From an uncultured Gammaproteobacteria bacterium (GTDB lineage: Bacteria > Patescibacteriota > Microgenomatia > JALYQM01), in contig CAZHTP010000001.1 of assembly GCA_964535655.1 (NCBI GenBank), forward strand, positions 186,862 to 250,861: a stretch of 64,000 nt of DNA. The letters are read 5' to 3'. The position numbers and the translations under genes are program-made. This document shows, piece after piece, positions 1-64,000 of the stretch (the first letter of the stretch is position 1; each line of letters begins with the position of its first letter). The notes under the pieces were generated by a model. The model was not told the origin of the DNA and did not search any database. It worked only from the letters and a program-made list of their open reading frames with translations.

Positions 1-1365
1 TTAAAAGAAACTCTTTCTAACGCGATAGCGCAAGCGAGTGATGCTAAAGCATTTCTAAAAGATAGCAAGCCATTTCTTCAGGTGCTTCCTCAATTTTTAG
101 GCAAGGATAGGCCAGAAAAATATTTTATTATTTTTCAGAATGATAAGGAATTGCGGGCAACGGGTGGTTTTATAACCGCATTTGCTCGTTTAACTGTCGA
201 TAAGGGGCGGGTAGTTAATTCAGAATCAAGTGATATATACACTATTGATCAGCAGCTACGTTTAAAGCTTACTCCACCTGTTGCTATTCAAAAATATCTT
301 CCAGAGCCAAACGGTAAGGTAAAAACACATTGGCAGATTCGTGATTCAAACTTCTATCCAGATTTTAAGCAGTCAGCAGTACTCTTTGAAAATATATACG
401 AATACTTTAAGAGTAAAGAATATGTTTCTCTTACTGAAGACCAATTAAAGCAACGTCAAGCGACCGATTGGGATGGTCTAGTTGCTGTTGATACTAATGT
501 TGTTGAGCGGATAATTGGTATTCTTGGAGGGATAGAAGTAGATGGAGTTAAGTTTACTTCTGAAACTGATAAGCGGTGTAACTGTCCTAATGTTGTCTAT
601 GAGCTTGAGTCATATGCTGAGGGACAGGCTCGTGGAAATTCAGAACGTAAAGCATTGATTGGTAATTTAATGCAGGAAATTCTTTTACAATCATTTAAAC
701 AGGAAGATAAAATTCCTGCACTTGCTAACGAAGCGATTCGGTTAATGAATGAAAAGCATGTACAAGTCTACATGCACGAACCTAAGCTCCAACAGACTGT
801 TGAGAATTTAGACTGGGCTGGACGTATCGCTTCTGCTGAAAATCCAACAAAATTTAAGTACGAAGAGGGGAAATGGGACTATTGGCTTTGGAATGAATCT
901 AATTTTGCTAGTAAAAAAGCAAATCTTTATATAAGGCATGTTTCTAATCACCAATATGATGTTGCCGGTGATGGTACCACTACTGTTACTGCAACGGAGA
1001 CTGTTTCTAATCCTCAGCGGAATGATTATTGGTTGAATGCGTTATATCGTGCTTATTTCCGCGTTTATGTGCCTCCAGGTTCAGAACTCATCAAGGCTGA
1101 AGGATCTAGGGATCAAGTGCAGGTTACCAAAGAACAGGGCAAAACTATGTTTGACGGTTTTTATGAGTTGAAGCCGCAACAAGATCCTCCTGCAAAGGTA
1201 ACGTTAAAATATCGCTTGCCGTTTAAGCTTAAGAAAGGTGACGTGTATAAAGGTTTGTATCAAAAGCAAGCGGGAACAACTGGATTTGAATATACTATTA
1301 AAGGGCTTGGTGACGAAATAAAATTCGATTTAAATCAAGATCGATCAATTCAAGTTCAGCTCTAA
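1..1365 (+). CDS. DUF4012-family protein (5' end outside the window; ORF track start at 82 is GTG, but the frame is open from nt 1)
   Basis: Frame 1 has no stop from nt 1 to 1365. Motifs FIIFQNDKELRATGGF..AFA and a downstream D/W/Y-rich region are typical of DUF4012 proteins, which are common in CPR/Gram-positive genomes. A hairpin terminator follows. Confidence 0.6.
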   Translation, partial: LKETLSNAIAQASDAKAFLKDSKPFLQVLPQFLGKDRPEKYFIIFQNDKELRATGGFITAFARLTVDKGRVVNSESSDIYTIDQQLRLKLTPPVAIQKYLPEPNGKVKTHWQIRDSNFYPDFKQSAVLFENIYEYFKSKEYVSLTEDQLKQRQATDWDGLVAVDTNVVERIIGILGGIEVDGVKFTSETDKRCNCPNVVYELESYAEGQARGNSERKALIGNLMQEILLQSFKQEDKIPALANEAIRLMNEKHVQVYMHEPKLQQTVENLDWAGRIASAENPTKFKYEEGKWDYWLWNESNFASKKANLYIRHVSNHQYDVAGDGTTTVTATETVSNPQRNDYWLNALYRAYFRVYVPPGSELIKAEGSRDQVQVTKEQGKTMFDGFYELKPQQDPPAKVTLKYRLPFKLKKGDVYKGLYQKQAGTTGFEYTIKGLGDEIKFDLNQDRSIQVQL

Positions 1366-1385
1366 CTGTTTCTTGATATTTTTTA

Positions 1386-1416
1386 AGGACCTTGAAGTAA
1401 TTTGAGGTCCTTTTTG
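1386..1416 (+). terminator. Rho-independent terminator after the DUF4012 gene
   Basis: Inverted repeat AGGACCT / AGGTCCT separated by about 12 nt, followed by TTTTTGTT. Confidence 0.6.
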
Positions 1417-1431
1417 TTGATATAATTAGGT

Positions 1432-2085
1432 ATGTCAAAGTCATTCGTTTTAGATTGTGTGGTTTTAAAGAGGTTTGATTTAGGAGAAGCTGATCGGGTG
1501 TTGACTGTTTTTTCGCGAGAATTAGGTAAGGTGTCGGTTATTGCAAAAGGGGTTCGTCGGATAGTTTCACGAAAAGCAGGGAGTGTTGAAATTGGGAATA
1601 ACAGTCGTATTTTTGTGTTTGAAGGTAAGAATTTCTTTATTTTACAGGAAGTGAAAGTGTTGCATGCTTTTTTAACTTTAGGAACTCAGTTACCGATTTT
1701 TAAATATGGTTATTATGTTCTTGAGTTAGTTGATAGACTTACTCAGCCTGAAGAGCAGAATGAAAGTGTGTATCGTCTTTTAGTGGAAATATTAAAAATA
1801 CTTAATGCTAACCCGCGTAAGATTTTTATACGGGCTTTTGAGATGAAAATTTTGCATCGGTTGGGGTTTTTAACTGTAGATACACAGGCGGGCTCCATTT
1901 CCGGTTCGGAATTTCTAGATGATGAGTCGCTTGATCTATTGATTCATTTACAAGAGGACGGATGGGCAGTGATTGCGGGTATGGGGATGTCTGAGGATAG
2001 TTCGTTTCGGTTGGAGCAGTTTTTGAAGTTTAGGCTTGAGATGATTATTGAGCGGGAATTGAAGAGTTTGTATTATTTTGATTAA
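1432..2085 (+). CDS. recO: DNA repair protein RecO
   Basis: 217 aa. The N-terminal OB-fold pattern (VLKRFDLGEADRVLTVFSRELGKVSVIAKGVRR) is characteristic of RecO. Confidence 0.7.
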   Translation: MSKSFVLDCVVLKRFDLGEADRVLTVFSRELGKVSVIAKGVRRIVSRKAGSVEIGNNSRIFVFEGKNFFILQEVKVLHAFLTLGTQLPIFKYGYYVLELVDRLTQPEEQNESVYRLLVEILKILNANPRKIFIRAFEMKILHRLGFLTVDTQAGSISGSEFLDDESLDLLIHLQEDGWAVIAGMGMSEDSSFRLEQFLKFRLEMIIERELKSLYYFD

Positions 2086-2126
2086 ACTTTTTTGTATACT
2101 TTCTTGCTGAATCCTAGTTCACTTAT

Positions 2127-2155
2127 TGCTGGATATGTGGTTGAGGCGGTATAAT
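2127..2155 (+). promoter_or_regulatory. Sigma-70-like promoter (TTGCTG, 18 nt, TATAAT) ending 8 nt before the glyQS ATG; the mRNA is leaderless
   Basis: TATAAT at 2150-2155, ATG at 2164, no Shine-Dalgarno sequence. Confidence 0.45.
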
Positions 2156-2163
2156 TTGCTGAT

Positions 2164-3552
2164 ATGGCTGAACAATCACTTACTGATAAAATAATAGCAC
2201 TTTGTAAAAGACGGGGATTTGTCTATCCTTCTTCTGAAATTTATGGCGGTTTAGCGAATAGCTATGACTACGGGCCAATGGGTGCGGCACTTTTACGTAA
2301 TATTCGTAATTTATGGTGGAAAAACTTTATTCAAATGCGTCCGGATATGGTCGGTTTGGATTCTTCAATAATTCTGCATCCTAAGGTATGGAAAGCTTCC
2401 GGGCATGTCGATACGTTTTCTGATGCGCTGATTGATTGTAAGAATTGTCAATTGCGCACACGTGCAGATCACTTAATAGAAGATTTTTTCGAAAAAGGAC
2501 AGGAATCTATTAAAGTTGAAGGGAAAACGGACGCACAGATGGACGAGATAGTTGCTCAAAATAAAATTTCCTGTCCAAATTGTGGTGAGTTTGCTTGGAC
2601 AAACATTCGTAAGTTTAATTTATTATTTGAGACCAATATTGGTATTGTTCCTGAATCGGAATCGAAAGCGTATCTTCGCGGGGAAACAGCACAAGGCATT
2701 TTTGTTTCATTTAAGAATATTATTGACTCAACTCGTGTTAAGTTTCCTTTCGGAGTAGGGCAAATTGGAAAAAGTTTCCGCAATGAAATTACCAAGGGCA
2801 ATTTTATTTTTCGCACATTAGAATTTGAACAAGCTGAAATTGAATATTTCTTTAATCCTAAGAAAACTGAATGGGAGCCAGTGTTTGAATCGTGGAAAAG
2901 TGCAATGTGGGACTTTCTCACTGAGAGCATGGGTATCCGTCCAGAAAATTTGCGTTGGCGAGAACATGGTGATGAAGAACGAAGTTTTTATAGTAAGCGA
3001 ACTGAAGATCTTGAATATAATTTTCCTTGGGGGTTTAAAGAGTTGTGGGGGATAGCTTACCGAACTGATTATGACCTAAATCAACATCAAAAGTTTTCTG
3101 GTAAGGATCTTACGGTTTTGGACACGGAAACAAATGAGAAATTCCTTCCTCATGTTATCGAGCCGGCGGTAGGAGTTACCCGCTTATTCTTTATGCTTTT
3201 GCTTGATTCTTTTGTAGAAGAAGGAGAGGGTGATTCTGCTCGATCGTATCTTAGATTACCAAAAGAGTTTGCACCATATCGAGTTGCTGTCTTTCCGTTG
3301 GTTGCGAATAAGCCACACTTAATCGAAAAAGCAGAAGAATTGTATCGCTTACTTTCAGCGGAATATGCTGTTGCGTGGGATGATAGAGGAAATATTGGGA
3401 AGCGATACCGTGCCCAGGATGAAATTGGTACTCCTTTCTGTGTAACTGTTGACTATCAAACACTTGAAGACGGTACTGTTACTATTCGTAATCGTGATAC
3501 CATGGAACAAGAGCGAGTGAAGATTGAGGGAGTAGCACAATTTATTGCATAA
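2164..3552 (+). CDS. glyQS: Glycine--tRNA ligase (dimeric class II GlyQS type)
   Basis: 462 aa. N-terminus RRGFVYPSSEIYGGLANSYDYGPMG and class II motifs. Confidence 0.9.
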   Translation: MAEQSLTDKIIALCKRRGFVYPSSEIYGGLANSYDYGPMGAALLRNIRNLWWKNFIQMRPDMVGLDSSIILHPKVWKASGHVDTFSDALIDCKNCQLRTRADHLIEDFFEKGQESIKVEGKTDAQMDEIVAQNKISCPNCGEFAWTNIRKFNLLFETNIGIVPESESKAYLRGETAQGIFVSFKNIIDSTRVKFPFGVGQIGKSFRNEITKGNFIFRTLEFEQAEIEYFFNPKKTEWEPVFESWKSAMWDFLTESMGIRPENLRWREHGDEERSFYSKRTEDLEYNFPWGFKELWGIAYRTDYDLNQHQKFSGKDLTVLDTETNEKFLPHVIEPAVGVTRLFFMLLLDSFVEEGEGDSARSYLRLPKEFAPYRVAVFPLVANKPHLIEKAEELYRLLSAEYAVAWDDRGNIGKRYRAQDEIGTPFCVTVDYQTLEDGTVTIRNRDTMEQERVKIEGVAQFIA

Positions 3553-3555
3553 GTT

Positions 3556-4011
3556 ATGAACATTCGGCCAGCAACGGAACACGATATACCTAAATTGCTT
3601 ACTTTGAAACCGAACCATGAAGAGTTTATTTATAGGGGACGGTTAAAAGAAATGAGTCGTGGCGAGTCTGTTTTTCTGGTTGCTGAAGATGCTGGACATT
3701 TGGTTGGAATGTCCCTGCTTTGTTATTACGGTAAAGCCACATATCCACACTATCCTGATATCCGTGATATTTATGTTCATGAAGGTAGGCGCAGCGCTGG
3801 AATTGGATCAGAATTGATTCATATTTGTGAAGAATTAGCGCGATCTAAGGGGTTTAATACGATAGGTCTGGCGGTTAACCCTACATTAAATGCTCGAGCA
3901 AGGCGACTATATGAGCGGTTAGGATATATGACAACCGGAGACGAGCCTTATTTGGATGGTGTTTATAATGGTGTGGAAGACTGGGTTGTTGATATGGTTA
4001 AGAAGATTTAA
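3556..4011 (+). CDS. GNAT family N-acetyltransferase
   Basis: 151 aa. Acetyl-CoA binding pattern RRSAGIGSELI..AR..G. Follows the glyQS stop after 3 nt. Confidence 0.65.
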   Translation: MNIRPATEHDIPKLLTLKPNHEEFIYRGRLKEMSRGESVFLVAEDAGHLVGMSLLCYYGKATYPHYPDIRDIYVHEGRRSAGIGSELIHICEELARSKGFNTIGLAVNPTLNARARRLYERLGYMTTGDEPYLDGVYNGVEDWVVDMVKKI

Positions 4012-4882
4012 TCCGCTGCCCCTTTCTATGTCCTTCTGCAATCAAAATAGCACCGATAATAACTGCTCCACCAAGCGCTTTAATTGGCATCATTTTTTCT
4101 CCTCCTAGAGTCCAGGCAAAAAAAGCAGCACTTATTGGTTCGAGTACGCCAAAAATTGAAACAGTCATAGGACTGATATATTTTTGAGATGTCGTTTGTA
4201 AAATGTATGCGACGACTGACGGAAAAATTGCTAAATAGACCATTTCGTAAAGTGAATTTGTTCCACTTATAGTCAATGGTGCGTGCATTAATAAAACGGT
4301 AATAAAGGTTGTAATTGTCAAAAAGAGGAATTGTTGAAAGCAAAGAATCAAGGCATCTGCCCGCTGTTTCAAGTAATAATCAACGAGCAAATATTGCCCG
4401 GCGATTGCAAAGGCAGCTAGAGCCGTTACGCTATCACCAAGTCCGATTTGACCAACGCCTCCCGTAATTATATACAGTCCTGTAGTTGCCATAATTACGG
4501 AAATAATTCGTTGCTTCGTAATTTTGGATTTATAAATTATGGCTGTTACGATAGGGATAATAATTATATACAGTGAGGTGATGAAACCTGAATTCGATGC
4601 ACTAACATATACGAGCCCAATTGTTTGCGGTATGTAGAGTAGCCATAGAATTAATCCTAAATGTAATCCGCGTTGTAGCTTTACAAAGGGATTCTTTTTA
4701 AGAAGTATCAGAATAAAACCCATTATTCCTGTCGCAATGAGAAATCGATACAAGACCAACGTGACGGGGTGAATACCACTTAGAGAATCTTTTATGACAA
4801 AATAGGTCGACCCCCAGATTAAAAAGGCAATAATAATTGCCATATGAGCTAACATTATTTTTCGCTGTTTTTTCTCAAGCAT
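3998..4882 (-). CDS. DMT (EamA-like) family transporter
   Basis: 294 aa with about 10 predicted TM helices and two EamA-like halves. Its 3' end overlaps the GNAT gene by 14 nt (convergent). Confidence 0.7.
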   Translation of the reverse strand: MLEKKQRKIMLAHMAIIIAFLIWGSTYFVIKDSLSGIHPVTLVLYRFLIATGIMGFILILLKKNPFVKLQRGLHLGLILWLLYIPQTIGLVYVSASNSGFITSLYIIIIPIVTAIIYKSKITKQRIISVIMATTGLYIITGGVGQIGLGDSVTALAAFAIAGQYLLVDYYLKQRADALILCFQQFLFLTITTFITVLLMHAPLTISGTNSLYEMVYLAIFPSVVAYILQTTSQKYISPMTVSIFGVLEPISAAFFAWTLGGEKMMPIKALGGAVIIGAILIAEGHRKGQRIKSS

Positions 4883-4904
4883 CTCTTTAATGGTACATCA
4901 AATT

Positions 4905-4913
4905 TGGTATACT
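4905..4913 (+). promoter_or_regulatory. Extended -10 TGGTATACT, 8 nt upstream of the rsmH ATG (leaderless)
   Basis: The ORF-track start at 4904 (TTG) lies inside this box. The first ATG after it is at 4922. Confidence 0.45.
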
Positions 4914-4921
4914 TTGTGCAG

Positions 4922-5818
4922 ATGAAGTATGTCCATATTCCCGTTCTACTTGCAGAAGTACTTGCTGCGCTACGCATTATGACCGGTCAAAAGTATATTG
5001 ATTGTACTTTTGGAGGGGGCGGTTACGCTCGGGGGATTGCTGAAAAGGGTGGTATCGTGCTGGGACTTGATGTAGACGAAGACGCGGTTGCTCGAGTAAT
5101 TTCTGGAGAAGTTGTAATTCCAAATGTTCGAGTAATCAGGGCGAATTTTGAAAGTGTATACGAGTTTGCCCAGAAAGAGAATTTCTTGCCAGTTCACGGC
5201 ATAGTTTTTGATTTGGGAGTGTCAAGCTTTCAGATTGATACCCCAGAGAAAGGATTTTCTTTTCTAAAGACCGGACCTTTGGATATGCGGATGGATCGTA
5301 CCTTAGGAATCTCGGCGGGGAGACTATTAGATATTCTCGATGAAAGATCTTTATCAGAGTTAATATACAAGTTTAGCGATGAAATGCACGCTAAAAAGAT
5401 CGCTCGCGAGATAGTTTCAGAGCGTGAAAAACATAAGAATGAAACTGGAGCTTACTGGGAAAACAGAACTACAACTGATCTGTCGGGATTTGTAGAAAAG
5501 GTGGTTGGTGGAAGAAGAGATCGTATTCACCCTGCGACTCGTTTATTTCAGGCCTTACGTATGGCTGTTAACGACGAAGCAGGTGCTTTGGATAGAGGAT
5601 TGCGTGGCGCCTTTGATTGTCTAGTAGCGCGCGGAAGGCTTGTTGTTGTAACTTTTCATTCGGGTGAAGACCGAATTGTGAAATCATTTATGGAATCAAA
5701 AATGGAGGATAGATCTGGTACGATAATTGGAGATATAACACTTGCTAATGAACGGGAAGTGGCAGCAAATCCGCGTTCACGAAGCGCTAAGATGCGTGTT
5801 ATAGAAAAGATATATTAA
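4922..5818 (+). CDS. rsmH: 16S rRNA (cytosine1402-N4)-methyltransferase RsmH/MraW
   Basis: MKYVHIPVLL..YIDCTFGGGGYARGI. Classic first gene of a dcw cluster. Confidence 0.9.
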   Translation: MKYVHIPVLLAEVLAALRIMTGQKYIDCTFGGGGYARGIAEKGGIVLGLDVDEDAVARVISGEVVIPNVRVIRANFESVYEFAQKENFLPVHGIVFDLGVSSFQIDTPEKGFSFLKTGPLDMRMDRTLGISAGRLLDILDERSLSELIYKFSDEMHAKKIAREIVSEREKHKNETGAYWENRTTTDLSGFVEKVVGGRRDRIHPATRLFQALRMAVNDEAGALDRGLRGAFDCLVARGRLVVVTFHSGEDRIVKSFMESKMEDRSGTIIGDITLANEREVAANPRSRSAKMRVIEKIY

Positions 5819-5829
5819 TTATAAAATAT

Positions 5830-6096
5830 ATGGGCTCATTTTCACTAAATAAAATTTTCTTTGTTGTTACCTGCTTAACCGTAACAGCGTTTTTTCTTTT
5901 GCTTGTTGTCGCAAATGTTACCAACCGCAAGGGGATTGAAGAGATTGGTACCTATCAAAAAGATATTCGTAAATATGATTTTCAAATATCTGAATTAGAC
6001 AGTACTATTGCAACCTATTCATCACTTATCAGAATTGAGAACAGAGCTCGAGAAATGGGGCTTGTTCCTGCTAGGAAAACCGAATATCTTAAATAG
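5830..6096 (+). CDS. ftsL: Cell division protein FtsL-like (small bitopic membrane protein)
   Basis: 88 aa with a single TM helix then a coiled-coil-like segment, positioned between rsmH and ftsI. Confidence 0.6.
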   Translation: MGSFSLNKIFFVVTCLTVTAFFLLLVVANVTNRKGIEEIGTYQKDIRKYDFQISELDSTIATYSSLIRIENRAREMGLVPARKTEYLK

Positions 6097-6184
6097 CCGG
6101 CATTGTACTTCACTGATACTGTTTGCTTTGCAAAGTTGAGTTACTGGAGTATACTTTCCTTACTACTAAGTTAGATATCTGCCC

Positions 6185-7975
6185 ATGTATCGACTACGTC
6201 TTCTATTTGCTTTCTTTATTGTGCTTATTGGACTTGTTTGGTTGCGCCTATTTTATTGGCAGGTTATCAGCGGTAGCAAAATTAAAGTGATTGCGGCTTC
6301 TCAGCATATTGGAAGATTTGATCTTAATGCTAAGCGAGGTGAGTTTTTTACCCATGATGGTTTTCCTCTGGTTTTAAACGCTGTTTCGTACCGCGTTGTT
6401 GCAGATCCTCATTCTGTAACCGATCCCATAGATACTATTTCACAAAAATTTGCTGATCTTGTTGTAAGTGATGATACTACGCGCAGAAATGAAGCAATGC
6501 AGATTGTTCATGAAGCAACTGCTGCTACAGAGCCCGCTTCCTATAAACTTACTGATGATCATGTTCGGTTGCAGAAGAATGAAGAGGCAAAGAGAATTGC
6601 AGATATTCTGAGTAAAAAGGATTTGCGTTGGGCTCAGTTGTATTCTCATGTATTCCCGGAGATAAAAGAAAAACTGGAAGCACTGAAGTATAAAGGGATA
6701 ACTTTTGAAAACACTTTTGGTCGAATGTACCCGGAAGCATCTCTTTCAGGAACGTTTGTTGGGATTCTTGGCTCAGATATGAATGGAGAGCCACAAGGTT
6801 CGTATGGGCTTGAAGGTAAGTATGATGGCGAAATTTCCGGTAAGGGTGGCAAAGTTCGTCAAGAGCAGGATGCTACAGGGCGTATGATCCTAGCAGGAGA
6901 TTATCGCAATATTAGAGCTCGTCACGGTTCGGATTTGCAGTTACACATAGATCGTACTGTGCAGCATATCGTCCAAGAAAAATTGCGAGCTGGCGTAATA
7001 AGTAATGGTGCTAAAGATGGTTCGATTATTGTAATGGACCCGAAAACAGGTGGGATTATTGCAATGTCTTCCTATCCAACCATTGTCCCTAATCTGCGCG
7101 AATTTTTCCCTAATTCGTGGTATAAAAACCCTTTAGTTGCCGATACCTATGAACCCGGCTCTACTTTTAAAACGGTTGTTATGGCCGCTGGAATCGATGC
7201 TGGAGTTATAAATTATAATACCACTTGTCCTGTATGTTCGGAGCCGAGAAAAGTGGGTACGGCATTAATCCGGACATGGAACAACCAGTATATGCAAAAC
7301 CCAACGATGGAGGAGGTATTAATTCATTCTGATAACACTGGAATGGTTTTTATTGGAGATAAGCTTGGAAAAGAAAAATTGCAAAGTTATCTCAAAAATT
7401 TTGGTTTTGGGCAAACAACAGGAGTAGATTTACAGGACGAAACAGGTTCGTTACTACGTGATGCTAAGGATATGCGGGATATAGATTTTGCGACCGAGAC
7501 ATTTGGTCAGGGAATTGCAGTAACGCCGATTCAGATGGTACGGGCTGTGAGTGCGATTGCAAATAAAGGTAAATTAATGGAACCTCATGTGGTAGAAAAG
7601 ATTATCAGAGGTAATGAAACAGTTGAAATTAAACCTAAAGAAATTCGGCAGGTAATTTCAGAGAGGGCGGCTCTTACTATGACTGATATCATGGTTAAAT
7701 CAGCAGAACATGGAGAAGCCAAATTCGCAATTTTACCTGGATATCGTATTGCAGGAAAAACAGGAACAGCTCAAATCCCTGTAGATGGTGTTTATGATGC
7801 AAGTAAAACGATTGCCTCATTTGTTGGTTTTGCTCCAGCTGATAACCCTAAATTTGTAATGCTTGTACGTTTAACTGAGCCTAAAAAATCACAGTGGGGC
7901 TCGGAGACGGCAGCCCCTTTGTTTTTTGCCATTACAAAGGAGTTATTGCGTTATTATAGTATCTCTCCGCAATAG
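6185..7975 (+). CDS. ftsI: Class B penicillin-binding protein (FtsI/PBP2-type transpeptidase)
   Basis: N-terminal TM anchor. Transpeptidase motifs STFK (PGSTFK), SDN (HSDNTG) and KTG (AGKTGTA). Confidence 0.9.
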   Translation: MYRLRLLFAFFIVLIGLVWLRLFYWQVISGSKIKVIAASQHIGRFDLNAKRGEFFTHDGFPLVLNAVSYRVVADPHSVTDPIDTISQKFADLVVSDDTTRRNEAMQIVHEATAATEPASYKLTDDHVRLQKNEEAKRIADILSKKDLRWAQLYSHVFPEIKEKLEALKYKGITFENTFGRMYPEASLSGTFVGILGSDMNGEPQGSYGLEGKYDGEISGKGGKVRQEQDATGRMILAGDYRNIRARHGSDLQLHIDRTVQHIVQEKLRAGVISNGAKDGSIIVMDPKTGGIIAMSSYPTIVPNLREFFPNSWYKNPLVADTYEPGSTFKTVVMAAGIDAGVINYNTTCPVCSEPRKVGTALIRTWNNQYMQNPTMEEVLIHSDNTGMVFIGDKLGKEKLQSYLKNFGFGQTTGVDLQDETGSLLRDAKDMRDIDFATETFGQGIAVTPIQMVRAVSAIANKGKLMEPHVVEKIIRGNETVEIKPKEIRQVISERAALTMTDIMVKSAEHGEAKFAILPGYRIAGKTGTAQIPVDGVYDASKTIASFVGFAPADNPKFVMLVRLTEPKKSQWGSETAAPLFFAITKELLRYYSISPQ

Positions 7976-8001
7976 GGAAAGAAATTGGTATAATGCTTGT
8001 T

Positions 8002-9615
8002 ATGCAATTACATAAACTATTATCTTCCCTCAATTATGAGGTATTAACTGGTTCACTCGAAAACGAAGTAGGGTCGATTCATTTTGATTCTCGAGAAATT
8101 AAGAACCGCGATATTTTTGTCGCTCGAAAAGGGTTAACTATTGATTCTCATTCATTTATTGATGATGTGATATCTTTGCAACCTTGTGCTATCGTTGGGC
8201 AGGATTTTACCGAAGATCAGATCCTAAAAGCCAGGGATACTAATGTGACTTTAATTAAAGTAGATGATTCTGCTTATGTTGGAGGCGTAATGGTTGCCGC
8301 GTGGTATGATTTTCCATTTACTAAAATGCATATGATTGGAGTTACGGGTACTGATGGTAAGACTACTACCTCTAATTTAATCTATCACTTATTAAAATCG
8401 GCTGGTAAAAAAGTGGGGGTGATTTCAACTTTATCTGCTTGTATTTTTGATGGAACCCGCGAAGTAGAAAATGATACCGGATTTCATGTTACTACCCCAG
8501 ATGTGTTAGAAGTTCAAAAATATCTTGCTGATATGGTCGCAAAGGGCTGCGAATATGCCGTTATTGAATGTACTTCTCATGCATTTGCTCAGGAACGAGT
8601 AGCGGGAATTAACTTTAACGTGGGAGTAGTAACTAACATAACTCATGAACACCTTGATTATCACAAGACTTTAGAACGCTATATTTTAGCTAAATCGCTT
8701 TTGTTTCGTATTGATACTTCACTGCCGCAATCTGCTTATACTGAACGTATTGCTGTAATTAATCAGGACGATCGTGCATGGGAATATCTGTTACCATATA
8801 CAAAAACATGGTCGCGAAAAGGGTACGGTTATAATGATTTTGCTGAATATCATATCATTTCAGATGAACAGCTTTCTTCCGGTATTTCCTATCTTTTTCA
8901 AAAAGAGAATACGATGGGAAATCCTATTGAGCAGATTAAAGTTCAGCTGTCTCTATTTGGTAGATATAATATTGCTAACTCGATCGCAGCAATTGCTACA
9001 TTGTCAGAGTTGGGTTTTCCCGATACTGTTAGTGCTTTGAATATAAAAAAGTTTATGGGTTTAGTGGGTAGGTTTGAGCGTTTTTCTACAAAATCTCATG
9101 GGTTGGTTGTCGTTGATTTTGCGCATACACCACATGCTCTCGAAGAGATTTTAAGATTAGCTCATTCATTATCGTCCGGAAAAATAACTGTTGTGTTTGG
9201 CTGTGCAGGGTTACGTGATGTAGAAAAGCGCTATTTAATGGGAGAAATTGCTGGTCAGCATGCCGATGTGACCATTATTACGGTAGAGGATCCTCGCACT
9301 GAGAAGCTTGATGATATCAATGGACGAATTATCAAAGGTCTGAGCGATACTGGAGCGGAGGAATATCCGGTTGAAAAAATTGAACAGTTTTCGTCAAAAG
9401 TTGTTCGCGAAAACCTCTCTGAACACTTCCCCCTTTATGTGAGGATTGATGATCGAAGAAAGGCCATTGAAAGCGCGATTCGAATTTCGAGTGAACAAGA
9501 TATTGTCTTGATCTGCGGTAAAGGCCACGAAAAGAGTATGAATTATGGTAATGGTGAAGTGCCTTGGAGCGACCAGCAAGTAGTGGTTGAGATGCTGAAA
9601 AATATCGAAGGATAG
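8002..9615 (+). CDS. murE: UDP-N-acetylmuramoyl-L-alanyl-D-glutamate--2,6-diaminopimelate ligase (MurE)
   Basis: Mur ligase P-loop GVTGTDGKTTT; C-terminal GKGHE and an EDPR variant of the DNPR motif. The ORF-track ATG at 7993 overlaps the TATAAT box at 7989-7994; the ATG at 8002 is 7 nt downstream (leaderless). Confidence 0.85.
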   Translation: MQLHKLLSSLNYEVLTGSLENEVGSIHFDSREIKNRDIFVARKGLTIDSHSFIDDVISLQPCAIVGQDFTEDQILKARDTNVTLIKVDDSAYVGGVMVAAWYDFPFTKMHMIGVTGTDGKTTTSNLIYHLLKSAGKKVGVISTLSACIFDGTREVENDTGFHVTTPDVLEVQKYLADMVAKGCEYAVIECTSHAFAQERVAGINFNVGVVTNITHEHLDYHKTLERYILAKSLLFRIDTSLPQSAYTERIAVINQDDRAWEYLLPYTKTWSRKGYGYNDFAEYHIISDEQLSSGISYLFQKENTMGNPIEQIKVQLSLFGRYNIANSIAAIATLSELGFPDTVSALNIKKFMGLVGRFERFSTKSHGLVVVDFAHTPHALEEILRLAHSLSSGKITVVFGCAGLRDVEKRYLMGEIAGQHADVTIITVEDPRTEKLDDINGRIIKGLSDTGAEEYPVEKIEQFSSKVVRENLSEHFPLYVRIDDRRKAIESAIRISSEQDIVLICGKGHEKSMNYGNGEVPWSDQQVVVEMLKNIEG

Positions 9616-9620
9616 CTTTT

Positions 9621-10451
9621 ATGGATACTCGACCGATTGGTGTTTTTGATTCTGGATTTGGTGGATTAACCGTCCTATCAGAGTTGGCTTCTCAGTTCCC
9701 CAATGAGAATTTTATCTATCTTGGTGATACTTTGCGTGTACCGTATGGGAATAAGTCTGAGAGCGAGGTTATTCAGTATTCATTGCAACTATCGCGTTGG
9801 CTTGTAAAGCAAAACGTAAAAGCAATTGTAGTCGCTTGTAATACTTCTTCATGTTTAGCGTTACCTTCGCTACGGACAGAATTTAATGCCTGTTTTTGGG
9901 GAATGATTGATGCTGGTACGGAAACTGTGATGCGGTATCAAGATTTACTTGGAGAAGATGTTAATCGTCTCGGTATTCTTGGGACGAAAAATACGATTGG
10001 AGCTCGTGCACATGAGAATGCATTACGCAGTGCAGGTTTTCTTGGTGAAATCTATCCTGTTGCTTGCCCTTTATTTGTTCCTATACTTGAAGAGGGAGTT
10101 ATGGATCGAAATATCTGGTATTCAGTCATAAATTACTATCTTTCGACTATTCGTGACGCCAATATCGGTGCTCTTTTACTTGCCTGTACCCATTATCCAA
10201 TTCTTACCGAGAATCTTCAGGAATATTTTGAAGGAAGGGTTCAATTACTCGATCCGAATTATCTCCTCGCTCTTGAGTTGCGTGCTTATATGACCGAGCG
10301 TTCTGAGTTAAACAATGAATCCTCACTTGGTAAAATTGAATTATGTATTACTGGTTCAGTTGATTCCTTTCAATCGTTTTATCATCGCTTTTTTGAATTT
10401 AAAGCTGAAAATGTTCGAGTTGTTGATTTATCTGAGTTAAGTAGTTTATAA
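9621..10451 (+). CDS. murI: Glutamate racemase MurI
   Basis: VFDSGFGGLTV, ACNTSS and ACTHYP motifs. Confidence 0.9.
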   Translation: MDTRPIGVFDSGFGGLTVLSELASQFPNENFIYLGDTLRVPYGNKSESEVIQYSLQLSRWLVKQNVKAIVVACNTSSCLALPSLRTEFNACFWGMIDAGTETVMRYQDLLGEDVNRLGILGTKNTIGARAHENALRSAGFLGEIYPVACPLFVPILEEGVMDRNIWYSVINYYLSTIRDANIGALLLACTHYPILTENLQEYFEGRVQLLDPNYLLALELRAYMTERSELNNESSLGKIELCITGSVDSFQSFYHRFFEFKAENVRVVDLSELSSL

Positions 10452-10462
10452 GTAACTAAACT

Positions 10463-11788
10463 ATGCTACATGTTAAAAACAAAAGAATAACAGTAATGGG
10501 TTTGGGTTTTCATCAAGGTGGTGAAGGTGTTGCTCGTTATTTAGCAGAACAAGGTGCTCTGGTCACTGTTACCGATGTTAATCCTGCAGAAAAGATGTAT
10601 GGAGCGGTGGAGCGGCTGCAGGATCTTCCTATACTATTTGTTTTAGGACGTCATGATGAGAAAGATTTTATTGATTCGGATATGATTGTGCGTAATCCTG
10701 GTGTTCCCCATACCTCTCCCTTTTTACAAATTGCTCGAGATCACCATGTTCCCGTTGAAATGGAATCCAGTTTATTTTTTAAGTTATCTCCCTCTCGAAA
10801 CATTGTTGCTGTTACCGGGACTAAGGGAAAATCTACTACTTCGCATCTGGCAGCATTTGTAACAGAGTTTTGCGGTAGAAAAACTCATTTGATGGGAAAT
10901 CTCGTTAAAAGTATGCTTGGAGAGCTTAATTCAATTTCGCCAGACTCAGTTGTAGTGCTTGAGCTTTCCAGCTATCAATGTGAAGGATTTTCTCCTTATA
11001 TTGAAGAAATGAGAAAAAATAGTTTGGGTCCGCAGTATAGTATCATTACTAATCTGTATCCGGATCATCTGAATCGATACCATTCGATGGAGGAATATGC
11101 AGCGGCTAAAAAGCAGTTACTATTGACTCAAAGTCGTAATCAAACTGCTATTTTAAATTCGGAGAATGATTGGGGAACCTTTTTTAGAAAAGACGTGTTG
11201 CCGTATGTAGAATGGTACGATTCGCATACTATACCGGAAGATTGGAAATTACGCTTGCTTGGTCGCCATAATAGACTAAACGCGGGGGCAGTGTTACGAA
11301 TGGCAGAAAGAATGGCTTTAGATGATCTTAAAGTGAAGGAAGCGATCTGTTCATTCCCTGGTGTTGAACATAGACTAGAATACGTGCGCACAATTGAGAG
11401 GGTCGATTTTTACAATGATACTACCGCAACTAACCCGAGTGCAGCTATTGAGGGAATTAAAACTATTCAGGGCTTAGGTAAGCGGATTGTGCTTTTGGCT
11501 GGTGGAAATGATAAAGGAATGGATTTTACTGGTTTTGTCGATTTAATTAATAATGCACATATACGAACTGTTTTATTACAGGGTAGTGCTAATGAAAAAC
11601 TGCGAGGAATACAAAATGACTTAGTAGTCGGTTCGTATACTGATTATGAAGAAGCAATTAGAGTCGCTTTTTCGGAAAGTGATGGGGAAGGTATTGTGTT
11701 GTTATCACCTGGTGCTACTAGTTTTAATATGTTTAAAGACGAGTTTGATCGTGGAAAGCAGTTTAAAGAGATAGTACACAATTTATGA
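10463..11788 (+). CDS. murD: UDP-N-acetylmuramoylalanine--D-glutamate ligase (MurD)
   Basis: N-terminal Rossmann region (ITVMGLG..GALVTVTD), P-loop VTGTKGKSTT, C-terminal SPGATSFNMFKDEFDRG. Confidence 0.85.
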   Translation: MLHVKNKRITVMGLGFHQGGEGVARYLAEQGALVTVTDVNPAEKMYGAVERLQDLPILFVLGRHDEKDFIDSDMIVRNPGVPHTSPFLQIARDHHVPVEMESSLFFKLSPSRNIVAVTGTKGKSTTSHLAAFVTEFCGRKTHLMGNLVKSMLGELNSISPDSVVVLELSSYQCEGFSPYIEEMRKNSLGPQYSIITNLYPDHLNRYHSMEEYAAAKKQLLLTQSRNQTAILNSENDWGTFFRKDVLPYVEWYDSHTIPEDWKLRLLGRHNRLNAGAVLRMAERMALDDLKVKEAICSFPGVEHRLEYVRTIERVDFYNDTTATNPSAAIEGIKTIQGLGKRIVLLAGGNDKGMDFTGFVDLINNAHIRTVLLQGSANEKLRGIQNDLVVGSYTDYEEAIRVAFSESDGEGIVLLSPGATSFNMFKDEFDRGKQFKEIVHNL

Positions 11789-13176
11789 AACATGTACATT
11801 TTTTAGGTATTGGTGGAAGTGGGATGAATGCTGTCGCAGGTATTGCACAAGCCTTTGGGTATACTGTCAGTGGTTGTGATATGAAGGAAAGTGAATATTG
11901 GAATGATCTTCGTACACAACATATTCCTATTACGATAGGTCATGATCCTGTTCATCTTGATGGAATCGATATTTTATGTATTACTGCCGCAGTTTTGCAC
12001 CAGAAAGATAAGCCACTTGAATACACAGAAGCGTTAGCTAAAGGAATTCCGGTGATGCAATGGCAGGAATTTTTAGGGAACGAGCTCCAGAAGAACAAGA
12101 GTGTAATTGCTATTGCTGGGACAAAGGGTAAAACTTCAACTACTGCTCTGACGGGACGACTTCTTGAAATAGCACAGAAAGACCCTATTGTTGAGGTGGG
12201 TGGTAAAGTGCTTGATTGGGGTAAAAACTATCGAGTAGGTGCAGGAGAATACTTTGTCTGTGAAGCAGATGAGTTTAATAACAATTTTTTACACTTTCAT
12301 CCTGAGATTGCTGTAGTTACAAATATTGAAATGGATCATCCCGAGTTTTTTAACTCTGAAGATGAATATAATTTGGCTTTTTTACATTTTGTACAAAAAC
12401 TTTCTGTTAGGGGGACGCTGGTTGGTAATGCTGATTCACCCGGCGTGCAATGGCTTTTGTCTCAGCTTACCGATTCTGCTTTAAAAATTGTTACGTATAG
12501 CATGAAGTCTTTGGAAAGTGATATTGCTCTTGCGTCTCTTCATACCCAGAAAGGTATGACTGAGTTTATTGTGCGAGGTTTTCAGGATTCGGACACTTCT
12601 TTTAAAACTACTTTATCGGGAATGCATACCATTTCGAATCTACTTGCGGTGATTGCTATTGCAAAAATATTGGAAATTTCACCAAGTGCTATTCAGTTGT
12701 TGCTGGATACGTTTCAGGGAACAGGGCGTCGGTTTGAATTAATTTGTGAGAAACGGGGTGTTGCCGTTTACAACGATTATGCTCATAATCCGATGTCTGT
12801 TAAGGCTGCATTGGAAGGGGCGCGTATGAAATATCCCCTTGCGCGAATTTGGGCGGTTTTCCAGCCACATATGTACACACGTACAAAATTATTCCTGGAA
12901 CAATTCGCTCATGCTTTTAGTTTTGCAAACGAGGTCATTATTTTAGAAATATTTGCATCGCGCGAGAAAGATTTACCCATATCAAAGGAGGTGGATAGCC
13001 AGATGCTTGCCAGTCGTATTTATAACGTAGACCCTCAGTTACACGTACGTTCGATAGTAGATAAGGAAAAGGCCGTGACAGTACTTCTTAGTGAGCTTAA
13101 ACCCGGGGATGTGGTTGTGAATATGGGGGCGGGGGATAATGGTATAATAGTGGAGACGTTAAAAGAGCGACTATGA
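11785..13176 (+). CDS. murC: UDP-N-acetylmuramate--L-alanine ligase (MurC)
   Basis: VHFLGIGGSGMNAVA, IAGTKGKTSTT, HNPMSV. Overlaps murD by 4 nt. Confidence 0.85.
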   Translation: MKHVHFLGIGGSGMNAVAGIAQAFGYTVSGCDMKESEYWNDLRTQHIPITIGHDPVHLDGIDILCITAAVLHQKDKPLEYTEALAKGIPVMQWQEFLGNELQKNKSVIAIAGTKGKTSTTALTGRLLEIAQKDPIVEVGGKVLDWGKNYRVGAGEYFVCEADEFNNNFLHFHPEIAVVTNIEMDHPEFFNSEDEYNLAFLHFVQKLSVRGTLVGNADSPGVQWLLSQLTDSALKIVTYSMKSLESDIALASLHTQKGMTEFIVRGFQDSDTSFKTTLSGMHTISNLLAVIAIAKILEISPSAIQLLLDTFQGTGRRFELICEKRGVAVYNDYAHNPMSVKAALEGARMKYPLARIWAVFQPHMYTRTKLFLEQFAHAFSFANEVIILEIFASREKDLPISKEVDSQMLASRIYNVDPQLHVRSIVDKEKAVTVLLSELKPGDVVVNMGAGDNGIIVETLKERL

Positions 13177-14219
13177 ACGATTATTCTCAATTTTTAGATC
13201 AATTTAAAATCATCTCTCCTAAAGAAGAGATTCTCTTAAATGAGCCGCTTGCTAAGTATACTACGTGGCGCGTGGGTGGCCCTGCGGATTTGTTTTATGA
13301 GGTGAAATCTGAATCTGAATTAATTAAGTTGGTTGGGTTAGCGCGTGAAATGAGCATCCCTTTTTTTATGCTTGGTGGTGGGGCGAATATTCTTGTTGGA
13401 GATAAAGGGTACCGGGGATTGGTAATTAAAAATGCAATTCAAGAATACACAAAAATAGAAATGCCTGAAAGTTGGAAAGAGCATAGTACTGGTATTGCCC
13501 GCCATGCTGCAGTACATTTTCACTATTATGACGATACTGAAAATGCTAGTTATGGAGCAGATACGGTATTTTATGAGGTCTCGGGTGGGTATTCCATGCC
13601 TCATTTTATTCGAGATATGTTTAAAGAAGGGAATACCGGTCTTGAATGGTTTGTGCGTATTCCTGGGACGCTTGGTGGCTGGATATATAACAATGTGCAT
13701 GGTCATACAATTTTCATTGGTGACTTTATTCATTCGGTACGAATCCTAACAGAGAATAATCAGATTGTAGAGAAATTTTGGAATGAATTAGATTTTGGAT
13801 ATGATTATTCAGTATTTCATACGAACAAAGACATTGTTCTTAGTGCACAGTTGCGATTGTTTAAAGGTAATGTCAAAAAAGCACAGGAAGTAGCAAAAAG
13901 TGTACTCGTTAAAAAGAATGAACACCAGCCAGCAAATAGCGCTGGATGCGTGTTTCATAATGTTTCAGCCGAAGATAAAGAGCGATGTAGTTTTGAAAGT
14001 GATGCAGTTGGCTATGTAGTTGATAAAAAATTTGGATGGCTTGGACAGCAGCGAGTGGGGGGCGCGTGGATTTCTGTAAAGCATGGAAACTTTATTGAAA
14101 CGGATGGAACTGCAACAGCACACGATGTTTTAGCTGTGATGGATGTTATTAAAAAAGAATTTAAAACTAGATACAATATTGATATTAAAGAAGAAGTTTT
14201 TAGAGTAGGAGAATTCTAA
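13173..14219 (+). CDS. murB: UDP-N-acetylenolpyruvoylglucosamine reductase (MurB), long form with insertions
   Basis: LAKYTTWRVGGPADLF and FMLGGGANIL FAD-binding motifs. 348 aa against a typical length of about 300. Overlaps murC by 4 nt. Confidence 0.8.
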   Translation: MNDYSQFLDQFKIISPKEEILLNEPLAKYTTWRVGGPADLFYEVKSESELIKLVGLAREMSIPFFMLGGGANILVGDKGYRGLVIKNAIQEYTKIEMPESWKEHSTGIARHAAVHFHYYDDTENASYGADTVFYEVSGGYSMPHFIRDMFKEGNTGLEWFVRIPGTLGGWIYNNVHGHTIFIGDFIHSVRILTENNQIVEKFWNELDFGYDYSVFHTNKDIVLSAQLRLFKGNVKKAQEVAKSVLVKKNEHQPANSAGCVFHNVSAEDKERCSFESDAVGYVVDKKFGWLGQQRVGGAWISVKHGNFIETDGTATAHDVLAVMDVIKKEFKTRYNIDIKEEVFRVGEF

Positions 14220-14239
14220 CTTCCCAAAGAATTATTTGT

Positions 14240-15559
14240 ATGGATAAATTTATCATTAAGGGTGGTAACCCACTTATTGGAACCGTTCGTGTTTCGGGTG
14301 CGAAGAATTGTGCGCTTAAAGTAGTTGTAGCTGGGCTTTACTCTGAGGAACCAATAGTACTGCAAAATATGCCAAATTTGAGGGATACTAGAGTTATGCT
14401 ACAAATTTTACAAGATTTTGGAGCTGAGACGACTTTTGTCGGAAACACCGTTACGGTTCGAGCCAAAACATTAATTTCTAATGAAGTTTCACTTGAAAAT
14501 GCATCAAAATGTAAAACAGCTACACTCGCATTTGGCCCTTTGCTGAATTTGACAGGTGAGGCGCATATTCCTGATCCAGGTGGAGATAAAATAGGGAAAC
14601 GGCCTATTGATCGATATATTGATGGACTTCGAGCTTTAAGCGCTACGGTTGAATATAAAGATGGATGTTTTCATGCGTTCGCACCTAATGGACTGCGTGG
14701 CAATACATTTCGGTTTGTTAAAAACACCCATGTTGGAACTGAGATGATGCTTTTAGCGACAGTTTGTGCTAAAGGGCGTAGCATTATTGAGAATGCGGCG
14801 CAGGAGCCTGAAATTGATGATTTAATTAGTCTTCTGAATAAAATGGGAGGCGATATCGTACGCACAAATCCTCGAACAATCCGAATTAACGGTGTTGCTT
14901 CTTTGCATGGCGCTAAGCATTCAATTCTTGGTGATCGTTTAGAGGCGGCAACTTTTATATGCGCTGCTATGGCAACTAAAGGAAAGATTGAGCTTGAAGG
15001 AATTGATTGGACAATTATGTCTGCTTTTTTAAATAAAGTAGAGGAATCGGGATGGCATTATGAGATTACCAAAAATGGACTGAAGGTTTTTGGTGACAGG
15101 ATAAAAGCTACCGAAGTAACTACTGAGATTTATCCGGGATTTAACACCGATTGCCAATCTCCATGGTGTGTCGCCATGACTCAAGCAGAAGGCACTTCAA
15201 TCATTCATGAGACAATTCATGAAGCTCGTTTTGGTTATGTAAAGGAATTGCATAAAATGGGTGCAGATATTGAATTATATCGCCCAGAGGTAACAAATCC
15301 AGATGAGATGTATAATTTTAATTTAACTGACGATCGTCCTGATCATCCTCATGCGGCTAGAATTTCTGGACCGAGTCACTTACATTCGGCAGAAGTTGAT
15401 GCAGGAGATATTCGTGCAGGTGCAACTTTAGTAATTGCTGCATTGTGTGCAGAAGGGGCAAGTATGGTACATGGTGTGCATCATATTGAGCGTGGGTACG
15501 AGCGATTTGTTGAGCGATTTGTTTCCCTTGGTGCCCAGATTGAAGTAGTTGGAGAATAG
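14240..15559 (+). CDS. murA: UDP-N-acetylglucosamine 1-carboxyvinyltransferase (MurA)
   Basis: IKGGNPLIGTVRVSGAKN. 439 aa, EPSP synthase/MurA fold. Confidence 0.9.
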   Translation: MDKFIIKGGNPLIGTVRVSGAKNCALKVVVAGLYSEEPIVLQNMPNLRDTRVMLQILQDFGAETTFVGNTVTVRAKTLISNEVSLENASKCKTATLAFGPLLNLTGEAHIPDPGGDKIGKRPIDRYIDGLRALSATVEYKDGCFHAFAPNGLRGNTFRFVKNTHVGTEMMLLATVCAKGRSIIENAAQEPEIDDLISLLNKMGGDIVRTNPRTIRINGVASLHGAKHSILGDRLEAATFICAAMATKGKIELEGIDWTIMSAFLNKVEESGWHYEITKNGLKVFGDRIKATEVTTEIYPGFNTDCQSPWCVAMTQAEGTSIIHETIHEARFGYVKELHKMGADIELYRPEVTNPDEMYNFNLTDDRPDHPHAARISGPSHLHSAEVDAGDIRAGATLVIAALCAEGASMVHGVHHIERGYERFVERFVSLGAQIEVVGE

Positions 15560-15574
15560 TTCTATCATGAATAT

Positions 15575-15967
15575 ATGCGTCGACGATTTAGACATCATAC
15601 TGCTTCCATAAAGAATGCCTTAAATGGTATCTTTTGGGTATTTTATACTCAGCCCAATTTTCAATTGCACGTTCTGGCAGGGTTTTTAATATTAGTTGCG
15701 GCATATATTTTAGCTATTCCTTTTGGAGAGTGCGCAATTCTTATCTTAACGGTGGTGTTTGTGTTAGTATGTGAGCTTATCAATACTGCTCTTGAGGCGT
15801 TTGTCGATTTACTTAGTTCAGAATGGCAGGGCCAAGCTAAAGTAGCTAAGGACGTATCCGCAGGAATGGTGCTTGTTGCTGCAATTGGCGCAGTGATAGT
15901 AGGATTATTTATTTTTGTTCCTCATGTTGTGCAGTTAGTTTATTATTTTTGGTATATGGATTTATAG
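15575..15967 (+). CDS. dgkA: Diacylglycerol/undecaprenol kinase DgkA family
   Basis: 130 aa with 3 TM helices and the ELINTALEAFVDL..AKD motif. Confidence 0.75.
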   Translation: MRRRFRHHTASIKNALNGIFWVFYTQPNFQLHVLAGFLILVAAYILAIPFGECAILILTVVFVLVCELINTALEAFVDLLSSEWQGQAKVAKDVSAGMVLVAAIGAVIVGLFIFVPHVVQLVYYFWYMDL

Positions 15968-15968
15968 T

Positions 15969-16964
15969 ATGGAGAAATTACTGGGCTTAGTTTTACTTTC
16001 ATTTTTCATCACTGCATTGCTTGTGGTACCGTTTATTGATTTACTTTACAAACTTAAATTTCGTCGAACTCGAGAAAAAGCAAAGGGTTCTGAAAAGAGT
16101 CTTTTTGATAAGCTGCATGGGCATAAAATTGGTACACCGGTAGGAGGAGGCCTGCTGGTTATTTTTGTAACCGTGCTCCTTTCTATCTTTTTGCCACCGG
16201 CTATGGGAGTTGATGGAGGAGGGCGTCTTTGGTCATTACTTTTTGCCTTGATTGGTTTTGGTATTCTAGGTCTCTATGACGATATTCATAAGTTTTTCCA
16301 ATTTAAACAAACGGGTGTTTGGGGGTTAAAAATGCGTTGGAAGTTTGTCATTCAGTGGGTTATTGGTTTGGGGTTAGGCTATCTTCTATACACGTTAGGA
16401 TATGACAATATTTATATTCCTAAGCTGGGTAACTTTTTGCTTGGCCCCGCCTACATAGCTTTTGCTGCTTTTGTTATTGTTTCTTTTTCTAATGCATTTA
16501 ATATCACTGACGGGCTTGATGGTCTAAGTGGAGGGTTGCTTATTATCTGTTTATTGGGATTTCTAGTGATTGCAAACGCTCAAGTTGACCCCACATTACA
16601 AATTTTTCTTGGGATATGGGTTGGTTCAATGTTTGCTTTCCTTTATTTTAATGTCTATCCTGCGCGTATCTGGATGGGAGATGTCGGAGCTTTGGCTTTT
16701 GGCGCAGCACTCGGTGTGGTAGCTCTTTTGACCGCTAAAGTTTTGGCTATGGCAATTATAGGGGGATTATTTATTATCGAAGTTGGTAGCTCAGCAATTC
16801 AGCTTCTTTCGCTTCGTTTTCGTAAGAAGAGAGCATTTCCTATTGCACCACTGCATTTATATTTGCAGACTATTGGTTGGGAAGAGCCGAAAGTTGTCAT
16901 GCGATTCTGGTTGATCGGTGCCATTTTTGCAATCTTTGGTGTGTGGTTGGCAACGATAAAATAA
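15969..16964 (+). CDS. mraY: Phospho-N-acetylmuramoyl-pentapeptide transferase MraY
   Basis: NITDGLDGL motif; polytopic membrane protein. Confidence 0.9.
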   Translation: MEKLLGLVLLSFFITALLVVPFIDLLYKLKFRRTREKAKGSEKSLFDKLHGHKIGTPVGGGLLVIFVTVLLSIFLPPAMGVDGGGRLWSLLFALIGFGILGLYDDIHKFFQFKQTGVWGLKMRWKFVIQWVIGLGLGYLLYTLGYDNIYIPKLGNFLLGPAYIAFAAFVIVSFSNAFNITDGLDGLSGGLLIICLLGFLVIANAQVDPTLQIFLGIWVGSMFAFLYFNVYPARIWMGDVGALAFGAALGVVALLTAKVLAMAIIGGLFIIEVGSSAIQLLSLRFRKKRAFPIAPLHLYLQTIGWEEPKVVMRFWLIGAIFAIFGVWLATIK

Positions 16965-16973
16965 TGGTATAGT
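16965..16973 (+). promoter_or_regulatory. Extended -10 TGGTATAGT, 9 nt upstream of the ftsW ATG
   Basis: Sits in the 18-nt gap after the mraY stop; no SD. Confidence 0.4.
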
Positions 16974-16982
16974 AGTACCATC

Positions 16983-18137
16983 ATGCAAGAAGAAGCTAAG
17001 TATAAGAAATATTTTATTCCCTTTTCGTTTGCTACGTGTGCCCTATTCTTATCATTGTTTGGTATCTTAATGATTTATGATGCGTCTTCATTTTCTAAAG
17101 CGCAGTCACAGATGATCTGGTTTATATTGGCGATTTGTTCTGGGCTCTTTTCTATGAGTATCGACTATCGATTTTGGAAAAAGCTTTCGTGGCCAATGTA
17201 TATTTTTTCGGTTATTTTATTGATACTCGTTCTTATCCCTGGAGTGGCTGACAAAACCCTTGGCGCGCAGCGCTGGATTCGCTTACCAGCGTTGCCATTC
17301 CTGGGGTCGGTGGGGTTTCAGCCTGCAGAAATTGCGAAAGTTTCAATGGTTGTTTTTTTTGCTTCCTGGTTTTCTAAACCTGGTCGCAAAAGAGACGGAA
17401 AGACGTTTGGTGGTTTTTTATTCTTTCTCGGAATTGTAGTTGGACTGGTTATGCTTGAGCCTGATCTCGGAACAACACTTATTACCGTTTCATCAATAAT
17501 TGTTATTTATATTTTAGCGCGTGAGCCATTGAAATATATCTACCTGTTGCTTCCAGCTATGTTTTTAGGTGTGGTAATACTTATTCTTATTGCACCTTAT
17601 CGTCTTGAGCGATTACAAAGCTATTTTCATTTCTGGAGCGATCCGTTTAACACGCCAGATAGCCTTGGTGCGACGTATCATATTCGCCAAGCAATTATAG
17701 GTATTGGCTCAGGTGGTCTGCTTGGAACCGGTCCCGGACAATCACGACAAAAGTATGGTTATTTACCCTTTGCCGAGACTGATTCTATTTTTGCTATTAT
17801 TGGGGAAGAGTTTGGTTTTTTCGGAGTCACTTTATTTTTGATTGTTTTACTCTTATTTATGCGACAGGGATTTCTTATTGCCGATCGAGCCGATGAAGAT
17901 TTTGGCCGGTTAATGGCAGCGGGTTTTATTACATGGTTTGGAGTGCAGATCTTTCTTAATATTGGGGCAATGTCGGTCCTTATCCCGTTTGCTGGAGTGC
18001 CGTTACTGTTTGTTTCCTATGGAGGTTCGGCCCTTGTTGTAGGATTTATTGCTGTCGGTATTTTAATGAATATTGCCTTTTCGACGAGTAGGAATCAAGG
18101 GATCCGAACGTCTGGCGGAGCTCGAAAACGAGGATAA
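16983..18137 (+). CDS. ftsW: SEDS peptidoglycan glycosyltransferase FtsW
   Basis: 384 aa, polytopic. Conserved SEDS segments (PDLGT, GGS..SYGGSAL). Confidence 0.85.
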   Translation: MQEEAKYKKYFIPFSFATCALFLSLFGILMIYDASSFSKAQSQMIWFILAICSGLFSMSIDYRFWKKLSWPMYIFSVILLILVLIPGVADKTLGAQRWIRLPALPFLGSVGFQPAEIAKVSMVVFFASWFSKPGRKRDGKTFGGFLFFLGIVVGLVMLEPDLGTTLITVSSIIVIYILAREPLKYIYLLLPAMFLGVVILILIAPYRLERLQSYFHFWSDPFNTPDSLGATYHIRQAIIGIGSGGLLGTGPGQSRQKYGYLPFAETDSIFAIIGEEFGFFGVTLFLIVLLLFMRQGFLIADRADEDFGRLMAAGFITWFGVQIFLNIGAMSVLIPFAGVPLLFVSYGGSALVVGFIAVGILMNIAFSTSRNQGIRTSGGARKRG

Positions 18138-18145
18138 TACCTTTT

Positions 18146-18154
18146 TGATACAAT
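18146..18154 (+). promoter_or_regulatory. Extended -10 TGATACAAT, 6 nt upstream of the murG ATG
   Basis: TACAAT at 18149-18154, ATG at 18161. Confidence 0.4.
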
Positions 18155-18160
18155 GCACCT

Positions 18161-19258
18161 ATGAGAATTGTTATTATCGGTGGTCATATTACTCCTGCTT
18201 TAGCAATGATGGAGGCTTTAAAGAAGCTTGATCCGTCGGTTGAATTTTTCTTTATCGGAAGAAAACATACGCGAGAAGGGGATACCGCGCTTTCCGCCGA
18301 ATACCTCATGATGAAGGAGAGAAGGATCCCTTCGTATACGCTTACAACGGGTCGATTACAACGTACTTTTACTCGATATACGATACCTTCACTCGCAAAA
18401 GTTCCCTATGGGTTTTTTCAGTCGATTCGTATTTTAAATAAAATTAAACCGGATCTGATCTGCTCTTTTGGAGGATATCCAGCAGTACCTGTTGTTATGG
18501 CAGGATGGTTCTTGCGAATACCGGCAATTACCCATGAACAAACTCTAATTCCAGGTTTGGCAAATAAAATTATTTCCCGCTTTGTAAAAACTATAGCGCT
18601 TTCATTTGAAGATACGAGGAAATGTTATCCGAACGTGCATACCGTGGTAACAGGGAATCCCATCCGATCTGAAGTTGCGAATCCTTTAGGAAACTTTGTA
18701 CTTAATAAAAATGGATTGCCTGTGGTTTATGTTACAGGAGGAAATCAAGGTTCACATCCGATTAATGATTTAGTATTTACCATCCTTGCGGAGTTATTAC
18801 AAATCGCCCATGTTATTCATCAGACTGGTAATGCAACATTCTTTCATGATTATGAAAAAGCTCAGGCTTTACAAATTGAGCATAAAGGAAAACATAACGG
18901 CAGTTACTTTGCTTTTGATTATGTGAAGCCTGACATCATTGGTGACGTGTTTTCTCTATCGGACGTGGTGGTAAGTCGTTCAGGTGTAAACACGCTCTGT
19001 GAGCTGCTGTTCTTGGGTAAAAAAGCAATTCTTATTCCCATACCTAACCATAAGGAACAAGAATATAACGCTGATTTTTTCTCTCAAAGCGGTCTCGGTG
19101 TTGCGTTAATGCAGGAGCGACTTACCGGGGAGAGGTTACTTAAATTAATTCAAGAAATGCTAGCCAAAAATGTTTCGACGGAAGATTTGGCGAAGGCGCG
19201 TTTAATGGCTCATCCAGATGCGGCACTTTTACTTGCTAAACTAGTTCACTCAATGTAG
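18161..19258 (+). CDS. murG: UDP-GlcNAc:undecaprenyl-PP-MurNAc-pentapeptide GlcNAc transferase MurG
   Basis: MRIVIIGGHITPALA N-terminal G-loop; GT28 two-domain length. Confidence 0.85.
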   Translation: MRIVIIGGHITPALAMMEALKKLDPSVEFFFIGRKHTREGDTALSAEYLMMKERRIPSYTLTTGRLQRTFTRYTIPSLAKVPYGFFQSIRILNKIKPDLICSFGGYPAVPVVMAGWFLRIPAITHEQTLIPGLANKIISRFVKTIALSFEDTRKCYPNVHTVVTGNPIRSEVANPLGNFVLNKNGLPVVYVTGGNQGSHPINDLVFTILAELLQIAHVIHQTGNATFFHDYEKAQALQIEHKGKHNGSYFAFDYVKPDIIGDVFSLSDVVVSRSGVNTLCELLFLGKKAILIPIPNHKEQEYNADFFSQSGLGVALMQERLTGERLLKLIQEMLAKNVSTEDLAKARLMAHPDAALLLAKLVHSM

Positions 19259-19280
19259 TAAAAATGCTATAGTTTAGGAT

Positions 19281-20216
19281 ATGCGCCATCCCAGACCTCA
19301 AAAGAAACACGCCTTTCATCGAACTCCAATAGTATCAAAATCGGCACGCAAGATCCCCATGGCAACACCGGTAAAGGGGGAGCGCAGACCATTAAAAATA
19401 TCTTTTTCAGGCATTACAATTTTCGTTAGCACTTTCTTAACGCTGCTTAAAGCGCGATTCTTGGTCTTTCTTTCAGTGTTAATTTTAGTTGTTTTTATTA
19501 TTATTTTTTTCTTTACATCACTTCTTGATATTAAAAACGTAGCATATCGATTTAAAGATGAAGCTGAAGATTGTGTGTCAGAGTCTGCGATCAAGGAGCA
19601 TTATTTCAAAAAGCCAGCAAAAGTTTGGGCTCACTATTCGTATGATGGTAGTTCTTTGAAGAAAAAGTTCCCATGCTTGGATGATGTTTCATTCAACTGG
19701 AATCCATTTAATTTCAACACTTTGTCTATTACTGTTGAATCGGCTAAACCGGTTGCTGAAATTACTATCGTCCGCATTGATGCTGCTAATCTGGGAGGCT
19801 CAAGTGATCAATATTTTATTTCTCAGGCACTTGGAGAAGAGACTGGCTATCTTACTCGTGACGGAAACTTTATTACTCTCGTTGCTAAGCCTTTTGTACC
19901 AAAGTTTAAGTATCGAATATTAAAGAATCAAAAGGTTAAAGATATTCATATATCTGTACATGAGTTGGAGAAACTTTTGCAGATACAAAAATATTTTGAA
20001 ACTGAATTTGATACTATTGCTATTCCTGATGTTGCAAGTGATGGATCGGTGCGCCTTGCTACTCCTTTACTTGAGGAAATTTATATTACATTGCATGATG
20101 ATTTAGCTGTGCAGTTGGGATCTTTACAAGCTATTTTGGAAACGTCTACAATAGATAAGAAGAAGATACATTTAATCGATTTGCGATTTGGTAACCCAGT
20201 GATAATTTTTAGGTAG
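19281..20216 (+). CDS. ftsQ: FtsQ/DivIB-like cell division protein (start may be an internal ATG near 19359)
   Basis: Basic N-terminus, one TM helix, then a POTRA-like periplasmic domain; position between murG and ftsA. Sequence similarity is weak, so the call rests partly on synteny. The extended -10 TGCTATAGT (19265-19273) lies 7 nt before the 19281 ATG. Confidence 0.5.
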   Translation: MRHPRPQKKHAFHRTPIVSKSARKIPMATPVKGERRPLKISFSGITIFVSTFLTLLKARFLVFLSVLILVVFIIIFFFTSLLDIKNVAYRFKDEAEDCVSESAIKEHYFKKPAKVWAHYSYDGSSLKKKFPCLDDVSFNWNPFNFNTLSITVESAKPVAEITIVRIDAANLGGSSDQYFISQALGEETGYLTRDGNFITLVAKPFVPKFKYRILKNQKVKDIHISVHELEKLLQIQKYFETEFDTIAIPDVASDGSVRLATPLLEEIYITLHDDLAVQLGSLQAILETSTIDKKKIHLIDLRFGNPVIIFR

Positions 20217-20254
20217 ACTTGTATCTTGGTTCAATTAGTTTTATAGTATTCAAT

Positions 20255-21577
20255 ATGGCTGACGCACGAGTAATAGCAGGTATTGATATCGGTTCTTCAA
20301 AAGTTTGTACGATTATCGGACAAGTTAATGAAGAAGATCATACCGTTAACATTTTAGGGGTTTCTACTTCACCTAGCCGCGGCATACGTAAAGGCCAAGT
20401 TGTAGATATAGTAGCCGCGGCTTCTTCAGTTCTTGAAGGTTTAGAAGCTGCGCAGCGAATGGCAGGCTATACTTTGTCTTCTGCGTACATATCGGTTGGC
20501 GGATCTCATATTCTTTCTCAGAATTCACATGCCGTTGTGGCGATTGCTCACCCTGAAGCAGAAATTACCAACGAAGATGTTGCTCGGGTTAGTGATGCAG
20601 CAAAGGCTATTACATTACCCTCTTCACGCGATATTATTCATGTAATCCCGCGTATGTTCATTGTTGATGGTCAAGATGGTATCAAGGATCCTATTGGGAT
20701 GGCTGGCATACGGCTTGAAGTAGATACTCATATTATTCATGGTGCGACGATTAGTATTAAGAACTTAACTAAGTGTATTAATGACATGAAGCTTGATGTT
20801 GAGTCATTTGTCTTTAGTGGGCTTGCTTCAGCGAATGCTGTTGTAACTGATACAGAAAAAGAGCTTGGTGTCGCGATTGTGGATATTGGTGGCGGAACTA
20901 CCGATATTTGTATGTATGTTGATGGCGCACTTGCTCACTCTGCAGTTTTACCAGTTGGAGCCAAAAATATCACTAACGATATCGCGATTGGCCTTCGAGT
21001 TTCACTTGATGCAGCTGAGCAAATTAAATTATTACTTTCTAAAGAACCTCGATTGTTAGTGGAGCCCTTAGGAAATGTGGTAGGCCATAAACCTTTTGAT
21101 CGTGAGGAACGTAAAAAATTGGATGAAATTGATCTTAAGCCATTCCATTTGGGAGAAGAGTTACAATCGGTTTCCCGTAAATTATTGTTAGAGGGGATAA
21201 TTCGACCACGATTGGAAGAAATTTTTGCTCATGTTGCAATGGAATTTAAAAAGTCTGGGTTTCATCACGCAATCCCTGCTGGTGTTGTTGTATGTGGAGG
21301 AGGAGCGCAGACAGTTGGATTAGTCGAAGTTTGTCGAAAAGTAATGGGATTGCCGACTCGGGTCGGTAACCCGACAAGAGTAACTGGTTTGATTGATGAA
21401 ATCCAAAGCCCTGCTTATGCTACTGCAGTTGGATTGTTATTATACGGAGCAGAGGAAGAAGATTCTGTGGTTGAAACACATCATGGTTTCTCAGTTCCCG
21501 GTATCAGTGTTTTGCGTGAAGGCGGGGAAGGAATGATTTCTCAAGTGATGAAGTGGATAAAAGGCTTCTTACCCTAG
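20255..21577 (+). CDS. ftsA: Cell division protein FtsA
   Basis: Actin-fold phosphate motifs (IAGIDIGSSKV, VDIGGGTTD). The ORF track starts at 20219; the ATG at 20255 follows TTATAGTAT. Confidence 0.9.
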   Translation: MADARVIAGIDIGSSKVCTIIGQVNEEDHTVNILGVSTSPSRGIRKGQVVDIVAAASSVLEGLEAAQRMAGYTLSSAYISVGGSHILSQNSHAVVAIAHPEAEITNEDVARVSDAAKAITLPSSRDIIHVIPRMFIVDGQDGIKDPIGMAGIRLEVDTHIIHGATISIKNLTKCINDMKLDVESFVFSGLASANAVVTDTEKELGVAIVDIGGGTTDICMYVDGALAHSAVLPVGAKNITNDIAIGLRVSLDAAEQIKLLLSKEPRLLVEPLGNVVGHKPFDREERKKLDEIDLKPFHLGEELQSVSRKLLLEGIIRPRLEEIFAHVAMEFKKSGFHHAIPAGVVVCGGGAQTVGLVEVCRKVMGLPTRVGNPTRVTGLIDEIQSPAYATAVGLLLYGAEEEDSVVETHHGFSVPGISVLREGGEGMISQVMKWIKGFLP

Positions 21578-21591
21578 ATACTTGTACTGTT

Positions 21592-22002
21592 ATGGGGACT
21601 TCAGATAACGCATATTCTTACGTTGCATTTTTGGCTTCAACAGTTTATTTTGTTGGGATTTTAGTTGGTCGAAATGAGGAATTAAAACTTAAAATTGAAA
21701 ATGTTTATTCGACTGATTTTGTTTTTTCTTTTGTAAAAGAATTAAAAAAGAAACTAACTGATTCTCAGAATAATAAATTAAGTGATTTAAGTTCTCTGAA
21801 TGTTGCATTTAAGTCTGTATATGATTATTTCTCAAATAATATCTCAGTAGAAATTCTTAGTGCTTTTGATCAAGATTCACTGGAACTGAACTTACGTAAG
21901 GCCATTTCGGTTACTTTACAGGTATTAGAAGGAGAAGAAAGAGATCTCTATAAAAAACAATTATTCGAAATTTATAATAGATATCGCTTAACTGATCTTT
22001 AA
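21592..22002 (+). CDS. Hypothetical small membrane-anchored protein between ftsA and ftsZ
   Basis: A 137-149 aa ORF in very AT-rich DNA, where stop codons should be frequent, with an N-terminal hydrophobic helix (AFLASTVYFVGILVG). I recognise no homology. Confidence 0.4.
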   Translation: MGTSDNAYSYVAFLASTVYFVGILVGRNEELKLKIENVYSTDFVFSFVKELKKKLTDSQNNKLSDLSSLNVAFKSVYDYFSNNISVEILSAFDQDSLELNLRKAISVTLQVLEGEERDLYKKQLFEIYNRYRLTDL

Positions 22003-22103
22003 TACATTTTTATAATTTGTTTCCCTTGCATTAACAGTTGTGGCATGTTATTCTCCCAATACGTATTCGTTTATTTTTCTCTTAAGTTTGATCAAATTTT
22101 CCT

Positions 22104-23375
22104 ATGTTTATAAAACCTGATGTACATCGTTTTGCAAAGATTAAAGTAATTGGTGCAGGTGGTGGTGGATGTAATGCGCTTGCGTCCATGATTCAGCTTC
22201 AACAGATTCAAGGTGTTGAATTTGTTGCGGTAAATACTGATGCACAAGCACTGTTAAAAAACCCTGCTGAACAGAAAATACAAATAGGAAATGAAGTCAC
22301 TCGCGGGCTTGGGGCTGGTGCAAATCCTGAAAAGGGACGACAAGCAGCAGAGGAATCTTCAGACGAAATCAAAAAAACCCTCACTGATTCTGATATGGTT
22401 TTTATTACCGCAGGTATGGGAGGTGGAACAGGGAGCGGATCAGCACCGATAATTGCGTCTTTGGCGAAGGAAATAGGATGTTTGACTGTTGCTGTTGTTA
22501 CAAAACCATTCATGTTTGAAGGTGCACGGCGTATGTCTATCGCTGAAGAAGCAATTGATCAGCTAAAAGATAAAGTTGATGCGCTAATTGTTATACCAAA
22601 CCAAAGAATTCTCGATGTTGTAGGGCGAGATACCTCTATTCTTGAAGCATTCAAAATTGTTGATTCAGTTTTGGGACAAGGTGTACAGGGCATTTCTGAT
22701 TTAATTACTATGCCAGGCTTAATTAATGTTGACTTTGCTGATGTGCGAACCATTATGACAAACGCTGGTTCTGCGTTAATGGGTATTGGAAATGGTAAGG
22801 GTGAAAACCGGGCTGTAGCCGCTGCTAAATCTGCTATTTCTTCGCCGCTGCTTGAACTTTCTATTGAAGGAGCAAAGGGAATACTCTTCAATATCGTTGG
22901 TGGCCCTGATATGTCGATGCTTGAGGTTGATGAGGCTGCAAAGATTATATCTCAGACTGCTGATTCTGATGCGAATATTATTTTCGGTGCCTCGATTGAT
23001 GAAAAGATGACCGATCAAATCAGAATTACAGTTGTGGCTACCGGATTTGATGAAGAAAAAAAGAAATTTTCTGAAATGGTCTCGAGCCGACTCAAGAAAC
23101 CGGTAGGATACATGGATTTTTCATCGCAGGCGCCAACCCGTGATGTGAATCAATACGCACAACAACCTTTTGGCAGTTCATCGACTTCGTCAACTCATCC
23201 CTCATCGTATCAATCAGGAATTCCGTATCAAAAACCGATACAGGATCAACGGCCGCCAGTTCAGCATAATCCCCAGCCGCCAGTGTACCAGCCGCAACAA
23301 CAACACAATTCGCAGCAGGAACAAATGCAGGATGATGATATTGATATACCAACATTTTTGAGAAAATCTTCTTAA
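22104..23375 (+). CDS. ftsZ: Cell division GTPase FtsZ
   Basis: GMGGGTGSG tubulin signature. Q/P-rich linker, then a C-terminal peptide DDDIDIPTFLRK that is conserved as the FtsA-binding peptide in FtsZ proteins. Confidence 0.95.
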   Translation: MFIKPDVHRFAKIKVIGAGGGGCNALASMIQLQQIQGVEFVAVNTDAQALLKNPAEQKIQIGNEVTRGLGAGANPEKGRQAAEESSDEIKKTLTDSDMVFITAGMGGGTGSGSAPIIASLAKEIGCLTVAVVTKPFMFEGARRMSIAEEAIDQLKDKVDALIVIPNQRILDVVGRDTSILEAFKIVDSVLGQGVQGISDLITMPGLINVDFADVRTIMTNAGSALMGIGNGKGENRAVAAAKSAISSPLLELSIEGAKGILFNIVGGPDMSMLEVDEAAKIISQTADSDANIIFGASIDEKMTDQIRITVVATGFDEEKKKFSEMVSSRLKKPVGYMDFSSQAPTRDVNQYAQQPFGSSSTSSTHPSSYQSGIPYQKPIQDQRPPVQHNPQPPVYQPQQQHNSQQEQMQDDDIDIPTFLRKSS

Positions 23376-23387
23376 GGAGTTTTTTAG

Positions 23388-24482
23388 GTGTTGAAAAAAT
23401 TGTTCACGTCAGTGGATTATTACATTCTTATACCTGCTTTATTATTAATTTTTTTATCTTTTTTTGTTCTTTCCTCTTTTCAACCTGATTTGGCTAGGTC
23501 ACAAGCATTAAATGCGTTGATTGGCTTACTCCTTTTCTTTTTTCTTAGTATGGGACATCCTGTTGTGTATAAAGGGTATGCCTATTATGGGTATATCGCC
23601 GTGCTTTTCTTGCTCGTTGCGGTATTTGTGATTGGTGAAATTAGTCATGGTGCAAACCGGTGGATTCCTATTATTGGAAATATTCGTATTCAGCCTTCTG
23701 AATTTGCTAAACCGGTACTAATTGTATGCTTAGCAAAGTTGTTTTCTGAACAACGAATTTTCACTGTTAAGTTGTTTTTCACCAGTCTAGGGTTAACTAG
23801 TATCTATTTTCTACTCGTATATAAACAGCCAGACTTGGGAACGGCGATGATGTTTTTAGTTGTATGGGGAATTTTTTTATATCTTTCGGACATTCCTAAA
23901 AAAACATTATTGTTTGGTGTGATCGCTTTTGCGCTTGTGGTTACTATTAGTGGTCCGATTGTATGGCATTCATTACATGATTACCAACGCAATCGGGTAC
24001 TTACTTTTATAGAGCCTGAGCGTGATCCTTTAGGGACAGGCTACAATGTTTTACAATCGATTATCACGGTTGGCAGTGGAGGATTTCTAGGTAAGGGTTT
24101 TGGTAGAGGGACGCAGTCTCATAACAACTTTTTGCCCGAGCAATATACCGATTTCGCGTTTGCAACTTATTCGGAGGAGTTTGGTTTTGTAGGTGTGCTG
24201 GTTTTATTGATACTGTATTCCATACTTCTTTGGCGAATATTTAGAGTAACTGATAGTTTTAAAAGCCGCTTTGCAGTGTTTGTGTGCATGGGGGTAGGCG
24301 CGCTTATTTTTTTTCAGATTTTTGTAAATATCGGTATGAACATTGGTATTGTGCCGGTGGCTGGAATTACATTGCCATTTTTCTCTTATGGCGGTAGCTC
24401 GTTAATTTCATTTTTGGTTTGCCTTGGTCTTATTGAATCGTTTAATAAAGCTAACTCTTCTCTGGATCAAACTGATCGTTGA
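23388..24482 (+). CDS. rodA: Second SEDS family protein (RodA/FtsW-like)
   Basis: 364 aa, polytopic, same SEDS blocks as ftsW (PDLGTA, SYGGSS). AAGGAG lies 7 nt before the GTG start. Confidence 0.8.
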   Translation: MLKKLFTSVDYYILIPALLLIFLSFFVLSSFQPDLARSQALNALIGLLLFFFLSMGHPVVYKGYAYYGYIAVLFLLVAVFVIGEISHGANRWIPIIGNIRIQPSEFAKPVLIVCLAKLFSEQRIFTVKLFFTSLGLTSIYFLLVYKQPDLGTAMMFLVVWGIFLYLSDIPKKTLLFGVIAFALVVTISGPIVWHSLHDYQRNRVLTFIEPERDPLGTGYNVLQSIITVGSGGFLGKGFGRGTQSHNNFLPEQYTDFAFATYSEEFGFVGVLVLLILYSILLWRIFRVTDSFKSRFAVFVCMGVGALIFFQIFVNIGMNIGIVPVAGITLPFFSYGGSSLISFLVCLGLIESFNKANSSLDQTDR

Positions 24483-24515
24483 CGGTAATAGGCTTATCAG
24501 GTACAATTCTACGGT

Positions 24516-24815
24516 ATGAAATACGCAATCGTTCAATTTAACGGAAAACAATATAAAGTAGCTGAAGGCGATGTAATCGCTGTTGATGCAAATACAACGG
24601 ATTCTACCCTCAATTTTGACCAAGTTTTGGTTGTTGGTGGGGATTCAGTTCAGTTTGGTGCTCCGTTTGTAAAAGGTGCTGTTGTTAAAGCTACGGTGCT
24701 CCGTGATGTAAAGGGGCCAAAAATCCGTGTTGCTAAGTTTAAGGCTAAATCAAACTATCACCGCGCAACCGGTCATCGTCAACACCTCAAACAGATTCGC
24801 ATTGATTCCATCTAA
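24516..24815 (+). CDS. rplU: 50S ribosomal protein L21
   Basis: MKYAIVQFNGKQYKVAEGDVI. Confidence 0.9.
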   Translation: MKYAIVQFNGKQYKVAEGDVIAVDANTTDSTLNFDQVLVVGGDSVQFGAPFVKGAVVKATVLRDVKGPKIRVAKFKAKSNYHRATGHRQHLKQIRIDSI

Positions 24816-24832
24816 TCTGGTACAATCTACCT

Positions 24833-26083
24833 ATGCATGACTATTTTTTCGTATTAGGTCGATCTATCGACTTGTGTCGAGCAGAATTCGATGCTCTGAT
24901 CCATTCGTATAAACCTCAAAATGAATTTGAAGTTGGTCCGGTGGTGGTATGTTCTACCGATTCCGAAGTTCCCCTTAAACCGCTTTTAAAGACAGCGGGT
25001 GGTTTGGTAAAGGCTGGTTTAGTTGTCGATTGGTTAAATGCTGATTGCTCCCTCGATGAGCTCGTCACCAAGATTGTTTCCATTCTTCGTACTCACTTTT
25101 CAGATAATAAGAAATTTGCTTTTGGTATTAGTTTGTATGGCACTAAAACTCACCAAGTATCTCCTATAAACTTACACAAAGAAGTTAAGGATGCCCTTAG
25201 TGCTCAAGGAAATCCTTCCGAATTTGTTCTTCCGGAAGGACAGGAACTTACTTCAGTACAACTCGAGAAATACCGCCTTATGGGAGAAAAGGGGGTTGAA
25301 ATAGTCTTAATCTACTCCAAAGATTCCCTGATTGTCGGTTTAACTAAGGCTGTTCAACCATTTGAGACCTGGTCCCAAGCAGATTATGGTCGTCCTTTCC
25401 GAGACGCTAAATCAGGAATGTTGCCACCTAAAGTGGCACGAATGATGATTCAAATTGGTCTTGGTGCATATTATTCAATTTCCCGCAGAGAAGAGGCTCC
25501 CGTAATTTTTGATCCTTTTTGCGGTAGTGGAACTGTTCTTACCGAGAGTCTTCGGCTAGGGTGCCGAGCTGGTGGATCAGATAATTCCGAAAAGGCAGTG
25601 CATGACTCGATTGAGAATGTTACTTGGATTCGTTCTTCTTCATTGTACTCTGGAGAAGATGAACAATCTTCATTTTTTCCCTATACACGGGAATATAATG
25701 TTGAGATAGCGGTGCCAATATTTCAGTCCGATTCAGCACACATCGCTACTGTTTTAACGCCTAAGAGTGTCGATATTATTGTCACGGAGAGCTACCTGGG
25801 GCCAGCGTTTAGTGAGGTACCAACTCCTGGTAAAATTGACCGGATTATTAAAGGGCTTGAGAAGCTTTATATCGGTTCATTTAAGACGTTCCACACGGTT
25901 TTAGCCGATAAAGGAATTATCGTATTTGCCGAGCCGGAATACTTTATGCATGGAAAGAGCTATAAAGTAGGTATTATTGACAATTGTGAGCGTTTTGGCT
26001 ATACTGCAATACGACAACCGATACTTTACAAGCGCGAGAATGCGTTAGTGGGGAGAAGAATCGGAATACTAAAGAAGAAATAG
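24833..26083 (+). CDS. Putative RNA methyltransferase-like protein (COG0116/THUMP-associated class I SAM methyltransferase fold) inserted between rplU and rpmA
   Basis: Motif I DPFCGSGTVLTESL..G, preceded by LPPKVARMMI (compare APLKETLAAA in RlmL/Trm11). Where motif IV should be (DIIVTESY), the expected (D/N)PPY is replaced by TESY. Confidence 0.5.
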   Translation: MHDYFFVLGRSIDLCRAEFDALIHSYKPQNEFEVGPVVVCSTDSEVPLKPLLKTAGGLVKAGLVVDWLNADCSLDELVTKIVSILRTHFSDNKKFAFGISLYGTKTHQVSPINLHKEVKDALSAQGNPSEFVLPEGQELTSVQLEKYRLMGEKGVEIVLIYSKDSLIVGLTKAVQPFETWSQADYGRPFRDAKSGMLPPKVARMMIQIGLGAYYSISRREEAPVIFDPFCGSGTVLTESLRLGCRAGGSDNSEKAVHDSIENVTWIRSSSLYSGEDEQSSFFPYTREYNVEIAVPIFQSDSAHIATVLTPKSVDIIVTESYLGPAFSEVPTPGKIDRIIKGLEKLYIGSFKTFHTVLADKGIIVFAEPEYFMHGKSYKVGIIDNCERFGYTAIRQPILYKRENALVGRRIGILKKK

Positions 26084-26094
26084 GAGATAGCACA

Positions 26095-26346
26095 ATGGCA
26101 CATATTAAAGCTGGTAAAACAACAAAAGGTAACAAAGATTCCATTTCCAAGCGACTTGGTATAAAAATGTATGCCGGAGAGAAAGCTCTTGCTGGTAACA
26201 TCTTAATTCGTCAACGCGGCACTCGTTACATTGCTGGGGTGAATACCTATTATGGTAATGACTTTACTATTCACGCTAAAATAGATGGTGTCGTCAAGTA
26301 TGGTACTCGTTTTGGGAAGTCGGTTGTTTCGGTTGTTTCGGCTTAG
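26095..26346 (+). CDS. rpmA: 50S ribosomal protein L27
   Basis: MAHIKAGKTTKGNKDS; no N-terminal propeptide. Confidence 0.9.
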   Translation: MAHIKAGKTTKGNKDSISKRLGIKMYAGEKALAGNILIRQRGTRYIAGVNTYYGNDFTIHAKIDGVVKYGTRFGKSVVSVVSA

Positions 26347-26366
26347 TTTTTTTCTGTACTAGATTT

Positions 26367-26393
26367 AAATCCTCCTTTTAAGGGGGATTTTTA
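26367..26393 (+). terminator. Rho-independent terminator after rpmA
   Basis: AAATCCTCCTT / AAGGGGGATTT hairpin followed by a T-run. Confidence 0.6.
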
Positions 26394-26418
26394 GTATTAC
26401 ATTTCCACATTTTCACGA

Positions 26419-26446
26419 TTGCATGTCGTTTTTTTCCTGATATACT
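26419..26446 (+). promoter_or_regulatory. Promoter TTGCAT, 16 nt, TATACT (with upstream TG) for parB; this one has a 45-nt leader and an SD (GGAG)
   Basis: Hexamers at 26419-26424 and 26441-26446. Confidence 0.45.
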
Positions 26447-26490
26447 AAGTTGTAGTTAGTAACTTTAGTTTACATAAAGGAGCTTTGACG

Positions 26491-27354
26491 ATGGCCGAGC
26501 AGATGGTGTATCTTGATATCGATTTATTACAGCCCAATCCCTTGCAGCCTCGTGGGGTGATCTCTCCTGAGTCACTTGTCGAATTAATTGATTCGATTCG
26601 AGAGCACGGTATTATGGAGCCAATTGTTGTGGCACATACTCCAGCTGGGTATCAAATTATTGCTGGGGAGAGGCGTTGGCGTGCTTCTAAGGCATCAGGG
26701 CTAAAACAAGTTCCGGTAATTATAAAAGAAACAACTCCTCAAGGGATGCTTGAAATGGCAATCGTTGAAAATGTGCAGCGCGTTGATCTTAATCCACTTG
26801 AGCGAGCTCAAGCGTATTATCGCTTAATGAATGAATTTGCGCTTACTAACCAGGAGGTTGCTCAAAAAGTAGGAAAGAGTCCTTCGTATATTTCCAATAC
26901 GCTTCGTCTTTTACAATTGCCTGACGCGCTTAAAGATGGATTATTGTCTAATGCTACTTCGGAAGGACATGTGCGGGCATTAGCAGCTCTTGGTGACTCA
27001 CGGCTGATGGTGGAAGCATATAAGGTTGTTTTGAGAAATAATCTTTCAGTACGTGGTACCGAAGAATTGGTTCGTAATTATCGTTTTGAATCAGAGAAGA
27101 AAAAGAAGGTCAATCCGTTTGATAAGCAGCCTTCAGAGTCTATATCGCATTTAACGGTTAGCCCTCGTTTGGATAAGATGCAAAAGGGTTTGAGTCGTGT
27201 TTTGATGTCGCGAGTTAAGATTACTCAGTCTCGTGTGCAAGCTAAAATTGTGATAATGATAAACGGTACGATGTCAGAAACTAATCCAATTCTGGATAAG
27301 ATGTACGAGGCTTTAACTGGGCAGGATCCTGAAGAATTATACGAAGAAAAATAG
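26491..27354 (+). CDS. parB: ParB/Spo0J chromosome partitioning protein
   Basis: LQPNPLQPR and GERRWRA motifs, helix-turn-helix region. The ORF track starts at a TTG at 26485. Confidence 0.85.
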   Translation: MAEQMVYLDIDLLQPNPLQPRGVISPESLVELIDSIREHGIMEPIVVAHTPAGYQIIAGERRWRASKASGLKQVPVIIKETTPQGMLEMAIVENVQRVDLNPLERAQAYYRLMNEFALTNQEVAQKVGKSPSYISNTLRLLQLPDALKDGLLSNATSEGHVRALAALGDSRLMVEAYKVVLRNNLSVRGTEELVRNYRFESEKKKKVNPFDKQPSESISHLTVSPRLDKMQKGLSRVLMSRVKITQSRVQAKIVIMINGTMSETNPILDKMYEALTGQDPEELYEEK

Positions 27355-27355
27355 T

Positions 27356-28450
27356 TTAGGCTACCCACATATTCGCTGTGAAATCGTTCACTAACTTAAG
27401 TTGAAGTATAGCAAAAATGATATAGAGAATGAATCGTAATCGCTTAGATTGGGTTGTTCCTCCAAGCACCATGAACGCAGGAAAGACGACTAATATGTAG
27501 CGAGCCATGCCTACTAAGCTTCCCGACATCAGAGGTATACTAATCATCGCTACACTATACATAAAATAGTTTAAAGAAAGCGTCTTGTATGTTTTTTTAA
27601 GTAACAAGAGTCCTGCGATTGCACAGATCCAATCGAGTACAACATAATTAAACGAAAAGGTGGTAATGAACTCATGAACCACGGGCGCCGCGTCAAATAG
27701 AGCCTTAGTTGGTAATGTGAGTTGACAGCGATTGTTAACAGAACACCACTCTCTTTGGGCTTCAAGGAATAAGAAAGGATTGTTAAATTTTATTTTTAGA
27801 AAGAGCATATATCCTAGAATGCCACTAAAAGAGATTATCATTAGATTAATTTTTCTCCATAGCTTTGTCTTTGTTGTGAGGAAGGCTATTACTATTCCTG
27901 AGCCATTCAAACGAGTTGCGCTACAGAGTCCTCCAAAGAGTGCAGATAGGTAGTACCTTTTGTGTTCAAGCATTAAAAAAGATAGCATGGTCGTCACTAA
28001 GAAAAGATTCTCTGTGTAACTTGCAAGTAAAAATATGGTTGAAGGAAATAGAGCGAAAAGGATGAGGCTTGTTCGTGCATTTATTTCTGAAGTGATTTTT
28101 TTGCACAGTAAATAAAATAAAATAAATACAGTGAGATTAAAGAGTATTGAGAGTACAAATCCTACTGCAATGCTATTGCCGAAACTGGTTATGTTGATAA
28201 GAAGTGGCCATAACGGAAAGAATGCATGCTGAGGGTACTGATATCCTTTTAACGCAATTGATACGTAGTGTCCTGAATCCCAATAAGTCGCCCACGATAG
28301 ATATATCCTTTCGTATACCGTATTTGAACTGTCAGTTATAAAAATATGTTGCTGAATAAATAGTTGATAAAACAACAGGTATGTGCGCCATGCTAAGAAT
28401 ACATATAGTGGAAATTGTACTTTGCCAATGAGTTTAAAATACTTTTCCAT
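27356..28450 (-). CDS. Polytopic membrane protein, GT-C-type glycosyltransferase-like (PIG-V/mannosyltransferase-like)
   Basis: 11-12 predicted TM helices. An N-terminal loop pattern WDSGHY..IA..GY....AFFPLWPL, as seen in GT-C mannosyltransferase-like families. Confidence 0.4.
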   Translation of the reverse strand: MEKYFKLIGKVQFPLYVFLAWRTYLLFYQLFIQQHIFITDSSNTVYERIYLSWATYWDSGHYVSIALKGYQYPQHAFFPLWPLLINITSFGNSIAVGFVLSILFNLTVFILFYLLCKKITSEINARTSLILFALFPSTIFLLASYTENLFLVTTMLSFLMLEHKRYYLSALFGGLCSATRLNGSGIVIAFLTTKTKLWRKINLMIISFSGILGYMLFLKIKFNNPFLFLEAQREWCSVNNRCQLTLPTKALFDAAPVVHEFITTFSFNYVVLDWICAIAGLLLLKKTYKTLSLNYFMYSVAMISIPLMSGSLVGMARYILVVFPAFMVLGGTTQSKRLRFILYIIFAILQLKLVNDFTANMWVA

Positions 28451-28459
28451 TCGGTTATG

Positions 28460-29047
28460 TTACTCTTCTGGATATCTGTGCTCGGGGTCAAAACCTAGTC
28501 GATTAAACGGCCAATACACAAACCAAGCTTTTCCTATGATTGCGTCTTTTTTAAGGGGCCCCCAGGCACGAGAATCGTACGAGTTTAACCGATTATCTCC
28601 CATCACCATATATTCACCTTGGGGGACAATATCTGCTTCACCTTCTTTAAACACCACTCCACCTTCAGTGATCTGGGTTGTATCCAAATAATCTTCTTTC
28701 AACAAGAATCCGTCTGGGTGTTTTGAATTATAAATCTTAACAGTGTTGTGGCTTATTTCTACTTTTTCGCCAGGTAAACCGATGATTCGTTTAATATAAT
28801 CTTTTTTTGGATCGACAGGTGCTTTAAAGGTTATAACATCGCCACGTTGCAGTTCTTTGGTGCGGTAGACTATTTTATTGGTTAAGATTAGCTCGCCATC
28901 TTTTAACGTAGACATCATAGATTGACCGGAAACTTTATGAGGCTGTACAACAAATCCGTAAATGATTAAGAAGAAGGCGAATGCAACGATAAACGTTTGA
29001 GTGATATCGAGGACAAACATTAAGAGATCATAAAAATAAGATTTCAT
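28460..29047 (-). CDS. lepB: Signal peptidase I
   Basis: SGQSM (catalytic Ser box), KRIIGLPGE, GDNRLNSYDSR boxes. Confidence 0.85.
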   Translation of the reverse strand: MKSYFYDLLMFVLDITQTFIVAFAFFLIIYGFVVQPHKVSGQSMMSTLKDGELILTNKIVYRTKELQRGDVITFKAPVDPKKDYIKRIIGLPGEKVEISHNTVKIYNSKHPDGFLLKEDYLDTTQITEGGVVFKEGEADIVPQGEYMVMGDNRLNSYDSRAWGPLKKDAIIGKAWFVYWPFNRLGFDPEHRYPEE

Positions 29048-29090
29048 ACGTTTTAATTGTACTGAACTTTCTCCTTGGATTGCAAGGTAT

Positions 29091-29912
29091 CTATTTGGTA
29101 GATCGGGGAACGCGAAATTGTCGATTTCCGAAGTGTGTTAATCCTTCCGCTATCAGCGCTGCTTTCATAATTTGAACATATTCTGAAAAACTGCGATTAC
29201 TGACGGCATACGGTGACGTACGTTTTTCTTGGACGGCTTCAATGTATGCCTTAGAGGTTAGTTCATTCATGTAGACAGCTGTGTTACCGTTTCCCACATG
29301 GTGCGCTTCGTGGTAATCAGTAAAAGAAAAAGGAGCCAATTTAAGAGACGTATTGTAATTATGAATTCCTTTTTCCTGTTTTGCTCGTTTCCAAAAGAAT
29401 GCTTGGCACATCCAATTGTACACTTCTATACCTATGTTTTTATGGTATCTAGGAGGAATTTTACTTAATAAATCTTCAATGTTTTGTAGGCTAATTCCTT
29501 TTAGTGGTGCTACTTCAGGGTGCGGAAATATAATTATTGCATTGTAGCTGTCGATGTATTCTTCAATTAATTCAGATGGAGTAGGGCGTCGCGGCGGCTT
29601 TTTAAAATTGGCTATAAAATTTTCGGCATGGGGACGGTCGGGGATAGTAACTAATAGATCTCCTAAAGTGGTGCTTATTTCAACCGCAGGAATCGGTAAA
29701 ATTATCATTTTATGCTTATTAATTTTGTCGGCATAGTCTAAAAAGCGAGGTAAATTGGAGATTACATTGTGATCTGATAAACCGATTATCTGTAAGCCTT
29801 TTTTGACAGCAATATCAATAATTTGTTCGGGTTTGTTAAGCCCATCACTTGCATTTGAGTGTCCGTGTCCATCATACAAGTACACATTGTATTGCGCATT
29901 GTTAATTTGCAT
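29091..29912 (-). CDS. PHP-domain metal-dependent phosphoesterase
   Basis: N-terminal DGHGHSNASDG and SDHN motifs of the PHP fold. Confidence 0.7.
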   Translation of the reverse strand: MQINNAQYNVYLYDGHGHSNASDGLNKPEQIIDIAVKKGLQIIGLSDHNVISNLPRFLDYADKINKHKMIILPIPAVEISTTLGDLLVTIPDRPHAENFIANFKKPPRRPTPSELIEEYIDSYNAIIIFPHPEVAPLKGISLQNIEDLLSKIPPRYHKNIGIEVYNWMCQAFFWKRAKQEKGIHNYNTSLKLAPFSFTDYHEAHHVGNGNTAVYMNELTSKAYIEAVQEKRTSPYAVSNRSFSEYVQIMKAALIAEGLTHFGNRQFRVPRSTK

Positions 29913-29928
29913 AAGAACAATCCTTTGA

Positions 29929-30822
29929 TTAAAGCGCCGCCGCCTTAGGACTGGTGGATGCTGTGGCCGATGGTTTTGCAGTGGCCTTCAGGTTCTTTTC
30001 ATCAGTGGATTGTTTATCTGCTGCAGCAGAGGCATCTCGAATATCTTTTAATAGTCCGGCTGCTCTACCCGGAATTACAAAAATTCTTGTAATTATATTT
30101 TTGTTTGATTTGTCATCTATATAGAAGGTAAATGTGACACGATCACCAATTTTGATGTCGCTTAATTTTGGAGTATCGAGCTCTTTTACTTTAACTACAG
30201 TATCTGCATTTACCGTGTAATCAGTGACTTTATCGTCTTTACCGGGGCTTTTAATTGAAAGTACAAATGCTGCTGATCCAGAAGCTTCTCTGCTTGAAAC
30301 TATCCCATACTTTGCATTCCGAGTTTTTTCTGCTGGTGCATTTCGGGTTACTAGGACAAATTTTGCGAGCAGTGCTTTTCCTTCTTCAGTCATGTGTCCA
30401 ATAGCCACTGCTTGATCACCAATTTTAACTTTGGAAATGCTGATAACCGATTTTATTCCTTTATCAAAGAGAAATACTTTGGTTGCTTTATCAGTGTCGA
30501 CATTTTTCTGCCCGTTGGGAGTTGTGATTAAAAATTTACCTACCGCACTGGGAGTAGCTGTTACTTCTCCTTTGTATACAACCATTTTTTGATTGGATAA
30601 GCCACCGCTTGCATCTTGAGGAGATGCTGACGCTGAAGCGTTTCGTGTAGTAAGACCGCGTGTAACAGGGGATGCTGTTGTTTTAGGGGTCGCGGTACTG
30701 AAGTCTTCCACGACATCTTTAGTGGACTGTGCGTTACCTTCGATAGCTACGGTAGGCGAGATAACCGATGTAATTATTGTAAAAAATAAAACAGTTAATC
30801 CAATTGAATAATACTTTTTCAT
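29929..30822 (-). CDS. Exported hypothetical protein with an internal tandem duplication
   Basis: Signal peptide (MKKYYSIGLTVLFFTIITSVISPTVA), S/T/A-rich linkers, and two roughly 80-aa beta-rich modules each containing K(V/I)KIGD. Confidence 0.45.
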   Translation of the reverse strand: MKKYYSIGLTVLFFTIITSVISPTVAIEGNAQSTKDVVEDFSTATPKTTASPVTRGLTTRNASASASPQDASGGLSNQKMVVYKGEVTATPSAVGKFLITTPNGQKNVDTDKATKVFLFDKGIKSVISISKVKIGDQAVAIGHMTEEGKALLAKFVLVTRNAPAEKTRNAKYGIVSSREASGSAAFVLSIKSPGKDDKVTDYTVNADTVVKVKELDTPKLSDIKIGDRVTFTFYIDDKSNKNIITRIFVIPGRAAGLLKDIRDASAAADKQSTDEKNLKATAKPSATASTSPKAAAL

Positions 30823-30824
30823 TT

Positions 30825-31292
30825 TTATCCCTCCACGATGGAATACACGGTTCTGTTGATTGTTTTTTGTTGCCCGGATTGATCAAATACTGTAATAATA
30901 AGTTCATTTTCTCCTTCTTTTAATGGAACGTCGAGTGCAAATGATCCATCAGCGTTAGTATCATTTGCAATATCTTTTGAACCACCTGTAATTGTGACTG
31001 TTGTTCCTACTTTTGTTGCGCCAGCAACCTTAATTGAATTTGCGTTGATATATATATTATCTTCTGGTGAAGCGATAGTTAGTTTAATTGCGTCTTGCGG
31101 AGAAGGGGAGGCGGTGCCGGCAGCGTTTGCCTGATCTACTTGAGTAGGTGCTTTATATTGTGTTGCTTCTAGATTAAATTCTTTAGTTTTTGATTGTGAG
31201 GTAAATAGAAATACTCCCAGTGCAGCAACAAAAACTACGACAAAAATACCAATATATATCACGTATGGGGGTATACCCTGCCTGTCATTCAT
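30825..31292 (-). CDS. Membrane-anchored hypothetical protein with an Ig-like extracellular domain
   Basis: N-terminal TM helix, then a beta-sandwich-like segment (TVTITGG..DGSFALDVPLKEGENELIITV). Confidence 0.4.
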   Translation of the reverse strand: MNDRQGIPPYVIYIGIFVVVFVAALGVFLFTSQSKTKEFNLEATQYKAPTQVDQANAAGTASPSPQDAIKLTIASPEDNIYINANSIKVAGATKVGTTVTITGGSKDIANDTNADGSFALDVPLKEGENELIITVFDQSGQQKTINRTVYSIVEG

Positions 31293-31422
31293 ATCAACTC
31301 CTTGCCTCTTATATTTTGAATAGTCACATAGTACGAATATCTCCTGATGTTGTCAAGTTTGGGTATACAGAGTATAAATAGGTATACTGAGTAATCTACT
31401 TATATATAAATTGGAGGATACA

Positions 31423-32055
31423 ATGGATATTTTGTGGTACGGGCAATCATGCTTTAAATTAAAAGGTAAAAATGCATCGGTGGTTATTGATCCATATGAT
31501 CCAGAAAAAGTTGGCTTAAAGAAATTAAAGCTGTCGGGTGATATTTTGGCAATTTCTCATCAGCATGAAGATCATAACAATAAAGAGGCCGTTGAAGGTG
31601 TGCCTTTTGTGATTGAAGGTGCTGGAGAATATGAAGTGAAGGGTGTTACGGTGCACGGTATTCAAACGTTTCACGACGATAAAGATGGTAAAGAGCGTGG
31701 GCAAAATGTTGTTTATACCGTTGAAATAGATGGTGTTAATGTATGTCATTTAGGCGATTTAGGGCATGAATTAAATACGTCTCAGCTTGAAGCAATTGGT
31801 GATGTAGATGTTTTGCTGGTTCCTGTTGGTGGTGTGTATACCATTGATGCAGCGGCTGCAATTAAGGTTATCGCACAAATCGAGCCAAAGGTTGTAATTC
31901 CTATGCATTATAAGACCAGCGATAAATTGCCATTGGGGACTCTTGAAGAATTTTTAAAGGTTTACGGCAAAGGCAAAATTGACCCAGTCGCAAAATATGT
32001 TACGGCAAAAGATAAATTACCTGAAGGCGAAGAGCTGGTAGTATTGGAAATGTAA
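31423..32055 (+). CDS. MBL-fold metallo-hydrolase
   Basis: HQHEDH metal-binding motif and the later H/D ligands. The ORF-track TTG at 31411 sits inside the SD TTGGAGGA; the ATG is at 31423. Confidence 0.7.
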   Translation: MDILWYGQSCFKLKGKNASVVIDPYDPEKVGLKKLKLSGDILAISHQHEDHNNKEAVEGVPFVIEGAGEYEVKGVTVHGIQTFHDDKDGKERGQNVVYTVEIDGVNVCHLGDLGHELNTSQLEAIGDVDVLLVPVGGVYTIDAAAAIKVIAQIEPKVVIPMHYKTSDKLPLGTLEEFLKVYGKGKIDPVAKYVTAKDKLPEGEELVVLEM

Positions 32056-32057
32056 TT

Positions 32058-33368
32058 ATGGAAAATATTCCCCCACAAAACATAGAGGCGGAGCAGTCTG
32101 TCTTAGGCGCCTTGTTGTTATCGGCTGATGCAATTGTCGAGGTAGCTGAAATTCTTAAACCGCATCATTTTTATCGAGAAGAGCAGCACGGGACTATTTA
32201 TGCATGCATGATTGATTTATACGAACGTCGTGAACCGATTGATGTGATCACGCTGCAAGAAGAGCTGCGTAGGCGTGAAGCGTATGATTTGGTTGGAGGA
32301 AGTGCATATTTAGCAATGCTGGCATCGGTTGTTCCTACAGCTGCTAATGTTGTCCGTTATGCCAAGATCGTTAAAGATCATTTTACTAAACGAGAGCTGA
32401 TTTCATCGGCAAATCGTATTTCAGAAATGGCGATGTCGCCAACGAGTGATGTTGCAAGTGTTTTAGATCAGGCCGAGCAGTTAGTTTTTCACTTATCTCA
32501 GGAACATACAAATAGTGACTTCGTTCCGATTAGAGATACGCTTGCTGAATCTTTTGATCGGCTAGATGATTTACATAAGAATGCCGGTAAATTGCGTGGC
32601 GTTCCAACAGGATTTCGCGATGTTGACAATAAGCTTGCTGGTCTTCAAGACTCGGCACTTATTGTATTGGCTGCTCGCCCTGGTACCGGTAAAACTGCAT
32701 TTTCTTTAAATATCGCGCAAAACGCGGCAATTCGTTACAAAATTCCGGTTGGTTATTTTTCGTTGGAAATGTCTAAAGAAGAATTAACCGACCGTTTGCT
32801 TTCTATTCAGTCCCTTGTTGATGGTTGGAACATTAAAACAGGTCGATTAGAAGAAACGGATTGGGAGAAGCTGCAGGATGCTATGGGTGAGTTGGCGGAG
32901 GCTCCTCTTTACATTGACGACACTCCTGGTATTTCAATTATGGAAATGCGTACTAAAGCACGACGCTTACAAATGGAAAAAGGGTTGAAATTGTTAATTG
33001 TTGATTATTTGCAGTTGGTACATGGTCGAACCACTGATAACCGTGTGCAAGAAGTTTCGGAAATCTCACAAGGACTTAAAAACTTGGCTCGTGAATTACG
33101 GATTCCAGTGCTTGCGCTTTCTCAACTATCGCGTGCTGTGGAGTCGCGCACTTCAAAGGCACCACAACTTTCTGACCTTCGTGAATCGGGTGCTATTGAA
33201 CAGGATGCTGATGTGGTAATGTTTCTTTACAAAGAAGATCCAGATCAACCGGAATTTATTAAGCTTGGTATAGCCAAGCATCGTTCTGGCGCTATAGGAG
33301 ATATTGATCTAGTGTTTAAGGGTGCCAGGCAACGGTTTTATGGTGTTGATAAAAAGAAGGTTAGTTAA
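32058..33368 (+). CDS. dnaB: Replicative DNA helicase DnaB
   Basis: Walker A ARPGTGKT, DYLQL, SQLSR, and arginine-finger region. Confidence 0.95.
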   Translation: MENIPPQNIEAEQSVLGALLLSADAIVEVAEILKPHHFYREEQHGTIYACMIDLYERREPIDVITLQEELRRREAYDLVGGSAYLAMLASVVPTAANVVRYAKIVKDHFTKRELISSANRISEMAMSPTSDVASVLDQAEQLVFHLSQEHTNSDFVPIRDTLAESFDRLDDLHKNAGKLRGVPTGFRDVDNKLAGLQDSALIVLAARPGTGKTAFSLNIAQNAAIRYKIPVGYFSLEMSKEELTDRLLSIQSLVDGWNIKTGRLEETDWEKLQDAMGELAEAPLYIDDTPGISIMEMRTKARRLQMEKGLKLLIVDYLQLVHGRTTDNRVQEVSEISQGLKNLARELRIPVLALSQLSRAVESRTSKAPQLSDLRESGAIEQDADVVMFLYKEDPDQPEFIKLGIAKHRSGAIGDIDLVFKGARQRFYGVDKKKVS

Positions 33369-33982
33369 TATATACCTTGACATTCACTGTTGGGGCCGTC
33401 CCAGACAGTTTTGCCCGTTTGTAAGTCTACATAAATTTTTCGTCGGTTTTGCATGGTTTCCATATTACAGTAGCTTAATTGTGCAACGATTGCACCTTGA
33501 TACATTACGAGCGTCAATCCGCTGCCTAGATTTTCTCTTTTAGCTATTTCGGATAATTCTTTTTTGCTGATAGTCCATTTGCAATGATACTTGTCCAATT
33601 CACAACTTGGTAGTGCTAAGGGGACATGATTGTTTGCTAGACTTACTTTGGATTGATTTCCATCATTTGAGTAATAAAAAAGATATGTGGGATTCTTTTC
33701 GTATACTTTTCCTGGTAGAAATTCATAGTCTATGTAGCAAAAGGAACTATTTAAATTGCAGCTTTGTGAATCCATTAAATTAATTTCATAATTATTTCTG
33801 AATTCTTTTTCCCCAACAATGCTTGCGATATAGGCGTCTAACTGACTTTTGACTCTAGAGTCGATTTTGGCTGGGAACTTTATTTTAGGGAGTAAGGGGA
33901 ACATTACCAATAGCAATGCTATTATTAGCGGAATCAGTGCAATAATGATTGGTGTTTTGTTTACTTTAGGTAGCTTGCTCAT
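33365..33982 (-). CDS. Hypothetical membrane-anchored protein
   Basis: 205 aa with an N-terminal TM helix and several Cys in the extracytoplasmic part; no recognisable family. Confidence 0.35.
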   Translation of the reverse strand: MSKLPKVNKTPIIIALIPLIIALLLVMFPLLPKIKFPAKIDSRVKSQLDAYIASIVGEKEFRNNYEINLMDSQSCNLNSSFCYIDYEFLPGKVYEKNPTYLFYYSNDGNQSKVSLANNHVPLALPSCELDKYHCKWTISKKELSEIAKRENLGSGLTLVMYQGAIVAQLSYCNMETMQNRRKIYVDLQTGKTVWDGPNSECQGIY

Positions 33983-34153
33983 CTACAGTTAATTTTACAT
34001 CGCAGATTATTTAATTTTCAAGTTGAACACTATTGAGATAATGGATCAATTTTATTCTAGTAATTACTATCAACAACCTCTTGAGTAAAGTTCCTTTGAT
34101 TTGAATTTGACAGACATATAGGAATTGACAACGAAAGCCCTCTGTGATATGCT

Positions 34154-35332
34154 ATGGGCCATATGTCTGAGTTAAATAATGGTTCTTCTTGGTCGCGCGA
34201 GCAAATGATTCCAGAAAAAGGTAAAAGGGAACGGAGGTTGTTACCAATAGCCTTAACAGGATTAGCCCTAGCAAGGTGCGGGTCACTGACCGCTCCAGAG
34301 CCCGCACCGCAGATACAAGCAATCAGTGTCCCAAGCATGCCTACTGCAGAAAGCCGTTCGCCAGATTTCTTGAGGGTGGATAGTCACCCAGGCTTTGAGC
34401 TAGAAGCGCCTTATGACTATTGTCCAGTGCTAGCCGCTTTGATACCGCAGCCAACAGATGCGAGCGCTGAGTCTCCTACAGCAGTTGCAATGACTGAGCC
34501 TGAGGCTAGTGAAACACAAGAATTTATAGGTAATTCTGATGGCATTGCTGCCTGGAGTCGAGAAATTAATCTGAGTAGAATGGTAGGGTATAGACCCGGT
34601 CTTGAGGAACTCCATGTTGCAATTGTTCCTGTGGGGTATTCGAACCCTAGGGCCGAGATGCCAAAATTCCTAGAGTACTTAAATCTTTTTTATGGGGACT
34701 ATCCGATTAATTTTTACTTTACTGACAAAAGTGTGCCTATTGGAATAACTTTTGGATCAGATTCGTCCGCTCGATACACCGATGGGGAAGAACATAAGCG
34801 GGTTGAAAACGCCTTAAACCAGTATGGAAAAACTGATGTGGTTATATACATGACAAATAGTGGAGAAAATTATGGTGATTATGTATACGCCAATCCAGAT
34901 CAAGGTATTTCTGCATCTGCAATAGTAGTTTCCGGGGAACGAGAAGATACGCATGTTGTCCTTCCACACGAGTTGGGCCACTTTGCGTTAGATGATGGAT
35001 ATCATAGTGAGGTAGGTGCGTATTGGGCAGCAAGATCTACAGAGATTTTTACGGACGTGCGAAGGCTTCCTCCTAACGTAGCTACGGTATATAGGCGAGA
35101 TCCTTCTAAATATCCTATATACTCAACACCCGCCACTTGTGGGAAAGACCCTATTTTTCGGTGGAGACCTGATGGGCAATACGACCTGATGTACTATCCT
35201 TACTACAAGTCAAACGGAGAAATAATAGAAGCGCACAGTAAAGGCATTCCGCTCTTAAACCCAATGCAAAAAAGTATATTTGGCAGTGCTGTAGAGGCCA
35301 AAATTGCTGAGAATAAAAGAAAAACGCATTAG
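34154..35332 (+). CDS. Putative secreted zinc metalloprotease-like protein (HExxH)
   Basis: HELGHFALDDGYH motif, an N-terminal hydrophobic signal-like segment, and a GC-rich 5' third that differs from the window's composition. An alternative start is the ATG at 34163. Confidence 0.45.
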   Translation: MGHMSELNNGSSWSREQMIPEKGKRERRLLPIALTGLALARCGSLTAPEPAPQIQAISVPSMPTAESRSPDFLRVDSHPGFELEAPYDYCPVLAALIPQPTDASAESPTAVAMTEPEASETQEFIGNSDGIAAWSREINLSRMVGYRPGLEELHVAIVPVGYSNPRAEMPKFLEYLNLFYGDYPINFYFTDKSVPIGITFGSDSSARYTDGEEHKRVENALNQYGKTDVVIYMTNSGENYGDYVYANPDQGISASAIVVSGEREDTHVVLPHELGHFALDDGYHSEVGAYWAARSTEIFTDVRRLPPNVATVYRRDPSKYPIYSTPATCGKDPIFRWRPDGQYDLMYYPYYKSNGEIIEAHSKGIPLLNPMQKSIFGSAVEAKIAENKRKTH

Positions 35333-35378
35333 CTTTTTTTGTAATAGTATATCGTCTCATTTCACTTAGTTTGCTTTG

Positions 35379-35462
35379 TGCCGAGGGAGGGAGTCGAACC
35401 CTCACATCCATTATAGATATTGGTTTTTGAGACCAACGCGTCTGCCATTCCGCCACCCCGGC
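35379..35462 (-). tRNA. tRNA-Leu (anticodon CAA), type II with a long variable arm; CCA not encoded
   Basis: Folded by hand: acceptor GCCGGGG/CCTCGGC, 3-bp D-stem, anticodon loop CUCAAAA, T-loop TTCGACT. Confidence 0.8.
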
Positions 35463-35544
35463 AATTAGTGACTATTTTATCAATAATCAAACTAAATAGC
35501 AAAAGCAGACACTCTAAAAATTTTCTGTTATAATTTTAAAAACT

Positions 35545-36291
35545 ATGTATCCAATCTTATTTAAAGTCGGTCCAATGGTTATTTATACCTATGGATTTGC
35601 GATTACGATAGCTACTTTAGTAGCAAGTTTCTTGATTTGGCGAAGGGCGCGTAAGCTTTTGTATAACGAAGAGCATATTATCGATATGATTCTGTTTTCG
35701 CTCTTTGTTGCGCTAGTTTTCGCCCGGGGAGTTTATGTTGTATATCATTCTCATCAGTTTGGTTCCGAAATTCTAAAGATTCTACTCGTGACATATTTTC
35801 CTGGACTTGATGGCGTTGCAGCACTTGTTGGTGGACTGCTCGGGTTTTTGGTTTTTTCGTATTTACGACGTTGGAAGCTTTGGCCAATATTTGACTGTAT
35901 TGTTAAAGGAATGACTTTAGGAATAGCTATTGTTATGATGGGAGCTTTTTTCGCCGGAAGCTATGTAGGCACACCGACTCATTCAGGTTGGGGAGTGGTT
36001 TTGCCTGGGTTTACCGAACTTCGACACCCTGTAGCACTTTATTATGCACTCTATAGCTTTATCCTCTTTATAATTTTAGTTTTTGTTGATAAAGTGCGTA
36101 GGCCCGATGGCTTAATTACATCGTTATTTTTTATTATTTTTGGGATAGGGTTGTTTGTTTTCGAATATTTTACCGAAGGCGGAGCAACGCTGTTTGGAGT
36201 TCATTTGACACAGTTTTGGGGAATTGTTAGTATAGTCATTGGAATTCTGTTCATGATACGTGTTCGAAAGGAAAAATATGTTACAACCTGA
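35545..36291 (+). CDS. lgt: Prolipoprotein diacylglyceryl transferase Lgt
   Basis: 248 aa, polytopic. The N-terminal WYG-like start and the RHPVALYYA region (compare RHPSQLYE) fit Lgt. Confidence 0.65.
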   Translation: MYPILFKVGPMVIYTYGFAITIATLVASFLIWRRARKLLYNEEHIIDMILFSLFVALVFARGVYVVYHSHQFGSEILKILLVTYFPGLDGVAALVGGLLGFLVFSYLRRWKLWPIFDCIVKGMTLGIAIVMMGAFFAGSYVGTPTHSGWGVVLPGFTELRHPVALYYALYSFILFIILVFVDKVRRPDGLITSLFFIIFGIGLFVFEYFTEGGATLFGVHLTQFWGIVSIVIGILFMIRVRKEKYVTT

Positions 36292-36664
36292 TGTAGTAAA
36301 AAAGATAAAAGTAAAATTGCAGTCACAAAAAAAAGAATCACTTGAGCGTATTGCTGAATTGGAAAAAACTGACCCATTTAACCTTGATGCGGCGCTAGAT
36401 TTAGTTGATGATCGCACCTCACCCGATGATGAAGCTCAAGTGAATGAGGTTCACGAGCGAGTTGCCTCTCAAGTTGCATCACTACAAAACAGTGTTGCCC
36501 GTATCGAATCAGCTTTAGAGCGAATGGTAAAGGGAACCTATGGGGTTTGTGAGGCGTGTGGAAAAGAGATTGAAGAAACACGTTTAAGTATTATGCCTTT
36601 AGCAAGTTTGTGCTTGGACGATGAAAAAAGTATAGAAAAGCGCGCTAAAAAGATCACCTCATAA
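36278..36664 (+). CDS. DksA/TraR-family C4 zinc-finger protein
   Basis: C-terminal [14 protein letters not shown] four-Cys finger after a coiled-coil. SD AAAGGA lies 6 nt before the ATG at 36278. Overlaps the lgt 3' end by 14 nt. Confidence 0.65.
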
Positions 36665-36669
36665 TATTC

Positions 36670-37137
36670 ATGTATATATATCAGCTGCCACTTTCGTTAC
36701 GAAAAAAAATCTTCTTTTGTGGTGCTGTTTTTTCCATTGTTTTGATTTTAGATCAACTGAGTAAATATTTTGTTATTACGTATACTTTGCTTCCTGTTTT
36801 TTTTAATAACACAATCGCATTTTCTTTACCAATTGCCTGGTATTTACCGTGGCTTTTTTTATTCGTAAGTCTCATTTATGTATCTTTAACAAATAAAGCC
36901 AACTATTTTTCTATTGAGAAATTAGATACTCTCCTAAGTAAAAGGTTGTTATCCGTAGCATTGCCACTTATCGTTGGAGGTGGTATATCAAATATTATAG
37001 ATCGGGTATTTCATAACGGTAGCGTCGTTGATTTTATTGATCTGCGTTATTGGCCAGTGTTCAATTTGGCTGATTCTGCTATAGTTATTGGAGTATTCTT
37101 GATTATTTATCACTTATACCAAAAAAAGGGAGCGTAA
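36670..37137 (+). CDS. lspA: Lipoprotein signal peptidase II
   Basis: [10 protein letters not shown] and [14 protein letters not shown] motifs. Confidence 0.85.
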
Positions 37138-37138
37138 A

Positions 37139-37528
37139 ATGGCAAGTCACAAAATTCTACTTGTTGAAGATGATCAGTTTTTACGAGATATGTACAATGA
37201 ACTTCTTTCTGATGAAGGATTTGAAGTTACAGCGTGTGCTGATGGTGAGGATGGCTACAATAAGGCAATGGAAGGTGGATTCAATTTAGTCCTATTGGAT
37301 ATTATGCTCCCCAAAATGGACGGTTTACAGATCCTTAAGAATCTCAAAGAAAAAGACATGCTTGGCAAGAACGGACCTGTTGTAATGCTAACAAATCTTG
37401 GACAGGATAATATTGTGAAAGAAGGGTTTGATTATGGGGCTTCGGGATATCTTATCAAGAGTGCGATGACTCCTGACCAAGTTCTTCATGAAGTGCACAC
37501 TTTTTTGAATACCGGAAAAGCTGCTTAA
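37139..37528 (+). CDS. Stand-alone response-regulator receiver domain (CheY-like)
   Basis: LLVEDD, LDIMLPKMDG and the conserved T/K positions. 129 aa with no output domain. Begins 2 nt after the lspA stop. Confidence 0.8.
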   Translation: MASHKILLVEDDQFLRDMYNELLSDEGFEVTACADGEDGYNKAMEGGFNLVLLDIMLPKMDGLQILKNLKEKDMLGKNGPVVMLTNLGQDNIVKEGFDYGASGYLIKSAMTPDQVLHEVHTFLNTGKAA

Positions 37529-37571
37529 TGTATCTTCCCTTTATTAAAGCTTTTTCTGGTATAATGCCGTA

Positions 37572-38333
37572 ATGAAAACTTATTCTTTGCCGATATTGTT
37601 CCAGGACGAGTATCTTATTGCTATTGATAAGCCGTTTGGGATGTCGGTTGCCCCTTCTGAGTCGGATAAGGATATTACGGTTGCTGAGGTAATAACTGAG
37701 CAAATTGGTATCCCACTGGACCGTGCAGGTATTATTCACCGGTTGGATAAAGATACTTCTGGAGTGCTTCTTGTTGCAAAAACCCAAGATATGTTGGGGT
37801 TAATGCAAGAAAAGTTTAAAGGCAGAGAAGTTCATAAGACATACCGTGCTTTGGTTCATGGGCAAATCGAAGAAGAGAAGGGAATTATTAAGGCTCCAAT
37901 TGCTCGAAATCCCAAGAATAGAGAAAAATTTGGTGTTTTTGAAGGAGGACGAGATTCGGAGACACGTTTTGAAATAGAAAAGCGATTAACTTTGCCTTTT
38001 GAGAAAATAGAAGAAGTGCTCGGCGCGATGACTAAAAAAGAGAAGGTATTTTATCAGGGCGAAGCGACTGACTATTGTTTGGTAAAACTTTTTCCCAGAA
38101 CTGGTCGTACTCACCAAATTCGAGTTCACATGAAGTTTATTAATCATCCGTTGGTTGGGGATGAAGTGTACACTGGCAAAAAGCTGTATCGTTTTGATGC
38201 TCGTTGGTGCACGCGGCAATTCTTGCATGCCGCTGCGATTGAGTTTGAACATCCCGTCACTAAAGTAAATTTGAAGATTGACGCTCCTTTAGCTGAAGAT
38301 CTAATTTTAGCCTTAGAATATTTAACAAGTTAG
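37572..38333 (+). CDS. RluA-family pseudouridine synthase
   Basis: HRLDKDTSGVLLVAKT catalytic Asp motif. The extended -10 TGGTATAAT sits 6 nt before the ATG. Confidence 0.85.
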   Translation: MKTYSLPILFQDEYLIAIDKPFGMSVAPSESDKDITVAEVITEQIGIPLDRAGIIHRLDKDTSGVLLVAKTQDMLGLMQEKFKGREVHKTYRALVHGQIEEEKGIIKAPIARNPKNREKFGVFEGGRDSETRFEIEKRLTLPFEKIEEVLGAMTKKEKVFYQGEATDYCLVKLFPRTGRTHQIRVHMKFINHPLVGDEVYTGKKLYRFDARWCTRQFLHAAAIEFEHPVTKVNLKIDAPLAEDLILALEYLTS

Positions 38334-38478
38334 CCCCCTTGTTGTACGACTTTGATTATAGCGATAAATCTGGTATACTTTCTCAAGTTATTTTTATTAC
38401 GCACACGTACAGCAGTATCCTTGCCTAGAATTGAGTTCAGTTCGAGGTATTGTATGTGGAGGTTGAAAGGAGCACGTA

Positions 38479-39270
38479 ATGTCTTCCCAGGATATATCAA
38501 TGCGCGAGCTTTTAGAGGCAGGCGCACACTTTGGTCACCAGTCACGGCGCTGGAACCCTAAAATGAAGCCGTTTATTTATCAGTCCCGCGATAACATTCA
38601 TGTTATTGACCTTGCTTTAACAGCAAGCGGCCTTCGTGAAGCATGTGAGTATATACATGACTTGGCTGCTGAAGGTGGAACGGTTCTTTTTGTTGCTACT
38701 AAGCGACAAGCTAAAGAACTTGTAAAAAAAGCAGCAATAGATTGCGGAATGCCATTTATTGTTGAGCGTTGGGTTGGCGGAATGCTTACAAATTGGGATA
38801 CCATTCAGAAAAATATCGATCGCCTTCGACTAACTAAATCTCAACAGGCTTCTGGTGAACTTGAACACTATACTAAAAAAGAACAGTCTCTCATGATGAA
38901 GGAAGCTGACCGTTTACAGAAGATTTATGAAGGTCTTTTGGACATCAATAAAATTCCTGATGCTGTGTTTATTGTAGATGTACGTAAAGAAAAAATTGGC
39001 CTTAAAGAAGCAAAACGACGAGCAATTCCCGTAATTGGTGTCTGCGATACCAACTGTGACCCTTCAGAAGTAGATATTGTTATTCCAGCAAACGATGACG
39101 CTTTAAAGTCAATAGAGTACATCGTAACAAAAGTATCTGATGCAGCGCTTGCAGGTAGAAAAGCCGCTGGTGCAAAAGCTTCGGATAAAGATAAGGCCGA
39201 AACTGTTGAAGGCTTAAAAGATGTAAAGCCAAAACGAAAGACTGCTAAAAAATCAGAAGAGACTAAATAA
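38479..39270 (+). CDS. rpsB: 30S ribosomal protein S2
   Basis: MRELLEAGAHFGHQSRRWNPKM. Preceded by a leader of about 100 nt carrying an SD (AAAGGAGC). Confidence 0.95.
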   Translation: MSSQDISMRELLEAGAHFGHQSRRWNPKMKPFIYQSRDNIHVIDLALTASGLREACEYIHDLAAEGGTVLFVATKRQAKELVKKAAIDCGMPFIVERWVGGMLTNWDTIQKNIDRLRLTKSQQASGELEHYTKKEQSLMMKEADRLQKIYEGLLDINKIPDAVFIVDVRKEKIGLKEAKRRAIPVIGVCDTNCDPSEVDIVIPANDDALKSIEYIVTKVSDAALAGRKAAGAKASDKDKAETVEGLKDVKPKRKTAKKSEETK

Positions 39271-39344
39271 CCCTCTTAATATAAACTAAAGAGAAAGCCT
39301 TGAATAGTTTCAAGGCTTTCTGGGCAACATATAGGAGACTATAT

Positions 39345-39803
39345 ATGAATATTTCAGCTGAAATGGTTAAAGAGCTCCGAGAAAAAACAGGAGCGGGAAT
39401 TATGAATTGTCGTCGTGCTTTAGAGAAAGCCGAAGGAGATCTAAAAAAGGCAGCCGAGATCTTAATGACTGAAGGTATTGAAAAAGCAGATAAGAAATCT
39501 GATCGTGTAACGGGGAGCGGATCTGTATTTACCTATACTCATGGAGAAGGTCGAATTGCTGCAATGGTTGAGTTACTTTGTGAAACAGATTTCGTGGCTC
39601 GAACTGAAGATTTTCAGAAACTTGGAAAAGAGATTGCAATGCAGGTTTCAGCTATGAACCCTGTAGACGTTGCGGAACTTGAAAAACAAACGTATATTAG
39701 AGATAGTAAAATGACAATTAAAGATTTAGTTAAGTCGGGAATTGCAAAACTTGGAGAAAATATTCAGGTTCGCCGCTTTGCTCGGTTTACGCTTGGGGAG
39801 TAA
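39345..39803 (+). CDS. tsf: Elongation factor Ts (short form)
   Basis: ELREKTGAGIMNCRRAL UBA-like N-terminus. About 153 aa. SD GGAG upstream. The ORF-track start at 39300 lies within a hairpin. Confidence 0.85.
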   Translation: MNISAEMVKELREKTGAGIMNCRRALEKAEGDLKKAAEILMTEGIEKADKKSDRVTGSGSVFTYTHGEGRIAAMVELLCETDFVARTEDFQKLGKEIAMQVSAMNPVDVAELEKQTYIRDSKMTIKDLVKSGIAKLGENIQVRRFARFTLGE

Positions 39804-39805
39804 GT

Positions 39806-40348
39806 ATGGATCTTGATTCTCAAATGCAAAAAATACTAGATGGACTCAAATCGGAGTTAGCACAAGTTAGGACTGGCCGCGCAACACCTGCCCTTGTCGA
39901 GAATGTTTTTGTAGAAGTGTATGGAACTAAAATGCGTTTAATGGAGCTTGCAACGATACTTGCTCCTGATGCTCATTTAATTACTATTCAGCCATGGGAT
40001 ACCGGGAACCTAACTCCAATTAGAAAAGGGATTGAAGAAGCTAATTTAGGGCTAAACCCTCAAATTGATGCAACAAATGTTATTCGTATCTCTATACCTC
40101 CACTTACGGAAGAGCGTCGAAAAGAATTTGTAAAACGTGTTAAAGCGATAATTGAAGATTTTAAGGTTCGATTACGTATGGCTCGACAAGATGCGGTAAA
40201 AGATATTGAAAAACAGGAAAAAGCTAAAGAAATATCTGAAGATGACGCAAAACGGGAGAAAGATAAGATTCAGAAATCTGTTGATTCCTATGTTGCGAAA
40301 ATTGACGCATTAGGCAGTGCGAAAGAAGAAGATTTAATGAAAGTATAG
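39806..40348 (+). CDS. frr: Ribosome recycling factor
   Basis: 180 aa of RRF family (ELAQVRTGRATPALVENV). Directly follows tsf; pyrH is absent. Confidence 0.9.
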   Translation: MDLDSQMQKILDGLKSELAQVRTGRATPALVENVFVEVYGTKMRLMELATILAPDAHLITIQPWDTGNLTPIRKGIEEANLGLNPQIDATNVIRISIPPLTEERRKEFVKRVKAIIEDFKVRLRMARQDAVKDIEKQEKAKEISEDDAKREKDKIQKSVDSYVAKIDALGSAKEEDLMKV

Positions 40349-40386
40349 TCCCTCGACTTAATTTGGGATACGAAAGGATCTGCTCA

Positions 40387-41487
40387 ATGGATTTTATTAT
40401 CATTCTTCTCGTGCTTGTGATACTTCATGAGTTCGGCCATTTTATTGCCGCAAGGCGAAGCGGTGTTCGTGTTGAGGAATTTGGTTTTGGACTTCCTCCT
40501 CGGATTTTTGGACGAAAGTTTGGGAAAAAACCTCTTCCTGGTAAACCTGATGAACGAACCTTATTTTCACTTAACTGGTTGCCAATTGGCGGATTTGTAC
40601 GCTTAACTGGCGAAGATGCAATTTACCAAGATGAAACTGATCCCCGCAATTTTCAGAACGCTGCTTTATGGAAACGTATGGTGATTGTGTTAAGTGGCGT
40701 AGTAATGAATTTTATTTTAGGTATTACACTTTTTGCGGTTGTTTATTCTTTTATTGGGATACCTGCTCGGCCACCTAAGGTTGATGTTTTAGTAAGTAAA
40801 GTAGCTCAGGATTCTCCCGCTTCAATAGTTGGCTTACAGAAAGGTGACCGAATTGATGGCTTCAATGGAGCTACTGTCAAGGACTCAGAATCGCTTATCA
40901 CTGAGGTTAAGAAGAATGTTGATAAAGTTATTACACTCTCTATTGTCCGTAATGGTTCAGAAAAGCGTGATGTTGCCTTGATTCCTCGAAGTAATCCTCC
41001 TGAGGGACAAGGAGCTCTTGGAGTTCAGCTTGATCAAAAGTTACGTACAACGTTCTATCCAAAATGGCAGATGCCTTTTTATGGTGTTGCTGCAGGATTT
41101 ACTGATACGGTCGAGATGTCCAAGCAGATTTTACCTGCGTTGAAAAATTTAATTACCTCACTTGCATTCCAGCAAAAGGTCCCATCTGAAGTGGCTGGTC
41201 CTGTAGGGATTTATCGTGCTTCAAAGCTTTTCTGCGGATCTGGGGTTCTTTCTTGTCTGCAGTTTGCTGGATTGCTTTCTGTAAACCTAGCTATCTTTAA
41301 TCTATTGCCAATTCCGGCTCTCGATGGAGGACGGTTTGCTTTTATGCTCTATGAGGCAATTACTCGTCGTAAGCCGAATCCTAAGTTTGAACAGTGGTCA
41401 CATGCGATATTCTTTGCGCTTCTTATCTTGTTGTTGCTGTTTGTGACGTACAATGATGTGTTTGTGTCGAAAGGGTTGTTGAAGTAG
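40387..41487 (+). CDS. rseP: RIP (site-2) zinc metalloprotease RseP
   Basis: HEFGHF in TM1, a PDZ-like segment, and the C-terminal LDGG motif. SD AAAGGA before the ATG at 40387. Confidence 0.85.
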   Translation: MDFIIILLVLVILHEFGHFIAARRSGVRVEEFGFGLPPRIFGRKFGKKPLPGKPDERTLFSLNWLPIGGFVRLTGEDAIYQDETDPRNFQNAALWKRMVIVLSGVVMNFILGITLFAVVYSFIGIPARPPKVDVLVSKVAQDSPASIVGLQKGDRIDGFNGATVKDSESLITEVKKNVDKVITLSIVRNGSEKRDVALIPRSNPPEGQGALGVQLDQKLRTTFYPKWQMPFYGVAAGFTDTVEMSKQILPALKNLITSLAFQQKVPSEVAGPVGIYRASKLFCGSGVLSCLQFAGLLSVNLAIFNLLPIPALDGGRFAFMLYEAITRRKPNPKFEQWSHAIFFALLILLLLFVTYNDVFVSKGLLK

Positions 41488-41663
41488 ATCGCTAGCTAGT
41501 TATTATTCGCTCAAAGCTAGGCATTTAGAAGCTCCTGCGCTTATAGCTCAGGATCTACGGCTCCGCCAAGTTGCGTTCGCCTGCGATCTGCTTTGCCAAT
41601 AGCAGTATGGCAAAGAAGGTCACCACAAAGCTTTCCATTGAAAGTGCAAGTACATTCCTCTAA

Positions 41664-44228
41664 TTACATCTCTATTGATTGGCCTTCAGTTAGTTTTCCT
41701 TCGAGAATTAGTGTGGCGATTTTTGACTCAAGCTGGTCTTGGATTTCTCGTTGTAATGGTCTTGCGCCTAGCTCAACATTGTAGCCATTTTTAATGAGTG
41801 CCTCAATGGTTTGTGGTGCGAAGGTAATGGTAATCTTTTTGGTGTCGTAGAGTTGCTGTGCTATCTTACCAAGTTGTATTTGTACTACTTTCTCGATGCT
41901 TTGGCGAGTGAGTGGTTTAAATAAAATTATTTCATCGAAGCGGTTAAGAAATTCGGTGCGGAAGTAGGGTGATAAGATGTGGTATATCTCTTTTTGAATT
42001 TGTTCGTACTGATCGGGTGCTGTTATTGTTTGAAATCTTTTCGTAATCTCATGGGTACCGGCATTGCTGGTAGCTATAATAATTGATTCGTTGAATTCGA
42101 CGGTGGAACCATATGCGTCGGTTAATCGTGCATCGTCAAGTACTTGCAAAAATAAATCGAGGACCTGTGGATGAGCTTTCTCGAGCTCATCAAGAAGCAG
42201 TAAACTATATGGTTGTTTGCGAATGATCTCAGTTAGAGGAGCGAGACTAGTGCTCCCCTCAGAGTTGCCGATAATCCTCGCGACGCTATCCTGATTCTGA
42301 TATTCACTCATATCCAAACGAATCATTTTTTTCTCACTACCGAAATATATTTTTGCAAGCGTTTTTGCCATCTCAGTTTTTCCTACACCAGTAGGCCCAA
42401 CAAAAAGAAAGGAGCCGATAGGTTTATTAGTATTGCGAAGGCCAGATCTGTTGCGACGGAGGTTTTCAGAGATCGCATGTACCGCGTCAGTCTGATCTAC
42501 TATATATTTTCTAAACTCATCTTCCATATGGAGCAGAGTTTGCGCCTCATTTTTTTCAATATCACCGACAGGTATTGTTGTTTGTGCTGTAACGATTTTA
42601 TCAACAAGTTGCTCCAGGATTGGAACTCTTTTACCATATCGTGTTATCCATAGATTTTGAGAGTGATCATTGTAGGCAACAATCGCGATATCATCAATAA
42701 GCGTTAGGGCTTTCTCAGGGAAAAAACCTTGGTGAATATAATTTTTAGCATACGTTACGATTAGATCGAGTATAGGGTAGGGGAAAAAGAGTGCATATTT
42801 TTCTTCAAGTTGTAGTGATGCGGTATGAATGATTGATGCCGTTTCGTTTTGATCTGTTTCTGGGACTTTTATATGAGTGAATTGCCCTAAGAACATGGGA
42901 CTATTCTGTTCGAGTGTTTTATATTCTTTTGGTGTTATTGCTCCAATGATAGTTAATTTCCCGTTAGTTATGGGTTTTTGTAATAATGAAAAAAGATTTA
43001 TGCCTTCTTTTGTTTTAGTTTCGATAGCTGCACTGAAATCATTTAAATAGAGTATGATATTGGTGCTTCGTTCAATTTCATCGATAATCAGTTCTACGCG
43101 CTCTTCAAATGCTCCTTTTTCTGTTGTTCCTGCAAACAATCTACCAATATCGAGATCCATTATTCTTTTACTCCATAACGGACCATGGGTTGCCCCAGTA
43201 TTAATTGCATGAGTGATTTCGCGAACAAGTGTATCTTTCCCAACACCAATTTCACCAATTAAAAGCACATTGGCATTTTGAGGTTTTTGTAGCGCTTTTT
43301 CAATAGCTTTAATAATTTCGCTGCGAATAACTCGTTGCGGTTCATTGGCTACTGCTGAATTTAAATCATATCCGTATTGGTTAAGAATAGGTGTAACTGT
43401 TCCTTGCCAGGTGCGATTGGTTCCTCCACCTACAAGAAGCTGGTAATCGGAATCCCATAAACGGGGAGGATACAAGAGTGTGAATTCGTATTCTTCCCAG
43501 GAAATGAAGAGGTGAAATAGATGAAGGTCAAGTTTATTCTTTCGCAAAATTACTTCAATTTCCGCTCCATATAAATGCATTATTGCAGCAAATACGTGTA
43601 CAGTTCTGATTATTCGTACATTTTGCTCACGTACCAGGGTATATATTTCCACTAGTAAATTCTTTCCGTTTGTCTGATGCGAAGCTAAGACCGGCCAAAT
43701 CTCGTTCATTGGGAGCAAAGATCTTTGAATAAAATGTTTAACATCAGGAGAGTCTTTTAATACTGATAGAAAATTTGGATTACCAAGATTTTTAATGAGC
43801 GTGCGAGCTTCTTTGTTGCAATAGGGTAAGATATCATAATTAGTTGCTTTAATAGGGTGAAGTTGGTAGGCTTTTTTGCGGGCAATAGCAATAAAATACA
43901 TTAATCCTATGAATGGTGTAATTAAAAACAGGGGGTACCTAAATGCAACAGCTAATGAACTTATCCAAATTAAAGGAAGCGTTAAAAGTATAATTGAACT
44001 TATAGTGAAAACGAGTGCGCCAATTATTATTACAGAAGTTCGTGTAACTAGTGAGATACATCTTCCTACAAAGGTACGATCACCATAAATTGGTGTAAAG
44101 AAATAACGTGCATTGGTTGTAATGCCAATTAAATCTTCAATTTTTGCTAAAGCATTATTAATGAAATGAAATTGAGCAATTAAAGCGCGATAAAAATACC
44201 AGGAAAAAAACTCTGTTATTGTATTCAT
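41664..44228 (-). CDS. Membrane-anchored Clp-like double AAA+ ATPase with a degenerate first nucleotide-binding domain
   Basis: 854 aa. Residues roughly 60-125 form 2-3 hydrophobic helices where a Clp_N domain would normally sit. D1 has Walker A GEIGVGKD (Thr replaced by Asp) and Walker B LYLNDF (DE replaced by ND). D2 is canonical (GPTGVGKT, LLLLDELEKAH, sensor ATSNAG, GARPLQR). No IGF/LGF ClpP-docking loop is seen. Confidence 0.75.
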   Translation of the reverse strand: MNTITEFFSWYFYRALIAQFHFINNALAKIEDLIGITTNARYFFTPIYGDRTFVGRCISLVTRTSVIIIGALVFTISSIILLTLPLIWISSLAVAFRYPLFLITPFIGLMYFIAIARKKAYQLHPIKATNYDILPYCNKEARTLIKNLGNPNFLSVLKDSPDVKHFIQRSLLPMNEIWPVLASHQTNGKNLLVEIYTLVREQNVRIIRTVHVFAAIMHLYGAEIEVILRKNKLDLHLFHLFISWEEYEFTLLYPPRLWDSDYQLLVGGGTNRTWQGTVTPILNQYGYDLNSAVANEPQRVIRSEIIKAIEKALQKPQNANVLLIGEIGVGKDTLVREITHAINTGATHGPLWSKRIMDLDIGRLFAGTTEKGAFEERVELIIDEIERSTNIILYLNDFSAAIETKTKEGINLFSLLQKPITNGKLTIIGAITPKEYKTLEQNSPMFLGQFTHIKVPETDQNETASIIHTASLQLEEKYALFFPYPILDLIVTYAKNYIHQGFFPEKALTLIDDIAIVAYNDHSQNLWITRYGKRVPILEQLVDKIVTAQTTIPVGDIEKNEAQTLLHMEDEFRKYIVDQTDAVHAISENLRRNRSGLRNTNKPIGSFLFVGPTGVGKTEMAKTLAKIYFGSEKKMIRLDMSEYQNQDSVARIIGNSEGSTSLAPLTEIIRKQPYSLLLLDELEKAHPQVLDLFLQVLDDARLTDAYGSTVEFNESIIIATSNAGTHEITKRFQTITAPDQYEQIQKEIYHILSPYFRTEFLNRFDEIILFKPLTRQSIEKVVQIQLGKIAQQLYDTKKITITFAPQTIEALIKNGYNVELGARPLQREIQDQLESKIATLILEGKLTEGQSIEM

Positions 44229-44317
44229 AAATCTAGTGTAATGGGTTTAGTGCGAGCAGTAAAGGATTAGTGAATATTGTGTTTGGGACGGTTTTTTTGT
44301 ATGATGGGCGGAGTTTT

Positions 44318-44391
44318 GGACTCTTAGCTCAGTTGGTTAGAGCGTCACATTGACATTGTGAAGGTCAGAGGTTCGAGTCCTCTAGGGTCCA
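44318..44391 (+). tRNA. tRNA-Val (anticodon GAC)
   Basis: Hand-folded cloverleaf: acceptor GGACTCT/AGGGTCC, D-loop AGTTGGTTA, anticodon loop TTGACAT, T-loop TTCGAGT. Confidence 0.8.
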
Positions 44392-44410
44392 CATATAGAG
44401 TAAAAGCAGA

Positions 44411-44438
44411 TTGATGTTTAAAACAAACGTAGTATACT
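44411..44438 (+). promoter_or_regulatory. Promoter TTGATG, 16 nt, TATACT driving the thrS leader
   Basis: Hexamers at 44411-44416 and 44433-44438. Confidence 0.45.
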
Positions 44439-44444
44439 CATTCC

Positions 44445-44602
44445 TACGAAAGCGCTTGTACTTGGATTACCAACCCGAGGAGCTGGAAACGAGTGATTCA
44501 CGTAATGAATTAAGAGTGTCCCTTAGGGGGAATCGAAGTGGAACCGCGGTAGAAAAGCCGTCTTCGAGCATTATTAGATTAGTGCTTGAGGACGGTTTTT
44601 TT
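44445..44602 (+). promoter_or_regulatory. T-box riboswitch leader of thrS (Thr specifier ACC, then A)
   Basis: T-box core AATCGAAGTGGAACCGCGG (44531-44549) matches the AAnnnGGGUGGnACCGCG consensus, with UGGA as in the B. subtilis thrS leader. Candidate specifier ACC-A at 44469-44472. Terminator hairpin GCCGTCTTCGAGCA...TGCTTGAGGACGG plus T7 (44558-44602), then SD AAGGAGG. Confidence 0.7.
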
Positions 44603-44620
44603 AGTTCTTAAGGAGGACAT

Positions 44621-46381
44621 ATGAAAACGGAGGAATATTTACCCTTGCTTCGCCATAGTGCGGCTCATTTGCTTGCAGCAGCAGTGATGGAACTCTATCC
44701 GGAGGCTAAAAGAACTATTGGTCCGGCTATCGAGAATGGTTTTTACTATGATTTTGATTTTGGTGATGTGAAAGTATCCGATGAGGATCTCGCTAAAATT
44801 GAAGCAAAAATGCATGAAATTGTAACCTCGTGGAATGGATTTGAAAAAGAAGAGGTATCCGTTGAGGAAGCAAAGAAGCGATTTGCAGATAATCCCTATA
44901 AACTTGAACTCATTGAAGAGTTTGCGCAGGAAGGTCAACAGTTAACTATATATAAGAGTGGTGCTTTTGAGGATCTCTGCCGAGGTGGACACTCGGCCAA
45001 TCCTCAGAAAGATCTGGTTGCCTTTAGATTGCTTTCTTTGGCCGGAGCATATTGGCGGGGGAATGAAAAGAATAAAATGTTGACTCGCATTTATGGTACT
45101 GCCTTTCCTACACAAAAAGAGCTTGATGCATATATTACGCAACAGGAAGAAGCTAAGAAGCGTGATCATAAAAAATTAGGTAAGGAACTAGATTTATTTA
45201 TTTTTTCCGACCTGGTCGGTAAAGGATTGCCGTTATGGACGCCCAAGGGTTCAACCGTACGACGCGAATTGGAACGATTTATTGTTGATGAAGAGCTTGA
45301 TCGCGGCTATTTGCATGTATATACGCCTGATATTGCTCAAATCAAATTATATGAGACTTCGGGACACTATCCATATTATAAAGATTCAATGTATGCGCCT
45401 ATTGTTATTGATGATGAACAATTCATGCTTCGTCCGATGACATGTCCTCATCATTTCGAAATTTATCGATCTCGCCCAAGAAGCTATAAAGAACTTCCTA
45501 TGCGTATTGCTGAGTTAGCTAAATTGTATCGTTATGAACAATCCGGAGAGTTATCGGGACTGCAAAGAGTACGTAGTTTCTGCCTTGCTGATGCACATAT
45601 TATTACGCAGCCTGAGAAGGCAGAGGATGAAATTAATCAGGCTTTAGATCTGATTGAATATGCAGCAGGCATCTTTGGATTAAAAGCAAACGAAGATTAT
45701 TGGTATCGTTTATCTTTAGGCGATCGTTCCGATGATACTAAATACTTTAAAAGCGATGCAGAGTGGGATAATGCCGAAGATATTTTGCGCAAAGTTTTAG
45801 GATCACGTTCAGTTCGCAATGTCGAAGCCCCCGGAGAGGCTGCTTTTTATGGTCCAAAAATTGACGTTCAAATGAAAAATGTTAATGGTAAGGAAGATAC
45901 CGCTTTCACTGTACAATATGACTTTGTTATGCCGAAGCGATTTCAGCTTAAATACATCGACGAGCATGGACAGGAGCTTGAGCCGGTAGTTGTTCATCGT
46001 TCTTCAATTGGCGCAATCGAGCGTGTAATAGCGTTCCTTATTGAAAAATATGGTGGTGCATTTCCAGCTTGGCTTGCGCCTGTTCAAGCGGTAGTTATTC
46101 CAATCGCCGATCGTCATGCTGAATATGCCCAAGAATTGGCAGCTGAACTGAAAAAGGCAAAAGTTCGGGTAGATGTAGATTCCCGTTCAGAGTCGATGCA
46201 ATCTAAAATACGAGATGCTCAATTGCAAAAAGTTCCTTATATGCTCGTCGTAGGGGATAAAGAGATGGAAGCGAAAGGTGTGGCAGTGCGTAAACGTAAT
46301 GGAAAAAATGGAAGTCTTCAGCCATTCTCTGAATTTAAAGCTGAATTGCTCAGAGAGATCGCTAATAAAGAAAATAAGTAA
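44621..46381 (+). CDS. thrS: Threonine--tRNA ligase (lacks the N-terminal TGS domain; begins at the editing domain)
   Basis: RHSAAHLLAAAV..GFYYDF editing-domain start, class II catalytic motifs, C-terminal anticodon-binding domain. Confidence 0.9.
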   Translation: MKTEEYLPLLRHSAAHLLAAAVMELYPEAKRTIGPAIENGFYYDFDFGDVKVSDEDLAKIEAKMHEIVTSWNGFEKEEVSVEEAKKRFADNPYKLELIEEFAQEGQQLTIYKSGAFEDLCRGGHSANPQKDLVAFRLLSLAGAYWRGNEKNKMLTRIYGTAFPTQKELDAYITQQEEAKKRDHKKLGKELDLFIFSDLVGKGLPLWTPKGSTVRRELERFIVDEELDRGYLHVYTPDIAQIKLYETSGHYPYYKDSMYAPIVIDDEQFMLRPMTCPHHFEIYRSRPRSYKELPMRIAELAKLYRYEQSGELSGLQRVRSFCLADAHIITQPEKAEDEINQALDLIEYAAGIFGLKANEDYWYRLSLGDRSDDTKYFKSDAEWDNAEDILRKVLGSRSVRNVEAPGEAAFYGPKIDVQMKNVNGKEDTAFTVQYDFVMPKRFQLKYIDEHGQELEPVVVHRSSIGAIERVIAFLIEKYGGAFPAWLAPVQAVVIPIADRHAEYAQELAAELKKAKVRVDVDSRSESMQSKIRDAQLQKVPYMLVVGDKEMEAKGVAVRKRNGKNGSLQPFSEFKAELLREIANKENK

Positions 46382-46425
46382 AGCTCTAGTAATATATTTA
46401 GACCTATAGTATAATCTTTCGCATT

Positions 46426-47898
46426 ATGAAAGATGAACAATCTAAAAGTCTAGGTGACAGTGTATATCATGATCTCGCAGAGCCACTTTGGAAGAATAGT
46501 TTTGCGATCGGATTTCGGAGAATGGAGCAAATACTTGCTGATGCTCAGATTAATACTGACCAGGTATTGCAGCAGCAACGAGCGCTTTTTGTTACAGCGT
46601 TCAACAGTAATCATTCTCAGGAGGGGTTTTGCGGTAGAGCGCAGGTTGTTTTCCGAAATGTTAGTGAGAGACTAACGCAGCTTGATAGGCACGATCTGGT
46701 TGAGGAGCTTGTAGCTGTTGCCAAGAGAGCCTCGGAAAGATCTAATCTTTTGTTGCATGATTTGGCTGAAAGTGGAGGAACTTTCCATGCTACTGAACAA
46801 TCATTTATAACTGACGGGACCATTATGATAGCTGGAGAAGCGATGGAAGCATTTGCTTCAACTCCTGACTACTTTTCGGCTATGGCAAAACTCTTTGGTT
46901 GTACAGAAGAAGTTGCACCTATTTTGAAAGATTCATTTTTTAAGGGGGCACATTTAGATGAAGATGATATTCAAAATATTGTTAATGCACAGCAGGCTGG
47001 GGATGATACAGTTGATATTCTCGTAGGTTTTTTACTTAGACAGCAGAGAAAATATCGATTCCCTACAACTCAGGATTATGAGTTTGTACCTGGAAAATCT
47101 GACGAATATAATCAGCAACGAAAGATAAAAGCAATTCGTGATGCTGCATATTGTGTTGGCTCAGTGATACGGGTTGTGAGTATCCTGTGCCAAGACGAAA
47201 TCTCGGCAATCTCAGATATCTCCGCTTGTGAGGACCCTATAGCTTTGTTCTTGAAATGTACTAGCAAAGAATATACTGCTGAGCAAGTAGATGTAATTAA
47301 AAGGATTGCTCTTGCCCATTGTACTCATGGTTTAAATTCCGGAGAGTTGACGGCTCGGTTATCTGGTTCTGTACGTACAACATTTCCACGCGGTATCATG
47401 GCGAGTTTACTTGTGCGCAGTGGTATTGTGCATGCTGGTGCGTTGAGTGAATGTATGATGCAAACGTCAGACTACTTGCAATCAGAGCTATCGGCGGAGG
47501 AATTTGTTAGCCTACTATTTTCCTCTCACGGAAAGTTATATGGATTTGGCCATCGGATACATAAGATCGATGCTTCGGATTCATCGGAGGTGCTTGGACG
47601 GGATCCTCGTGTACATTTTTACATCTCCTGTGCTAGAGAGGCATTCCCTGATAAAGCAGATGTTATTGATCGGCTTGTTGAATATGCAAAGGCCATACGT
47701 AAGAATAAGCCTACGCTTGGTGCTAATACCGACTTTGGGGCAAGCGTCTTATTTAATTGCCTTGATCTTTCGCCTCAAGTGGCAAGCGGGTTTTTTACTG
47801 CTTTTCGAATCCCTGGGATTTGCGCGAATATTGTGAATGAGTTACAGATTAAGTCTAATTCTAGAAAACCACCATTCCCTCCAGTGTTACCATATTAA
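46426..47898 (+). CDS. Citrate synthase-fold family protein, divergent, with an N-terminal extension of about 100 aa
   Basis: GFGHRIHK...DPRV (citrate synthase His box, with about 9 inserted residues) and a C-terminal block ANTDFGASVLFNCLDLS..FTAFRIPGICANIVNE that lines up with PNVDFYSGIILKAMGIP..FAMARTVGWIAHWSE of GltA. The start is 7-10 nt after TATAGTATAAT (leaderless). Confidence 0.5.
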   Translation: MKDEQSKSLGDSVYHDLAEPLWKNSFAIGFRRMEQILADAQINTDQVLQQQRALFVTAFNSNHSQEGFCGRAQVVFRNVSERLTQLDRHDLVEELVAVAKRASERSNLLLHDLAESGGTFHATEQSFITDGTIMIAGEAMEAFASTPDYFSAMAKLFGCTEEVAPILKDSFFKGAHLDEDDIQNIVNAQQAGDDTVDILVGFLLRQQRKYRFPTTQDYEFVPGKSDEYNQQRKIKAIRDAAYCVGSVIRVVSILCQDEISAISDISACEDPIALFLKCTSKEYTAEQVDVIKRIALAHCTHGLNSGELTARLSGSVRTTFPRGIMASLLVRSGIVHAGALSECMMQTSDYLQSELSAEEFVSLLFSSHGKLYGFGHRIHKIDASDSSEVLGRDPRVHFYISCAREAFPDKADVIDRLVEYAKAIRKNKPTLGANTDFGASVLFNCLDLSPQVASGFFTAFRIPGICANIVNELQIKSNSRKPPFPPVLPY

Positions 47899-48465
47899 TT
47901 ACAATAAATTTAATAAGCAGTTTTTGTCATATACGGTCGAAGATATTCCCAACTCCGAAGCTTTTTTAACATACTGTTCATTATCATCAATGTAGAGCAA
48001 TTCGTGCACAGAGTATTTGTTAAGTAATATTTTATACATTTCCTCTTCAGGCTTCATAACTCCCGTGTAACCCGAAGTAATGTAGTCGCTAAAAATCTCG
48101 TTAAGCCTTGCTTTGTCAATTCGATAGTCCATCCATTCTTTAGGACAATTGTTACAGGATATAAATCGATATTTTTTAGATAATTTTTGGAGGAGAGGGA
48201 GAGTGCTTTTGTTAATTTTTACTTTTTTTCGATATTCCTCAGCTAAGTCAATTTTAATTGGGGTCGCTATTGATTTTTCAACTTTAGCCCAATACGTTTC
48301 CTCAGAAATTTTTCCGGTGTAAAATTCCACTTTGCCGATTTCTAAAGCAGCTCTAAATTTATCAGGAGAGATTTCTAAGGTTTTACTTACTTCGACTATT
48401 CCTTCGGTTCGCCATGTAGTTCTAAAAACTATACCACCTATGTCTAAGGCAATCATTTTGATCAT
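47899..48465 (-). CDS. HAD-superfamily (subfamily IA-like) hydrolase
   Basis: Motif I IALDIGGIVF (DxG variant), motif III GVMKPEEEMY, motif IV LYIDDNEQ. Start overlaps the upstream gene's stop (ATGA). Confidence 0.45.
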   Translation of the reverse strand: MIKMIALDIGGIVFRTTWRTEGIVEVSKTLEISPDKFRAALEIGKVEFYTGKISEETYWAKVEKSIATPIKIDLAEEYRKKVKINKSTLPLLQKLSKKYRFISCNNCPKEWMDYRIDKARLNEIFSDYITSGYTGVMKPEEEMYKILLNKYSVHELLYIDDNEQYVKKASELGISSTVYDKNCLLNLL

Positions 48466-49166
48466 ACTGTTTGATTAGCATAGCGCAATAGTGCTGCGGC
48501 TATCAATATATCATCGGCATCATTAATGTTTATTGATCGTCTTTTAGGCATAACAAAACCTCGCGAATCTTTTCCAAATAGGCTTCCGTCTAAAATTACA
48601 TCCGCTCGTGTAACATAGACAGCGCCATTTCTTCTGTACACTGTGGGAATTGCCTGGCGTGGCAGAGGGGAATCTTCTTCACCAGGCATAAGAGGGATAA
48701 CGCGCCTATCTTCCGAAAGATATTTTAAGCGCATAGGGTGGCCGGTTTCGTCTGCTACCATACTTACTACAGAATCAGCCTCAGTTGCATCCATAAGCTC
48801 TAGAGCGCTATTAATATCAAAAGCAGTTCGAAGTGGGCTGGTAGCTCTCATTGTTACAACCAAGTCATAGTGTTCACCTTGATTTCTCAGCGAGGTGACA
48901 ACCTGCCTTATCACGGGAAATGTGGGTTGACCGTCGTAGGATAATTCCGGTGGGTGTCGGTTAGTACGGGCACCATATTGTTGTGCGACTTCTTCAATTT
49001 GATCATTGTCGGTAGTGACCATGACTGTACTCAGCCTTCGGCATTGTTGCGCGGCTTCGATGGTATATGCGAGCATAGGCCTACCTTCTAAGAGTATAAT
49101 GTTCTTACCCTCGACTCCTTTTGATCCGCCTCGGGTTGGAATGAGACCTAATATGCGTTGTTCCAT
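48462..49166 (-). CDS. Acylneuraminate/nonulosonate cytidylyltransferase family (CMP-NeuAc synthetase-like)
   Basis: ILGLIPTRGGSKGVEGKNI N-terminal motif of the CTP_transf_3 family. The ORF track extends to 49202, but an extended -10 TGGTATACT (forward 49175-49183) lies 8 nt upstream of the ATG at 49166, so I take 49166 as the leaderless start. Confidence 0.65.
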   Translation of the reverse strand: MEQRILGLIPTRGGSKGVEGKNIILLEGRPMLAYTIEAAQQCRRLSTVMVTTDNDQIEEVAQQYGARTNRHPPELSYDGQPTFPVIRQVVTSLRNQGEHYDLVVTMRATSPLRTAFDINSALELMDATEADSVVSMVADETGHPMRLKYLSEDRRVIPLMPGEEDSPLPRQAIPTVYRRNGAVYVTRADVILDGSLFGKDSRGFVMPKRRSININDADDILIAAALLRYANQTV

Positions 49167-49260
49167 TTGGGCAGAGTATACCACTGCTTTCTCCCATTGC
49201 AAAGGTTTTTTGTGCGTGATACAATTTTTTGTATAGATTTAATCGGATTTTACGTGTTCG

Positions 49261-49818
49261 GTGCTCTGTTTTGAGTTTAAAATAGAGGGAAAGGCCACAA
49301 TAGCTAAGAAATTTTACCGCGTTAACCAGTTCATTCGAGCTGATCAAGTTCGTGTTCTGGACGCTACAGGGAAACAACTCGGTGTATTTACCCTTCCTGA
49401 GGCTCTAAAACTAGCCCAAGAGCAAAAGTTAGACTTAGTTGAAGTAGCAGGTCAAGCAGTCCCTCCCGTCTGTAAGATCATTGATTTTAAGAAATTTAAG
49501 TATCTTGAGAGTAAAAAAGAGGCTGATAATAAAAAAGCCGCTAAGCAGGTTGAAACAAAAGAGATACGGCTTCGGCCTTTTACCTCCGATAATGACTTGG
49601 ATGTGCGACTGAGGAAAATGAAGGAATTTTTGGAGGATGGTAATCGGGTAAAGGTTGTGATACAATTCCGAGGTCGTGAAATGGCGCGGCCGGAATTCGG
49701 TCATCAGTTGGTAAAGAAAATAACTACCTTTCTCGTTGCAGAGGAATTAGGAAAAGAAGATAGACCAGCTCGATTTGAAGGTACAAAATTAGTTGTTGCG
49801 TATAGTCCGGCTAAATAA
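49261..49818 (+). CDS. infC: Translation initiation factor IF-3 (true start probably a non-ATG codon near 49300)
   Basis: RVNQFIRADQVRVLD..PPVCKIIDFKKFKY. There is no in-frame ATG before the conserved N-terminus. Candidate ATA at about 49300 after GAGGGAAAGG. Confidence 0.85.
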   Translation: MLCFEFKIEGKATIAKKFYRVNQFIRADQVRVLDATGKQLGVFTLPEALKLAQEQKLDLVEVAGQAVPPVCKIIDFKKFKYLESKKEADNKKAAKQVETKEIRLRPFTSDNDLDVRLRKMKEFLEDGNRVKVVIQFRGREMARPEFGHQLVKKITTFLVAEELGKEDRPARFEGTKLVVAYSPAK

Positions 49819-49829
49819 AGGATAATTTT

Positions 49830-50027
49830 ATGCCAAAAATGAAAACAAAGAAATCTCTATCAAAGAGAATCAAAGTTACCGGTACTGGTAAATTAATGCA
49901 CTACTCCAAGGGCAATAATCATATTAGAACCCCAAAGTCTGCATCACGATTGCGACGTATGGCTCATGCTAAACCAATTACAGGTAAGATGGAGAAGAAC
50001 TTTAAAAAGTTACTTCCTGGTATCTAG
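49830..50027 (+). CDS. rpmI: 50S ribosomal protein L35
   Basis: MPKMKTKKSLSKRIKVTGTGK. Confidence 0.9.
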   Translation: MPKMKTKKSLSKRIKVTGTGKLMHYSKGNNHIRTPKSASRLRRMAHAKPITGKMEKNFKKLLPGI

Positions 50028-50038
50028 GAGTTTTTATA

Positions 50039-50382
50039 TGTCCAGAGTAAAAAGAGGTGTTACATCAAGAGCCCGTCATAACCGCTTACTCAAAAGAGTA
50101 GAGGGCTATCGAATGACTAATAATCGCCTTGTGCAGCGTGCGCGAGAAGCAGATTTGCATGCAGGTCAGTATGCATACCATGGTCGTAAATTACGTAAGA
50201 GAGATATGCGTTCACTATGGATTACTCGTATTAGTGGAGCGTTACGGTTGGAAGGTCTAAAGTACAGCACCTTTATGGCAGCTTTAAAGAAAAAAGAAAT
50301 AAACCTTGATCGAAAAATGCTTGCTACTATGGTTCTTGAAGACCCAAAGAGCTTTACTCAATTAATGGGAATGGTTAAGTAG
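50039..50382 (+). CDS. rplT: 50S ribosomal protein L20
   Basis: MSRVKRGVTSRARHNRLLK. The ORF-track start at 49966 overlaps the rpmI 3' end. Confidence 0.9.
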
Positions 50383-50402
50383 GATAAAAGCTGCTTATTC
50401 AA

Positions 50403-50439
50403 ATCCCGCATTCATGCTTGTGAGTGCGGGATTTTTTTT
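50403..50439 (+). terminator. Rho-independent terminator after rplT
   Basis: ATCCCGCA...TGCGGGAT hairpin followed by T8. Confidence 0.7.
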
Positions 50440-50447
50440 GATATACT
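50439..50447 (+). promoter_or_regulatory. Extended -10 TGATATACT for pheST (short leader with SD GGAGC)
   Basis: Immediately after the terminator's T-run; ATG at 50462. Confidence 0.4.
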
Positions 50448-50461
50448 TGGAGCATTGCTTT

Positions 50462-51499
50462 ATGAAAGAAGATTTACAAAAACTCTTAGATACAACATTA
50501 AGTCAAATCAACGATATTCAGGATATTCCTCAGCTAGATAAACTTCGATTTGAAGTGCTTGATAAGAAAGATACTCTTTATTCTCAAATATCGATGCGCA
50601 TGCGTGAGCTTTCTAAGGACGAACGGCCGGTTATGGGACAGTTGTTGAATCAAATTAAGGGACAGCTAGATTCGGCCTTTTTAAGCAAAATGAAAGCCTT
50701 AAAAGAGGCCCGGTATAGTCAACTTGATACTATTGAACATGAGGATATGACTTTTCCTGTTCCACTGTCTGTTTTGGGGCATATTCATCCCGTTACTCAG
50801 GCTTATTTTGAAATTATTGAAATCTTCTCTCAAATTGGTTTCTCGTTTGCTGAAGGTCCTGAAGTTGAATGGTTTTGGCATGCCTTTGAAGCCTTAAATA
50901 TGCCTTCAGATCATCCTGCTTCTGATGATTTTGAAACATACTATGTATCTCATCCTTCGCATTCGCGTCATGGACGTATGTTACTACGACCCCATACTTC
51001 TCCTGTTCAAATACGCACCATGCTCTCGCAAAAGCCACCAATTAGAGTTGTGGTGCCTGGGAAGACGTATCGCCCTAATTACGACACTTCACATACGCCA
51101 ATGTTTCATCAGTTTGAAGGACTACTGGTTGATAAAAATGTCTCGATTGGGCATTTAGTAGGAACTCTGGATTATTTTGTCAAAAAATTCTTTGGAAATG
51201 ACATTCGTACTCGGATCCGTCCGTATCACTTTCAATTTACTGAGCCTTCATTTGAAGTAGATATCTCATGCACTATCTGTAAAGGTGAAGGCTGTCGTTT
51301 ATGTAAAGAAGGTTGGCTGGAACTAGGTGGAGCAGGTATGGTGCATCCAAACGTTTTGCAAAACGGTGGTATTGATCCTAAAGAATATAATGGCTTTGCG
51401 TTTGGATGGGGGATCGAGCGTTGTTTATCGATTCGTTCCGGAATTCCCGATATTCGTATGATTTATGAAGGTGAACTAAAATTGCTCAAGCAATTTTAA
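50462..51499 (+). CDS. pheS: Phenylalanine--tRNA ligase alpha subunit
   Basis: Class II catalytic core motifs (FRPHTSPVQIR, GLAFGWGIER-like GFAFGWGIER). Confidence 0.9.
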   Translation: MKEDLQKLLDTTLSQINDIQDIPQLDKLRFEVLDKKDTLYSQISMRMRELSKDERPVMGQLLNQIKGQLDSAFLSKMKALKEARYSQLDTIEHEDMTFPVPLSVLGHIHPVTQAYFEIIEIFSQIGFSFAEGPEVEWFWHAFEALNMPSDHPASDDFETYYVSHPSHSRHGRMLLRPHTSPVQIRTMLSQKPPIRVVVPGKTYRPNYDTSHTPMFHQFEGLLVDKNVSIGHLVGTLDYFVKKFFGNDIRTRIRPYHFQFTEPSFEVDISCTICKGEGCRLCKEGWLELGGAGMVHPNVLQNGGIDPKEYNGFAFGWGIERCLSIRSGIPDIRMIYEGELKLLKQF

Positions 51500-51521
51500 A
51501 TTATTGGAGCAAAATAAAATT

Positions 51522-53996
51522 ATGCTAGTACCCTTATCTTGGCTTAAAGAATATGTTGATATTTCGGATATCCCCGTAACCGAACTTCGTAAGAGAATGT
51601 CGGCGTCAGGTTTGGCTGTAGAGAGACAGCATGTTGTAGGAGAACGTATTGAATCGATTGTGGTTGGTGAAATAATAAATCAGCAAAAACATCCTGATTC
51701 AGATCACCTGTGGGTGTGCCAAATTAATATTGGGAAAAAAATAGCAGATCGGGATCTTAGCGACGATATTTTGCAGGCAGTTCAAATCATTACAGGTGCG
51801 CAGAATGTTTTTGAAGGCGCCAAAGTGCCCGTGATTTTACCGGGTAGTCAGCTTCCGGATGGAACGAAGATCGAATCAGCAAAGATGCGTGGCTGGGATT
51901 CTCAAGGCATGCTGTGTTCTGAGCGAGAACTTGGTCTTGGGGAAGGTCACGAAGGAATTATGATCCTTGGTAATGATGCTTGTGTTGGAGAGAGTCTGGT
52001 CACCTATTTAGGTCTGCCTGACGTTGTTTTTGACGTTGAAATTACTTCAAATCGAGGTGACTGTCTGTCTATGGTTGGGATTGCTCGAGAAGTGGCAACC
52101 TTATTTGGAAAAGAATTGCGGATGCCAACTGCTCTTTCGCTTGAAAATCCTGGGAAATCTGAACTTATTCCTGCAATTTCTGTTACCGTTGAAGACCCTA
52201 AGAAATGCGCTCGATTTTCAGTTGTTGGATTGGATGGTTTCCATTTAGGGACGTCTCCCATGTGGATGCAGCAACGGCTTTTGCGCGCTGGTATGCGTCC
52301 AATTAACAATCTAGTGGATATTACCAATTATGTAATGCTTGAATTAGGGCAGCCGTCGCATGCTTATGATGCGTTGCACGTTACTGATAAAACATTTGTC
52401 ATCCGCAGCGCGAAGCCAGGTGAAGTGCTTCAAACGCTTGATGAGAAGAAATTTACTTTAGAAGAAGGAATGCTTGTTATTGCCGATACTGAAAAATCCT
52501 TAGGGTTAGCTGGAATAATGGGAGGGAATTCAAGCAAAATTACGGAGGATACTCGTTCTCTCTTACTTGAAGTGGCTAACTTTAATCCCGTGAGCATTCG
52601 TCAAACTGGAATGAAGTTAGCTATTCGGAGTGAAGCTATTCTTCGATTTGAAAGAGGAATTGATGTTGGAGAGGTGCCTTGTGCTCTCTCGAGATTGCAC
52701 TATTTGTTTCATGAGTATGCCCAAGCGCATTTAGTTACACCCGTAGTCGAAGTGTATGCACAAGAAGAAGATTCTGCTCCAGTAACGCTTACATCACGTC
52801 TGTTAACTACTTATTTAGGAGAATCGATGAGTTGTTCGAGTGCAGAGAGGATCCTAAACAGTTTAGGGTTTGAGACTAAAGAAAAAACAGGAGATGATTT
52901 AGAATGGCGCTTAACCGTGGGTATTCCGAGCTGGCGTCGACGTGATGTATCAATAGAAGAAGATCTTATAGAAGAGGTTACTCGTATCTATGGATACGAT
53001 AATTTGAAAATTGCTACTCCGGTAGGTTCAGTTCCTTTTGTTCCTAAAAATAAAAAACTGGCCGTTAAATTGGAAACGCTTGATGTGATGCGAGGTCTTG
53101 GTTTTCAAGAAATACTAACATACTCATTTAATAGTAAAGATCAGATTGAATCGAGTGGATATGCTATCGAACAGGCTTTAGAAATGGCTAATCCATTATC
53201 GGAAGAACAGCGCTATTTGCGTATGTCATTATTGCCAAATTTACTTTGGACACTTGAAAAGAATAAACATTTAAAACAAAATTTACAGCTATTTGAATTG
53301 TCTTCAGTGTATCATCGAACATTGTTCGATGTTTTACCTGAAGAAGCAGTTGGTTTGCAGTACGAACCTCTTTATCTTAGTGGTTTTGTAATGGGAGAGC
53401 ACTATTCGTTTGATGACGCATATCGTGTTGTACACTCAGTTTTTGATTCTCTTTCAGCACGGTTACAAATTTTGACTGTAACGTTTACTCAGAATAGCGA
53501 GAAGCTGCAAAAAATGCCTTCTATAAAGATGTTCCATCCTGGAAGAGTGGGTGGCGTGATTTTAGATGGAAAAAATTGTGTTGGTCTATTTGGCGAAATC
53601 CATCCAAAAATACAGGAGGGATTTGGACTTAAGCAAGCTTCATTTGTTTTCGATGTTGCCTTTATGCCTTTTGTTGAACTGGCTACCCTTACAAAAGTGT
53701 ATCATCCATTTTCAGTATTCCCTGAAACAACTGAAGCCTTGTCCTTTATCTTGAATGAATCACAATTAGTAGGTGAGATTGTAGATACCCTGCGAAGCCT
53801 TGACTCTCGAATTGTTAAAATTGAAGTAGGACAGCCGTACCGGGGGAATCAAATTGATTTCGGCAAAAAAGCGATAACTTTTACTTTTGTATTCCAATCG
53901 ATCGAAGGACCAATCAAGGAGCAAGATGCTCAAACGCTGCGGGATAGAATTACCTCGCTTGTTACCTCCCTTTACAAAGGCGAGTTGCGTCGTTAG
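51522..53996 (+). CDS. pheT: Phenylalanine--tRNA ligase beta subunit
   Basis: MLVPLSWLKEYVD N-terminus, B3/B4 and B5 domains, about 825 aa. Confidence 0.9.
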   Translation: MLVPLSWLKEYVDISDIPVTELRKRMSASGLAVERQHVVGERIESIVVGEIINQQKHPDSDHLWVCQINIGKKIADRDLSDDILQAVQIITGAQNVFEGAKVPVILPGSQLPDGTKIESAKMRGWDSQGMLCSERELGLGEGHEGIMILGNDACVGESLVTYLGLPDVVFDVEITSNRGDCLSMVGIAREVATLFGKELRMPTALSLENPGKSELIPAISVTVEDPKKCARFSVVGLDGFHLGTSPMWMQQRLLRAGMRPINNLVDITNYVMLELGQPSHAYDALHVTDKTFVIRSAKPGEVLQTLDEKKFTLEEGMLVIADTEKSLGLAGIMGGNSSKITEDTRSLLLEVANFNPVSIRQTGMKLAIRSEAILRFERGIDVGEVPCALSRLHYLFHEYAQAHLVTPVVEVYAQEEDSAPVTLTSRLLTTYLGESMSCSSAERILNSLGFETKEKTGDDLEWRLTVGIPSWRRRDVSIEEDLIEEVTRIYGYDNLKIATPVGSVPFVPKNKKLAVKLETLDVMRGLGFQEILTYSFNSKDQIESSGYAIEQALEMANPLSEEQRYLRMSLLPNLLWTLEKNKHLKQNLQLFELSSVYHRTLFDVLPEEAVGLQYEPLYLSGFVMGEHYSFDDAYRVVHSVFDSLSARLQILTVTFTQNSEKLQKMPSIKMFHPGRVGGVILDGKNCVGLFGEIHPKIQEGFGLKQASFVFDVAFMPFVELATLTKVYHPFSVFPETTEALSFILNESQLVGEIVDTLRSLDSRIVKIEVGQPYRGNQIDFGKKAITFTFVFQSIEGPIKEQDAQTLRDRITSLVTSLYKGELRR

Positions 53997-54013
53997 CTTT
54001 GTTATTTCCTTCA

Positions 54014-56566
54014 TTACCTTACATTAACGGTAATTTCTTTAGTTGATGTAACATTCTTGTTATCTGTTGCTTCGATTCTAATTTTGTGAGTTCCAGCCTG
54101 CTCAGACTTGAAGTTTACTTGTGTGCTGACGGGAGAGGAGTTGGAACTTCTCAACATGTTGTAATCATCAATATATATCTTCATATTAGCAATCTGTGCA
54201 TCGCCCTTAGGATTGGCATCTGCTGTTAAGTTGAATGTAAACGGTACATTTGCCTGATCTGGAATGTCGCGGATGATGATATCTGGAGCATCTTTTGGAT
54301 TGCCACCAATTGATGAATATCCTCCGAAGGCTCCTCCGTTAGGGCAGTCACCCTGGCAAACACCTGGCTTATTAAATAACTTAAGGTATGGGTCGGTTAG
54401 AATTGCGAACTGTTTATCTTCGGCATCGCAACTGTCGTGTTCAACATCATTGGTTCCTTTACATACGCGAACATTTTGGTATGTAATATCATTCGGTTGT
54501 GGTTCGGTACCCTTAATGAATATCTCAGGGCGAGTGGCGGTTGTGCCGTTACCGGGTCGCATACCGGTTTTTGCATCAATGGCGAGTGGTCCGTTAATTT
54601 CGTCGGGCTTTTTGTACCACTCATCAGGTTTATTATCCACTAACTGGTGCATTATTTTGTTCCAGATTGGTGTTGCACCGGTAACACCAGAAGCAATTGA
54701 CTGGTCCATAACTGCATTATTATTGTTACCGACCCAGGTTCCAACTACATAGGAAGGTGTGTATCCAAATGCCCAGTTGTCTCTCTTTTGGTCGGTTGTT
54801 CCTGTTTTGACTGCGATGTGTTTCCCTGCAATATAAAGCAAACTACGTGGGCCGAAGGCAGGAATGCGTGCATTATCGTCGGACAAGATATCGGATATAA
54901 GATAGGCTATCTCTGGCTTGAATATGCGTTTTCCTGATGAAGGTTGGAATTCTTCTAATACCTTACCTTTTGCGTCGGTGACCTTAATTACTGACACAAC
55001 GTCTTGTTTAACACCTTCATTCGCAAATACAGCATATGCAGAGGTGAGATCAAGAAGCGAGGTTTCTCGACCTCCAAGCGTAAGCGAAAGTCCAACATTT
55101 TGCATTGCTTGTGTTGTTGGTTCCCAGTTTGATATCCCCATTTCATAGGCAGTTTTCATGGTGTCTTTGATGCCATTAGTTGCCAGGGCTTTTACCGCGG
55201 GGACGTTTAAGGATGATCCTAAAGCTGTTCTTGTTTGAACCGGTCCGCGATATTTTCCATCGTAGTTAACTGGTTTATATGGATCTTGACCCGGTCCTGC
55301 GTCAAACTCGGTTTGTACATCTAACCACATGGTTGCGGGCGTATACCCTTTAGTGAATCCAACCGCGTAAGTTATAGGCTTAGTAGCAGATCCTGGTTGC
55401 CTATTACGGGTGGTTACGTTTACTTGGCCGTCGTAATCTTTAGCGAAATAGTCTTTTGATCCAACCATAGCCAAAATTTCGCCGGTTTTAGGATTTAGCA
55501 CAACTGCTGCTCCATTACCTACTTTAGCTTTTGCTAATTTATCTACTTCAGTTCTGACAATTTCCTGGACCTTATTTTGTAAATCTAGGTCAAGAGAGGT
55601 GTAAATGCGTAATCCGCCGGAGGCCACCACTTCTTTTCCGTATTTCTGCTCCATTAGATCTTTTACATAAAGCGTAAAATGAGGTGCTTGTATATCAATT
55701 TTTTGATCGGCGAATTTTATAGAATCCAGCTCTCCTAGCGAAGCTGTTTCTTGCTCTTTCGTGATGTGTTTTTCTTCTCGCATGCGGCGTAAAACATATT
55801 TTGCGCGATTTTTATAGGCATCAGGATATTCTCCAAAAGGCGAGTAATAGGTAGGAGATTGAGGTAACCCCGCTAAAATAGCACTTTCAGTTAGAGTTAA
55901 ATCTTTGGCTGGTTTTCCAAAATAGGTTTGTGCAGCAGTTTCAACGCCATAGGTTGTTCCTCCATACGGAATTTCATTTAAGTACATTTGAAGTACTTCG
56001 TCTTTACTGAATCGTTTATCTACTTGAATAGCTAAAATCAATTCACGCAATTTACGAGTTGGCGTTCGTTCTCCTCCAACTAGCGTGTTTTTGACAAGCT
56101 GCTGTGTAATAGAGGAGGCACCAATTAATCGATGATACCGAATTAAGTCGTATAGAATACGAAAATATCCTTCAACGGCAAACCCTTGATGTTTATAAAA
56201 ATCTTTATCTTCAGTGTCAATTGTAGCGTTAATGAGATCTTTGGGGATTTTGTCAAGGGTAACCAGTTCACGATTCTGTTTATCATAGACACTATAGAGC
56301 GTTTTTCCGTTGCGGTCCATGATTTTTGTGGCTTGGTCGACTGAACGATCTTTTAACGTGGTTGGACTGGGAAGATCCCTGGCAAACCAGGCAAAAACTA
56401 TTATAATTACTATAACACCTAGTAAGAAAAGTCCAAAAAATACACTGATTAGTACTGCGGTGATAGTTAGAATTTTTTGTTTTGTCGTGAGTTCTACTTT
56501 GTCTTTTGGGCCTTTTTTATCGAGTTTGGCGCGTCTTGAGGAAAATCCATTTTTTAAATCTTGCAT
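54014..56566 (-). CDS. Class A penicillin-binding protein (bifunctional GT51 transglycosylase/transpeptidase) with a C-terminal extension
   Basis: GT51 motifs EDKDFYKHQG and GASSITQQL; transpeptidase motifs SATKP, SLN, KTGTT; an extra C-terminal tail of about 150 aa. Confidence 0.9.
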   Translation of the reverse strand: MQDLKNGFSSRRAKLDKKGPKDKVELTTKQKILTITAVLISVFFGLFLLGVIVIIIVFAWFARDLPSPTTLKDRSVDQATKIMDRNGKTLYSVYDKQNRELVTLDKIPKDLINATIDTEDKDFYKHQGFAVEGYFRILYDLIRYHRLIGASSITQQLVKNTLVGGERTPTRKLRELILAIQVDKRFSKDEVLQMYLNEIPYGGTTYGVETAAQTYFGKPAKDLTLTESAILAGLPQSPTYYSPFGEYPDAYKNRAKYVLRRMREEKHITKEQETASLGELDSIKFADQKIDIQAPHFTLYVKDLMEQKYGKEVVASGGLRIYTSLDLDLQNKVQEIVRTEVDKLAKAKVGNGAAVVLNPKTGEILAMVGSKDYFAKDYDGQVNVTTRNRQPGSATKPITYAVGFTKGYTPATMWLDVQTEFDAGPGQDPYKPVNYDGKYRGPVQTRTALGSSLNVPAVKALATNGIKDTMKTAYEMGISNWEPTTQAMQNVGLSLTLGGRETSLLDLTSAYAVFANEGVKQDVVSVIKVTDAKGKVLEEFQPSSGKRIFKPEIAYLISDILSDDNARIPAFGPRSLLYIAGKHIAVKTGTTDQKRDNWAFGYTPSYVVGTWVGNNNNAVMDQSIASGVTGATPIWNKIMHQLVDNKPDEWYKKPDEINGPLAIDAKTGMRPGNGTTATRPEIFIKGTEPQPNDITYQNVRVCKGTNDVEHDSCDAEDKQFAILTDPYLKLFNKPGVCQGDCPNGGAFGGYSSIGGNPKDAPDIIIRDIPDQANVPFTFNLTADANPKGDAQIANMKIYIDDYNMLRSSNSSPVSTQVNFKSEQAGTHKIRIEATDNKNVTSTKEITVNVR

Positions 56567-56651
56567 TGATTCATTATATCAAACAGCAAGGATACAATTG
56601 CAAGTGAATAACTGCTTTACCGCTTGGTAGGGTCTTGTTATAATTTCCTTT

Positions 56652-57857
56652 ATGGACGACTTGCACACCCTCCTTGTGCGTAATGTAGATAGTATTTATC
56701 CTTCACGGGAGTTTCTTGAAAAGAGACTTGCAGAAGGGAAGCCTCTTCGCGTCTATTTGGGCGTAGATCCGACTGGTGCTTTGCAACTTCACCACTCGGT
56801 TCCGCTTTTTAAATTAAGGCATTTTCAAAAATTAGGTCATAAAATTTATTTGTTAATAGGAAGTTTTACGGCAATGATTGGGGATCCAACAGGCAAGTCA
56901 GCAGTCCGTGTTCCATTAACAAAAGAGCAAGTTATGGAAAATGCTAAAAATTACGCCGATCTTGCTTCTAAAATTTTAGATTTTCAAAACAATCCTCCTG
57001 AAGTAGTCTATAACGGAGATTGGCTGGAAAAGCTTACCTTTAAAGAAGTGATTGAACTTGCCTCTCATTTTACCGTACAGCAAATGATCGAACGCGATAT
57101 GTTTCAGAAAAGATTACAAAATGGATTACCGATCAGTTTGCACGAGTTTTTATATCCTTTAATGCAAGGCTACGACAGCGTTGTTCTCGATGTTGACGTT
57201 GAAGTAGGGGGGACTGATCAGACTTTTAACATGCTTGCCGGTAGAAAACTAATAGAACAATATTCTCACAAAGAGAAAGCCGTTGTAACAAATCCGCTTA
57301 TTACCGACTCTCAAGGTAAGAAAATGAGTACGAGTGATGGTACAGGTATCTCCTTAAATGTTTCTTCTATCGATCTCTATGGAAAAGTAATGTCATTACC
57401 CGATGACTTTATTTTGAATTTATTTATCATGTGTACTGAATTAGAAACAGAAAAGATCGATTCAATCAGGGACGCAATGGAGAAGGGTGAAAATCCTCTT
57501 ACTTATAAAAAACAGTTGGCTTATGAATTAACTCGCAGGTTCCATTCTGAGGATGCTGCCAAAGAAGCACAATCCTTTTTCGAATCTACCGTACAGCATG
57601 ACGAATTACCCACAGATATTCCAGAATGGATTGTCGAGCCTGGTTTGTACGAGATAACTGACTTATTAATGGATACTGGGCTGGTTACAAGTAAGAGCGA
57701 AGCAAAAAGAATGGTCTTTCAAGGTGGCGTTACCCTTCTTCACGACATTGAAGAAAAACGCATCGACGACGTACATACATTAGTTGAAGTAAAAAATGGA
57801 ATGATAATCAAGCTCGGTAAACGTCGATTTTTGAAGTTACAATTAGATACTAAATAA
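56652..57857 (+). CDS. tyrS: Tyrosine--tRNA ligase
   Basis: GVDPTGALQLHH (HIGH-like), KMSTS (KMSKS), C-terminal S4 domain. The extended -10 TGTTATAAT lies 7 nt before the ATG. Confidence 0.85.
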   Translation: MDDLHTLLVRNVDSIYPSREFLEKRLAEGKPLRVYLGVDPTGALQLHHSVPLFKLRHFQKLGHKIYLLIGSFTAMIGDPTGKSAVRVPLTKEQVMENAKNYADLASKILDFQNNPPEVVYNGDWLEKLTFKEVIELASHFTVQQMIERDMFQKRLQNGLPISLHEFLYPLMQGYDSVVLDVDVEVGGTDQTFNMLAGRKLIEQYSHKEKAVVTNPLITDSQGKKMSTSDGTGISLNVSSIDLYGKVMSLPDDFILNLFIMCTELETEKIDSIRDAMEKGENPLTYKKQLAYELTRRFHSEDAAKEAQSFFESTVQHDELPTDIPEWIVEPGLYEITDLLMDTGLVTSKSEAKRMVFQGGVTLLHDIEEKRIDDVHTLVEVKNGMIIKLGKRRFLKLQLDTK

Positions 57858-57868
57858 GGAAACCTGCC

Positions 57869-57970
57869 ATGGAGTTTATTCAAAAACATCAGAAATTAAT
57901 ATCTATTATAAGTATTTTTGCTTTTGTGTCTATTATACTTTCATCGTTACTCTCAGGATTATTATATTAA
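57869..57970 (+). CDS. Candidate 33-aa hydrophobic micro-protein (MEFIQKHQKLISIISIFAFVSIILSSLLSGLLY)
   Basis: Not in the ORF track (too short). SD AAGGAAAC lies 5 nt upstream. Single predicted TM helix. Its stop overlaps the recG SD. Confidence 0.3.
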   Translation: MEFIQKHQKLISIISIFAFVSIILSSLLSGLLY

Positions 57971-57982
57971 GGAGCGTATTTA

Positions 57983-60088
57983 ATGCTTCAGTTATCAGCA
58001 CCGTTATCAAAAATACCGGGGGTAGGTCCAGCGTATATTTCGCGGCTAGAGAGTTTGGGATTATTTACTGTTCACGATTTACTTCTTTATTTTCCGTTTC
58101 GTTATGATGATTTTTCAATTGTCGTTGATTCCAGTACTGTTCGAATAAACACCAGTGTAACCATTACTGCTCGCTTGTTAACCATTGAAAATATTTATAC
58201 CAGAAATGGGAAAAAACTTACGAAAGCGTTGTTTCAAGATGAAAGTGGAATAGTACCCGTGATGTGGTTTAATCAACCCTATCTGGTTAAATCGCTGAAG
58301 CCTGGTTTATTACTGCGATTAACGGGAAAGGTTCAGGAGTTTAGTCGGGTTGAGACGCTGATGTCTCCTAAATGGGAACGAGTTAGTGAGCAATCTAGCC
58401 CAGCCAGTCGTGCTCCTGAAACCTCGATTACGACTGATGTTCCTATAGAGAAATCCCTACATGCGGGGCGATTAGTCCCGATTTATAGTGAGACGGTTGG
58501 CTTGAGTTCACGATGGTTGCGGGAAAAAGTTGCGTATATAATTGAAAATTTAGGGGAGTTCCCTGCAGAATATATCCCCGATGGCTTGTTACGAAAAAAT
58601 AGCTTACTGCCGCTGGATAAAGCGATCACGAGTATCCATTTTCCGGAATCATTTGAGATTGCCGAACAGGCTCGGCACCGCTTTGCCTACGATGAGATAT
58701 TGTTTGCTCAATTGCGTTCTCAGTTACAGCGACTACAGTGGCGATCGAAGAAACTTGCATTTCGTTTAGATTTTACCGATTTTGCTGAAAAAATTGATCA
58801 GGTATGCGCTGGACTACCTTTTTCGCTGACCTGTGCTCAGGAGCGAGTAGTTCAGGAGATTATGCATGATCTGCAAAAAAATGAACCTATGAATCGATTG
58901 GTAGAAGGGGATGTAGGTAGCGGGAAAACGGTTGTTGCGGCGCTGGCGATGTATGCTGTATTCTTGAGCGGCCATAAAAGCGTATTAATGGCTCCAACGC
59001 AAATACTTGCTACTCAGCATTACGAAACTATTTCACGGATCTTAGGAGCGTATGGGGTCTCGGTATCATTACTGGTAGGTGGCAAAAAAATTGTTGATTC
59101 CGAATTGCGCTCTAATTTCCTAAAATCTGATATTATAGTTGGGACTCATGCTTTGTTGCATGGAGATTTAGCTTTCGAATCTGTCGCACTAACAGTTGTT
59201 GATGAACAACATCGTTTTGGAGTTGCACAGCGAGCTTTTTTGCGTTCCCGGCACGGATTAACCCATATTCTTTCGATGACGGCAACTCCAATTCCTCGAA
59301 CCTTGGCTTTAACTTTATATGGAGACTTAGATCTTTCAGTTATTGATGAAATGCCAGCCGGGCGTAGACCGATTAAAACATGGGTTGTACCACTTCATAA
59401 GCGAGAGGGTGCTTACTCTTGGATTAGGAAACATATACAGAAAACAGGTGAGCAAGTGTTCGTTGTTTGTCCATTTATTGAACCTTCTGAATCATCTGAT
59501 ACTGTTAAAGCTGCAGTAGAGGAATTTAAACGTTTGAAAACGGTTGTTTTCTCTGATTTGAAAATTGGCTTGCTCCATGGAGGAATGAAGGGGAGTGAGA
59601 AGGATGTAATTCTGCAGGATTTTAGAGACAAAAAAATGGAAATTCTTGTGTGTACACCAGTTGTTGAGGTAGGAATTGATATTCCGAACGCATCAATTAT
59701 TCTTATTGAATCCTCAGAGAGATTTGGCTTAGCTCAATTGCATCAATTGCGAGGACGTGTTGGACGAGGGGGGCAGCAAGCTTTTTGCTTGCTCTTTACT
59801 TCAGAGGAAAAACAAGAAGAGTCTCGAAGGCTGAAAGCCTTGGAAAATAGCAACTCAGGATTAGAATTGGCGGAGATTGACTTACAATACCGTGGTGCAG
59901 GGAATATTTTTGGTGTTCAACAGTCGGGAAAAATACTCTTTAAATACGCGGATTTTTTTGATACGGGTTTCATTTCGGGGGTAAAACAGGACGCAGCAGG
60001 GCTTCTTGAAGCGGATTCAGGGTTACAGCGAAATCCAGGATTACTTGCTAAGGTTTTAGTTGATGGGGAACGTATCGAGGCTAATTGA
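57983..60088 (+). CDS. recG: ATP-dependent DNA helicase RecG
   Basis: Wedge domain N-terminus; helicase motifs GDVGSGKT, DEQHRFGV, MTATPIPRT, QLRGRVGRG. Confidence 0.9.
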   Translation: MLQLSAPLSKIPGVGPAYISRLESLGLFTVHDLLLYFPFRYDDFSIVVDSSTVRINTSVTITARLLTIENIYTRNGKKLTKALFQDESGIVPVMWFNQPYLVKSLKPGLLLRLTGKVQEFSRVETLMSPKWERVSEQSSPASRAPETSITTDVPIEKSLHAGRLVPIYSETVGLSSRWLREKVAYIIENLGEFPAEYIPDGLLRKNSLLPLDKAITSIHFPESFEIAEQARHRFAYDEILFAQLRSQLQRLQWRSKKLAFRLDFTDFAEKIDQVCAGLPFSLTCAQERVVQEIMHDLQKNEPMNRLVEGDVGSGKTVVAALAMYAVFLSGHKSVLMAPTQILATQHYETISRILGAYGVSVSLLVGGKKIVDSELRSNFLKSDIIVGTHALLHGDLAFESVALTVVDEQHRFGVAQRAFLRSRHGLTHILSMTATPIPRTLALTLYGDLDLSVIDEMPAGRRPIKTWVVPLHKREGAYSWIRKHIQKTGEQVFVVCPFIEPSESSDTVKAAVEEFKRLKTVVFSDLKIGLLHGGMKGSEKDVILQDFRDKKMEILVCTPVVEVGIDIPNASIILIESSERFGLAQLHQLRGRVGRGGQQAFCLLFTSEEKQEESRRLKALENSNSGLELAEIDLQYRGAGNIFGVQQSGKILFKYADFFDTGFISGVKQDAAGLLEADSGLQRNPGLLAKVLVDGERIEAN

Positions 60089-60143
60089 TTTATTTACATT
60101 TGTTCTGATATAATCCACAATAGTGGTAATTTAAGGAGGATTT

Positions 60144-60263
60144 ATGGCACCGCTTCCGAAGAGAAGACATTCAACCGCAAGACAGGGAAAGAGAACCTCT
60201 GCGATTGTACTTAAACTCAGAAAAAAGCTTGAGCATACTAAAACATTTATTAAGTCAAAATAA
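60144..60263 (+). CDS. rpmF: 50S ribosomal protein L32 (short form, 39 aa, no zinc ribbon)
   Basis: MAPLPKRRHSTARQGKRTSA matches the L32 N-terminal signature. Strong SD AAGGAGG 5 nt upstream. Not in the ORF track. Confidence 0.5.
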   Translation: MAPLPKRRHSTARQGKRTSAIVLKLRKKLEHTKTFIKSK

Positions 60264-60266
60264 TAC

Positions 60267-60659
60267 ATGAAATCAAGAAATGACCCAAGACATCAAAAAA
60301 GAGAGCATCTCATTCAAATTCTATTTGAATGGGGGTTTCGTAAGAACAATGAAAATAGTTTTGAATTGCAGCCTCTTTTTGAGCATTTAGATGTTATAGA
60401 TGGCTATATTAAAGAAGCGGCTCCTCAATGGCCTTTAGAGCAAATTGCGCCGGTTGATTTGGCTGTATTACGACATGGGGTATGGGAACTACTTTTTAGC
60501 GATGATATTTTGCCTGATAAAGTTGTCTTAGATGAATCAATTGAACTTGCTAAAGAGTATGGTGGAGAGAGCTCTCCATCTTTTATTAATGGAGTATTGG
60601 GTACTGTTCTTAGGCTCCATCATAGAGAGAACAGTACACAAGAAGAACCCAGCAACTAA
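60267..60659 (+). CDS. nusB: Transcription antitermination factor NusB
   Basis: Helical NusB pattern including VVLDESIELAKEYGGESSPSFINGVL. Confidence 0.75.
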   Translation: MKSRNDPRHQKREHLIQILFEWGFRKNNENSFELQPLFEHLDVIDGYIKEAAPQWPLEQIAPVDLAVLRHGVWELLFSDDILPDKVVLDESIELAKEYGGESSPSFINGVLGTVLRLHHRENSTQEEPSN

Positions 60660-60661
60660 CT

Positions 60662-61357
60662 ATGTTTGAACCACTTATTGCGTTACTTCAAAAGGATTCA
60701 ATTCCTGTACATGATGAACTAATTCTGAAGAGGGCGTTTATTCATAGATCTTTTCTTAACGAAAGTCGAGATAAAACATTAGAAAGTAATGAGCGTCTTG
60801 AATTTTTAGGAGATAGTGTTTTGTCCTTAATAGTCTCACATTATTTATACGTTACGTATCCTTCTTTGCCTGAAGGGCAGTTAACAAATTATCGTTCTTC
60901 AATAGTTAAAACGGGTTCTTTGGCTCTCGCTGCAAAAGAGCTTGGGTTGGGAACATATTTACATATGGCTCGCGGTGAGGCAGAATCAGGCGGTAAGGAA
61001 AATCCTTCATTACTTGCCGATACCTTTGAAGCTTTACTTGGGGTAATTTATTTAAATTTCGGTTTTGAAAAAGCCCGTATTTTTGTTCAGAATAGGCTCT
61101 TAATTCATTTGGAAAATATTATATCAAGCGGCACATTCCGTGATTATAAGAGTATGTTTCAAGAGAAAGTACAGGAAAAATTTCGTATTTCACCGCTGTA
61201 TACAGTAGTGAGCACTTCAGGTCCTGACCATGCCAAAGAGTTTGAAGTTCAAGTTCAGGTCGATTTACAAATTTATGGAAAGGGTCATGGTAAGAGTAAG
61301 CAAGAAGCTGAGCAAGCTGCAGCAAAGGCAGCACTTGACGCTTGGCCTCAATCATGA
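60662..61357 (+). CDS. rnc: Ribonuclease III
   Basis: ERLEFLGDSVL catalytic signature and a C-terminal dsRBD. Confidence 0.9.
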   Translation: MFEPLIALLQKDSIPVHDELILKRAFIHRSFLNESRDKTLESNERLEFLGDSVLSLIVSHYLYVTYPSLPEGQLTNYRSSIVKTGSLALAAKELGLGTYLHMARGEAESGGKENPSLLADTFEALLGVIYLNFGFEKARIFVQNRLLIHLENIISSGTFRDYKSMFQEKVQEKFRISPLYTVVSTSGPDHAKEFEVQVQVDLQIYGKGHGKSKQEAEQAAAKAALDAWPQS

Positions 61358-61372
61358 TATCTTGGAGGGGTT

Positions 61373-61612
61373 ATGTCTACAACTATCAGATTATCACGTG
61401 TTGGTTCAAAGAAAGAAGCTCGATACCGCATCGTTGTTAAAACGACTCGTAGTCGACGAGACGGTCAGGCACTTGAAGTGCTTGGTACGTATGCTCCACT
61501 CGCAGAGGATTCAAAGCAGGTTGTTTTAAATCTTGATTCCTATAAAGATTGGATTAAGCAAGGTGCTAAGCCAAGCCAGACTGTTGCGTCTCTCGCTAAA
61601 AGAGTATCATAA
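61373..61612 (+). CDS. rpsP: 30S ribosomal protein S16
   Basis: MSTTIRLSRVGSKKEARYRIVV. Confidence 0.9.
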   Translation: MSTTIRLSRVGSKKEARYRIVVKTTRSRRDGQALEVLGTYAPLAEDSKQVVLNLDSYKDWIKQGAKPSQTVASLAKRVS

Positions 61613-61648
61613 ACTTTGTACACTCATACTTAAAATAAAGGAGTCAGA

Positions 61649-61921
61649 ATGAAAGACTTATTACTCTACATCCTCAAATCCATTGTCGATTTCCCAGATG
61701 AAGTTAGTGTTGATGAGCAAGTCCGCGAAGACGGTTATGTAGTTTTAAACGTTCATGTTAATCAGGGCGATATGGGGAAAGTTATCGGACGCGAAGGAAA
61801 AATAATTAAAGCTATTCGTAGTTTAGTCCGTGTGGTCGCTATTCGAGAGAATAAAAAGGTCTCAGTTGAACTTGAGGATCAACCATCAACAAGTGCTGAG
61901 AGCACAGACTCTGAAGAATAA
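61649..61921 (+). CDS. KH-domain RNA-binding protein (YlqC/UPF0109-like)
   Basis: GKVIGREGKIIKAIR KH GxxG loop; conserved position after rpsP. Confidence 0.8.
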   Translation: MKDLLLYILKSIVDFPDEVSVDEQVREDGYVVLNVHVNQGDMGKVIGREGKIIKAIRSLVRVVAIRENKKVSVELEDQPSTSAESTDSEE

Positions 61922-62622
61922 TGAATCTTTATTTTATAACGCTATTTCCTGAAGTTATAAATGCAACTATGTTAACGAGCATTATCGGTCGAGCGCATGA
62001 CAATGCTCTTTTTCATTTTAGTTGTTATAATCCAAGAGACTTTTCCCCAGATAAGCATAAAAACGTTGACGATCATCCTTATGGTGGAGGTAAAGGGATG
62101 GTCCTTAGGGCAGATGTCCTTGAGCTTACATTAAAGCAGGCATTTGCCGATGCTGGGCTTAGTTTAACCGACTATGACCGAGCTAAAGTTAGCATTGTTG
62201 CTACTGTGGCTGGCGGGGATCTTTTTTCCCAAAGAATAGCTGAACAGTATTCCTCCTTGGAGCATTTATTTATTATTTGTGGACATTATGAAGGAATAGA
62301 TCAGCGGTTTATTGATTTGTATTGTGATAATGAGATAAGTATAGGGAAATATGTTTTAACGGGAGGAGAGTTGGCAGCTGTAGTTATCGCTGAAGCAGTA
62401 CTTCGTTTGCTCCCTGGAGTATTAGGATCTGATGAATCTTCAGAAGAGGAATCATACAGTATCTTTGATAACGATCAGCAATTGGTTGAATATCCTCACT
62501 ATACTCGCCCAGCAGAATTTAATGGTGTAGCCGTACCGAACGTACTCGTGAATGGTAATCATAAAGAGATCCAAAAATGGAGATTACAGCAGTCACGAGT
62601 ACGTTCCCATAAACAAAAGTAG
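61921..62622 (+). CDS. trmD: tRNA (guanine37-N1)-methyltransferase TrmD
   Basis: SPOUT knot motifs (HPYGGGKGMVL, ICGHYEGIDQR, VLTGGELAA). rimM is absent upstream. Confidence 0.9.
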   Translation: MNLYFITLFPEVINATMLTSIIGRAHDNALFHFSCYNPRDFSPDKHKNVDDHPYGGGKGMVLRADVLELTLKQAFADAGLSLTDYDRAKVSIVATVAGGDLFSQRIAEQYSSLEHLFIICGHYEGIDQRFIDLYCDNEISIGKYVLTGGELAAVVIAEAVLRLLPGVLGSDESSEEESYSIFDNDQQLVEYPHYTRPAEFNGVAVPNVLVNGNHKEIQKWRLQQSRVRSHKQK

Positions 62623-62629
62623 TATTTTT

Positions 62630-63427
62630 TTATGGTGTAGCGGTTGGTTTCACCGTAGCTTTTGCTGAACTACTTTGGTTAGCAGCTTCAGTTGGGACAG
62701 GGGTTGGTGATGTTTCTGGTGAAGCCTTAGACTCACTGTTTCCTTCTATTTGGTACGAATTATATGTTTGTAGCAAATCATATGTTTTTCGGTCTTCTGC
62801 GGTTAAGGTGGGAATTTCTTCTGTTTCATCTTTAGGGGTAGGTGGTAGTTGAAGATAAAAAGCTGACATGTTTGAGCTCACAGTTACACCGCCATCTTCA
62901 GACTGGGTACCACCTGTATTTAAGTTTACCGATTCCATATTAATTAATCGTTTTGCTTTATATACCTTACCCATGAAAGTCTTAATGGCTTCGTAGTTGC
63001 CTCGGTATGCGAGTGTAAAAGAAATGGATGGACCTGTTTTAGCATTAGCTGCTGTTATTGACGTGTCGTTCACTAATTTTCCTGGAGTGAGCTGGATTCC
63101 CTGAATCTGAACATCACTTTCCTGTGCAATTTTTTGAAGCTGGATAATAAGCGCTGGAACCTCTTTTTGGTTGGGAAGAGCGATCGTTAGAGCCGAGAGT
63201 TGGGCTACTAAATCGGTTTTGTTACTTTCGAGTTGAGTCAGATCTGCAAGCTTTTTGTCTAACTTTACTTTGCGTTCTTCTTCTGCCGCTTTACGTGTTT
63301 GTAGTTCCTGGATTTCTCCAATCTTTGGCTGAATAAAGAGAAGACCAATTCCTACTACTACAATGATTGCTATCACAGGAAGGACGTAATATACACTCAT
63401 TTTCATTTTACTATTCGCGTTTTTCAT
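62630..63427 (-). CDS. pilO: Type IV pilus assembly protein PilO-like
   Basis: N-terminal TM helix, coiled-coil, then a periplasmic domain; S/T/P-rich C-terminus. Overlaps pilN by 4 nt. Confidence 0.55.
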   Translation of the reverse strand: MKNANSKMKMSVYYVLPVIAIIVVVGIGLLFIQPKIGEIQELQTRKAAEEERKVKLDKKLADLTQLESNKTDLVAQLSALTIALPNQKEVPALIIQLQKIAQESDVQIQGIQLTPGKLVNDTSITAANAKTGPSISFTLAYRGNYEAIKTFMGKVYKAKRLINMESVNLNTGGTQSEDGGVTVSSNMSAFYLQLPPTPKDETEEIPTLTAEDRKTYDLLQTYNSYQIEGNSESKASPETSPTPVPTEAANQSSSAKATVKPTATP

Positions 63428-63987
63428 TGTGCTCCCCCTGAGGTTTTTACTAACGTCATTGAAATATTGAACTGTAAATCTCCATCTTTTGTTGTACTGA
63501 CACTGCCTAAATTTATATCCGTAAAATATTTTGCACCTTTTTCTTTATCTAAAACATTCTTTACATAGTTATAAAAACTTTCAGAATTGTTAGCTTTTCC
63601 GTTGAGAACTATTTTGTCAGTTTTATCTATAGCGACGTCTGAGATCGTAATTCCGTCAGGTACAATGCTTTGAATATTTTCAATAACTGTTTTATAATCT
63701 TTCGCAGCGGAAAGGGTATTCATTGATGTCGTTATTTTAGCTTTAATTGCCCGCTGTGAAAGTTCGGTATCTGCAAAACCGAGCACTTGGGTTTTCTTGC
63801 TATCATTTTCTTGTACAACTTTTTTATAACTTTCGTTTAAAGTGATCTGGATTGTAAAGACGGCAATGACGGCAATAATGCCGATTACAAAAATAGCCAT
63901 ACTGACAATAGTTAGTAATTTTTGCAACTTGCTTTCACGCTCTTCTTTAAGAGTTATATCTGGTAAGAGGTTAATTTCTTTGGCCAT
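63424..63987 (-). CDS. pilN: Type IV pilus assembly protein PilN-like
   Basis: N-terminal INLLP motif followed by a single TM helix. pilM is expected just beyond the window edge. Confidence 0.6.
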   Translation of the reverse strand: MAKEINLLPDITLKEERESKLQKLLTIVSMAIFVIGIIAVIAVFTIQITLNESYKKVVQENDSKKTQVLGFADTELSQRAIKAKITTSMNTLSAAKDYKTVIENIQSIVPDGITISDVAIDKTDKIVLNGKANNSESFYNYVKNVLDKEKGAKYFTDINLGSVSTTKDGDLQFNISMTLVKTSGGAQ

Positions 63988-64000
63988 ACTTTTTTAGATC

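Follow-up and report, generated by a model that had tools for sequence, protein, structure and literature searches.

The question raised by this locus is whether the transcripts of its genes carry a leader or begin at the start codon itself. In the window, i.e., the whole stretch of 64,000 nucleotides analyzed, which reads cleanly with genetic code 11, about one-third of the genes have a promoter -10 box 6–10 bases 5' of the ATG, and their mRNAs therefore probably begin at the start codon. The start-proximal boxes noticed in a sequence-only reading of this DNA were confirmed as real and had been slightly understated: about eight further cases, one of them weak (4882, minus strand), were found beyond those listed there (Table 1).

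Boxes and start codons

Gaps were counted as the bases lying after the final T of the hexamer and before the A of the ATG. Upon checking the 14 boxes of the earlier list base by base, 13 were found to be present where they had been placed, 6–10 nt from the ATG, and that of the metalloprotease-like gene proved to be misplaced. The full TGnTA(T/C)A(A/C/G)T pattern, which all 14 were said to show, is matched by nine of them and not by the remaining five; four of these have good hexamers but CGG (glyQS), TTT (ftsA), AGG (rplU), or TAG (the citrate-synthase-like gene) in place of the TGn. The -10 box proposed for the metalloprotease-like gene (34146/34154), GTGATATGC, scores 0.2 bits and was rejected; a near-consensus promoter with a TG is present there instead (34125–34153), 9 nt before an in-frame ATG at 34163, which judging from the sequence seems to be a likelier leaderless start than 34154.

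Table 1. Boxes preceding start codons in the window, and three contrast cases with leaders. Box ends are those checked base by base; L numbers are related loci.
Gene	Coordinates (strand)	Box	Box end	Gap (nt)	ATG	In earlier list	Remarks
recO (RecO family)	1418..1434 (+)	TGATATAAT		5	1432	no	
glyQS	2147..2166 (+)	cGGTATAAT	2155	8	2164	yes	GlyRS model position 2 aligned to residue 8
294-aa gene divergent from rsmH	4880..4898 (-)	TACCAT (weak)		7	4882	no	4.8 bits, below threshold
rsmH	4905..4924 (+)	TGGTATACT	4913	8	4922	yes	mechanical TTG start 4904 inside box; RsmH model position 5 aligned to residue 3
murE	7986..8004 (+)	TGGTATAAT	7994	7	8002	yes	ATG 7993 is the ATG within TATAATG of the box; MurE model aligns 1 to 1
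DAGK-family (diacylglycerol kinase) gene	15560..15577 (+)	TATCAT		6	15575	no	TATNAT/TATAAT 6–9 nt upstream in L001, L002, L004, L006, L007
ftsW	16965..16985 (+)	TGGTATAGT	16973	9	16983	yes	straight after mraY stop codon; in L001 TGCTATAGT, gap 6 nt
murG	18146..18163 (+)	TGATACAAT	18154	6	18161	yes	kept in L001, L002, L003
ftsQ-like	19265..19283 (+)	TGCTATAGT	19273	7	19281	yes	kept in L001, L002, L003
ftsA	20239..20257 (+)	tttTATAGT	20247	7	20255	yes	mechanical TTG start 20219 over-extended
rplU	24479..24518 (+)	TTGACG, 17-nt spacer, TACAAT	24507	8	24516	yes	-10 box 7–8 nt upstream in L001, L002, L006, L007, L008, L010
416-aa methyltransferase-like gene	24818..24835 (+)	TGGTACAAT	24826	6	24833	yes	
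signal peptidase I	29045..29085 (-)	TTGCAA, 18-nt spacer, TACAAT		8	29047	no	kept in L001 and L004
205-aa gene	33980..34021 (-)	TTGAAA, 18-nt spacer, TAAAAT		9	33982	no	
392-aa metalloprotease-like gene	34125..34165 (+)	TTGACA, 17-nt spacer, TG-a-TATGCT			34154	yes, misplaced	TATGCT abuts ATG 34154
lgt	35526..35547 (+)	TGTTATAAT		10	35545	no	
RluA/RluD-family pseudouridine synthase	37557..37574 (+)	TGGTATAAT	37565	6	37572	yes	
Clp-family AAA ATPase	44226..44243 (-)	TACACT		6	44228	no	
citrate-synthase-like gene	46407..46428 (+)	tagTATAAT	46415	10	46426	yes	
cytidylyltransferase (PseF/NeuA-like)	49164..49183 (-)	TGGTATACT	49175	8	49166	yes	mechanical TTG start 49202 over-extended
PBP1A (penicillin-binding protein 1A)	56564..56581 (-)	TGATATAAT		6	56566	no	divergent partner of tyrS
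tyrS	56636..56654 (+)	TGTTATAAT	56644	7	56652	yes	
parB (contrast)	26438..26493 (+)	TGATATACT			26491		leader ~38 nt, SD AAGGAG
rpsB (contrast)	38371..38481 (+)	TGGTATACT, identical			38479		leader ~93 nt, SD AAGGAG; weak match to rpsB-leader family t44
thrS (contrast)	44402..44623 (+)				44621		sub-threshold T-box-like leader, terminator hairpin, SD AAGGAGG

The start codon is ATG in all 22 box-bearing genes, and no SD was found between the box and the ATG in any of those checked, as previously noted. The mechanical starts at 4904, 7993, 20219, 31411, and 49202, which had been suspected of being over-extended, do appear to be so, as the family models fit the short starts. With the box-adjacent ATGs, the N-termini are correct: the models align from the first residues in the case of GlyRS, RsmH, MurE, FtsA, L21, TyrS, Lgt, and PseF, and no alternative start candidate was found in the FtsA orthologs. 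The divergent pairs 4882/4922 and 56566/56652 are separated by spacers of only 39 and 85 nt in total, respectively, which leaves no room for leaders. The gaps of 9–10 nt (ftsW, lgt, the citrate-synthase-like gene, 33982, and 34163) imply leaders of 1–3 nt rather than none at all.

Enrichment and promoter identity

In a gene-centered test in which starts were assigned blind, by a first-ATG rule, and boxes were scored with a sigma-70 -10 matrix of external origin, a box was detected at 18 of the 62 genes of the window (29%) versus 42 of 2011 other ATGs (2.1%; Fisher p = 1e-14), and in none of the 39 E. coli genes subjected to the same test. TGNTAYAVT followed by ATG at a gap of 5–10 is enriched over shuffled controls, since it occurs 13 times versus 1.5 +/- 1.2 (maximum 6) in 200 dinucleotide shuffles (z-score 9.5); at gaps of 15–20 and 25–30 it occurs once each. 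Column-permuted matrices of the same composition retrieved a mean of 3.5 genes versus 18 with the real matrix, which indicates that the signal is not just AT-richness, and 17–18 genes were reached only by the permuted matrices keeping the TATAAT order. The 5-mers found de novo to be enriched upstream of starts form just two families, SD and -10, versus SD only in E. coli.

The pattern might be thought to reflect chance or composition, i.e., AT-rich intergenic DNA near starts resembling TATAAT, given that the genome has about 40% GC, that bare TAYAVT followed by ATG is not enriched in the whole window (29 versus 23.7 in shuffles), and that a generic two-hexamer promoter scan gave no enrichment over shuffles. 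The case rests, however, on position, TG extension, and conservation rather than on the generic scan, and chance is rejected by the gene-centered p value, the 6–8 nt peak, the permuted-matrix and E. coli controls, and the conservation across genomes, so that practically no weight can be given to this explanation.

The boxes also carry marks of sigma-70 promoters which played no part in their selection: TG at -15/-14 is present in 40% of 62 start-proximal boxes versus 6% of 1770 others (p = 1e-13); in the same two sets, 42% versus 7% have TTG at -35 separated from the box by a spacer of 16–18 nt (p = 4e-14). In the window, 13 of the 22 boxes are TG-extended. The TGnTAnnnT consensus occurs likewise 40–100 nt upstream of parB and rpsB, both SD-led, and the -10 box upstream of tRNA-Leu (TTGCTA-17-TAAAAT) also follows a TG. 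The sigma-70 marks and the identical consensus upstream of leadered SD genes indicate that the box is a promoter element and not a ribosome site. An alternative reading would make the TA-rich box a non-SD ribosome-binding or translation-enhancer element of leadered mRNAs, in the style of the GeneMarkS-2 "group B" (such as Bacteroidetes), as it occupies the place expected of an RBS, several relatives make little use of the SD, and CPR ribosomes are atypical, bS1 being short and the anti-SD lost in part of the Parcubacteria (PMC9297842). But the G-containing TG extension and the TTG 16–18 nt upstream are sigma-70 contacts with no ribosome-binding role, and a group-B motif is found ahead of every gene (PMC6028130), whereas the present one is missing upstream of internal genes with overlap or tight coupling. 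Canonical SD k-mers are moreover independently enriched, which means that the anti-SD is in use. With the identical boxes of the SD-led genes and the related one of the tRNA gene also speaking against it, a ribosomal role seems highly improbable.

The spacing of the pooled boxes peaks at gaps 6, 7, and 8 (22, 21, and 17 cases, versus 0–5 at 11–40 nt). This peak matches the canonical 7-bp distance from the -10 to the transcription start (PMC12641261), and a spacing of 6–8 nt is also that of the leaderless genes of M. tuberculosis (PMC6028130). The spacing, the sigma-70 marks, and the conservation described below all support the earlier suggestion that these promoters are placed for transcription to start at or near the ATG; a start at the ATG or within a few nucleotides of it is the best-supported reading of the 5' ends that we infer from the sequence.

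Conservation in relatives and clustered genes

The same pattern was observed at 11 related CPR loci (Daviesbacteria, Gottesmanbacteria, CPR3, and other relatives). The pooled data give a box at 74 of 272 genes (27%), with a spacing peak at 6–8 nt; since the 14–22 genes per related locus all come from the dcw-rplU neighborhood, the genome-wide percentages may differ. The box is kept at the orthologous ftsW, murG, ftsQ, ftsA, rplU, methyltransferase, lepB, and dagK genes, down to relatives with about 55% FtsA identity. Around these boxes the flanks diverge while the gap moves only within 6–9 nt, which argues for selection on the boxes.

Six boxes occupy 15–26 nt spacers between co-directional genes without any terminator-like hairpin, and many neighboring genes overlap or are 1–5 nt apart, as in the classic layout of translational coupling. 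Read-through mRNA could therefore be the main template in these arrays: the boxes would be real but auxiliary internal promoters, the clustered genes (murE, the DAGK-family gene, ftsW, murG, ftsQ, and the methyltransferase gene) being expressed mostly from long polycistronic transcripts, with the internal ATGs translated by coupling or re-initiation and the leaderless mRNAs as minor species. We regard this as unlikely, because the boxes persist at those same genes, still 6–9 nt from the ATG, in relatives with diverged flanks, and some 15 further boxes stand at the head of units that are clearly separate or divergent. It bears in any case on the quantity of the leaderless transcripts and not on their existence.

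Gene classes and comparison with known systems

Approximately 30% of the genes are thus probably expressed as leaderless mRNAs from sigma-70-type promoters with an abutting -10. In this CPR/Patescibacteria bacterium, related to Microgenomates, promoters with a -10 element ending 6–10 nt before the ATG, often extended (TGnTAYAAT) and usually with a -35 that is weak or absent, would serve about 30% of all genes and roughly half of the transcription-unit heads. RNA polymerase would initiate about 7 nt past the hexamer, so that the 5' end of the transcript would be the A of the AUG or 1–3 nt before it. By analogy with other leaderless mRNAs, we infer that the 70S ribosome and initiator tRNA might bind the 5'-terminal AUG directly, without SD/anti-SD pairing. 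Leaderless and SD-led genes coexist, as had been proposed, both SD and -10 k-mers being enriched. The second class, with true leaders and canonical SDs, comprises rpsB, tsf, rpmA, rpsP, parB, thrS, recG, and the MBL-fold (metallo-beta-lactamase fold) hydrolase gene, and some of its leaders look regulatory (T-box-like before thrS, and the rpsB leader). Genes of a third class have neither box nor SD and either overlap the upstream gene or are 0–20 nt from it, which suggests translational coupling.

In group C genomes, such as those of the Actinobacteria Mycobacterium tuberculosis, Streptomyces, and Corynebacterium, first-in-operon genes are leaderless, roughly 25–50% of the transcription units being affected (PMC6028130). 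As in the window, a Pribnow-type TANNNT is located 6–8 nt before the start, and the SD is absent there and canonical at the remaining genes (PMC6028130); the window and its relatives carry the same dual-motif signature (SD and -10). However, the known group C genomes using code 11 are almost all high-GC (bioRxiv 10.1101/2022.07.25.500264), and the degenerate TAnnnT of the high-GC phyla (PMC3160421) differs from the full TATAAT/TACAAT/TATAGT of the window, with its frequent TGn and its starts that are all ATG. In Deinococcus-Thermus (D. radiodurans, D. deserti, and T. thermophilus), a "-10 region adjacent to ORFs" serving as the promoter for leaderless mRNAs occurs in about 30% of the genes (PMC12340547, PMC3160421), a share similar to that observed in the window and the pooled loci. 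This phylum is unrelated, and many boxes of the window differ in being inside tight co-directional clusters, with the -35 region within the CDS of the upstream gene; the architecture was proven in Deinococcus by dRNA-seq and reporters, whereas that of the window is predicted from its sequence. The group C Mollicutes, where 30–60% of the transcripts are predicted to be leaderless, are likewise low-GC bacteria with small genomes (bioRxiv 10.1101/2022.07.25.500264), but belong to another phylum and use code 4. Extended -10 (TGn) sigma-70 promoters are similar as regards the TG at -15/-14, a single base away from the hexamer on its upstream side, and the weak or absent -35, although they are a class of promoters rather than of gene architecture and are by themselves silent on leader length.

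The sequence-only reading was right in stating that leaderless mRNAs are known in Deinococcus and Actinobacteria, but no publication was found to back its mention of "some CPR", nor did a literature search bring up any published account of such a leaderless architecture for CPR; well known in other groups, the design is apparently undescribed in this one. What the window shows, in a CPR lineage of low GC content, is the leaderless design already known from Actinobacteria and Deinococcus as GeneMarkS-2 group C.

Boxes at start codons and their statistical support

In 13 of the 14 genes for which the sequence-only reading had proposed an extended -10 box next to the start codon, TATAAT, TACAAT, TATAGT or TATACT was found in the 50 nt located 5' of the ATG, ending at the proposed coordinate, with a gap of 6–10 nt between the last T of the hexamer and the A of ATG. 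The proposal stands as regards these 13 positions, but not as regards the full TGn extension, which is present in only 9 of the 13 and missing at glyQS, ftsA, rplU and the citrate-synthase-like gene. The 14th box, at the metalloprotease-like gene (34146/34154), was rejected, no -10 box being present at that place. ATG 34154 is adjoined by a near-consensus promoter, TTGACA-17-(TGa)TATGCT, and the likelier start of this gene is ATG 34163, since it is the next in-frame ATG and lies 9 nt past the TATGCT box. Additional box cases, one of them weak, are given in the table. The candidate box-adjacent starts are ATG in 22/22 cases, and SD sequences are indeed absent between box and ATG, as had been claimed: none of the 20–22 box genes has an SD match at a gap of 3–13 nt, the sole apparent exception, AGGT at rplU, overlapping the box itself. 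Two divergent gene pairs, 4882(-)/4922(+) and 56566(-)/56652(+), share only 39 and 85 nt, respectively, with a box beside each ATG.

The box signal exceeds chance by four independent controls. The full pattern TGNTAYAVT occurs 29 times in the window, as compared with 13.9 ± 3.4 times in shuffles. The enrichment at a fixed distance from ATG on which the earlier proposal depended was confirmed: the pattern is followed by ATG at 5–10 nt 13 times, versus 1.5 ± 1.2 times in 200 dinucleotide shuffles (maximum 6; z = 9.5), and only once at 15–20 nt and once at 25–30 nt. In a blind gene test, every long ORF was given its first ATG as start, so that the motif did not pick the starts, and hexamers were scored with a -10 matrix of the E. 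coli type taken from outside the data (at least 5.4 bits, gap 5–10 nt). A box was present in 18/62 genes versus 42/2011 other ATGs (2.1%; Fisher p = 1e-14), and at a gap of 20–25 nt in 2 genes only. Column-permuted matrices matched 3.5 genes on average, and reached 17–18 only for orders spelling TATAAT, so that AT-richness is not the cause of the signal. The same pipeline applied to 50 kb around the dcw cluster of E. coli K-12 gave 0/39.

A hypothesis-free search for 5-mers enriched in the 20 nt before starts returned two families only, the SD family (AAGGA, AGGAG) and the -10 family (TATAA, GTATA, ATAAT, ATAGT, GGTAT), whereas E. coli gave SD words alone in the same test. When the window and eleven related loci are taken together, the gaps peak at 6, 7 and 8 nt (22, 21 and 17 boxes), with 0–5 boxes at each distance from 11 to 40 nt. 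A generic two-hexamer sigma-70 scan (42, 55 and 44 sites versus shuffle means of 54, 52 and 50) does not discriminate in DNA this rich in AT, and bare TAYAVT followed by ATG anywhere in the window is not enriched (29 versus 23.7 in the shuffles): the signal emerges only if the search is tied to gene starts or demands the TG extension. SD frequency alone is not informative either, crude SD matches of at least 4 nt under the first-ATG rule being found in 31% of the genes here versus 38% in E. coli.

Promoter character of the boxes and classes of genes

A motif located so close to the start codon could be a non-SD ribosome-binding site of the Bacteroidetes type (group B of GeneMarkS-2), which precedes the first and internal genes of operons alike (PMC6028130). 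In the window, no box was found at genes overlapping or nearly touching the upstream gene, and this reading was rejected because the motif is missing at these coupled internal genes and because marks of sigma-70 promoters are present. When the start-proximal boxes of the window were combined with those of eight relatives (62 in all) and aligned on the hexamer, the TG positions of the extended -10 were occupied by T in 61% and by G in 60% of the cases, and a T-rich TTG signal appeared 22–24 nt 5' of the hexamer. In comparison with 1770 equally good hexamers from the same DNA, the TG extension is present in 40% of the start-proximal boxes versus 6% of the background (p = 1e-13), and TTG at -35 with a 16–18 nt spacer in 42% versus 7% (p = 4e-14). 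These two features played no part in picking the boxes, and they have no role in ribosome binding. The consensus of the boxes also recurs at the usual distance of a promoter from the gene: the box TGGTATACT lies ~100 nt upstream of rpsB and TGATATACT 44 nt upstream of parB, both genes being SD-led and leadered, and TGATACAAT lies upstream of infC. Before tRNA-Leu there is TTGCTA-17-TAAAAT, a related -10 box with TG in front of it. The boxes behave as sigma-70 promoters and not as ribosome-binding sites. A perfect extended -10, TGCTATACT, is also present near the 3' end of the gene at 27356–28450, pointing into the end of parB, which lies on the opposite strand; this may be an antisense promoter or may have arisen by chance.

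Under the promoter reading, the RNA polymerase holoenzyme would bind the extended -10, the -35 being weak and often located within the last codons of the upstream gene, and transcription would start at the A of AUG or immediately before it, giving an mRNA without any 5' UTR. At a gap of 6 nt, the A of ATG is the seventh base past the hexamer, the distance at which transcription most often starts (PMC12641261). As judged from the -10-to-ATG spacing alone, the primary 5' ends would lie at the start codon or at most 5 nt before it. In established leaderless systems, the mRNAs bind 70S ribosomes with fMet-tRNA directly; SD and bS1 are not known to be needed, and IF3 disfavours such mRNAs.

The genes of the window can be classified into three classes. 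The first, leaderless-type class includes about 20–22 genes, and accounts for ~15 of the ~28 genes heading separate or divergent units. The second class consists of 13–17 SD-led genes with AAGGAG/GGAGG 4–9 nt upstream; this count and the enrichment of both 5-mer families bear out the earlier claim that the two modes of initiation coexist. The remaining genes show neither signal and abut or overlap the upstream gene, which suggests translational coupling. The ftsZ gene is preceded at ~45 nt by TTGCAT-17-(TGt)TATTCT, and relatives retain the TGTTATTCT element; no SD is present, the leader ending in a pyrimidine-rich stretch (...aaattttcct). Since ftsZ is leadered but lacks an SD, a third mode of initiation may exist. 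A Mur ligase gene contains TGGTATAAT near its 3' terminus, 24 nt before the ATG (13173) of the gene that follows, and a box is found at a similar distance in the nearest relative, L001, and, by aligned position, in the related locus L002. TGGTATAAT is a predicted internal promoter with a leader of ~17 nt, and not a leaderless case.

Start codons and leaders

The gene names used in the sequence-only reading agree with those of family models, which identified recO, glyQS, rsmH, murE, ftsW, ftsA, rplU, an RluA/RluD-family pseudouridine synthase, signal peptidase I, lgt, a Clp ATPase, a citrate-synthase-like protein, a PseF/NeuA-like cytidylyltransferase, PBP1A (penicillin-binding protein 1A), tyrS, rpsB, tsf, rseP, pheS, pheT, recG, rpsP, thrS and infC. 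When translation was taken from the box-adjacent ATG, the alignments began at residue 8 (model position 2) in GlyRS, 3 (5) in RsmH, 1 (1) in MurE, 2 (5) in FtsA, 3 (1) in L21, 3 (6) in TyrS, 1 (1) in Lgt and 7 (2) in PseF. In the FtsA orthologues of five relatives, the box-adjacent ATG is the sole possible start. Since the family models fit the short starts and the FtsA orthologues offer only one start, the five ORF starts already suspected of being over-extended are supported as such; five others were found, which brings the corrections in the window to at least 10 (see the table). The over-extension arises from the longest-ORF/first-start rule.

The mechanical start of pheS falls within the rplT terminator hairpin, and the PheS model fits the downstream ATG. 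The leader of this gene is probably very short yet SD-bearing, since TGATATACT lies 14 nt before this ATG, with GGAG in between. In the case of infC, the ORF that starts with GTG is covered by the IF-3 model from residue 19 only. The codons ATA GCT AAG AAA (IAKKFYRVNQFIRA), preceded by GAGGGAAAGG, suggest a non-AUG start, AUA, comparable to the autoregulated AUU of infC in E. coli; the promoter TGATACAAT would give a normal leader.

At the Rfam gathering threshold, two tRNAs and nothing else were detected in the window. Upstream of thrS, which has the SD AAGGAGG, there is a sub-threshold T-box match (RF00230, E = 1e-4, 33.6 bits where the gathering score is 93) starting right after tRNA-Val and followed by a 20-bp terminator hairpin with a U run; this leader may be a divergent CPR (candidate phyla radiation) T-box riboswitch. 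The rpsB leader (~93 nt) shows a weak match with the t44/rpsB leader (RF00127, E = 0.027), which starts 3 nt past TGGTATACT and fits the role of the latter as a promoter. The thrS and rpsB leaders look regulatory, which would explain why leaders have been retained there.

Positions of box cases, promoters, leaders and start corrections in the window
Feature	Position	Remark
recO box	ATG 1432	not listed earlier
Weak box	ATG 4882 (-)	not listed earlier
DAGK-family gene box	ATG 15575	not listed earlier
Signal peptidase box	ATG 29047 (-)	not listed earlier
Box	ATG 33982 (-)	not listed earlier
lgt box	ATG 35545	not listed earlier
Clp ATPase box	ATG 44228 (-)	not listed earlier
PBP1A box	ATG 56566 (-)	not listed earlier
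TGGTATAAT	13140–13175 (with ATG 13173)	predicted internal promoter
ftsZ upstream region	22003–22103	
Methyltransferase-like gene	24833–26083	~400 aa
TGCTATACT	27405–27413 (-)	
Metalloprotease-like gene promoter	34125–34153	near-consensus
rpsB leader	38371–38478 (with the box)	
tRNA-Val	44318–44392	
thrS T-box match	within 44402–44620	sub-threshold
thrS terminator hairpin and U run	44553–44600	
thrS start	ATG 44621	
infC promoter TGATACAAT	49217–49225	
infC GTG-started ORF	49261	
infC AUA	49300	candidate start
rplT terminator hairpin	50401–50434	
TGATATACT before pheS	50439–50447	
Start correction	4904 to 4922	claimed earlier
Start correction	7993 to 8002	claimed earlier
Start correction	20219 to 20255	claimed earlier
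Start correction	26485 to 26491	further case
Start correction	31411 to 31423	claimed earlier
Start correction	39300 to 39345	further case
Start correction	40363 to 40387	further case
Start correction	49202 to 49166	claimed earlier
Start correction (pheS)	50414 to 50462	further case
Start correction	51504 to 51522	further case

Conservation in relatives and comparison with known leaderless lineages

The search for the origin of the window was based on FtsA as the only marker. FtsA has thousands of homologues, and among the best 120, all those named belong to the CPR (Daviesbacteria, Gottesmanbacteria, CPR3 or 'Patescibacteria group'; 53–57% identity), while metagenomic relatives reach 61–93%. 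The gene order dcw-ftsZ-rodA-rplU-rpmA-parB-lepB is common to the window and contigs of those CPR lineages. By this marker and the common gene order, the window is assigned to the CPR/Patescibacteria. The nearest genome representative, L001 (CAYOFQ010000001.1), is a syntenic 1.57-Mb contig with DNA 72–76% identical to the window; its title, 'uncultured Gammaproteobacteria bacterium', is probably a taxonomic mislabel, since both its FtsA and its gene order point to CPR/Microgenomates. The window has a GC content of 38–41% and carries 64 ORFs that are 70 aa or longer and do not overlap. Strand asymmetry is strong, 51/64 ORFs being on the + strand and the GC skew being positive in every 4-kb bin (0.08–0.22); an unusual strand composition disparity has reportedly been described in a Microgenomates genome. 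A methyltransferase-like gene sits between rplU and rpmA, and occupies the same position in most relatives (L001–L005 and L007); Firmicutes carry a small protease-like gene there.

In L001, the boxes are kept at ftsW, murG, ftsQ, ftsA, rplU, the methyltransferase gene and the signal peptidase gene, while the surrounding spacer has diverged; the gap has drifted from 9 to 6 nt at ftsW and from 6 to 7 nt at murG, still within range. In more distant loci (L002–L008, FtsA identity 80% down to 54%, including Daviesbacteria and Gottesmanbacteria), most rplU genes have a -10 box 7–8 nt upstream, twice with TTGAC at -35, and ftsQ has TGnTATAGT at 6–7 nt in all three loci with a recognisable orthologue. 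The DAGK-family gene has TATNAT at 6–9 nt in five loci. All eleven CPR loci analyzed are enriched for boxes, which are present in 14–45% of the genes of each (pooled 74/272, 27%). The AT-rich locus L011, where the boxes are of the TAAAAT type at 6–8 nt, gave 0/18 with a GC-specific matrix background and 3/18 with a uniform one.

Leaderless genes of GeneMarkS-2 group C have been demonstrated experimentally in Mycobacterium, Corynebacterium, Streptomyces and Deinococcus. These genes, called 'TA-led' by Zheng et al., have a Pribnow box ~10 nt before the start, SD sequences being used elsewhere in the genome (PMC6028130, PMC3160421); in M. tuberculosis, the box lies 6–8 nt from the start (PMC6028130). 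The window resembles group C in the localisation of TANNNT, the lack of SD at box genes and its presence elsewhere, the promoter identity of the boxes and the ATG starts. The share of box genes is also similar in size to that in the Deinococcota, where ~30% of the ORFs are leaderless-type, a proportion called the highest among the phyla surveyed (PMC12340547). However, nearly all group C genomes that use code 11 have a high GC content (bioRxiv 10.1101/2022.07.25.500264), whereas the window is low-GC under code 11; its box is, moreover, fully specified and often TG-extended, and boxes also occur inside tightly packed co-directional clusters. No report of leaderless CPR genes was found in the literature, which is weak evidence, since most subscription journals lay outside the search; a promoter survey has drawn on Nanosynbacter starts inferred from RNA-seq (PMC12641261).

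The boxes beside start codons are real; their signal is statistically robust, and they are conserved in relatives. The leaderless-promoter reading is the best one. The design is that of a new lineage of a well-known kind, and the mechanism is not new. Whether this Microgenomates-related branch of the CPR is an unrecognised major leaderless lineage, low-GC and using code 11, with ~27–30% of its genes (about half of the units) expressed from AUG-abutting extended -10 promoters, including nearly every gene in packed clusters such as dcw, is a proposal on which we are almost evenly divided, leaning slightly against. SD-trained gene finders will make errors similar to the over-extended starts seen here in thousands of metagenome-assembled CPR genomes. 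If the design is general in the CPR, many annotations of CPR metagenome-assembled genomes would have wrong N-termini, and it would tie in with the reduced ribosomes, short bS1 and partial loss of the anti-SD, the latter in some Parcubacteria (PMC9297842). The ~40-nt promoter-plus-ATG unit would provide a design rule for gene expression in the few culturable CPR bacteria. Uncultured ultra-small bacteria would enter the short list of lineages leaning heavily on leaderless mRNAs, with a bearing on how reduced CPR ribosomes begin translation, and on leaderless initiation as an ancestral or streamlining-friendly mode.

Follow-up and report, generated by a model that had tools for sequence, protein, structure and literature searches.

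A Trm11-architecture methyltransferase gene with a glutamate-type motif IV between rplU and rpmA in a Patescibacteria-type bacterium

Introduction

In Firmicutes, the usual gene between rplU and rpmA encodes the Prp (YsxB) cysteine protease. Genes for tRNA methyltransferases do occupy ribosomal protein operons, as trmD does in rpsP-rimM-trmD-rplS of E. coli. THUMP methyltransferases with substrates other than tRNA are known as well, RlmL acting on 23S rRNA and THUMPD2 on U6 snRNA, and the tRNA m2G10 methyltransferase Trm11 needs the partner Trm112 in eukaryotes and in some archaea. We know of no demonstrated amino-methyltransferase that has a glutamate at the first position of motif IV.

Bacteria have been described as lacking Trm11 (PMC7641767, PMC5291279), and m2G10 has been reported to be absent from them as well (PMC7641767); apart from TrmN, which sets the precedent for a bacterial host, no bacterial THUMP tRNA methyltransferase has so far been reported (PMC9957541). 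[quoted passage not shown] At motif IV, the accepted amino-methyltransferase signature is [N/D/S]-P-[P/I]-[Y/F/W/H] (PMC7641767) and Trm14 carries N-L-P-Y (PMC5291279). Changing the motif IV Asp to Ala abolishes the activity of both A. fulgidus Trm11 (AfTrm11) and yeast Trm11 (PMC7641767), and D185, D208, D235 and D254 of T. kodakarensis Trm11 (TkoTrm11, residues denoted Tko) are SAM-pocket residues that were tested by alanine scanning (PMC5291279). Here we describe a gene found between rplU and rpmA in a 64,000-nucleotide stretch of bacterial DNA, the window, and compare its product with these enzymes.

The rplU-MT-rpmA unit

As the preliminary description of this DNA had stated, a gene for a 416-aa protein (the MT gene and MT protein) has the genes of L21 and L27 as its neighbours. 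The unit is laid out as follows:

24479..24507, + strand: promoter-like site TTGACG-17 nt-TACAAT, immediately ahead of rplU (consensus scan, 10/12 matches)
24516..24815, + strand: rplU, ribosomal protein L21, 99 aa (Pfam Ribosomal_L21p E=2e-32; NCBIfam TIGR00061 E=1.1e-25)
24833..26083, + strand: MT gene, putative Trm11-architecture SAM-dependent RNA methyltransferase, 416-aa ORF with an ATG start
26095..26346, + strand: rpmA, ribosomal protein L27, 83 aa (Pfam Ribosomal_L27 E=2.8e-25)
26367..26390, + strand: terminator-like hairpin with a 10-pair stem and a 4-nt loop, leading into a T-run as T-rich tail (scan)

The MT gene starts 17 nt past rplU and ends 11 nt ahead of rpmA, whose ATG has GGAGA upstream. 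The promoter-like site is a match to the consensus alone and is putative. Downstream, the terminator-like hairpin would close the rplU-MT-rpmA unit, and the same scan found no comparable site between rplU and rpmA. L27 begins at its mature N-terminus, MAHIKAGK, and its residues 2-80 fall on positions 1-79 of the Pfam model, so that it has no N-terminal propeptide, in agreement with the first reading of the sequence. Both tRNA genes of the window, for tRNA-Val and tRNA-Leu, carry G10, which makes G10 of tRNA plausible as a substrate.

Distribution of the family and gene neighbourhood

A word-indexed search returned 1,097 homologues of the MT protein, and 2,527 representatives at 50% identity were found with E<=1e-30. 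Given these numbers and the confident AlphaFold2 (AF2) model (mean pLDDT 95.3, pTM 0.94), the MT gene is genuine, not an ORF that arose by chance. The family ranges over Patescibacteria, Bathyarchaeia and DPANN archaea, the host of the window protein being called Patescibacteria-type here from the labels of homologues, and a search with a Bathyarchaeia query carrying the glutamate (Glu-type) motif IV described below retrieved only close Bathyarchaeia relatives. Automated COG annotation labels family proteins 'Trm11'. No characterised member was found, nor was any description of the Glu-type family in the literature searched on Trm11 in Patescibacteria/candidate phyla radiation (CPR), on COG1041 and on rplU/rpmA-methyltransferase; the family is absent from a 2026 preprint on CPR methyltransferases, and Glu-type variants are absent from an archaeal tRNA-modification survey (PMC13520502).

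The order rplU-MT-rpmA was observed in at least 5 deep sub-lineages with mutual identity under ~35%, and the rplU/rpmA context in ~19 of ~67 bacterial loci. In three Saccharibacteria loci, family members adjoin rpmA. In other lineages the MT gene lies beside the genes of S6/SSB/S18/EF-P/YchF and, in Bathyarchaeia, beside those of uL16 and a KsgA-like protein. In the Parcubacteria-type context it is found on the strand opposite to its neighbours and is therefore not co-transcribed with them. Since the rplU-MT-rpmA order is not family-wide, a ribosomal substrate is not established by gene order; with this context count and the trmD precedent, the place in the operon, from which an rRNA or ribosomal-protein substrate had been proposed, is weak evidence.

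Domain architecture and nearest known family

The following features were assigned within the MT protein:

24833..25360, + strand: N-terminal ferredoxin-like domain (~aa 1-70) and THUMP-like domain (~aa 71-176), boundaries approximate
25361..25426, + strand: linker, ~aa 177-198, with conserved W180, D184, R187-P188 and G195-M-L-P198 (invariant columns in alignments A1 and A2)
25427..26080, + strand: Rossmann-fold methyltransferase domain, ~aa 199-416, aligned to TkoTrm11 residues 156-331
25511..25534, + strand: motif I, DPFCGSGT, SAM binding (translation)
25628..25720, + strand: clade-specific insertion, aa 266-296, placed after the helix that follows motif II and before motif III
25784..25801, + strand: motif IV equivalent, TESYLG (translation; profile alignment to TkoTrm11)

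Over its full length, its N-terminal ferredoxin-like, THUMP and Rossmann-fold domains all included, the AF2 model superposes on archaeal Trm11, and on Trm14 and TrmN as well; Foldseek further matched it to the ThiI-like protein PH1313. In the model the ferredoxin-like domain follows the order beta-alpha-beta-beta-alpha-beta. The THUMP-like domain is predicted from structural superposition, Pfam THUMP (PF02926) matching 0/34 family members at E<=0.01. Pfam UPF0020 (PF01170) matches all 34 of the 34 aligned family members (best E=2.9e-19), the window protein being marginal with 22.8 bits, just over the gathering threshold of 22.3. Hence the Pfam comparison that had been suggested came out in favour of UPF0020 and not of THUMP. 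The proposed class I SAM methyltransferase assignment holds, within the UPF0020/THUMP-associated group, on the Pfam UPF0020 match and the fold match, and the THUMP-type linker noted ahead of motif I is seen in the conserved GMLPPKVARMM, which corresponds to the THUMP-to-catalytic-domain linker and the first helix. In the alignment to TkoTrm11, the linker residues R187-P188 fall on Tko R157-P158. The insertion at aa 266-296 is present in the window protein and in homologues P0002-P0015 and is gapped in most other family members.

When the A2 profile was compared with the PDB, TkoTrm11 was matched with E=1.3e-18 and AfTrm11 with 5e-12, followed more weakly by Trm14 (9.4e-5), RlmL (5e-3) and TrmN (0.01). 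The best full-length Foldseek match was AfTrm11 (E=7e-24), with TM-scores normalised to target of 0.71-0.74, compared to 0.73 for TkoTrm11, 0.63 for TrmN and 0.54-0.55 for Trm14; RlmKL reached 0.49 normalised to query. The best NCBIfam match was the Trm11-family model TIGR01177, at 36.6 bits far under its cut-off of 316.55. As judged from profile comparison and the predicted fold, the nearest known family is thus Trm11/COG1041 and not COG0116/RlmL, the family named in the preliminary description, the profile E-values (1.3e-18 vs 5e-3) and the full-length fold both favouring Trm11.

SAM-binding residues and motif IV

Motif I is present as had been read, and its residues D227, P228, C230, G231 and G233 are invariant among 118 sequences. 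Over motifs I-III, D227, F229, D250 and D300 correspond to Tko D185, F187, D208 and D235; D227 and D250 are each kept in 330/331 sequences, F229 in 116/118, and position 300 is Asp in 274/331. Towards the C-terminus, R401 (Tko R317, Af R306) is kept in 116/118 and R408 (Tko R324, Af R313) in 117/117 sequences of alignment A2. Roles in tRNA binding and catalysis have been ascribed to Tko R317, and Af R313, the equivalent of Tko R324, is strictly conserved.

The alignment with Trm11 that had been called for was run, and it supports the placing of TESY at motif IV: in the profile alignment E319 is aligned with the catalytic Asp of Trm11 (Tko D254), and this family-wide, while S320, Y321, L322 and G323 fall on Tko P255, P256, Y257 and G258. 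In the AF2 model TESY lies at the end of the predicted strand beta-4 (E313-319). A regex scan of the whole protein for [DNS]P[PI][YFWH]-type motifs found nothing elsewhere, and hence no canonical DPPY or NPPF. The window motif departs from the accepted signature in its first position, which is Glu, and in its aromatic residue, which is displaced by one; relative to TkoTrm11 the aromatic is one position off or, relative to the D-Y-P-Y of AfTrm11, the loop is one residue shorter.

A survey of orthologues, as had been recommended, gave the family consensus (T)-E-P-(Y/F)-(L/M)-G. At motif IV the first residue is Glu in 331/331 sequences and never D, N or S, the second is Pro in 300/331 and the third Y or F in 302/331. 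Ser at position 320 occurs in 4/331, so that the Pro-to-Ser change is peculiar to the lineage of the window. Close relatives of the window protein show AEAY, TEPY, AESY and TEPY, and in the closest clade (68-74% identity) E, Y, L and G are kept and only position 320 varies. The bathyarchaeal members have Asp at the aromatic position (TEPDLG). The motif had been described as degenerate; there is indeed no DPPY and both prolines are gone in the window protein, but this is not local decay, as the Glu motif is family-wide and one proline is usual. The suggestion of a separate subfamily finds agreement in the invariant-Glu signature across the 331 sequences.

Discussion

We propose that the MT protein is an active SAM-dependent RNA methyltransferase built as Trm11, its most likely reaction being the N2-methylation of a tRNA guanine, G10 as in Trm11, and we give this reading a probability of roughly 0.55. 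[quoted passage not shown] Methylation of guanine N2 would then take place in the acceptor/D-arm region of tRNA, at G10 as with Trm11, and the MT gene would share a transcript with rplU and rpmA. Either position 10 or position 6 could be the target, because the global fold prefers Trm11 to TrmN only moderately. As for selection, thousands of diverged homologues retain the SAM-pocket and the Trm11-conserved residues.

The gene neighbourhood could also be taken to indicate a 23S rRNA methyltransferase, a functional analogue of RlmL (m2G2445) acting in 50S assembly, which we regard as rather unlikely. A role in 50S assembly would account for a transcription unit shared with the genes of the 50S proteins L21 and L27, whose order is kept across at least 5 deep sub-lineages, and the genes adjoining the MT gene elsewhere (S6/SSB/S18/EF-P/YchF, or uL16 and the KsgA-like gene in Bathyarchaeia) point the same way, as do the significant structural matches to RlmKL and to the YpsC-like 3ldu and 3k0b (E ~1e-12 to 1e-13). 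However, sequence and full-length structure clearly favour Trm11 over RlmL and the Trm11-conserved arginines are kept; the Parcubacteria-type gene and its neighbours lie on different strands, and ribosomal protein operons also house tRNA methyltransferase genes such as trmD of E. coli.

The variant motif IV itself raises the question of a Trm11-like scaffold that docks tRNA and carries out another chemistry, on adenine N6, on cytosine N4, on a ring nitrogen that requires a general base, or at a position other than 10. The invariance of the Glu (331/331) suggests a requirement unlike that of canonical amino-methyltransferases, the shift of the aromatic relative to TkoTrm11 (or the shortened loop relative to AfTrm11) and the bathyarchaeal TEPDLG with its Asp are in line with it, and the UPF0020 family includes an m4,2C synthase (8vyd). 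Against this, the pocket-forming residues overall and the conserved arginines agree with those of Trm11, a change from Asp to Glu is conservative, and bona fide AfTrm11 is already off DPPY with its DYPY (PMC7641767); such a change of chemistry is distinctly unlikely.

Loss of activity through degeneration of motif IV, leaving a catalytically dead RNA-binding or ribosome-associated factor, had been put forward as well and appears very improbable. The window protein does lack both DPPY prolines (E-S-Y-L), its UPF0020 score is only marginal (22.8 vs 22.3 bits), and METTL14, whose motif EPPL also contains a Glu, is inactive. Dead paralogues usually lose the acidic residues that contact SAM and the glycines of motif I, yet here both are kept family-wide, the window clade included, and a Glu in 331/331 sequences argues for a functional role. 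An inactive protein is thus unlikely, since the SAM-binding aspartates and the two Trm11-conserved arginines are retained; near-invariance is seen across the aspartates of motifs I-III, the carboxylate and the aromatic of motif IV and both arginines.

Amino-methyltransferases of the motif IV type include the protein glutamine methyltransferases PrmB and PrmC. A methyltransferase of L27, L21 or another ribosomal protein, for which this precedent, the location between rplU and rpmA and the presence of PrmA among distant Foldseek matches could be invoked, is hardly credible and was rejected on fold and domain grounds, as the N-terminal ferredoxin-like and THUMP module binds RNA 3'-ends, PrmA superposes poorly on the model (TM 0.26-0.29 normalised to query, rmsd above 20 A) and the rplU/rpmA synteny is not family-wide.

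The proteins described here form a bacterial family with thousands of diverged CPR members, in which the full Trm11 architecture goes along with a systematically altered catalytic motif. If the family is active, the accepted active-site signature of amino-group methyltransferases needs widening, the host organisms, whose translation toolkit is very reduced, gain a modification enzyme, and candidate-phyla bacteria have a further gene family in common with DPANN and Bathyarchaeia archaea. Beyond this, we tentatively consider it possible, though doubtful, that the E-P-(Y/F) proteins are an ancient sister family distinct from Trm11 in Patescibacteria, Bathyarchaeia and DPANN archaea, bringing the archaeal/eukaryotic-type m2G10 to bacteria or performing another modification of tRNA or 23S rRNA by means of the invariant Glu and a contracted motif IV, and that co-transcription with L21 and L27 reflects a real coupling to the large subunit or to translation.

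Comparison with known systems

With Prp (YsxB) the MT protein has only the rplU-rpmA position in common, fold and function being unrelated. Neither Pfam nor NCBIfam gave a Prp family match, and a Prp analogue was ruled out by the fold and domain content, L27 being here without a cleavable propeptide. TrmTS (TK1257, PMC12255305), considered as a THUMP precedent with different chemistry, has a SPOUT catalytic domain and is therefore unrelated.

RlmL/RlmKL and the YpsC-like COG0116 proteins (23S rRNA m2G2445; 3v97, 3ldu, 3k0b) share THUMP and UPF0020 and a similar motif I with the MT protein, but the sequence likeness is limited to motif I, the fold match (0.44-0.49 normalised to query) is below that of Trm11, and the regex scan found no NPPY-type motif IV as in RlmL. 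TrmN and Trm14 (tRNA m2G6 methyltransferases; 3tma, 3tlj) have the same THUMP and Rossmann-fold architecture, with fold matches of E ~1e-16 to 1e-17 and TM-scores normalised to target of 0.54-0.63, whereas their inter-domain geometry fits the MT protein less well than that of Trm11.

Trm11 (5e71, 6zxv, 6zxw) has the same succession of ferredoxin-like domain, THUMP, linker and Rossmann-fold methyltransferase. Common to both are DPF.G.G at motif I, the aspartates of motifs II and III, the Gly that follows motif IV, the counterparts of the arginines Tko R317 and R324 and, furthermore, an N-L motif (N262), an L-Y pair downstream of motif IV, P368 and Y399. They differ in length, 416 aa for the MT protein with its clade-specific insertion compared to 346 aa for TkoTrm11, and in their hosts, archaea and eukaryotes for Trm11 and a Patescibacteria-type bacterium for the MT protein. 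Motif IV is D-P-P-Y (Tko 254-257) or D-Y-P-Y (Af 248-251) in Trm11 and T-E-S-Y-L-G in the window protein, with Glu standing in for the Asp. The family does not amount to a new type of system.

Gene and operon structure

The methyltransferase-like gene described between rplU and rpmA (MT) proved to be a real open reading frame, starting 17 nt past rplU and ending 11 nt before rpmA, both of which were identified by Pfam. L27 lacks a propeptide, as was also described, since its residue 2 is the first to align with the Pfam family model. The features of the region are:

24479..24507 (+), promoter-like site upstream of rplU
24516..24815 (+), rplU (L21), Pfam Ribosomal_L21p E=2e-32
24833..26083 (+), MT, 416 aa
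25511..25534 (+), motif I of MT, DPFCGSGT in translation
25784..25801 (+), motif IV equivalent of MT, TESYLG in translation
26095..26346 (+), rpmA (L27), Pfam Ribosomal_L27 E=2.8e-25
26367..26390 (+), terminator-like hairpin and then a T-run, after rpmA

Given the promoter-like site before rplU and the hairpin after rpmA, which is the only convincing one on the + strand, rplU, MT and rpmA look like one transcription unit. It is preceded by a cluster of division and cell-wall genes (PBP, Mur ligases, MurB, MurA, FtsW, MurG, FtsA, FtsZ and a second SEDS protein of FtsW/RodA type) and followed by parB and by genes for a PIG-V-like glycosyltransferase and a signal peptidase. The two SEDS-family genes (FtsW/RodA/SpoVE; 16983-18137 and 23388-24482, Pfam E=1.5e-84 and 9.1e-90) are placed one before murG and the other immediately past ftsZ, the latter being followed by rplU in an order that recurs in related loci (FtsW-L21-MT-L27-ParB). 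Adjoining parB on the opposite strand, 27356-28450 (-) encodes a multi-pass membrane protein of 364 aa that weakly matches PIG-V-type mannosyltransferase (Pfam PF04188, E=1.8e-8).

The octamer GGTACAAT, containing a -10-like TACAAT, occurs twice: at 24500-24507, 8 nt ahead of the ATG of rplU, and at 24819-24826, 6 nt ahead of that of MT, where it is preceded by TG as in an extended -10 element. A Shine-Dalgarno sequence is absent before rplU and MT and present before rpmA (GGAGA) and parB (AAGGAG). The rplU and MT transcripts may be leaderless or carry a very short leader, and MT could possibly have an internal promoter.

Family membership and fold

On the window protein alone, Pfam UPF0020 gave a weak match (22.8 bits, cut-off 22.3) and the top NCBIfam match was the Trm11-family model TIGR01177 (36.6 bits, cut-off 316.55). 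A word-indexed search returned 1,097 homologues, mostly labelled Patescibacteria, and an exhaustive profile search 2,527 representatives at 50% identity (E<=1e-30). These homologues are named 'tRNA G10 N-methylase Trm11' by JGI and 'methyltransferase domain-containing protein', 'DNA methyltransferase' or 'hypothetical protein' by NCBI. Many loci with a Patescibacteria-type MT and gene order (L001, L002, L004, L008-L010, L013, L014 and others) bear record titles of an 'uncultured Gammaproteobacteria' or 'Pseudomonadales' bacterium, and such labels on these metagenome-assembled genomes look unreliable.

A profile of 118 family members was run against PDB sequences. The best match was Trm11, the tRNA m2G10 methyltransferase, of T. 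kodakarensis (TkoTrm11, 5e71, E=1.3e-18), which spans the linker and the entire catalytic domain, followed by that of A. fulgidus (AfTrm11, 6zxw, E=5e-12), a YpsC-like protein (3ldu, E=1.8e-7), Trm14 (3tlj, E=9.4e-5) and RlmL (3v97, E=5e-3). An AlphaFold2 model built from the same alignment (mean pLDDT 95.3, pTM 0.94) was compared with the PDB by Foldseek, and the best full-length matches were again Trm11: AfTrm11 at TM 0.71-0.74 (E=7e-24) and TkoTrm11 at 0.73, compared to 0.63 for TrmN, 0.54-0.55 for Trm14 and 0.32-0.34 for RlmKL, TM-scores being normalised to the target (0.44-0.49 for RlmKL when normalised to the query). The nearest known family is Trm11/COG1041. The RlmL/COG0116 affinity put forward in the preliminary description is rejected, Trm11 being ahead in both the profile ranking and the full-length fold match.

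In the model, residues 1-70 adopt a beta-alpha-beta-beta-alpha-beta order followed by an alpha/beta module to ~176, and the predicted architecture is that of Trm11. The Pfam THUMP profile matched none of 34 family members. An insertion of ~30 residues, IRSSSLYSGEDEQSSFFPYTREYNVEIAVPI (aa 266-296, 25628-25720), lies between the post-motif-II helix and motif III and is confined to the wider clade of the window protein (homologues P0002-P0015), with a pLDDT of 89-91 over residues 271-300.

A glutamate-type motif IV

At the family level, the main result is that motif IV of this bacterial Trm11-like enzyme is invariably of Glu type, which is of more interest than TESY itself. The window protein and Trm11 fragments were aligned to the family profile, and TkoTrm11 D185 (motif I), F187 (SAM pocket), D208 (motif II) and D235 (motif III) correspond to D227, F229, D250 and D300, conserved in 330/331, 116/118, 330/331 and (as Asp) 274/331 sequences respectively. 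Motif I DPFCGSGT is as first described, and TESY does stand in place of motif IV, E319-S-Y-L-G323 aligning with D254-P-P-Y-G258. Against T-D-Y-P-Y-L of AfTrm11, HMMER pairs E with D and matches P-Y-L in both, the family being one residue shorter through a deletion. The whole protein was scanned for a canonical DPPY/NPPF, or any [D/N/S]-P-[P/I]-[aromatic] motif, and none was found elsewhere.

All 331 sequences have Glu at the acidic position. This Glu is followed by Pro in 300 of them and otherwise by Thr (12), Gly (12), Ser (4), Ala (2) or Val (1). The third position is Tyr or Phe in 302, with Leu/Met and then Gly after it. From these counts the family signature is (T/S/C/A)-E-P-(Y/F)-(L/M)-G, which lies outside the accepted signature of planar-amino-group methyltransferases, [N/D/S]-P-[P/I]-[Y/F/W/H] (PMC7641767). 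AfTrm11 has DYPY, its D248A mutant being dead (PMC7641767), and TkoTrm11 has 254-DPPY-257 (PMC5291279). The TESY oddity is therefore real but a minor lineage matter, namely a rare Pro-to-Ser variant of the family signature. Since the closest relatives (68-74% identity) read AEAY, TEPY, AESY and TEPY, constraint on position 320 is loose in this clade, whose members retain E, Y, L and G. A non-Pro residue at 320 (T, G, S, A or V) coincides with loss of Thr-318 (to C, S or A): by a hand count of the motif table, uncorrected for relatedness, roughly half of the non-Pro sequences have lost it, versus ~7% of the Pro sequences.

Along with the SAM ligands of motifs I-III, the motif IV carboxylate, the aromatic residue and the following Gly, the family keeps N262, the L345-Y346 pair, P368 and Y399. 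Two arginines are also kept: R401, equivalent to TkoTrm11 R317, which has been implicated both in binding of tRNA and in catalysis, and R408, equivalent to TkoTrm11 R324 and AfTrm11 R313, a strictly conserved residue for which contact with the substrate backbone has been proposed. Such conservation would be expected of a working enzyme rather than a decayed paralogue. The suggestion that MT is an inactive binding factor is consequently given a low rating, as the SAM ligands, the carboxylate and the Trm11-equivalent arginines are all retained. Overall, what was first observed is confirmed and its interpretation is partly supported.

Genomic context across relatives

Context was surveyed at 80 loci from species-representative genomes. 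L21 and/or L27 adjoin MT at 19 of ~67 bacterial loci, typically with the entire FtsW-L21-MT-L27-ParB order of the window; a 71%-identical relative shows FtsA-FtsZ-FtsW-L21-MT-L27-ParB-signal peptidase. Sequence clustering places this context in five or more distinct deep sub-clusters with <~35% shared identity, each uniform for it, Saccharibacteria and Dojkabacteria groups among them. In one large cluster of Parcubacteria type, MT lies between ychF and SSB/S6/S18/EF-P with its neighbours on the opposite strand, and in Bathyarchaeia, TEPDLG-reading homologues adjoin uL16 and a KsgA-like gene. With three recurring contexts, the association of MT with translation genes is persistent and the rplU-MT-rpmA arrangement is old.

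At the Bathyarchaeia loci L059, L062, L065-L068, L071, L074, L075 and L077 the motif reads TEPDLGP, with Asp at the position expected for the stacking aromatic residue; the gene is next to uL16 (L10e) and often also to a KsgA/Dim1-like methyltransferase gene.

Operon placement had been taken to point to an rRNA or ribosomal-protein substrate, but the context does not discriminate between tRNA and rRNA. In E. coli the tRNA methyltransferase gene trmD lies inside the rpsP-rimM-trmD-rplS operon.

Proposed mechanism and comparison with Trm11

The analysis establishes the fold, architecture, conserved residues and operon structure of MT; its methyltransferase activity, with the substrate, target atom and target position, is inferred and can be proposed as follows. 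On the pattern of Trm11, an N-terminal module (ferredoxin-like and THUMP) would bind the tRNA 3' end and acceptor stem, and the conserved linker (W180, D184, R187-P188, G195-M-L-P-P-K200) would set the catalytic domain at a fixed distance. In the 'ruler' model, a fixed THUMP-to-catalytic-pocket distance selects the target position (PMC5291279, PMC7641767, PMC9957541). D227, D250 and D300 would hold SAM, with the flipped target base stacked on Tyr321 and the Glu319 carboxylate accepting the exocyclic amine of that base. Position 10 is moderately favoured over position 6 as the target, because the global fit of the model is better for Trm11 than for TrmN or Trm14.

The sole RNA genes detected in the window are tRNA-Val(GAC) at 44318-44392 (+) and tRNA-Leu(CAA) at 35378-35462 (-). 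Both have G10 and neither encodes the 3'-CCA, so that a CCA-adding enzyme would be required before recognition by a THUMP-type enzyme.

Trm11 has been described from archaea and eukaryotes and not from bacteria, which are stated to be without m2G10 (PMC7641767), COG1041 is given as exclusive to archaea and eukaryotes (PMC5291279), and as of 2023 no THUMP-related tRNA methyltransferase other than TrmN had been reported from bacteria (PMC9957541). Automated COG-based annotation already names family members Trm11, and no description of the family or its Glu motif was found in the literature searched. The Glu-type form gave 1,520 hits in Bathyarchaeia, where it is abundant, and is present in DPANN archaea as well. 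A bacterial Trm11-like family contradicts the textbook distribution and is directly testable; the kind of system is not new. The window protein resembles Trm11 in architecture but differs from it in catalytic signature and falls below the cut-off of the curated model, and we file the family as a Glu-type, Trm11-like sister family, widespread in Patescibacteria and occurring also in Bathyarchaeia and DPANN archaea.

Follow-up and report, generated by a model that had tools for sequence, protein, structure and literature searches.

A variable slot between dnaB and tRNA-Leu(CAA) in a Patescibacteria genome carries a predicted exported metzincin-like protease and a membrane-anchored protein

Organization of the locus

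The window analyzed here is a stretch of 64,000 nucleotides from a Microgenomates-like Patescibacteria genome, in which a short segment between the replicative helicase gene and a leucine tRNA contains two ORFs only, encoding a protein of 205 residues (TM205) and one of 392 residues. The features of the locus are the following.

32058–33368, + strand: dnaB, replicative helicase, conserved left boundary (Pfam DnaB_C, E=1e-99; DnaB N-terminal domain, E=1e-34)
33370–35376, no strand: lineage-specific variable segment or cargo slot, from the dnaB stop codon to the tRNA 3' end (blastn breaks against relatives)
33365–33982, − strand: TM205, 205 aa, anchored in the membrane by a single pass, with six Cys in the ectodomain (predicted from the ORF)
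33983–34153, no strand: divergent intergenic region of 171 bp (one promoter-like site per strand)
34154–35332, + strand: gene for the 392-aa predicted exported metzincin-like zinc metallopeptidase of an unnamed family, distant from M64/igalysin (ORF, family alignment, profile, AF2, Foldseek)
35378–35462, − strand: tRNA-Leu(CAA), conserved right boundary, 3' end toward the cargo (ARAGORN; Rfam tRNA, 57.7 bits)

A preliminary description of this DNA had placed two genes between dnaB and tRNA-Leu(CAA), and ORF analysis, ARAGORN and Pfam find them there, with the tRNA 45 bp past the stop codon of the 392-aa ORF. Its reading of the first product as a Cys-containing membrane-anchored protein also holds, as TM205 has an N-terminal hydrophobic helix at residues ~10–30 (best 15-residue Kyte-Doolittle window 3.48, residues 12–26) and six Cys (positions 75, 82, 127, 134, 172, and 201). 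TM205 would be a membrane-anchored ectodomain, probably with three disulfides. It has no match in Pfam, NCBIfam, PHROG or PADLOC, and its one homolog (P0003, on a 1.9-kb contig) is 52% identical and keeps all six Cys. The two genes diverge around the 171-bp region, which holds TTGACA-17-TATGCT on the + strand (34125–34153; 10/12, TG) and TTGAAA-18-TAAAAT on the − strand (34021–33992; 10/12); the 8 promoter-like sites found there, against 7.1 expected from shuffles, are not above chance and are only suggestive as promoters.

A rare protein family with a metzincin-type fold

The 392-aa protein alone has no match in Pfam, NCBIfam or PDB sequences. The family search returned 35 distant relatives among 1.84 billion representatives, which together with the window protein (alignment n=36) make up a rare, unannotated family. 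Along the gene, the following features were assigned.

34154–34282, + strand: N-terminal export signal, residues 1–43, with basic n-region KGKRERR, hydrophobic LLPIALTGLALA, then R-C42 (sequence, hydrophobicity)
34250–34560, + strand: GC-rich segment, coding for the last part of the signal peptide and for a disordered linker rich in Ala, Pro, Ser and Glu (GC, codon-usage expectation, pLDDT)
34409–34423, + strand: P-Y-D-Y-C motif, residues 86–90, with C90 (Cys in this column in 32/36 members)
34511–35329, + strand: catalytic domain, residues ~120–392 (pLDDT, secondary structure, Foldseek)
34967–35002, + strand: predicted zinc-binding motif H272-E-L-G-H276-F-A-L-D-D281-G-Y283 (family conservation)
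35138–35140, + strand: C329 codon, lower-subdomain residue on the beta-ribbon (Cys in 33/36 members)
35189–35191, + strand: M346 codon, candidate Met-turn Met (Met in 35/36 members, within N/D-[IL]-M)

The alignment-based AF2 model (pTM 0.75) has pLDDT >90 over most of residues 120–392, dropping to 68 at residues 281–290, and <50 over residues 1–82. Its order is a beta-sheet, a backing helix, an active-site helix (266–275), a beta-ribbon (323–336) and a C-terminal helix (370–391), with helices 289–293 and 307–315 and the ribbon filling the stretch between D281 and M346. The best Foldseek match is the M64 protein BF3526 (9QDI, 1.4e-7), then the Thomasclavelia ramosa IgA peptidase (IgAse; 1e-5 to 2e-4, 9EKK at 1.4e-5), followed by adamalysin (BaP1, 2W12, 3e-4), ADAM (ADAM33, 1R54, 4e-4), archaemetzincin, astacin and MMP; the matches with E <0.01 are all metzincins (M64, adamalysin, ADAM, archaemetzincin), at modest TM-scores of 0.24–0.43. 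The family profile likewise reaches the M64 structures 4DF9 (2e-6) and 3P1V (9e-6) and the IgA protease 9EKK (5e-5), a similarity limited to ~55 residues, and more weakly ADAMTS-5 (3e-3) and snapalysin (1C7K/4HX3), the latter at an E=0.009 that is not significant for membership. Pfam Peptidase_M64 is touched by 17/36 members at E <0.1 (best 8.6e-8); individually listed members lie below the PF09471 gathering threshold of 26 bits (e.g., 22 bits), and the window protein gives no match to PF09471 even at E=1. The five-stranded sheet, backing helix, active-site helix and C-terminal helix of metzincins are found in the AF2 model and its Foldseek matches, and HExxH with its catalytic Glu lies in the active-site helix, which places the motif in a predicted protease context, as the preliminary description had supposed. 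As modeled, the catalytic domain has a metzincin fold that matches best the M64 igalysins, then the adamalysins.

The zinc site and its conservation

The extended metzincin motif is HExxHxxG/NxxH/D, in which residue 8 is Gly or Asn and residue 11 is the third ligand. The family consensus, HExGHxLGLxDGY, conforms to it with canonical spacing, whereas the window protein (HELGHFALDDGYH, residues 272–284) is one residue shorter: counted as H1 E2 L3 G4 H5 F6 A7 L8 D9 D10 G11 Y12, it has Leu in place of Gly at position 8 and Asp at position 10. H272, E273 and H276 are invariant (36/36), D281 and Y283 are each found in 34/36 members, and E297 and Q372 are nearly invariant alongside D281, Y283, C329 and M346, the last of these standing 65 residues after D281. 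The spacing first noted for this motif, HExxH + 7 + H, and called non-metzincin, holds to the letter, but the family does not conserve H284, D281 is the conserved candidate for the third ligand, and the family as a whole has the metzincin spacing. That D281 binds zinc is uncertain, since the motif is one residue short and has Leu for Gly at position 8. Of the 33 HExxH-bearing members, 23 have the acidic ligand at position 11, 5 at position 12 and 2 at position 10; this family could tolerate 4 to 6 residues as the spacer from second His to Asp ligand.

These departures are the ground for a rival reading, which we consider unlikely, which takes the 392-aa protein for a pseudo-protease devoid of catalytic activity, serving for example in surface binding or adhesion, with the short HELGH-FALDDGY, lacking the hinge Gly, misplacing the third ligand. 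The rarity of an acidic residue at position 10 and the replaced Gly agree with it, as do three members that have HExxxH instead of HExxH, so that the family tolerates degenerate sites, and one member (P0004) with an N-terminal duplicate domain lacking HExxH. Against that, H272, E273, H276, D281, Y283, M346 and E297 are all kept in the window protein, another member (P0025) shares the shortened spacing with Glu as the acidic residue, suggesting that the loop can adapt, and further members with Ala or Asp in place of Gly at position 8 keep everything else. A one-residue variation in metzincin spacing is, moreover, already on record for igalysins (PMC12237041).

The mature protein has Cys limited to C90 and C329, and of the three full-length members without the first Cys, two are without the second as well (p ~0.015). 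Because the two conserved Cys are lost together, a C90–C329 disulfide is probable, and with it an extracytoplasmic location.

Substrates of Lgt and LspA carry the lipobox [LVI][ASTVI][GAS]C after the signal peptide. The window protein, whose candidate start codons are M1, M4 and M18, reads L-A-R-C42 at this point, with a non-canonical Arg at position −1; C42 nevertheless aligns with the canonical-lipobox Cys of 11/36 family members, and both lgt and lspA are in the genome. Alternatively, the A-L-A ahead of R41 would suit cleavage by signal peptidase I. N-terminal hydrophobic segments are found across the family, and past the signal, residues 43–136 consist to 51% of Ala, Pro, Ser and Glu. The earlier proposal of a putatively secreted HExxH protein is thus carried forward as a predicted exported zinc-metallopeptidase-like protein; its extension to a secreted protease or episymbiotic effector stands for the exported, metallopeptidase-like part, while nothing ties the protein to an effector role.

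A variable slot with exchangeable cargo

Compared by blastn with the three closest relatives (L002, L003, and L004), homology ends at 33369 or 33355 and restarts at 35377/35378, the breaks falling precisely on the stop codon of dnaB and the 3' end of the tRNA. The flanking genes are syntenic in all three (DnaB identity 96%, 96%, and 86%; flanking DNA ~77% identical to the window), and each of them has a different cargo in the slot, unrelated to the window genes. Searches with tblastn and the family HMM found neither TM205 nor the protease gene at any of 80 related dnaB loci. Slot contents in relatives include an epimerase, a 453-aa secreted protein, a Na/Ca exchanger, and SET-domain and radical-SAM proteins, together with IS200-like Y1 transposases (Y1_Tnp) in L029, L057 and L066 and a LAGLIDADG endonuclease in one relative, L013. 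The tRNA-Leu(CAA) lies within 6 kb after dnaB in 56 of the 71 informative relatives, at a distance that ranges over these 56 from 4 bp to 4.4 kb and is <100 bp in 18.

There is, consequently, presence/absence polymorphism with conserved flanks among the relatives. Synteny, proposed earlier as the check on acquisition, is retained in the flanks, but the window genes are absent from the slot there. Because none of the close relatives has either gene in this slot, the segment is probably an acquired, variable piece next to the tRNA 3' end, and the junction, judged by these genome comparisons, appears to be a recombination hotspot, a recurrently used slot for insertion or replacement. That the cargoes of close relatives are unrelated and that many relatives farther off have dnaB next to the tRNA (gap <100 bp in 18/56) suggests that it was ancestrally empty.

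Those same two observations weigh against differential loss, by which both genes would be ancestral to the lineage and have been lost or replaced in the sampled relatives; members of the protease family elsewhere also sit in unrelated contexts, without dnaB or the tRNA. This history, which would suit the native-like codon usage of both genes and the remaining divergence of the nearest sampled relatives (~77% DNA identity in the flanks), is therefore given a low probability.

A functional pairing, with TM205 as membrane partner, inhibitor or substrate of the protease and both acquired as one module, has little likelihood in our view. The two genes are adjacent within the same variable segment, diverge around the 171 bp, where each strand has a promoter-like site, and are each predicted to encode an envelope protein; but a TM205 homolog is absent near other members of the protease family (L082–L085), the sole one known sits on its short contig, and the promoter-like count does not exceed chance.

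The GC peak and the tRNA 3' end

The GC-rich 5' third of the protease gene, pointed out at the start, is real and above chance: the 300-bp window from 34201 is the GC maximum of the 64-kb window (0.523; mean 0.397, sd 0.034, z ~3.7). Within 34250–34560, however, the observed GC of ~0.526–0.527 compares with 0.508 expected from the amino acids and the window's own codon usage, with GC1 at 0.615 and GC2 at 0.577, and with a GC3 of 0.385 against 0.322 expected (z=1.4) there is no significant shift at synonymous sites in this segment, which is also without tandem repeats. The DNA patch is GC-rich because the Ala/Pro/Ser/Glu residues of the disordered linker dictate the codons. The peak is the coding of a Pro/Ala-rich linker, with no sign of foreign DNA, and the block as a whole is not the compositionally distinct island that had been claimed. 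Elsewhere GC is 0.358 (TM205) and 0.42 (3' two-thirds of the protease gene), and of the windowed checks once proposed, tetranucleotide distance is raised only in the 1-kb window over the linker (z=2.9), the rest of the block being average (z −0.8 to +0.9). Codon usage is native-like in both genes; the GC3 excess of the protease gene (z=2.0; TM205, z 0.8) is the top value among the window's 59 genes, which is about chance level for a maximum of 59.

The segment carries no integrase, recombinase or transposase, and neither ORF matches a recombinase family (Pfam, NCBIfam, PHROG). The search for an att site, which had been expected as a direct repeat of the tRNA-Leu 3' end near 33.3–34.1 kb, returned exact matches of 9 nt at the longest, and the best tRNA-like repeat is 14 nt with 12/14 identities, located inside the protease coding sequence, away from the boundary. 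There was also no PHROG match for the segment and no viral-contig match to the motif. A classic tRNA-targeted genomic island, that is, foreign GC-rich DNA mobilized by an integrase and recently inserted in the 3' end of tRNA-Leu(CAA), is accordingly highly improbable, even though the cargo abuts the tRNA 3' end where homology to relatives restarts, the slot is variable with mobile-element genes in four relatives, and the protease gene tops the GC3 ranking. Of the small horizontally acquired island first proposed, the variable, probably acquired slot at the tRNA survives, while integrase, att repeat and compositional signal fall away.

Proposed model

We favor, with fair though not complete confidence, the reading in which the locus is lineage-specific cargo in a recurrent dnaB/tRNA-Leu(CAA) slot, consisting of divergently transcribed genes for two unrelated envelope proteins, one of them an exported protease of metzincin fold, with a GC peak made by its linker. 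The N-terminal signal would export the 392-aa protein, which the Cys at the lipoprotein position would leave membrane-tethered or which would be released, and the disordered linker of ~80 residues would hold the catalytic domain off the membrane. In the catalytic site, H272, H276 and D281 would bind the zinc, E273 would act as the general base, Y283 may stabilize the transition state, and M346 would form the Met-turn beneath the metal site, with the putative C90–C329 disulfide linking the lower subdomain with the N-terminal PYDYC segment. Patescibacteria have tiny genomes, rely on other cells or external nutrients, and carry a mostly unannotated surface proteome. A likely role would be extracellular or surface endoproteolysis, either for peptide and amino-acid acquisition or for the processing of surface or host proteins.

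A more far-reaching reading, doubtful as a whole, joins two proposals: that the junction is a dedicated Microgenomates-type cargo slot working independently of integrases, through IS200/RAYT-like Y1 transposases or homologous recombination of the flanks, and that the 392-aa protein and its ~35 relatives form a separate, undescribed metzincin family bridging snapalysin- and igalysin-type zinc sites, with a flexible spacer and a PYDYC latency device, the disulfide-tethered N-terminal segment possibly regulating access to the cleft.

The favored reading would give a surface protein family formerly "hypothetical" a fold class and, on the basis of the model, a probable mechanism of catalysis. With accessory surface genes swapped at the dnaB–tRNA-Leu(CAA) junction, it may offer a handle on surface diversification and peptide acquisition in Patescibacteria. 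The locus also carries a methodological lesson, namely that an intragenic GC peak should be checked against amino-acid composition before horizontal transfer is inferred.

Comparison with known systems

The segment resembles tRNA-associated genomic islands and integrative elements in that its variable cargo, absent from relatives and set between conserved flanks, directly follows the 3' end of a tRNA, but differs in lacking an integrase, att direct repeats and a synonymous-site signature, and in comprising just 2 kb and two genes.

Among proteases, the adamalysins, ADAMs and reprolysins (M12B) share the topology of the metzincin upper subdomain, and a few family members have weak Reprolysin Pfam matches, but scores are far weaker than for M64, the third ligand here is Asp, not His, and ancillary domains such as a disintegrin are lacking.

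Closest by profile and fold are the M64 peptidases (igalysins), which are IgA-cleaving, represented by the T. ramosa IgA peptidase, Bacteroides BF3526 (9QDI/4DF9) and 3P1V. Shared with them are the HExxH active-site helix, Asp as third ligand with Tyr two residues on (Y283, 34/36 members), and a long segment from third ligand to Met, 65 residues here and 58 between D550 and M608 of IgAse, where it is described as short helices and a beta-ribbon, as also modeled here (PMC12237041). The Bacteroides M64 members are, in addition, lipoproteins by their depositors' name. On the other hand, the zinc motif of igalysins, HExxHxxxGxxD, in which Gly comes one residue later (PMC12237041, PMC12402451), is missing here; the family consensus is HExxHxxGxxD, the window Asp stands two positions earlier than in igalysins, and just 5/33 members have their acidic ligand at position 12. 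Unlike IgAse, the window protein has Gly (G282) after the Asp in place of a zinc-binding Glu and no Cys at the Met-turn or C-terminal helix, so that the Cys3/Glu structural zinc site is missing, and it is without the lectin, wrapping or Ig-like accessory domains of igalysins.

Snapalysin (M7) is a minimal domain of 132 residues, whereas the catalytic domain here has ~270, together with a long connecting segment of igalysin type and, at the N terminus, a segment tethered by Cys. The zinc site of snapalysin and other Asp-type metzincins, HExxHxxGxxD with an Asp ligand (PMC12237041), is nonetheless the one that the family consensus follows in spacing, ligand and succeeding Tyr. The 392-aa protein is a new metzincin variant, and its family widens the known range of metzincin zinc-site spacing.

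Layout of the locus

The features named in the preliminary description (both open reading frames, the tRNA, dnaB and the GC peak) were all found in place. The two ORFs follow dnaB and are separated by the tRNA gene from lgt, a dksA/traR-type zinc-finger gene, lspA, a response regulator and a pseudouridine synthase gene, in that order.

Genes of the block beside tRNA-Leu(CAA)
33365-33982, minus strand: TM205 gene, ORF of 205 aa
34154-35332, plus strand: protease gene, ORF of 392 aa, contains HELGHFALDDGYH
35378-35462, minus strand: tRNA-Leu(CAA), 3' end toward the two ORFs

The local assembly is confirmed by an independent one, a Logan contig of 1525 bp from SRR8893623, which carries an identical protease gene and the first 33 TM205 codons in the same arrangement and which points to a sample containing the organism. 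TM205 combines a predicted N-terminal transmembrane helix with a six-cysteine ectodomain, and its only homolog, P0003 (52% identity), keeps six of the six cysteines, which argues that TM205 is a real gene. It matches no family in Pfam, NCBIfam, PHROGs or PADLOC, and no co-occurrence with the protease family was found at other loci.

The best promoter-like sites between the two genes lie at 34125-34153 (plus) and 34021-33992 (minus), with -10 elements ending 1 nt and 10 nt upstream of the ATGs at 34154 and 33982, respectively; the number of such sites in the intergenic region is not above chance. Given these positions, both mRNAs could be leaderless or near-leaderless, or translation of the protease could begin at M4 or M18.

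A variable slot between dnaB and tRNA-Leu(CAA)

The lineage is patescibacterial, near Microgenomates. The best DnaB matches, at 96%, 96% and 86% identity, are in metagenome-assembled genomes; next, at ~60-66%, come Woesebacteria, Curtissbacteria, Woykebacteria and others. The three closest loci (L002, L003 and L004) share the gene order MBL-fold gene, dnaB, gap, tRNA-Leu(CAA), lgt, dksA, lspA, response regulator and rluD. Their nucleotide homology to the window ends at 33369 (L002, L003) or 33355 (L004), which is at the dnaB stop codon or shortly ahead of it, and restarts at 35377/35378, the tRNA 3' end. The content of the gap is unrelated among them: L002 encodes a secreted protein of 453 aa there, L003 an NAD-dependent epimerase and L004 a hypothetical protein of 160 aa. 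Neither the protease nor the TM205 gene was detected in any of 80 related loci by tblastn or the family HMM. The L002 protein, from the closest relative (11602-12963, plus strand), begins with a hydrophobic signal and matches nothing in Pfam, so the slot there also holds an exported protein without annotation.

Across the wider set, tRNA-Leu(CAA) follows dnaB within 6 kb in 56 of the 71 informative loci, with gaps of <100 bp (18 loci), 100-999 bp (23) or at least 1 kb (15). Other cargo in this position includes Na/Ca exchanger, SET-domain, serine-hydrolase and radical-SAM proteins, as well as surface proteins that carry Ig, fn3 or CBM domains. Three distant relatives carry an IS200-like Y1 transposase in the gap (Pfam Y1_Tnp, E 3e-9 to 4e-7) and a further locus a homing-endonuclease-like gene, all of which are possible agents of turnover at the dnaB/tRNA junction.

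Mobility-related genes in the gap of related loci
L029, 6295-6984, minus strand: Y1 transposase (Pfam Y1_Tnp)
L057, 11541-12077, plus strand: Y1 transposase (Pfam Y1_Tnp)
L066, 11320-11970, minus strand: Y1 transposase (Pfam Y1_Tnp)
L013, 13055-13732, minus strand: LAGLIDADG homing-endonuclease-like gene

Of the relatives with the tRNA beside dnaB (loci L002-L081), 35 have it on the minus strand and 21 on the plus strand, indicating that it was inverted relative to dnaB during the history of the lineage; a gap of 1 kb or more occurs more often where its 3' end faces dnaB (12/35) than otherwise (3/21).

The conserved flanks and differing cargo make the junction a recurrent insertion or replacement slot, of which the protease and TM205 genes are lineage-specific cargo. 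The tRNA-linked acquired island proposed in the preliminary description thus survives as a variable slot at the tRNA 3' end, and is improbable as a classical tRNA-type integration, as the window segment has no integrase and no att repeat. The proposed direct repeat of the tRNA 3' end was sought by repeat search and blastn-short, which gave at best 9 nt exact and a 14-nt match (12/14) inside coding sequence; neither marks a boundary, and an att site at the slot was rejected. Phage and defence families (PHROGs, PADLOC) gave no match for the segment. Conserved synteny together with uniform composition had been named as speaking against an island; the relatives are syntenic in the flanks and differ in slot content. 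Flank identity to the closest relatives is only ~77%, so that the event is undatable and gain is not strictly separable from differential loss. The hotspot is a useful comparative observation.

Composition of the block

The GC maximum of the 64 kb is the 300-bp window from 34201 (GC 0.523 against a mean of 0.397, sd 0.034, z ~3.7), and GC reaches 0.527 over 34250-34560, with 0.358 in TM205 and 0.42 in the remainder of the protease gene. Only the 1-kb window that covers the GC-rich stretch shows a raised tetranucleotide distance (z=2.9), the rest of the block being average, so the "compositionally distinct two-gene island" shrinks to that one stretch. It codes for the end of the signal peptide and an Ala/Pro/Ser/Glu linker (these residues make up 51% of positions 43-136), and residues 1-82 are unstructured in the alignment-based model (pLDDT <50).

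When expected GC was computed from the amino-acid sequence and from how the window's other 57 long ORFs use synonymous codons, the stretch came out at 0.526 observed versus 0.508 expected, the excess lying at codon positions 1 (0.615) and 2 (0.577), with a GC3 of 0.385 versus 0.322 expected (z=1.4). The protease gene as a whole has the top GC3 excess among 59 genes (z=2.0), which is about chance for a maximum of 59. The peak is thus an effect of protein composition and not evidence of foreign DNA, which removes the sign of horizontal transfer that had been read into it. Birth of the linker by tandem-repeat expansion was rejected, since a search found no tandem repeats in it.

Elsewhere in the window, the strongest tetranucleotide deviation (54001-55250, inside the minus-strand ORF 54014-56566; z up to 4.1, GC ~0.45) exceeds that at the protease/TM205 block. 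The plus-strand ORF 21553-22002 has the lowest GC3 (0.181 versus 0.299 expected, z=-3.2) and, judged by synonymous-site composition, is more likely than the block to be atypical DNA.

An unannotated family around the 392-aa protein

Used as a query, the 392-aa protein matched nothing in Pfam, NCBIfam, PHROGs, PADLOC or PDB sequences, and a word-indexed search of 5.8 billion proteins returned only the protein itself. Finding the relatives took an exhaustive HMMER scan over 1.84 billion representatives, as word-indexed searching had missed them (with the family profile it recovered only P0032); the scan yielded 35, at E-values between 6e-25 and 9e-4 and with 25-36% identity over residues ~80-385. 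They are rare (each of the nine clusters looked up has 1-4 sequences), unnamed or "hypothetical", and occupy varied chromosomal contexts with no tRNA or dnaB nearby. One member, at the metagenome locus L180, is encoded next to genes for a sortase-like protein and an LPKTG-type surface protein and carries a Pro/Thr-rich linker.

Nearly invariant positions are G161, F187, G241, L279, D281, Y283, E297, C329, M346 and Q372, and a P-[YF]-D-Y-C motif containing C90 is kept upstream of the catalytic domain. The family consensus, HExGHxLGLxDGY, has metzincin spacing with Asp as candidate third ligand from the alignment. Of the 33 HExxH members, 23 have the acidic residue at motif position 11, five at 12 and two at 10, the 392-aa protein being one of these two. 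The non-metzincin spacing noted in the preliminary description therefore holds for this protein and not for the family consensus. The HExxH + 7 + H pattern is present in the sequence; H284 was rejected as third ligand because its alignment column is not conserved.

The main uncertainty is zinc binding by the shortened motif, in which position 8 is not Gly, and it bears on the rival reading of the 392-aa protein as a pseudo-enzyme, which we consider improbable: H272, E273 and H276 are invariant in the family alignment. On the other side, HExxxH replaces HExxH in P0013, P0019 and P0026 (HEEEGH, HEIVGH, HEITGH), and in the tandemly duplicated P0004 the first copy no longer has the motif, suggesting repeated decay or repurposing of the family active site.

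Metagenome and viral contigs were also searched at the DNA level with a degenerate pattern for HExGHxLGLxDGY. True family members accounted for 4 of 120 metagenome loci, and none came from viral contigs; the remaining metagenome loci encode other proteins, mostly high-GC and Pfam-less, with only the motif in common. More than 100 metagenome proteins (L086-L205; mostly 390-540 aa, contig GC ~0.55-0.6) carry the exact motif and align to the family HMM over ~40 residues only, and a peptidase Pfam domain was absent in all seven sampled. One or more further unannotated metzincin-like families thus seem to exist.

Examples of metagenome motif proteins
L098, 2198-3367
L118, 4441-5673
L158, 9397-10824

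Export and best reading of the protein

The N-terminus has a basic KGKRERR and a hydrophobic LLPIALTGLALA, followed by R-C42. C42 aligns with the canonical lipobox cysteine of 11 family members; L-A-R-C is itself a non-canonical lipobox, and A-L-A ahead of R41 would suit cleavage by signal peptidase I. Only two cysteines, C90 and C329, occur in the mature protein, and 31 family members have both; the first is missing in three full-length members, two of which also lack the second (hypergeometric p ~0.015, phylogeny ignored). This joint loss favours a C90-C329 disulfide, and hence an extracytoplasmic location, over a free cysteine switch at C90, which was judged less likely.

Across the tRNA, lgt and lspA (lipoprotein maturation) form a cluster with the dksA/traR-type gene at 35545-37137. 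A functional tie to the protease gene was rejected: the cluster is kept in relatives that lack the protease, so its adjacency to a putative lipoprotein gene appears coincidental.

The reading we favour, with reasonable though not high confidence, is that of a surface-tethered or secreted zinc endopeptidase with a flexible stalk, whose gene shares a variable slot with that of an unrelated membrane protein. The putative endopeptidase would be carried on its stalk at the cell surface or released.

Comparison with known metzincins

Single-sequence AF2 gave an unusable model (pLDDT 31); with the family alignment pTM rose to 0.75, with pLDDT >90 for most of residues 120-392. The top Foldseek match is the Bacteroides M64 peptidase BF3526 (1.4e-7), followed by the T. 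ramosa IgA peptidase, IgAse (1.4e-5 to 1.9e-4), with BaP1, ADAM33, archaemetzincin, astacins and MMPs at lower ranks; no viral match was significant. The family profile likewise matches M64 structures (4DF9/9QDI, 2.4e-6; 3P1V, 8.8e-6; T. ramosa IgA protease 9EKK/9QDH, 5e-5), with weaker scores for ADAMTS-5 and snapalysin, and Pfam Peptidase_M64 is touched by 17 of the 36 members (best E=8.6e-8).

Like the igalysins of M64 (PMC12237041, PMC12402451), the 392-aa protein has an Asp ligand, predicted here, with a Tyr two residues on, and a long connecting segment with a β-ribbon ahead of the conserved Met (65 residues, 58 in IgAse). It lacks, however, the additional residue that igalysins have ahead of Gly, the Glu that follows their Asp, and the cysteine triad of their structural zinc site, for which reason it is not filed as M64. 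The family is absent from Pfam and is mentioned neither in PMC12237041 and PMC12402451 nor in the wider literature searched. From alignment and model, the protein is best described as metzincin-type peptidase-like, of an unnamed family with the igalysins as nearest characterised neighbours. The fold class and general mechanism are already known; what is new is the unannotated family and a zinc-site spacing unlike that of its nearest known families.
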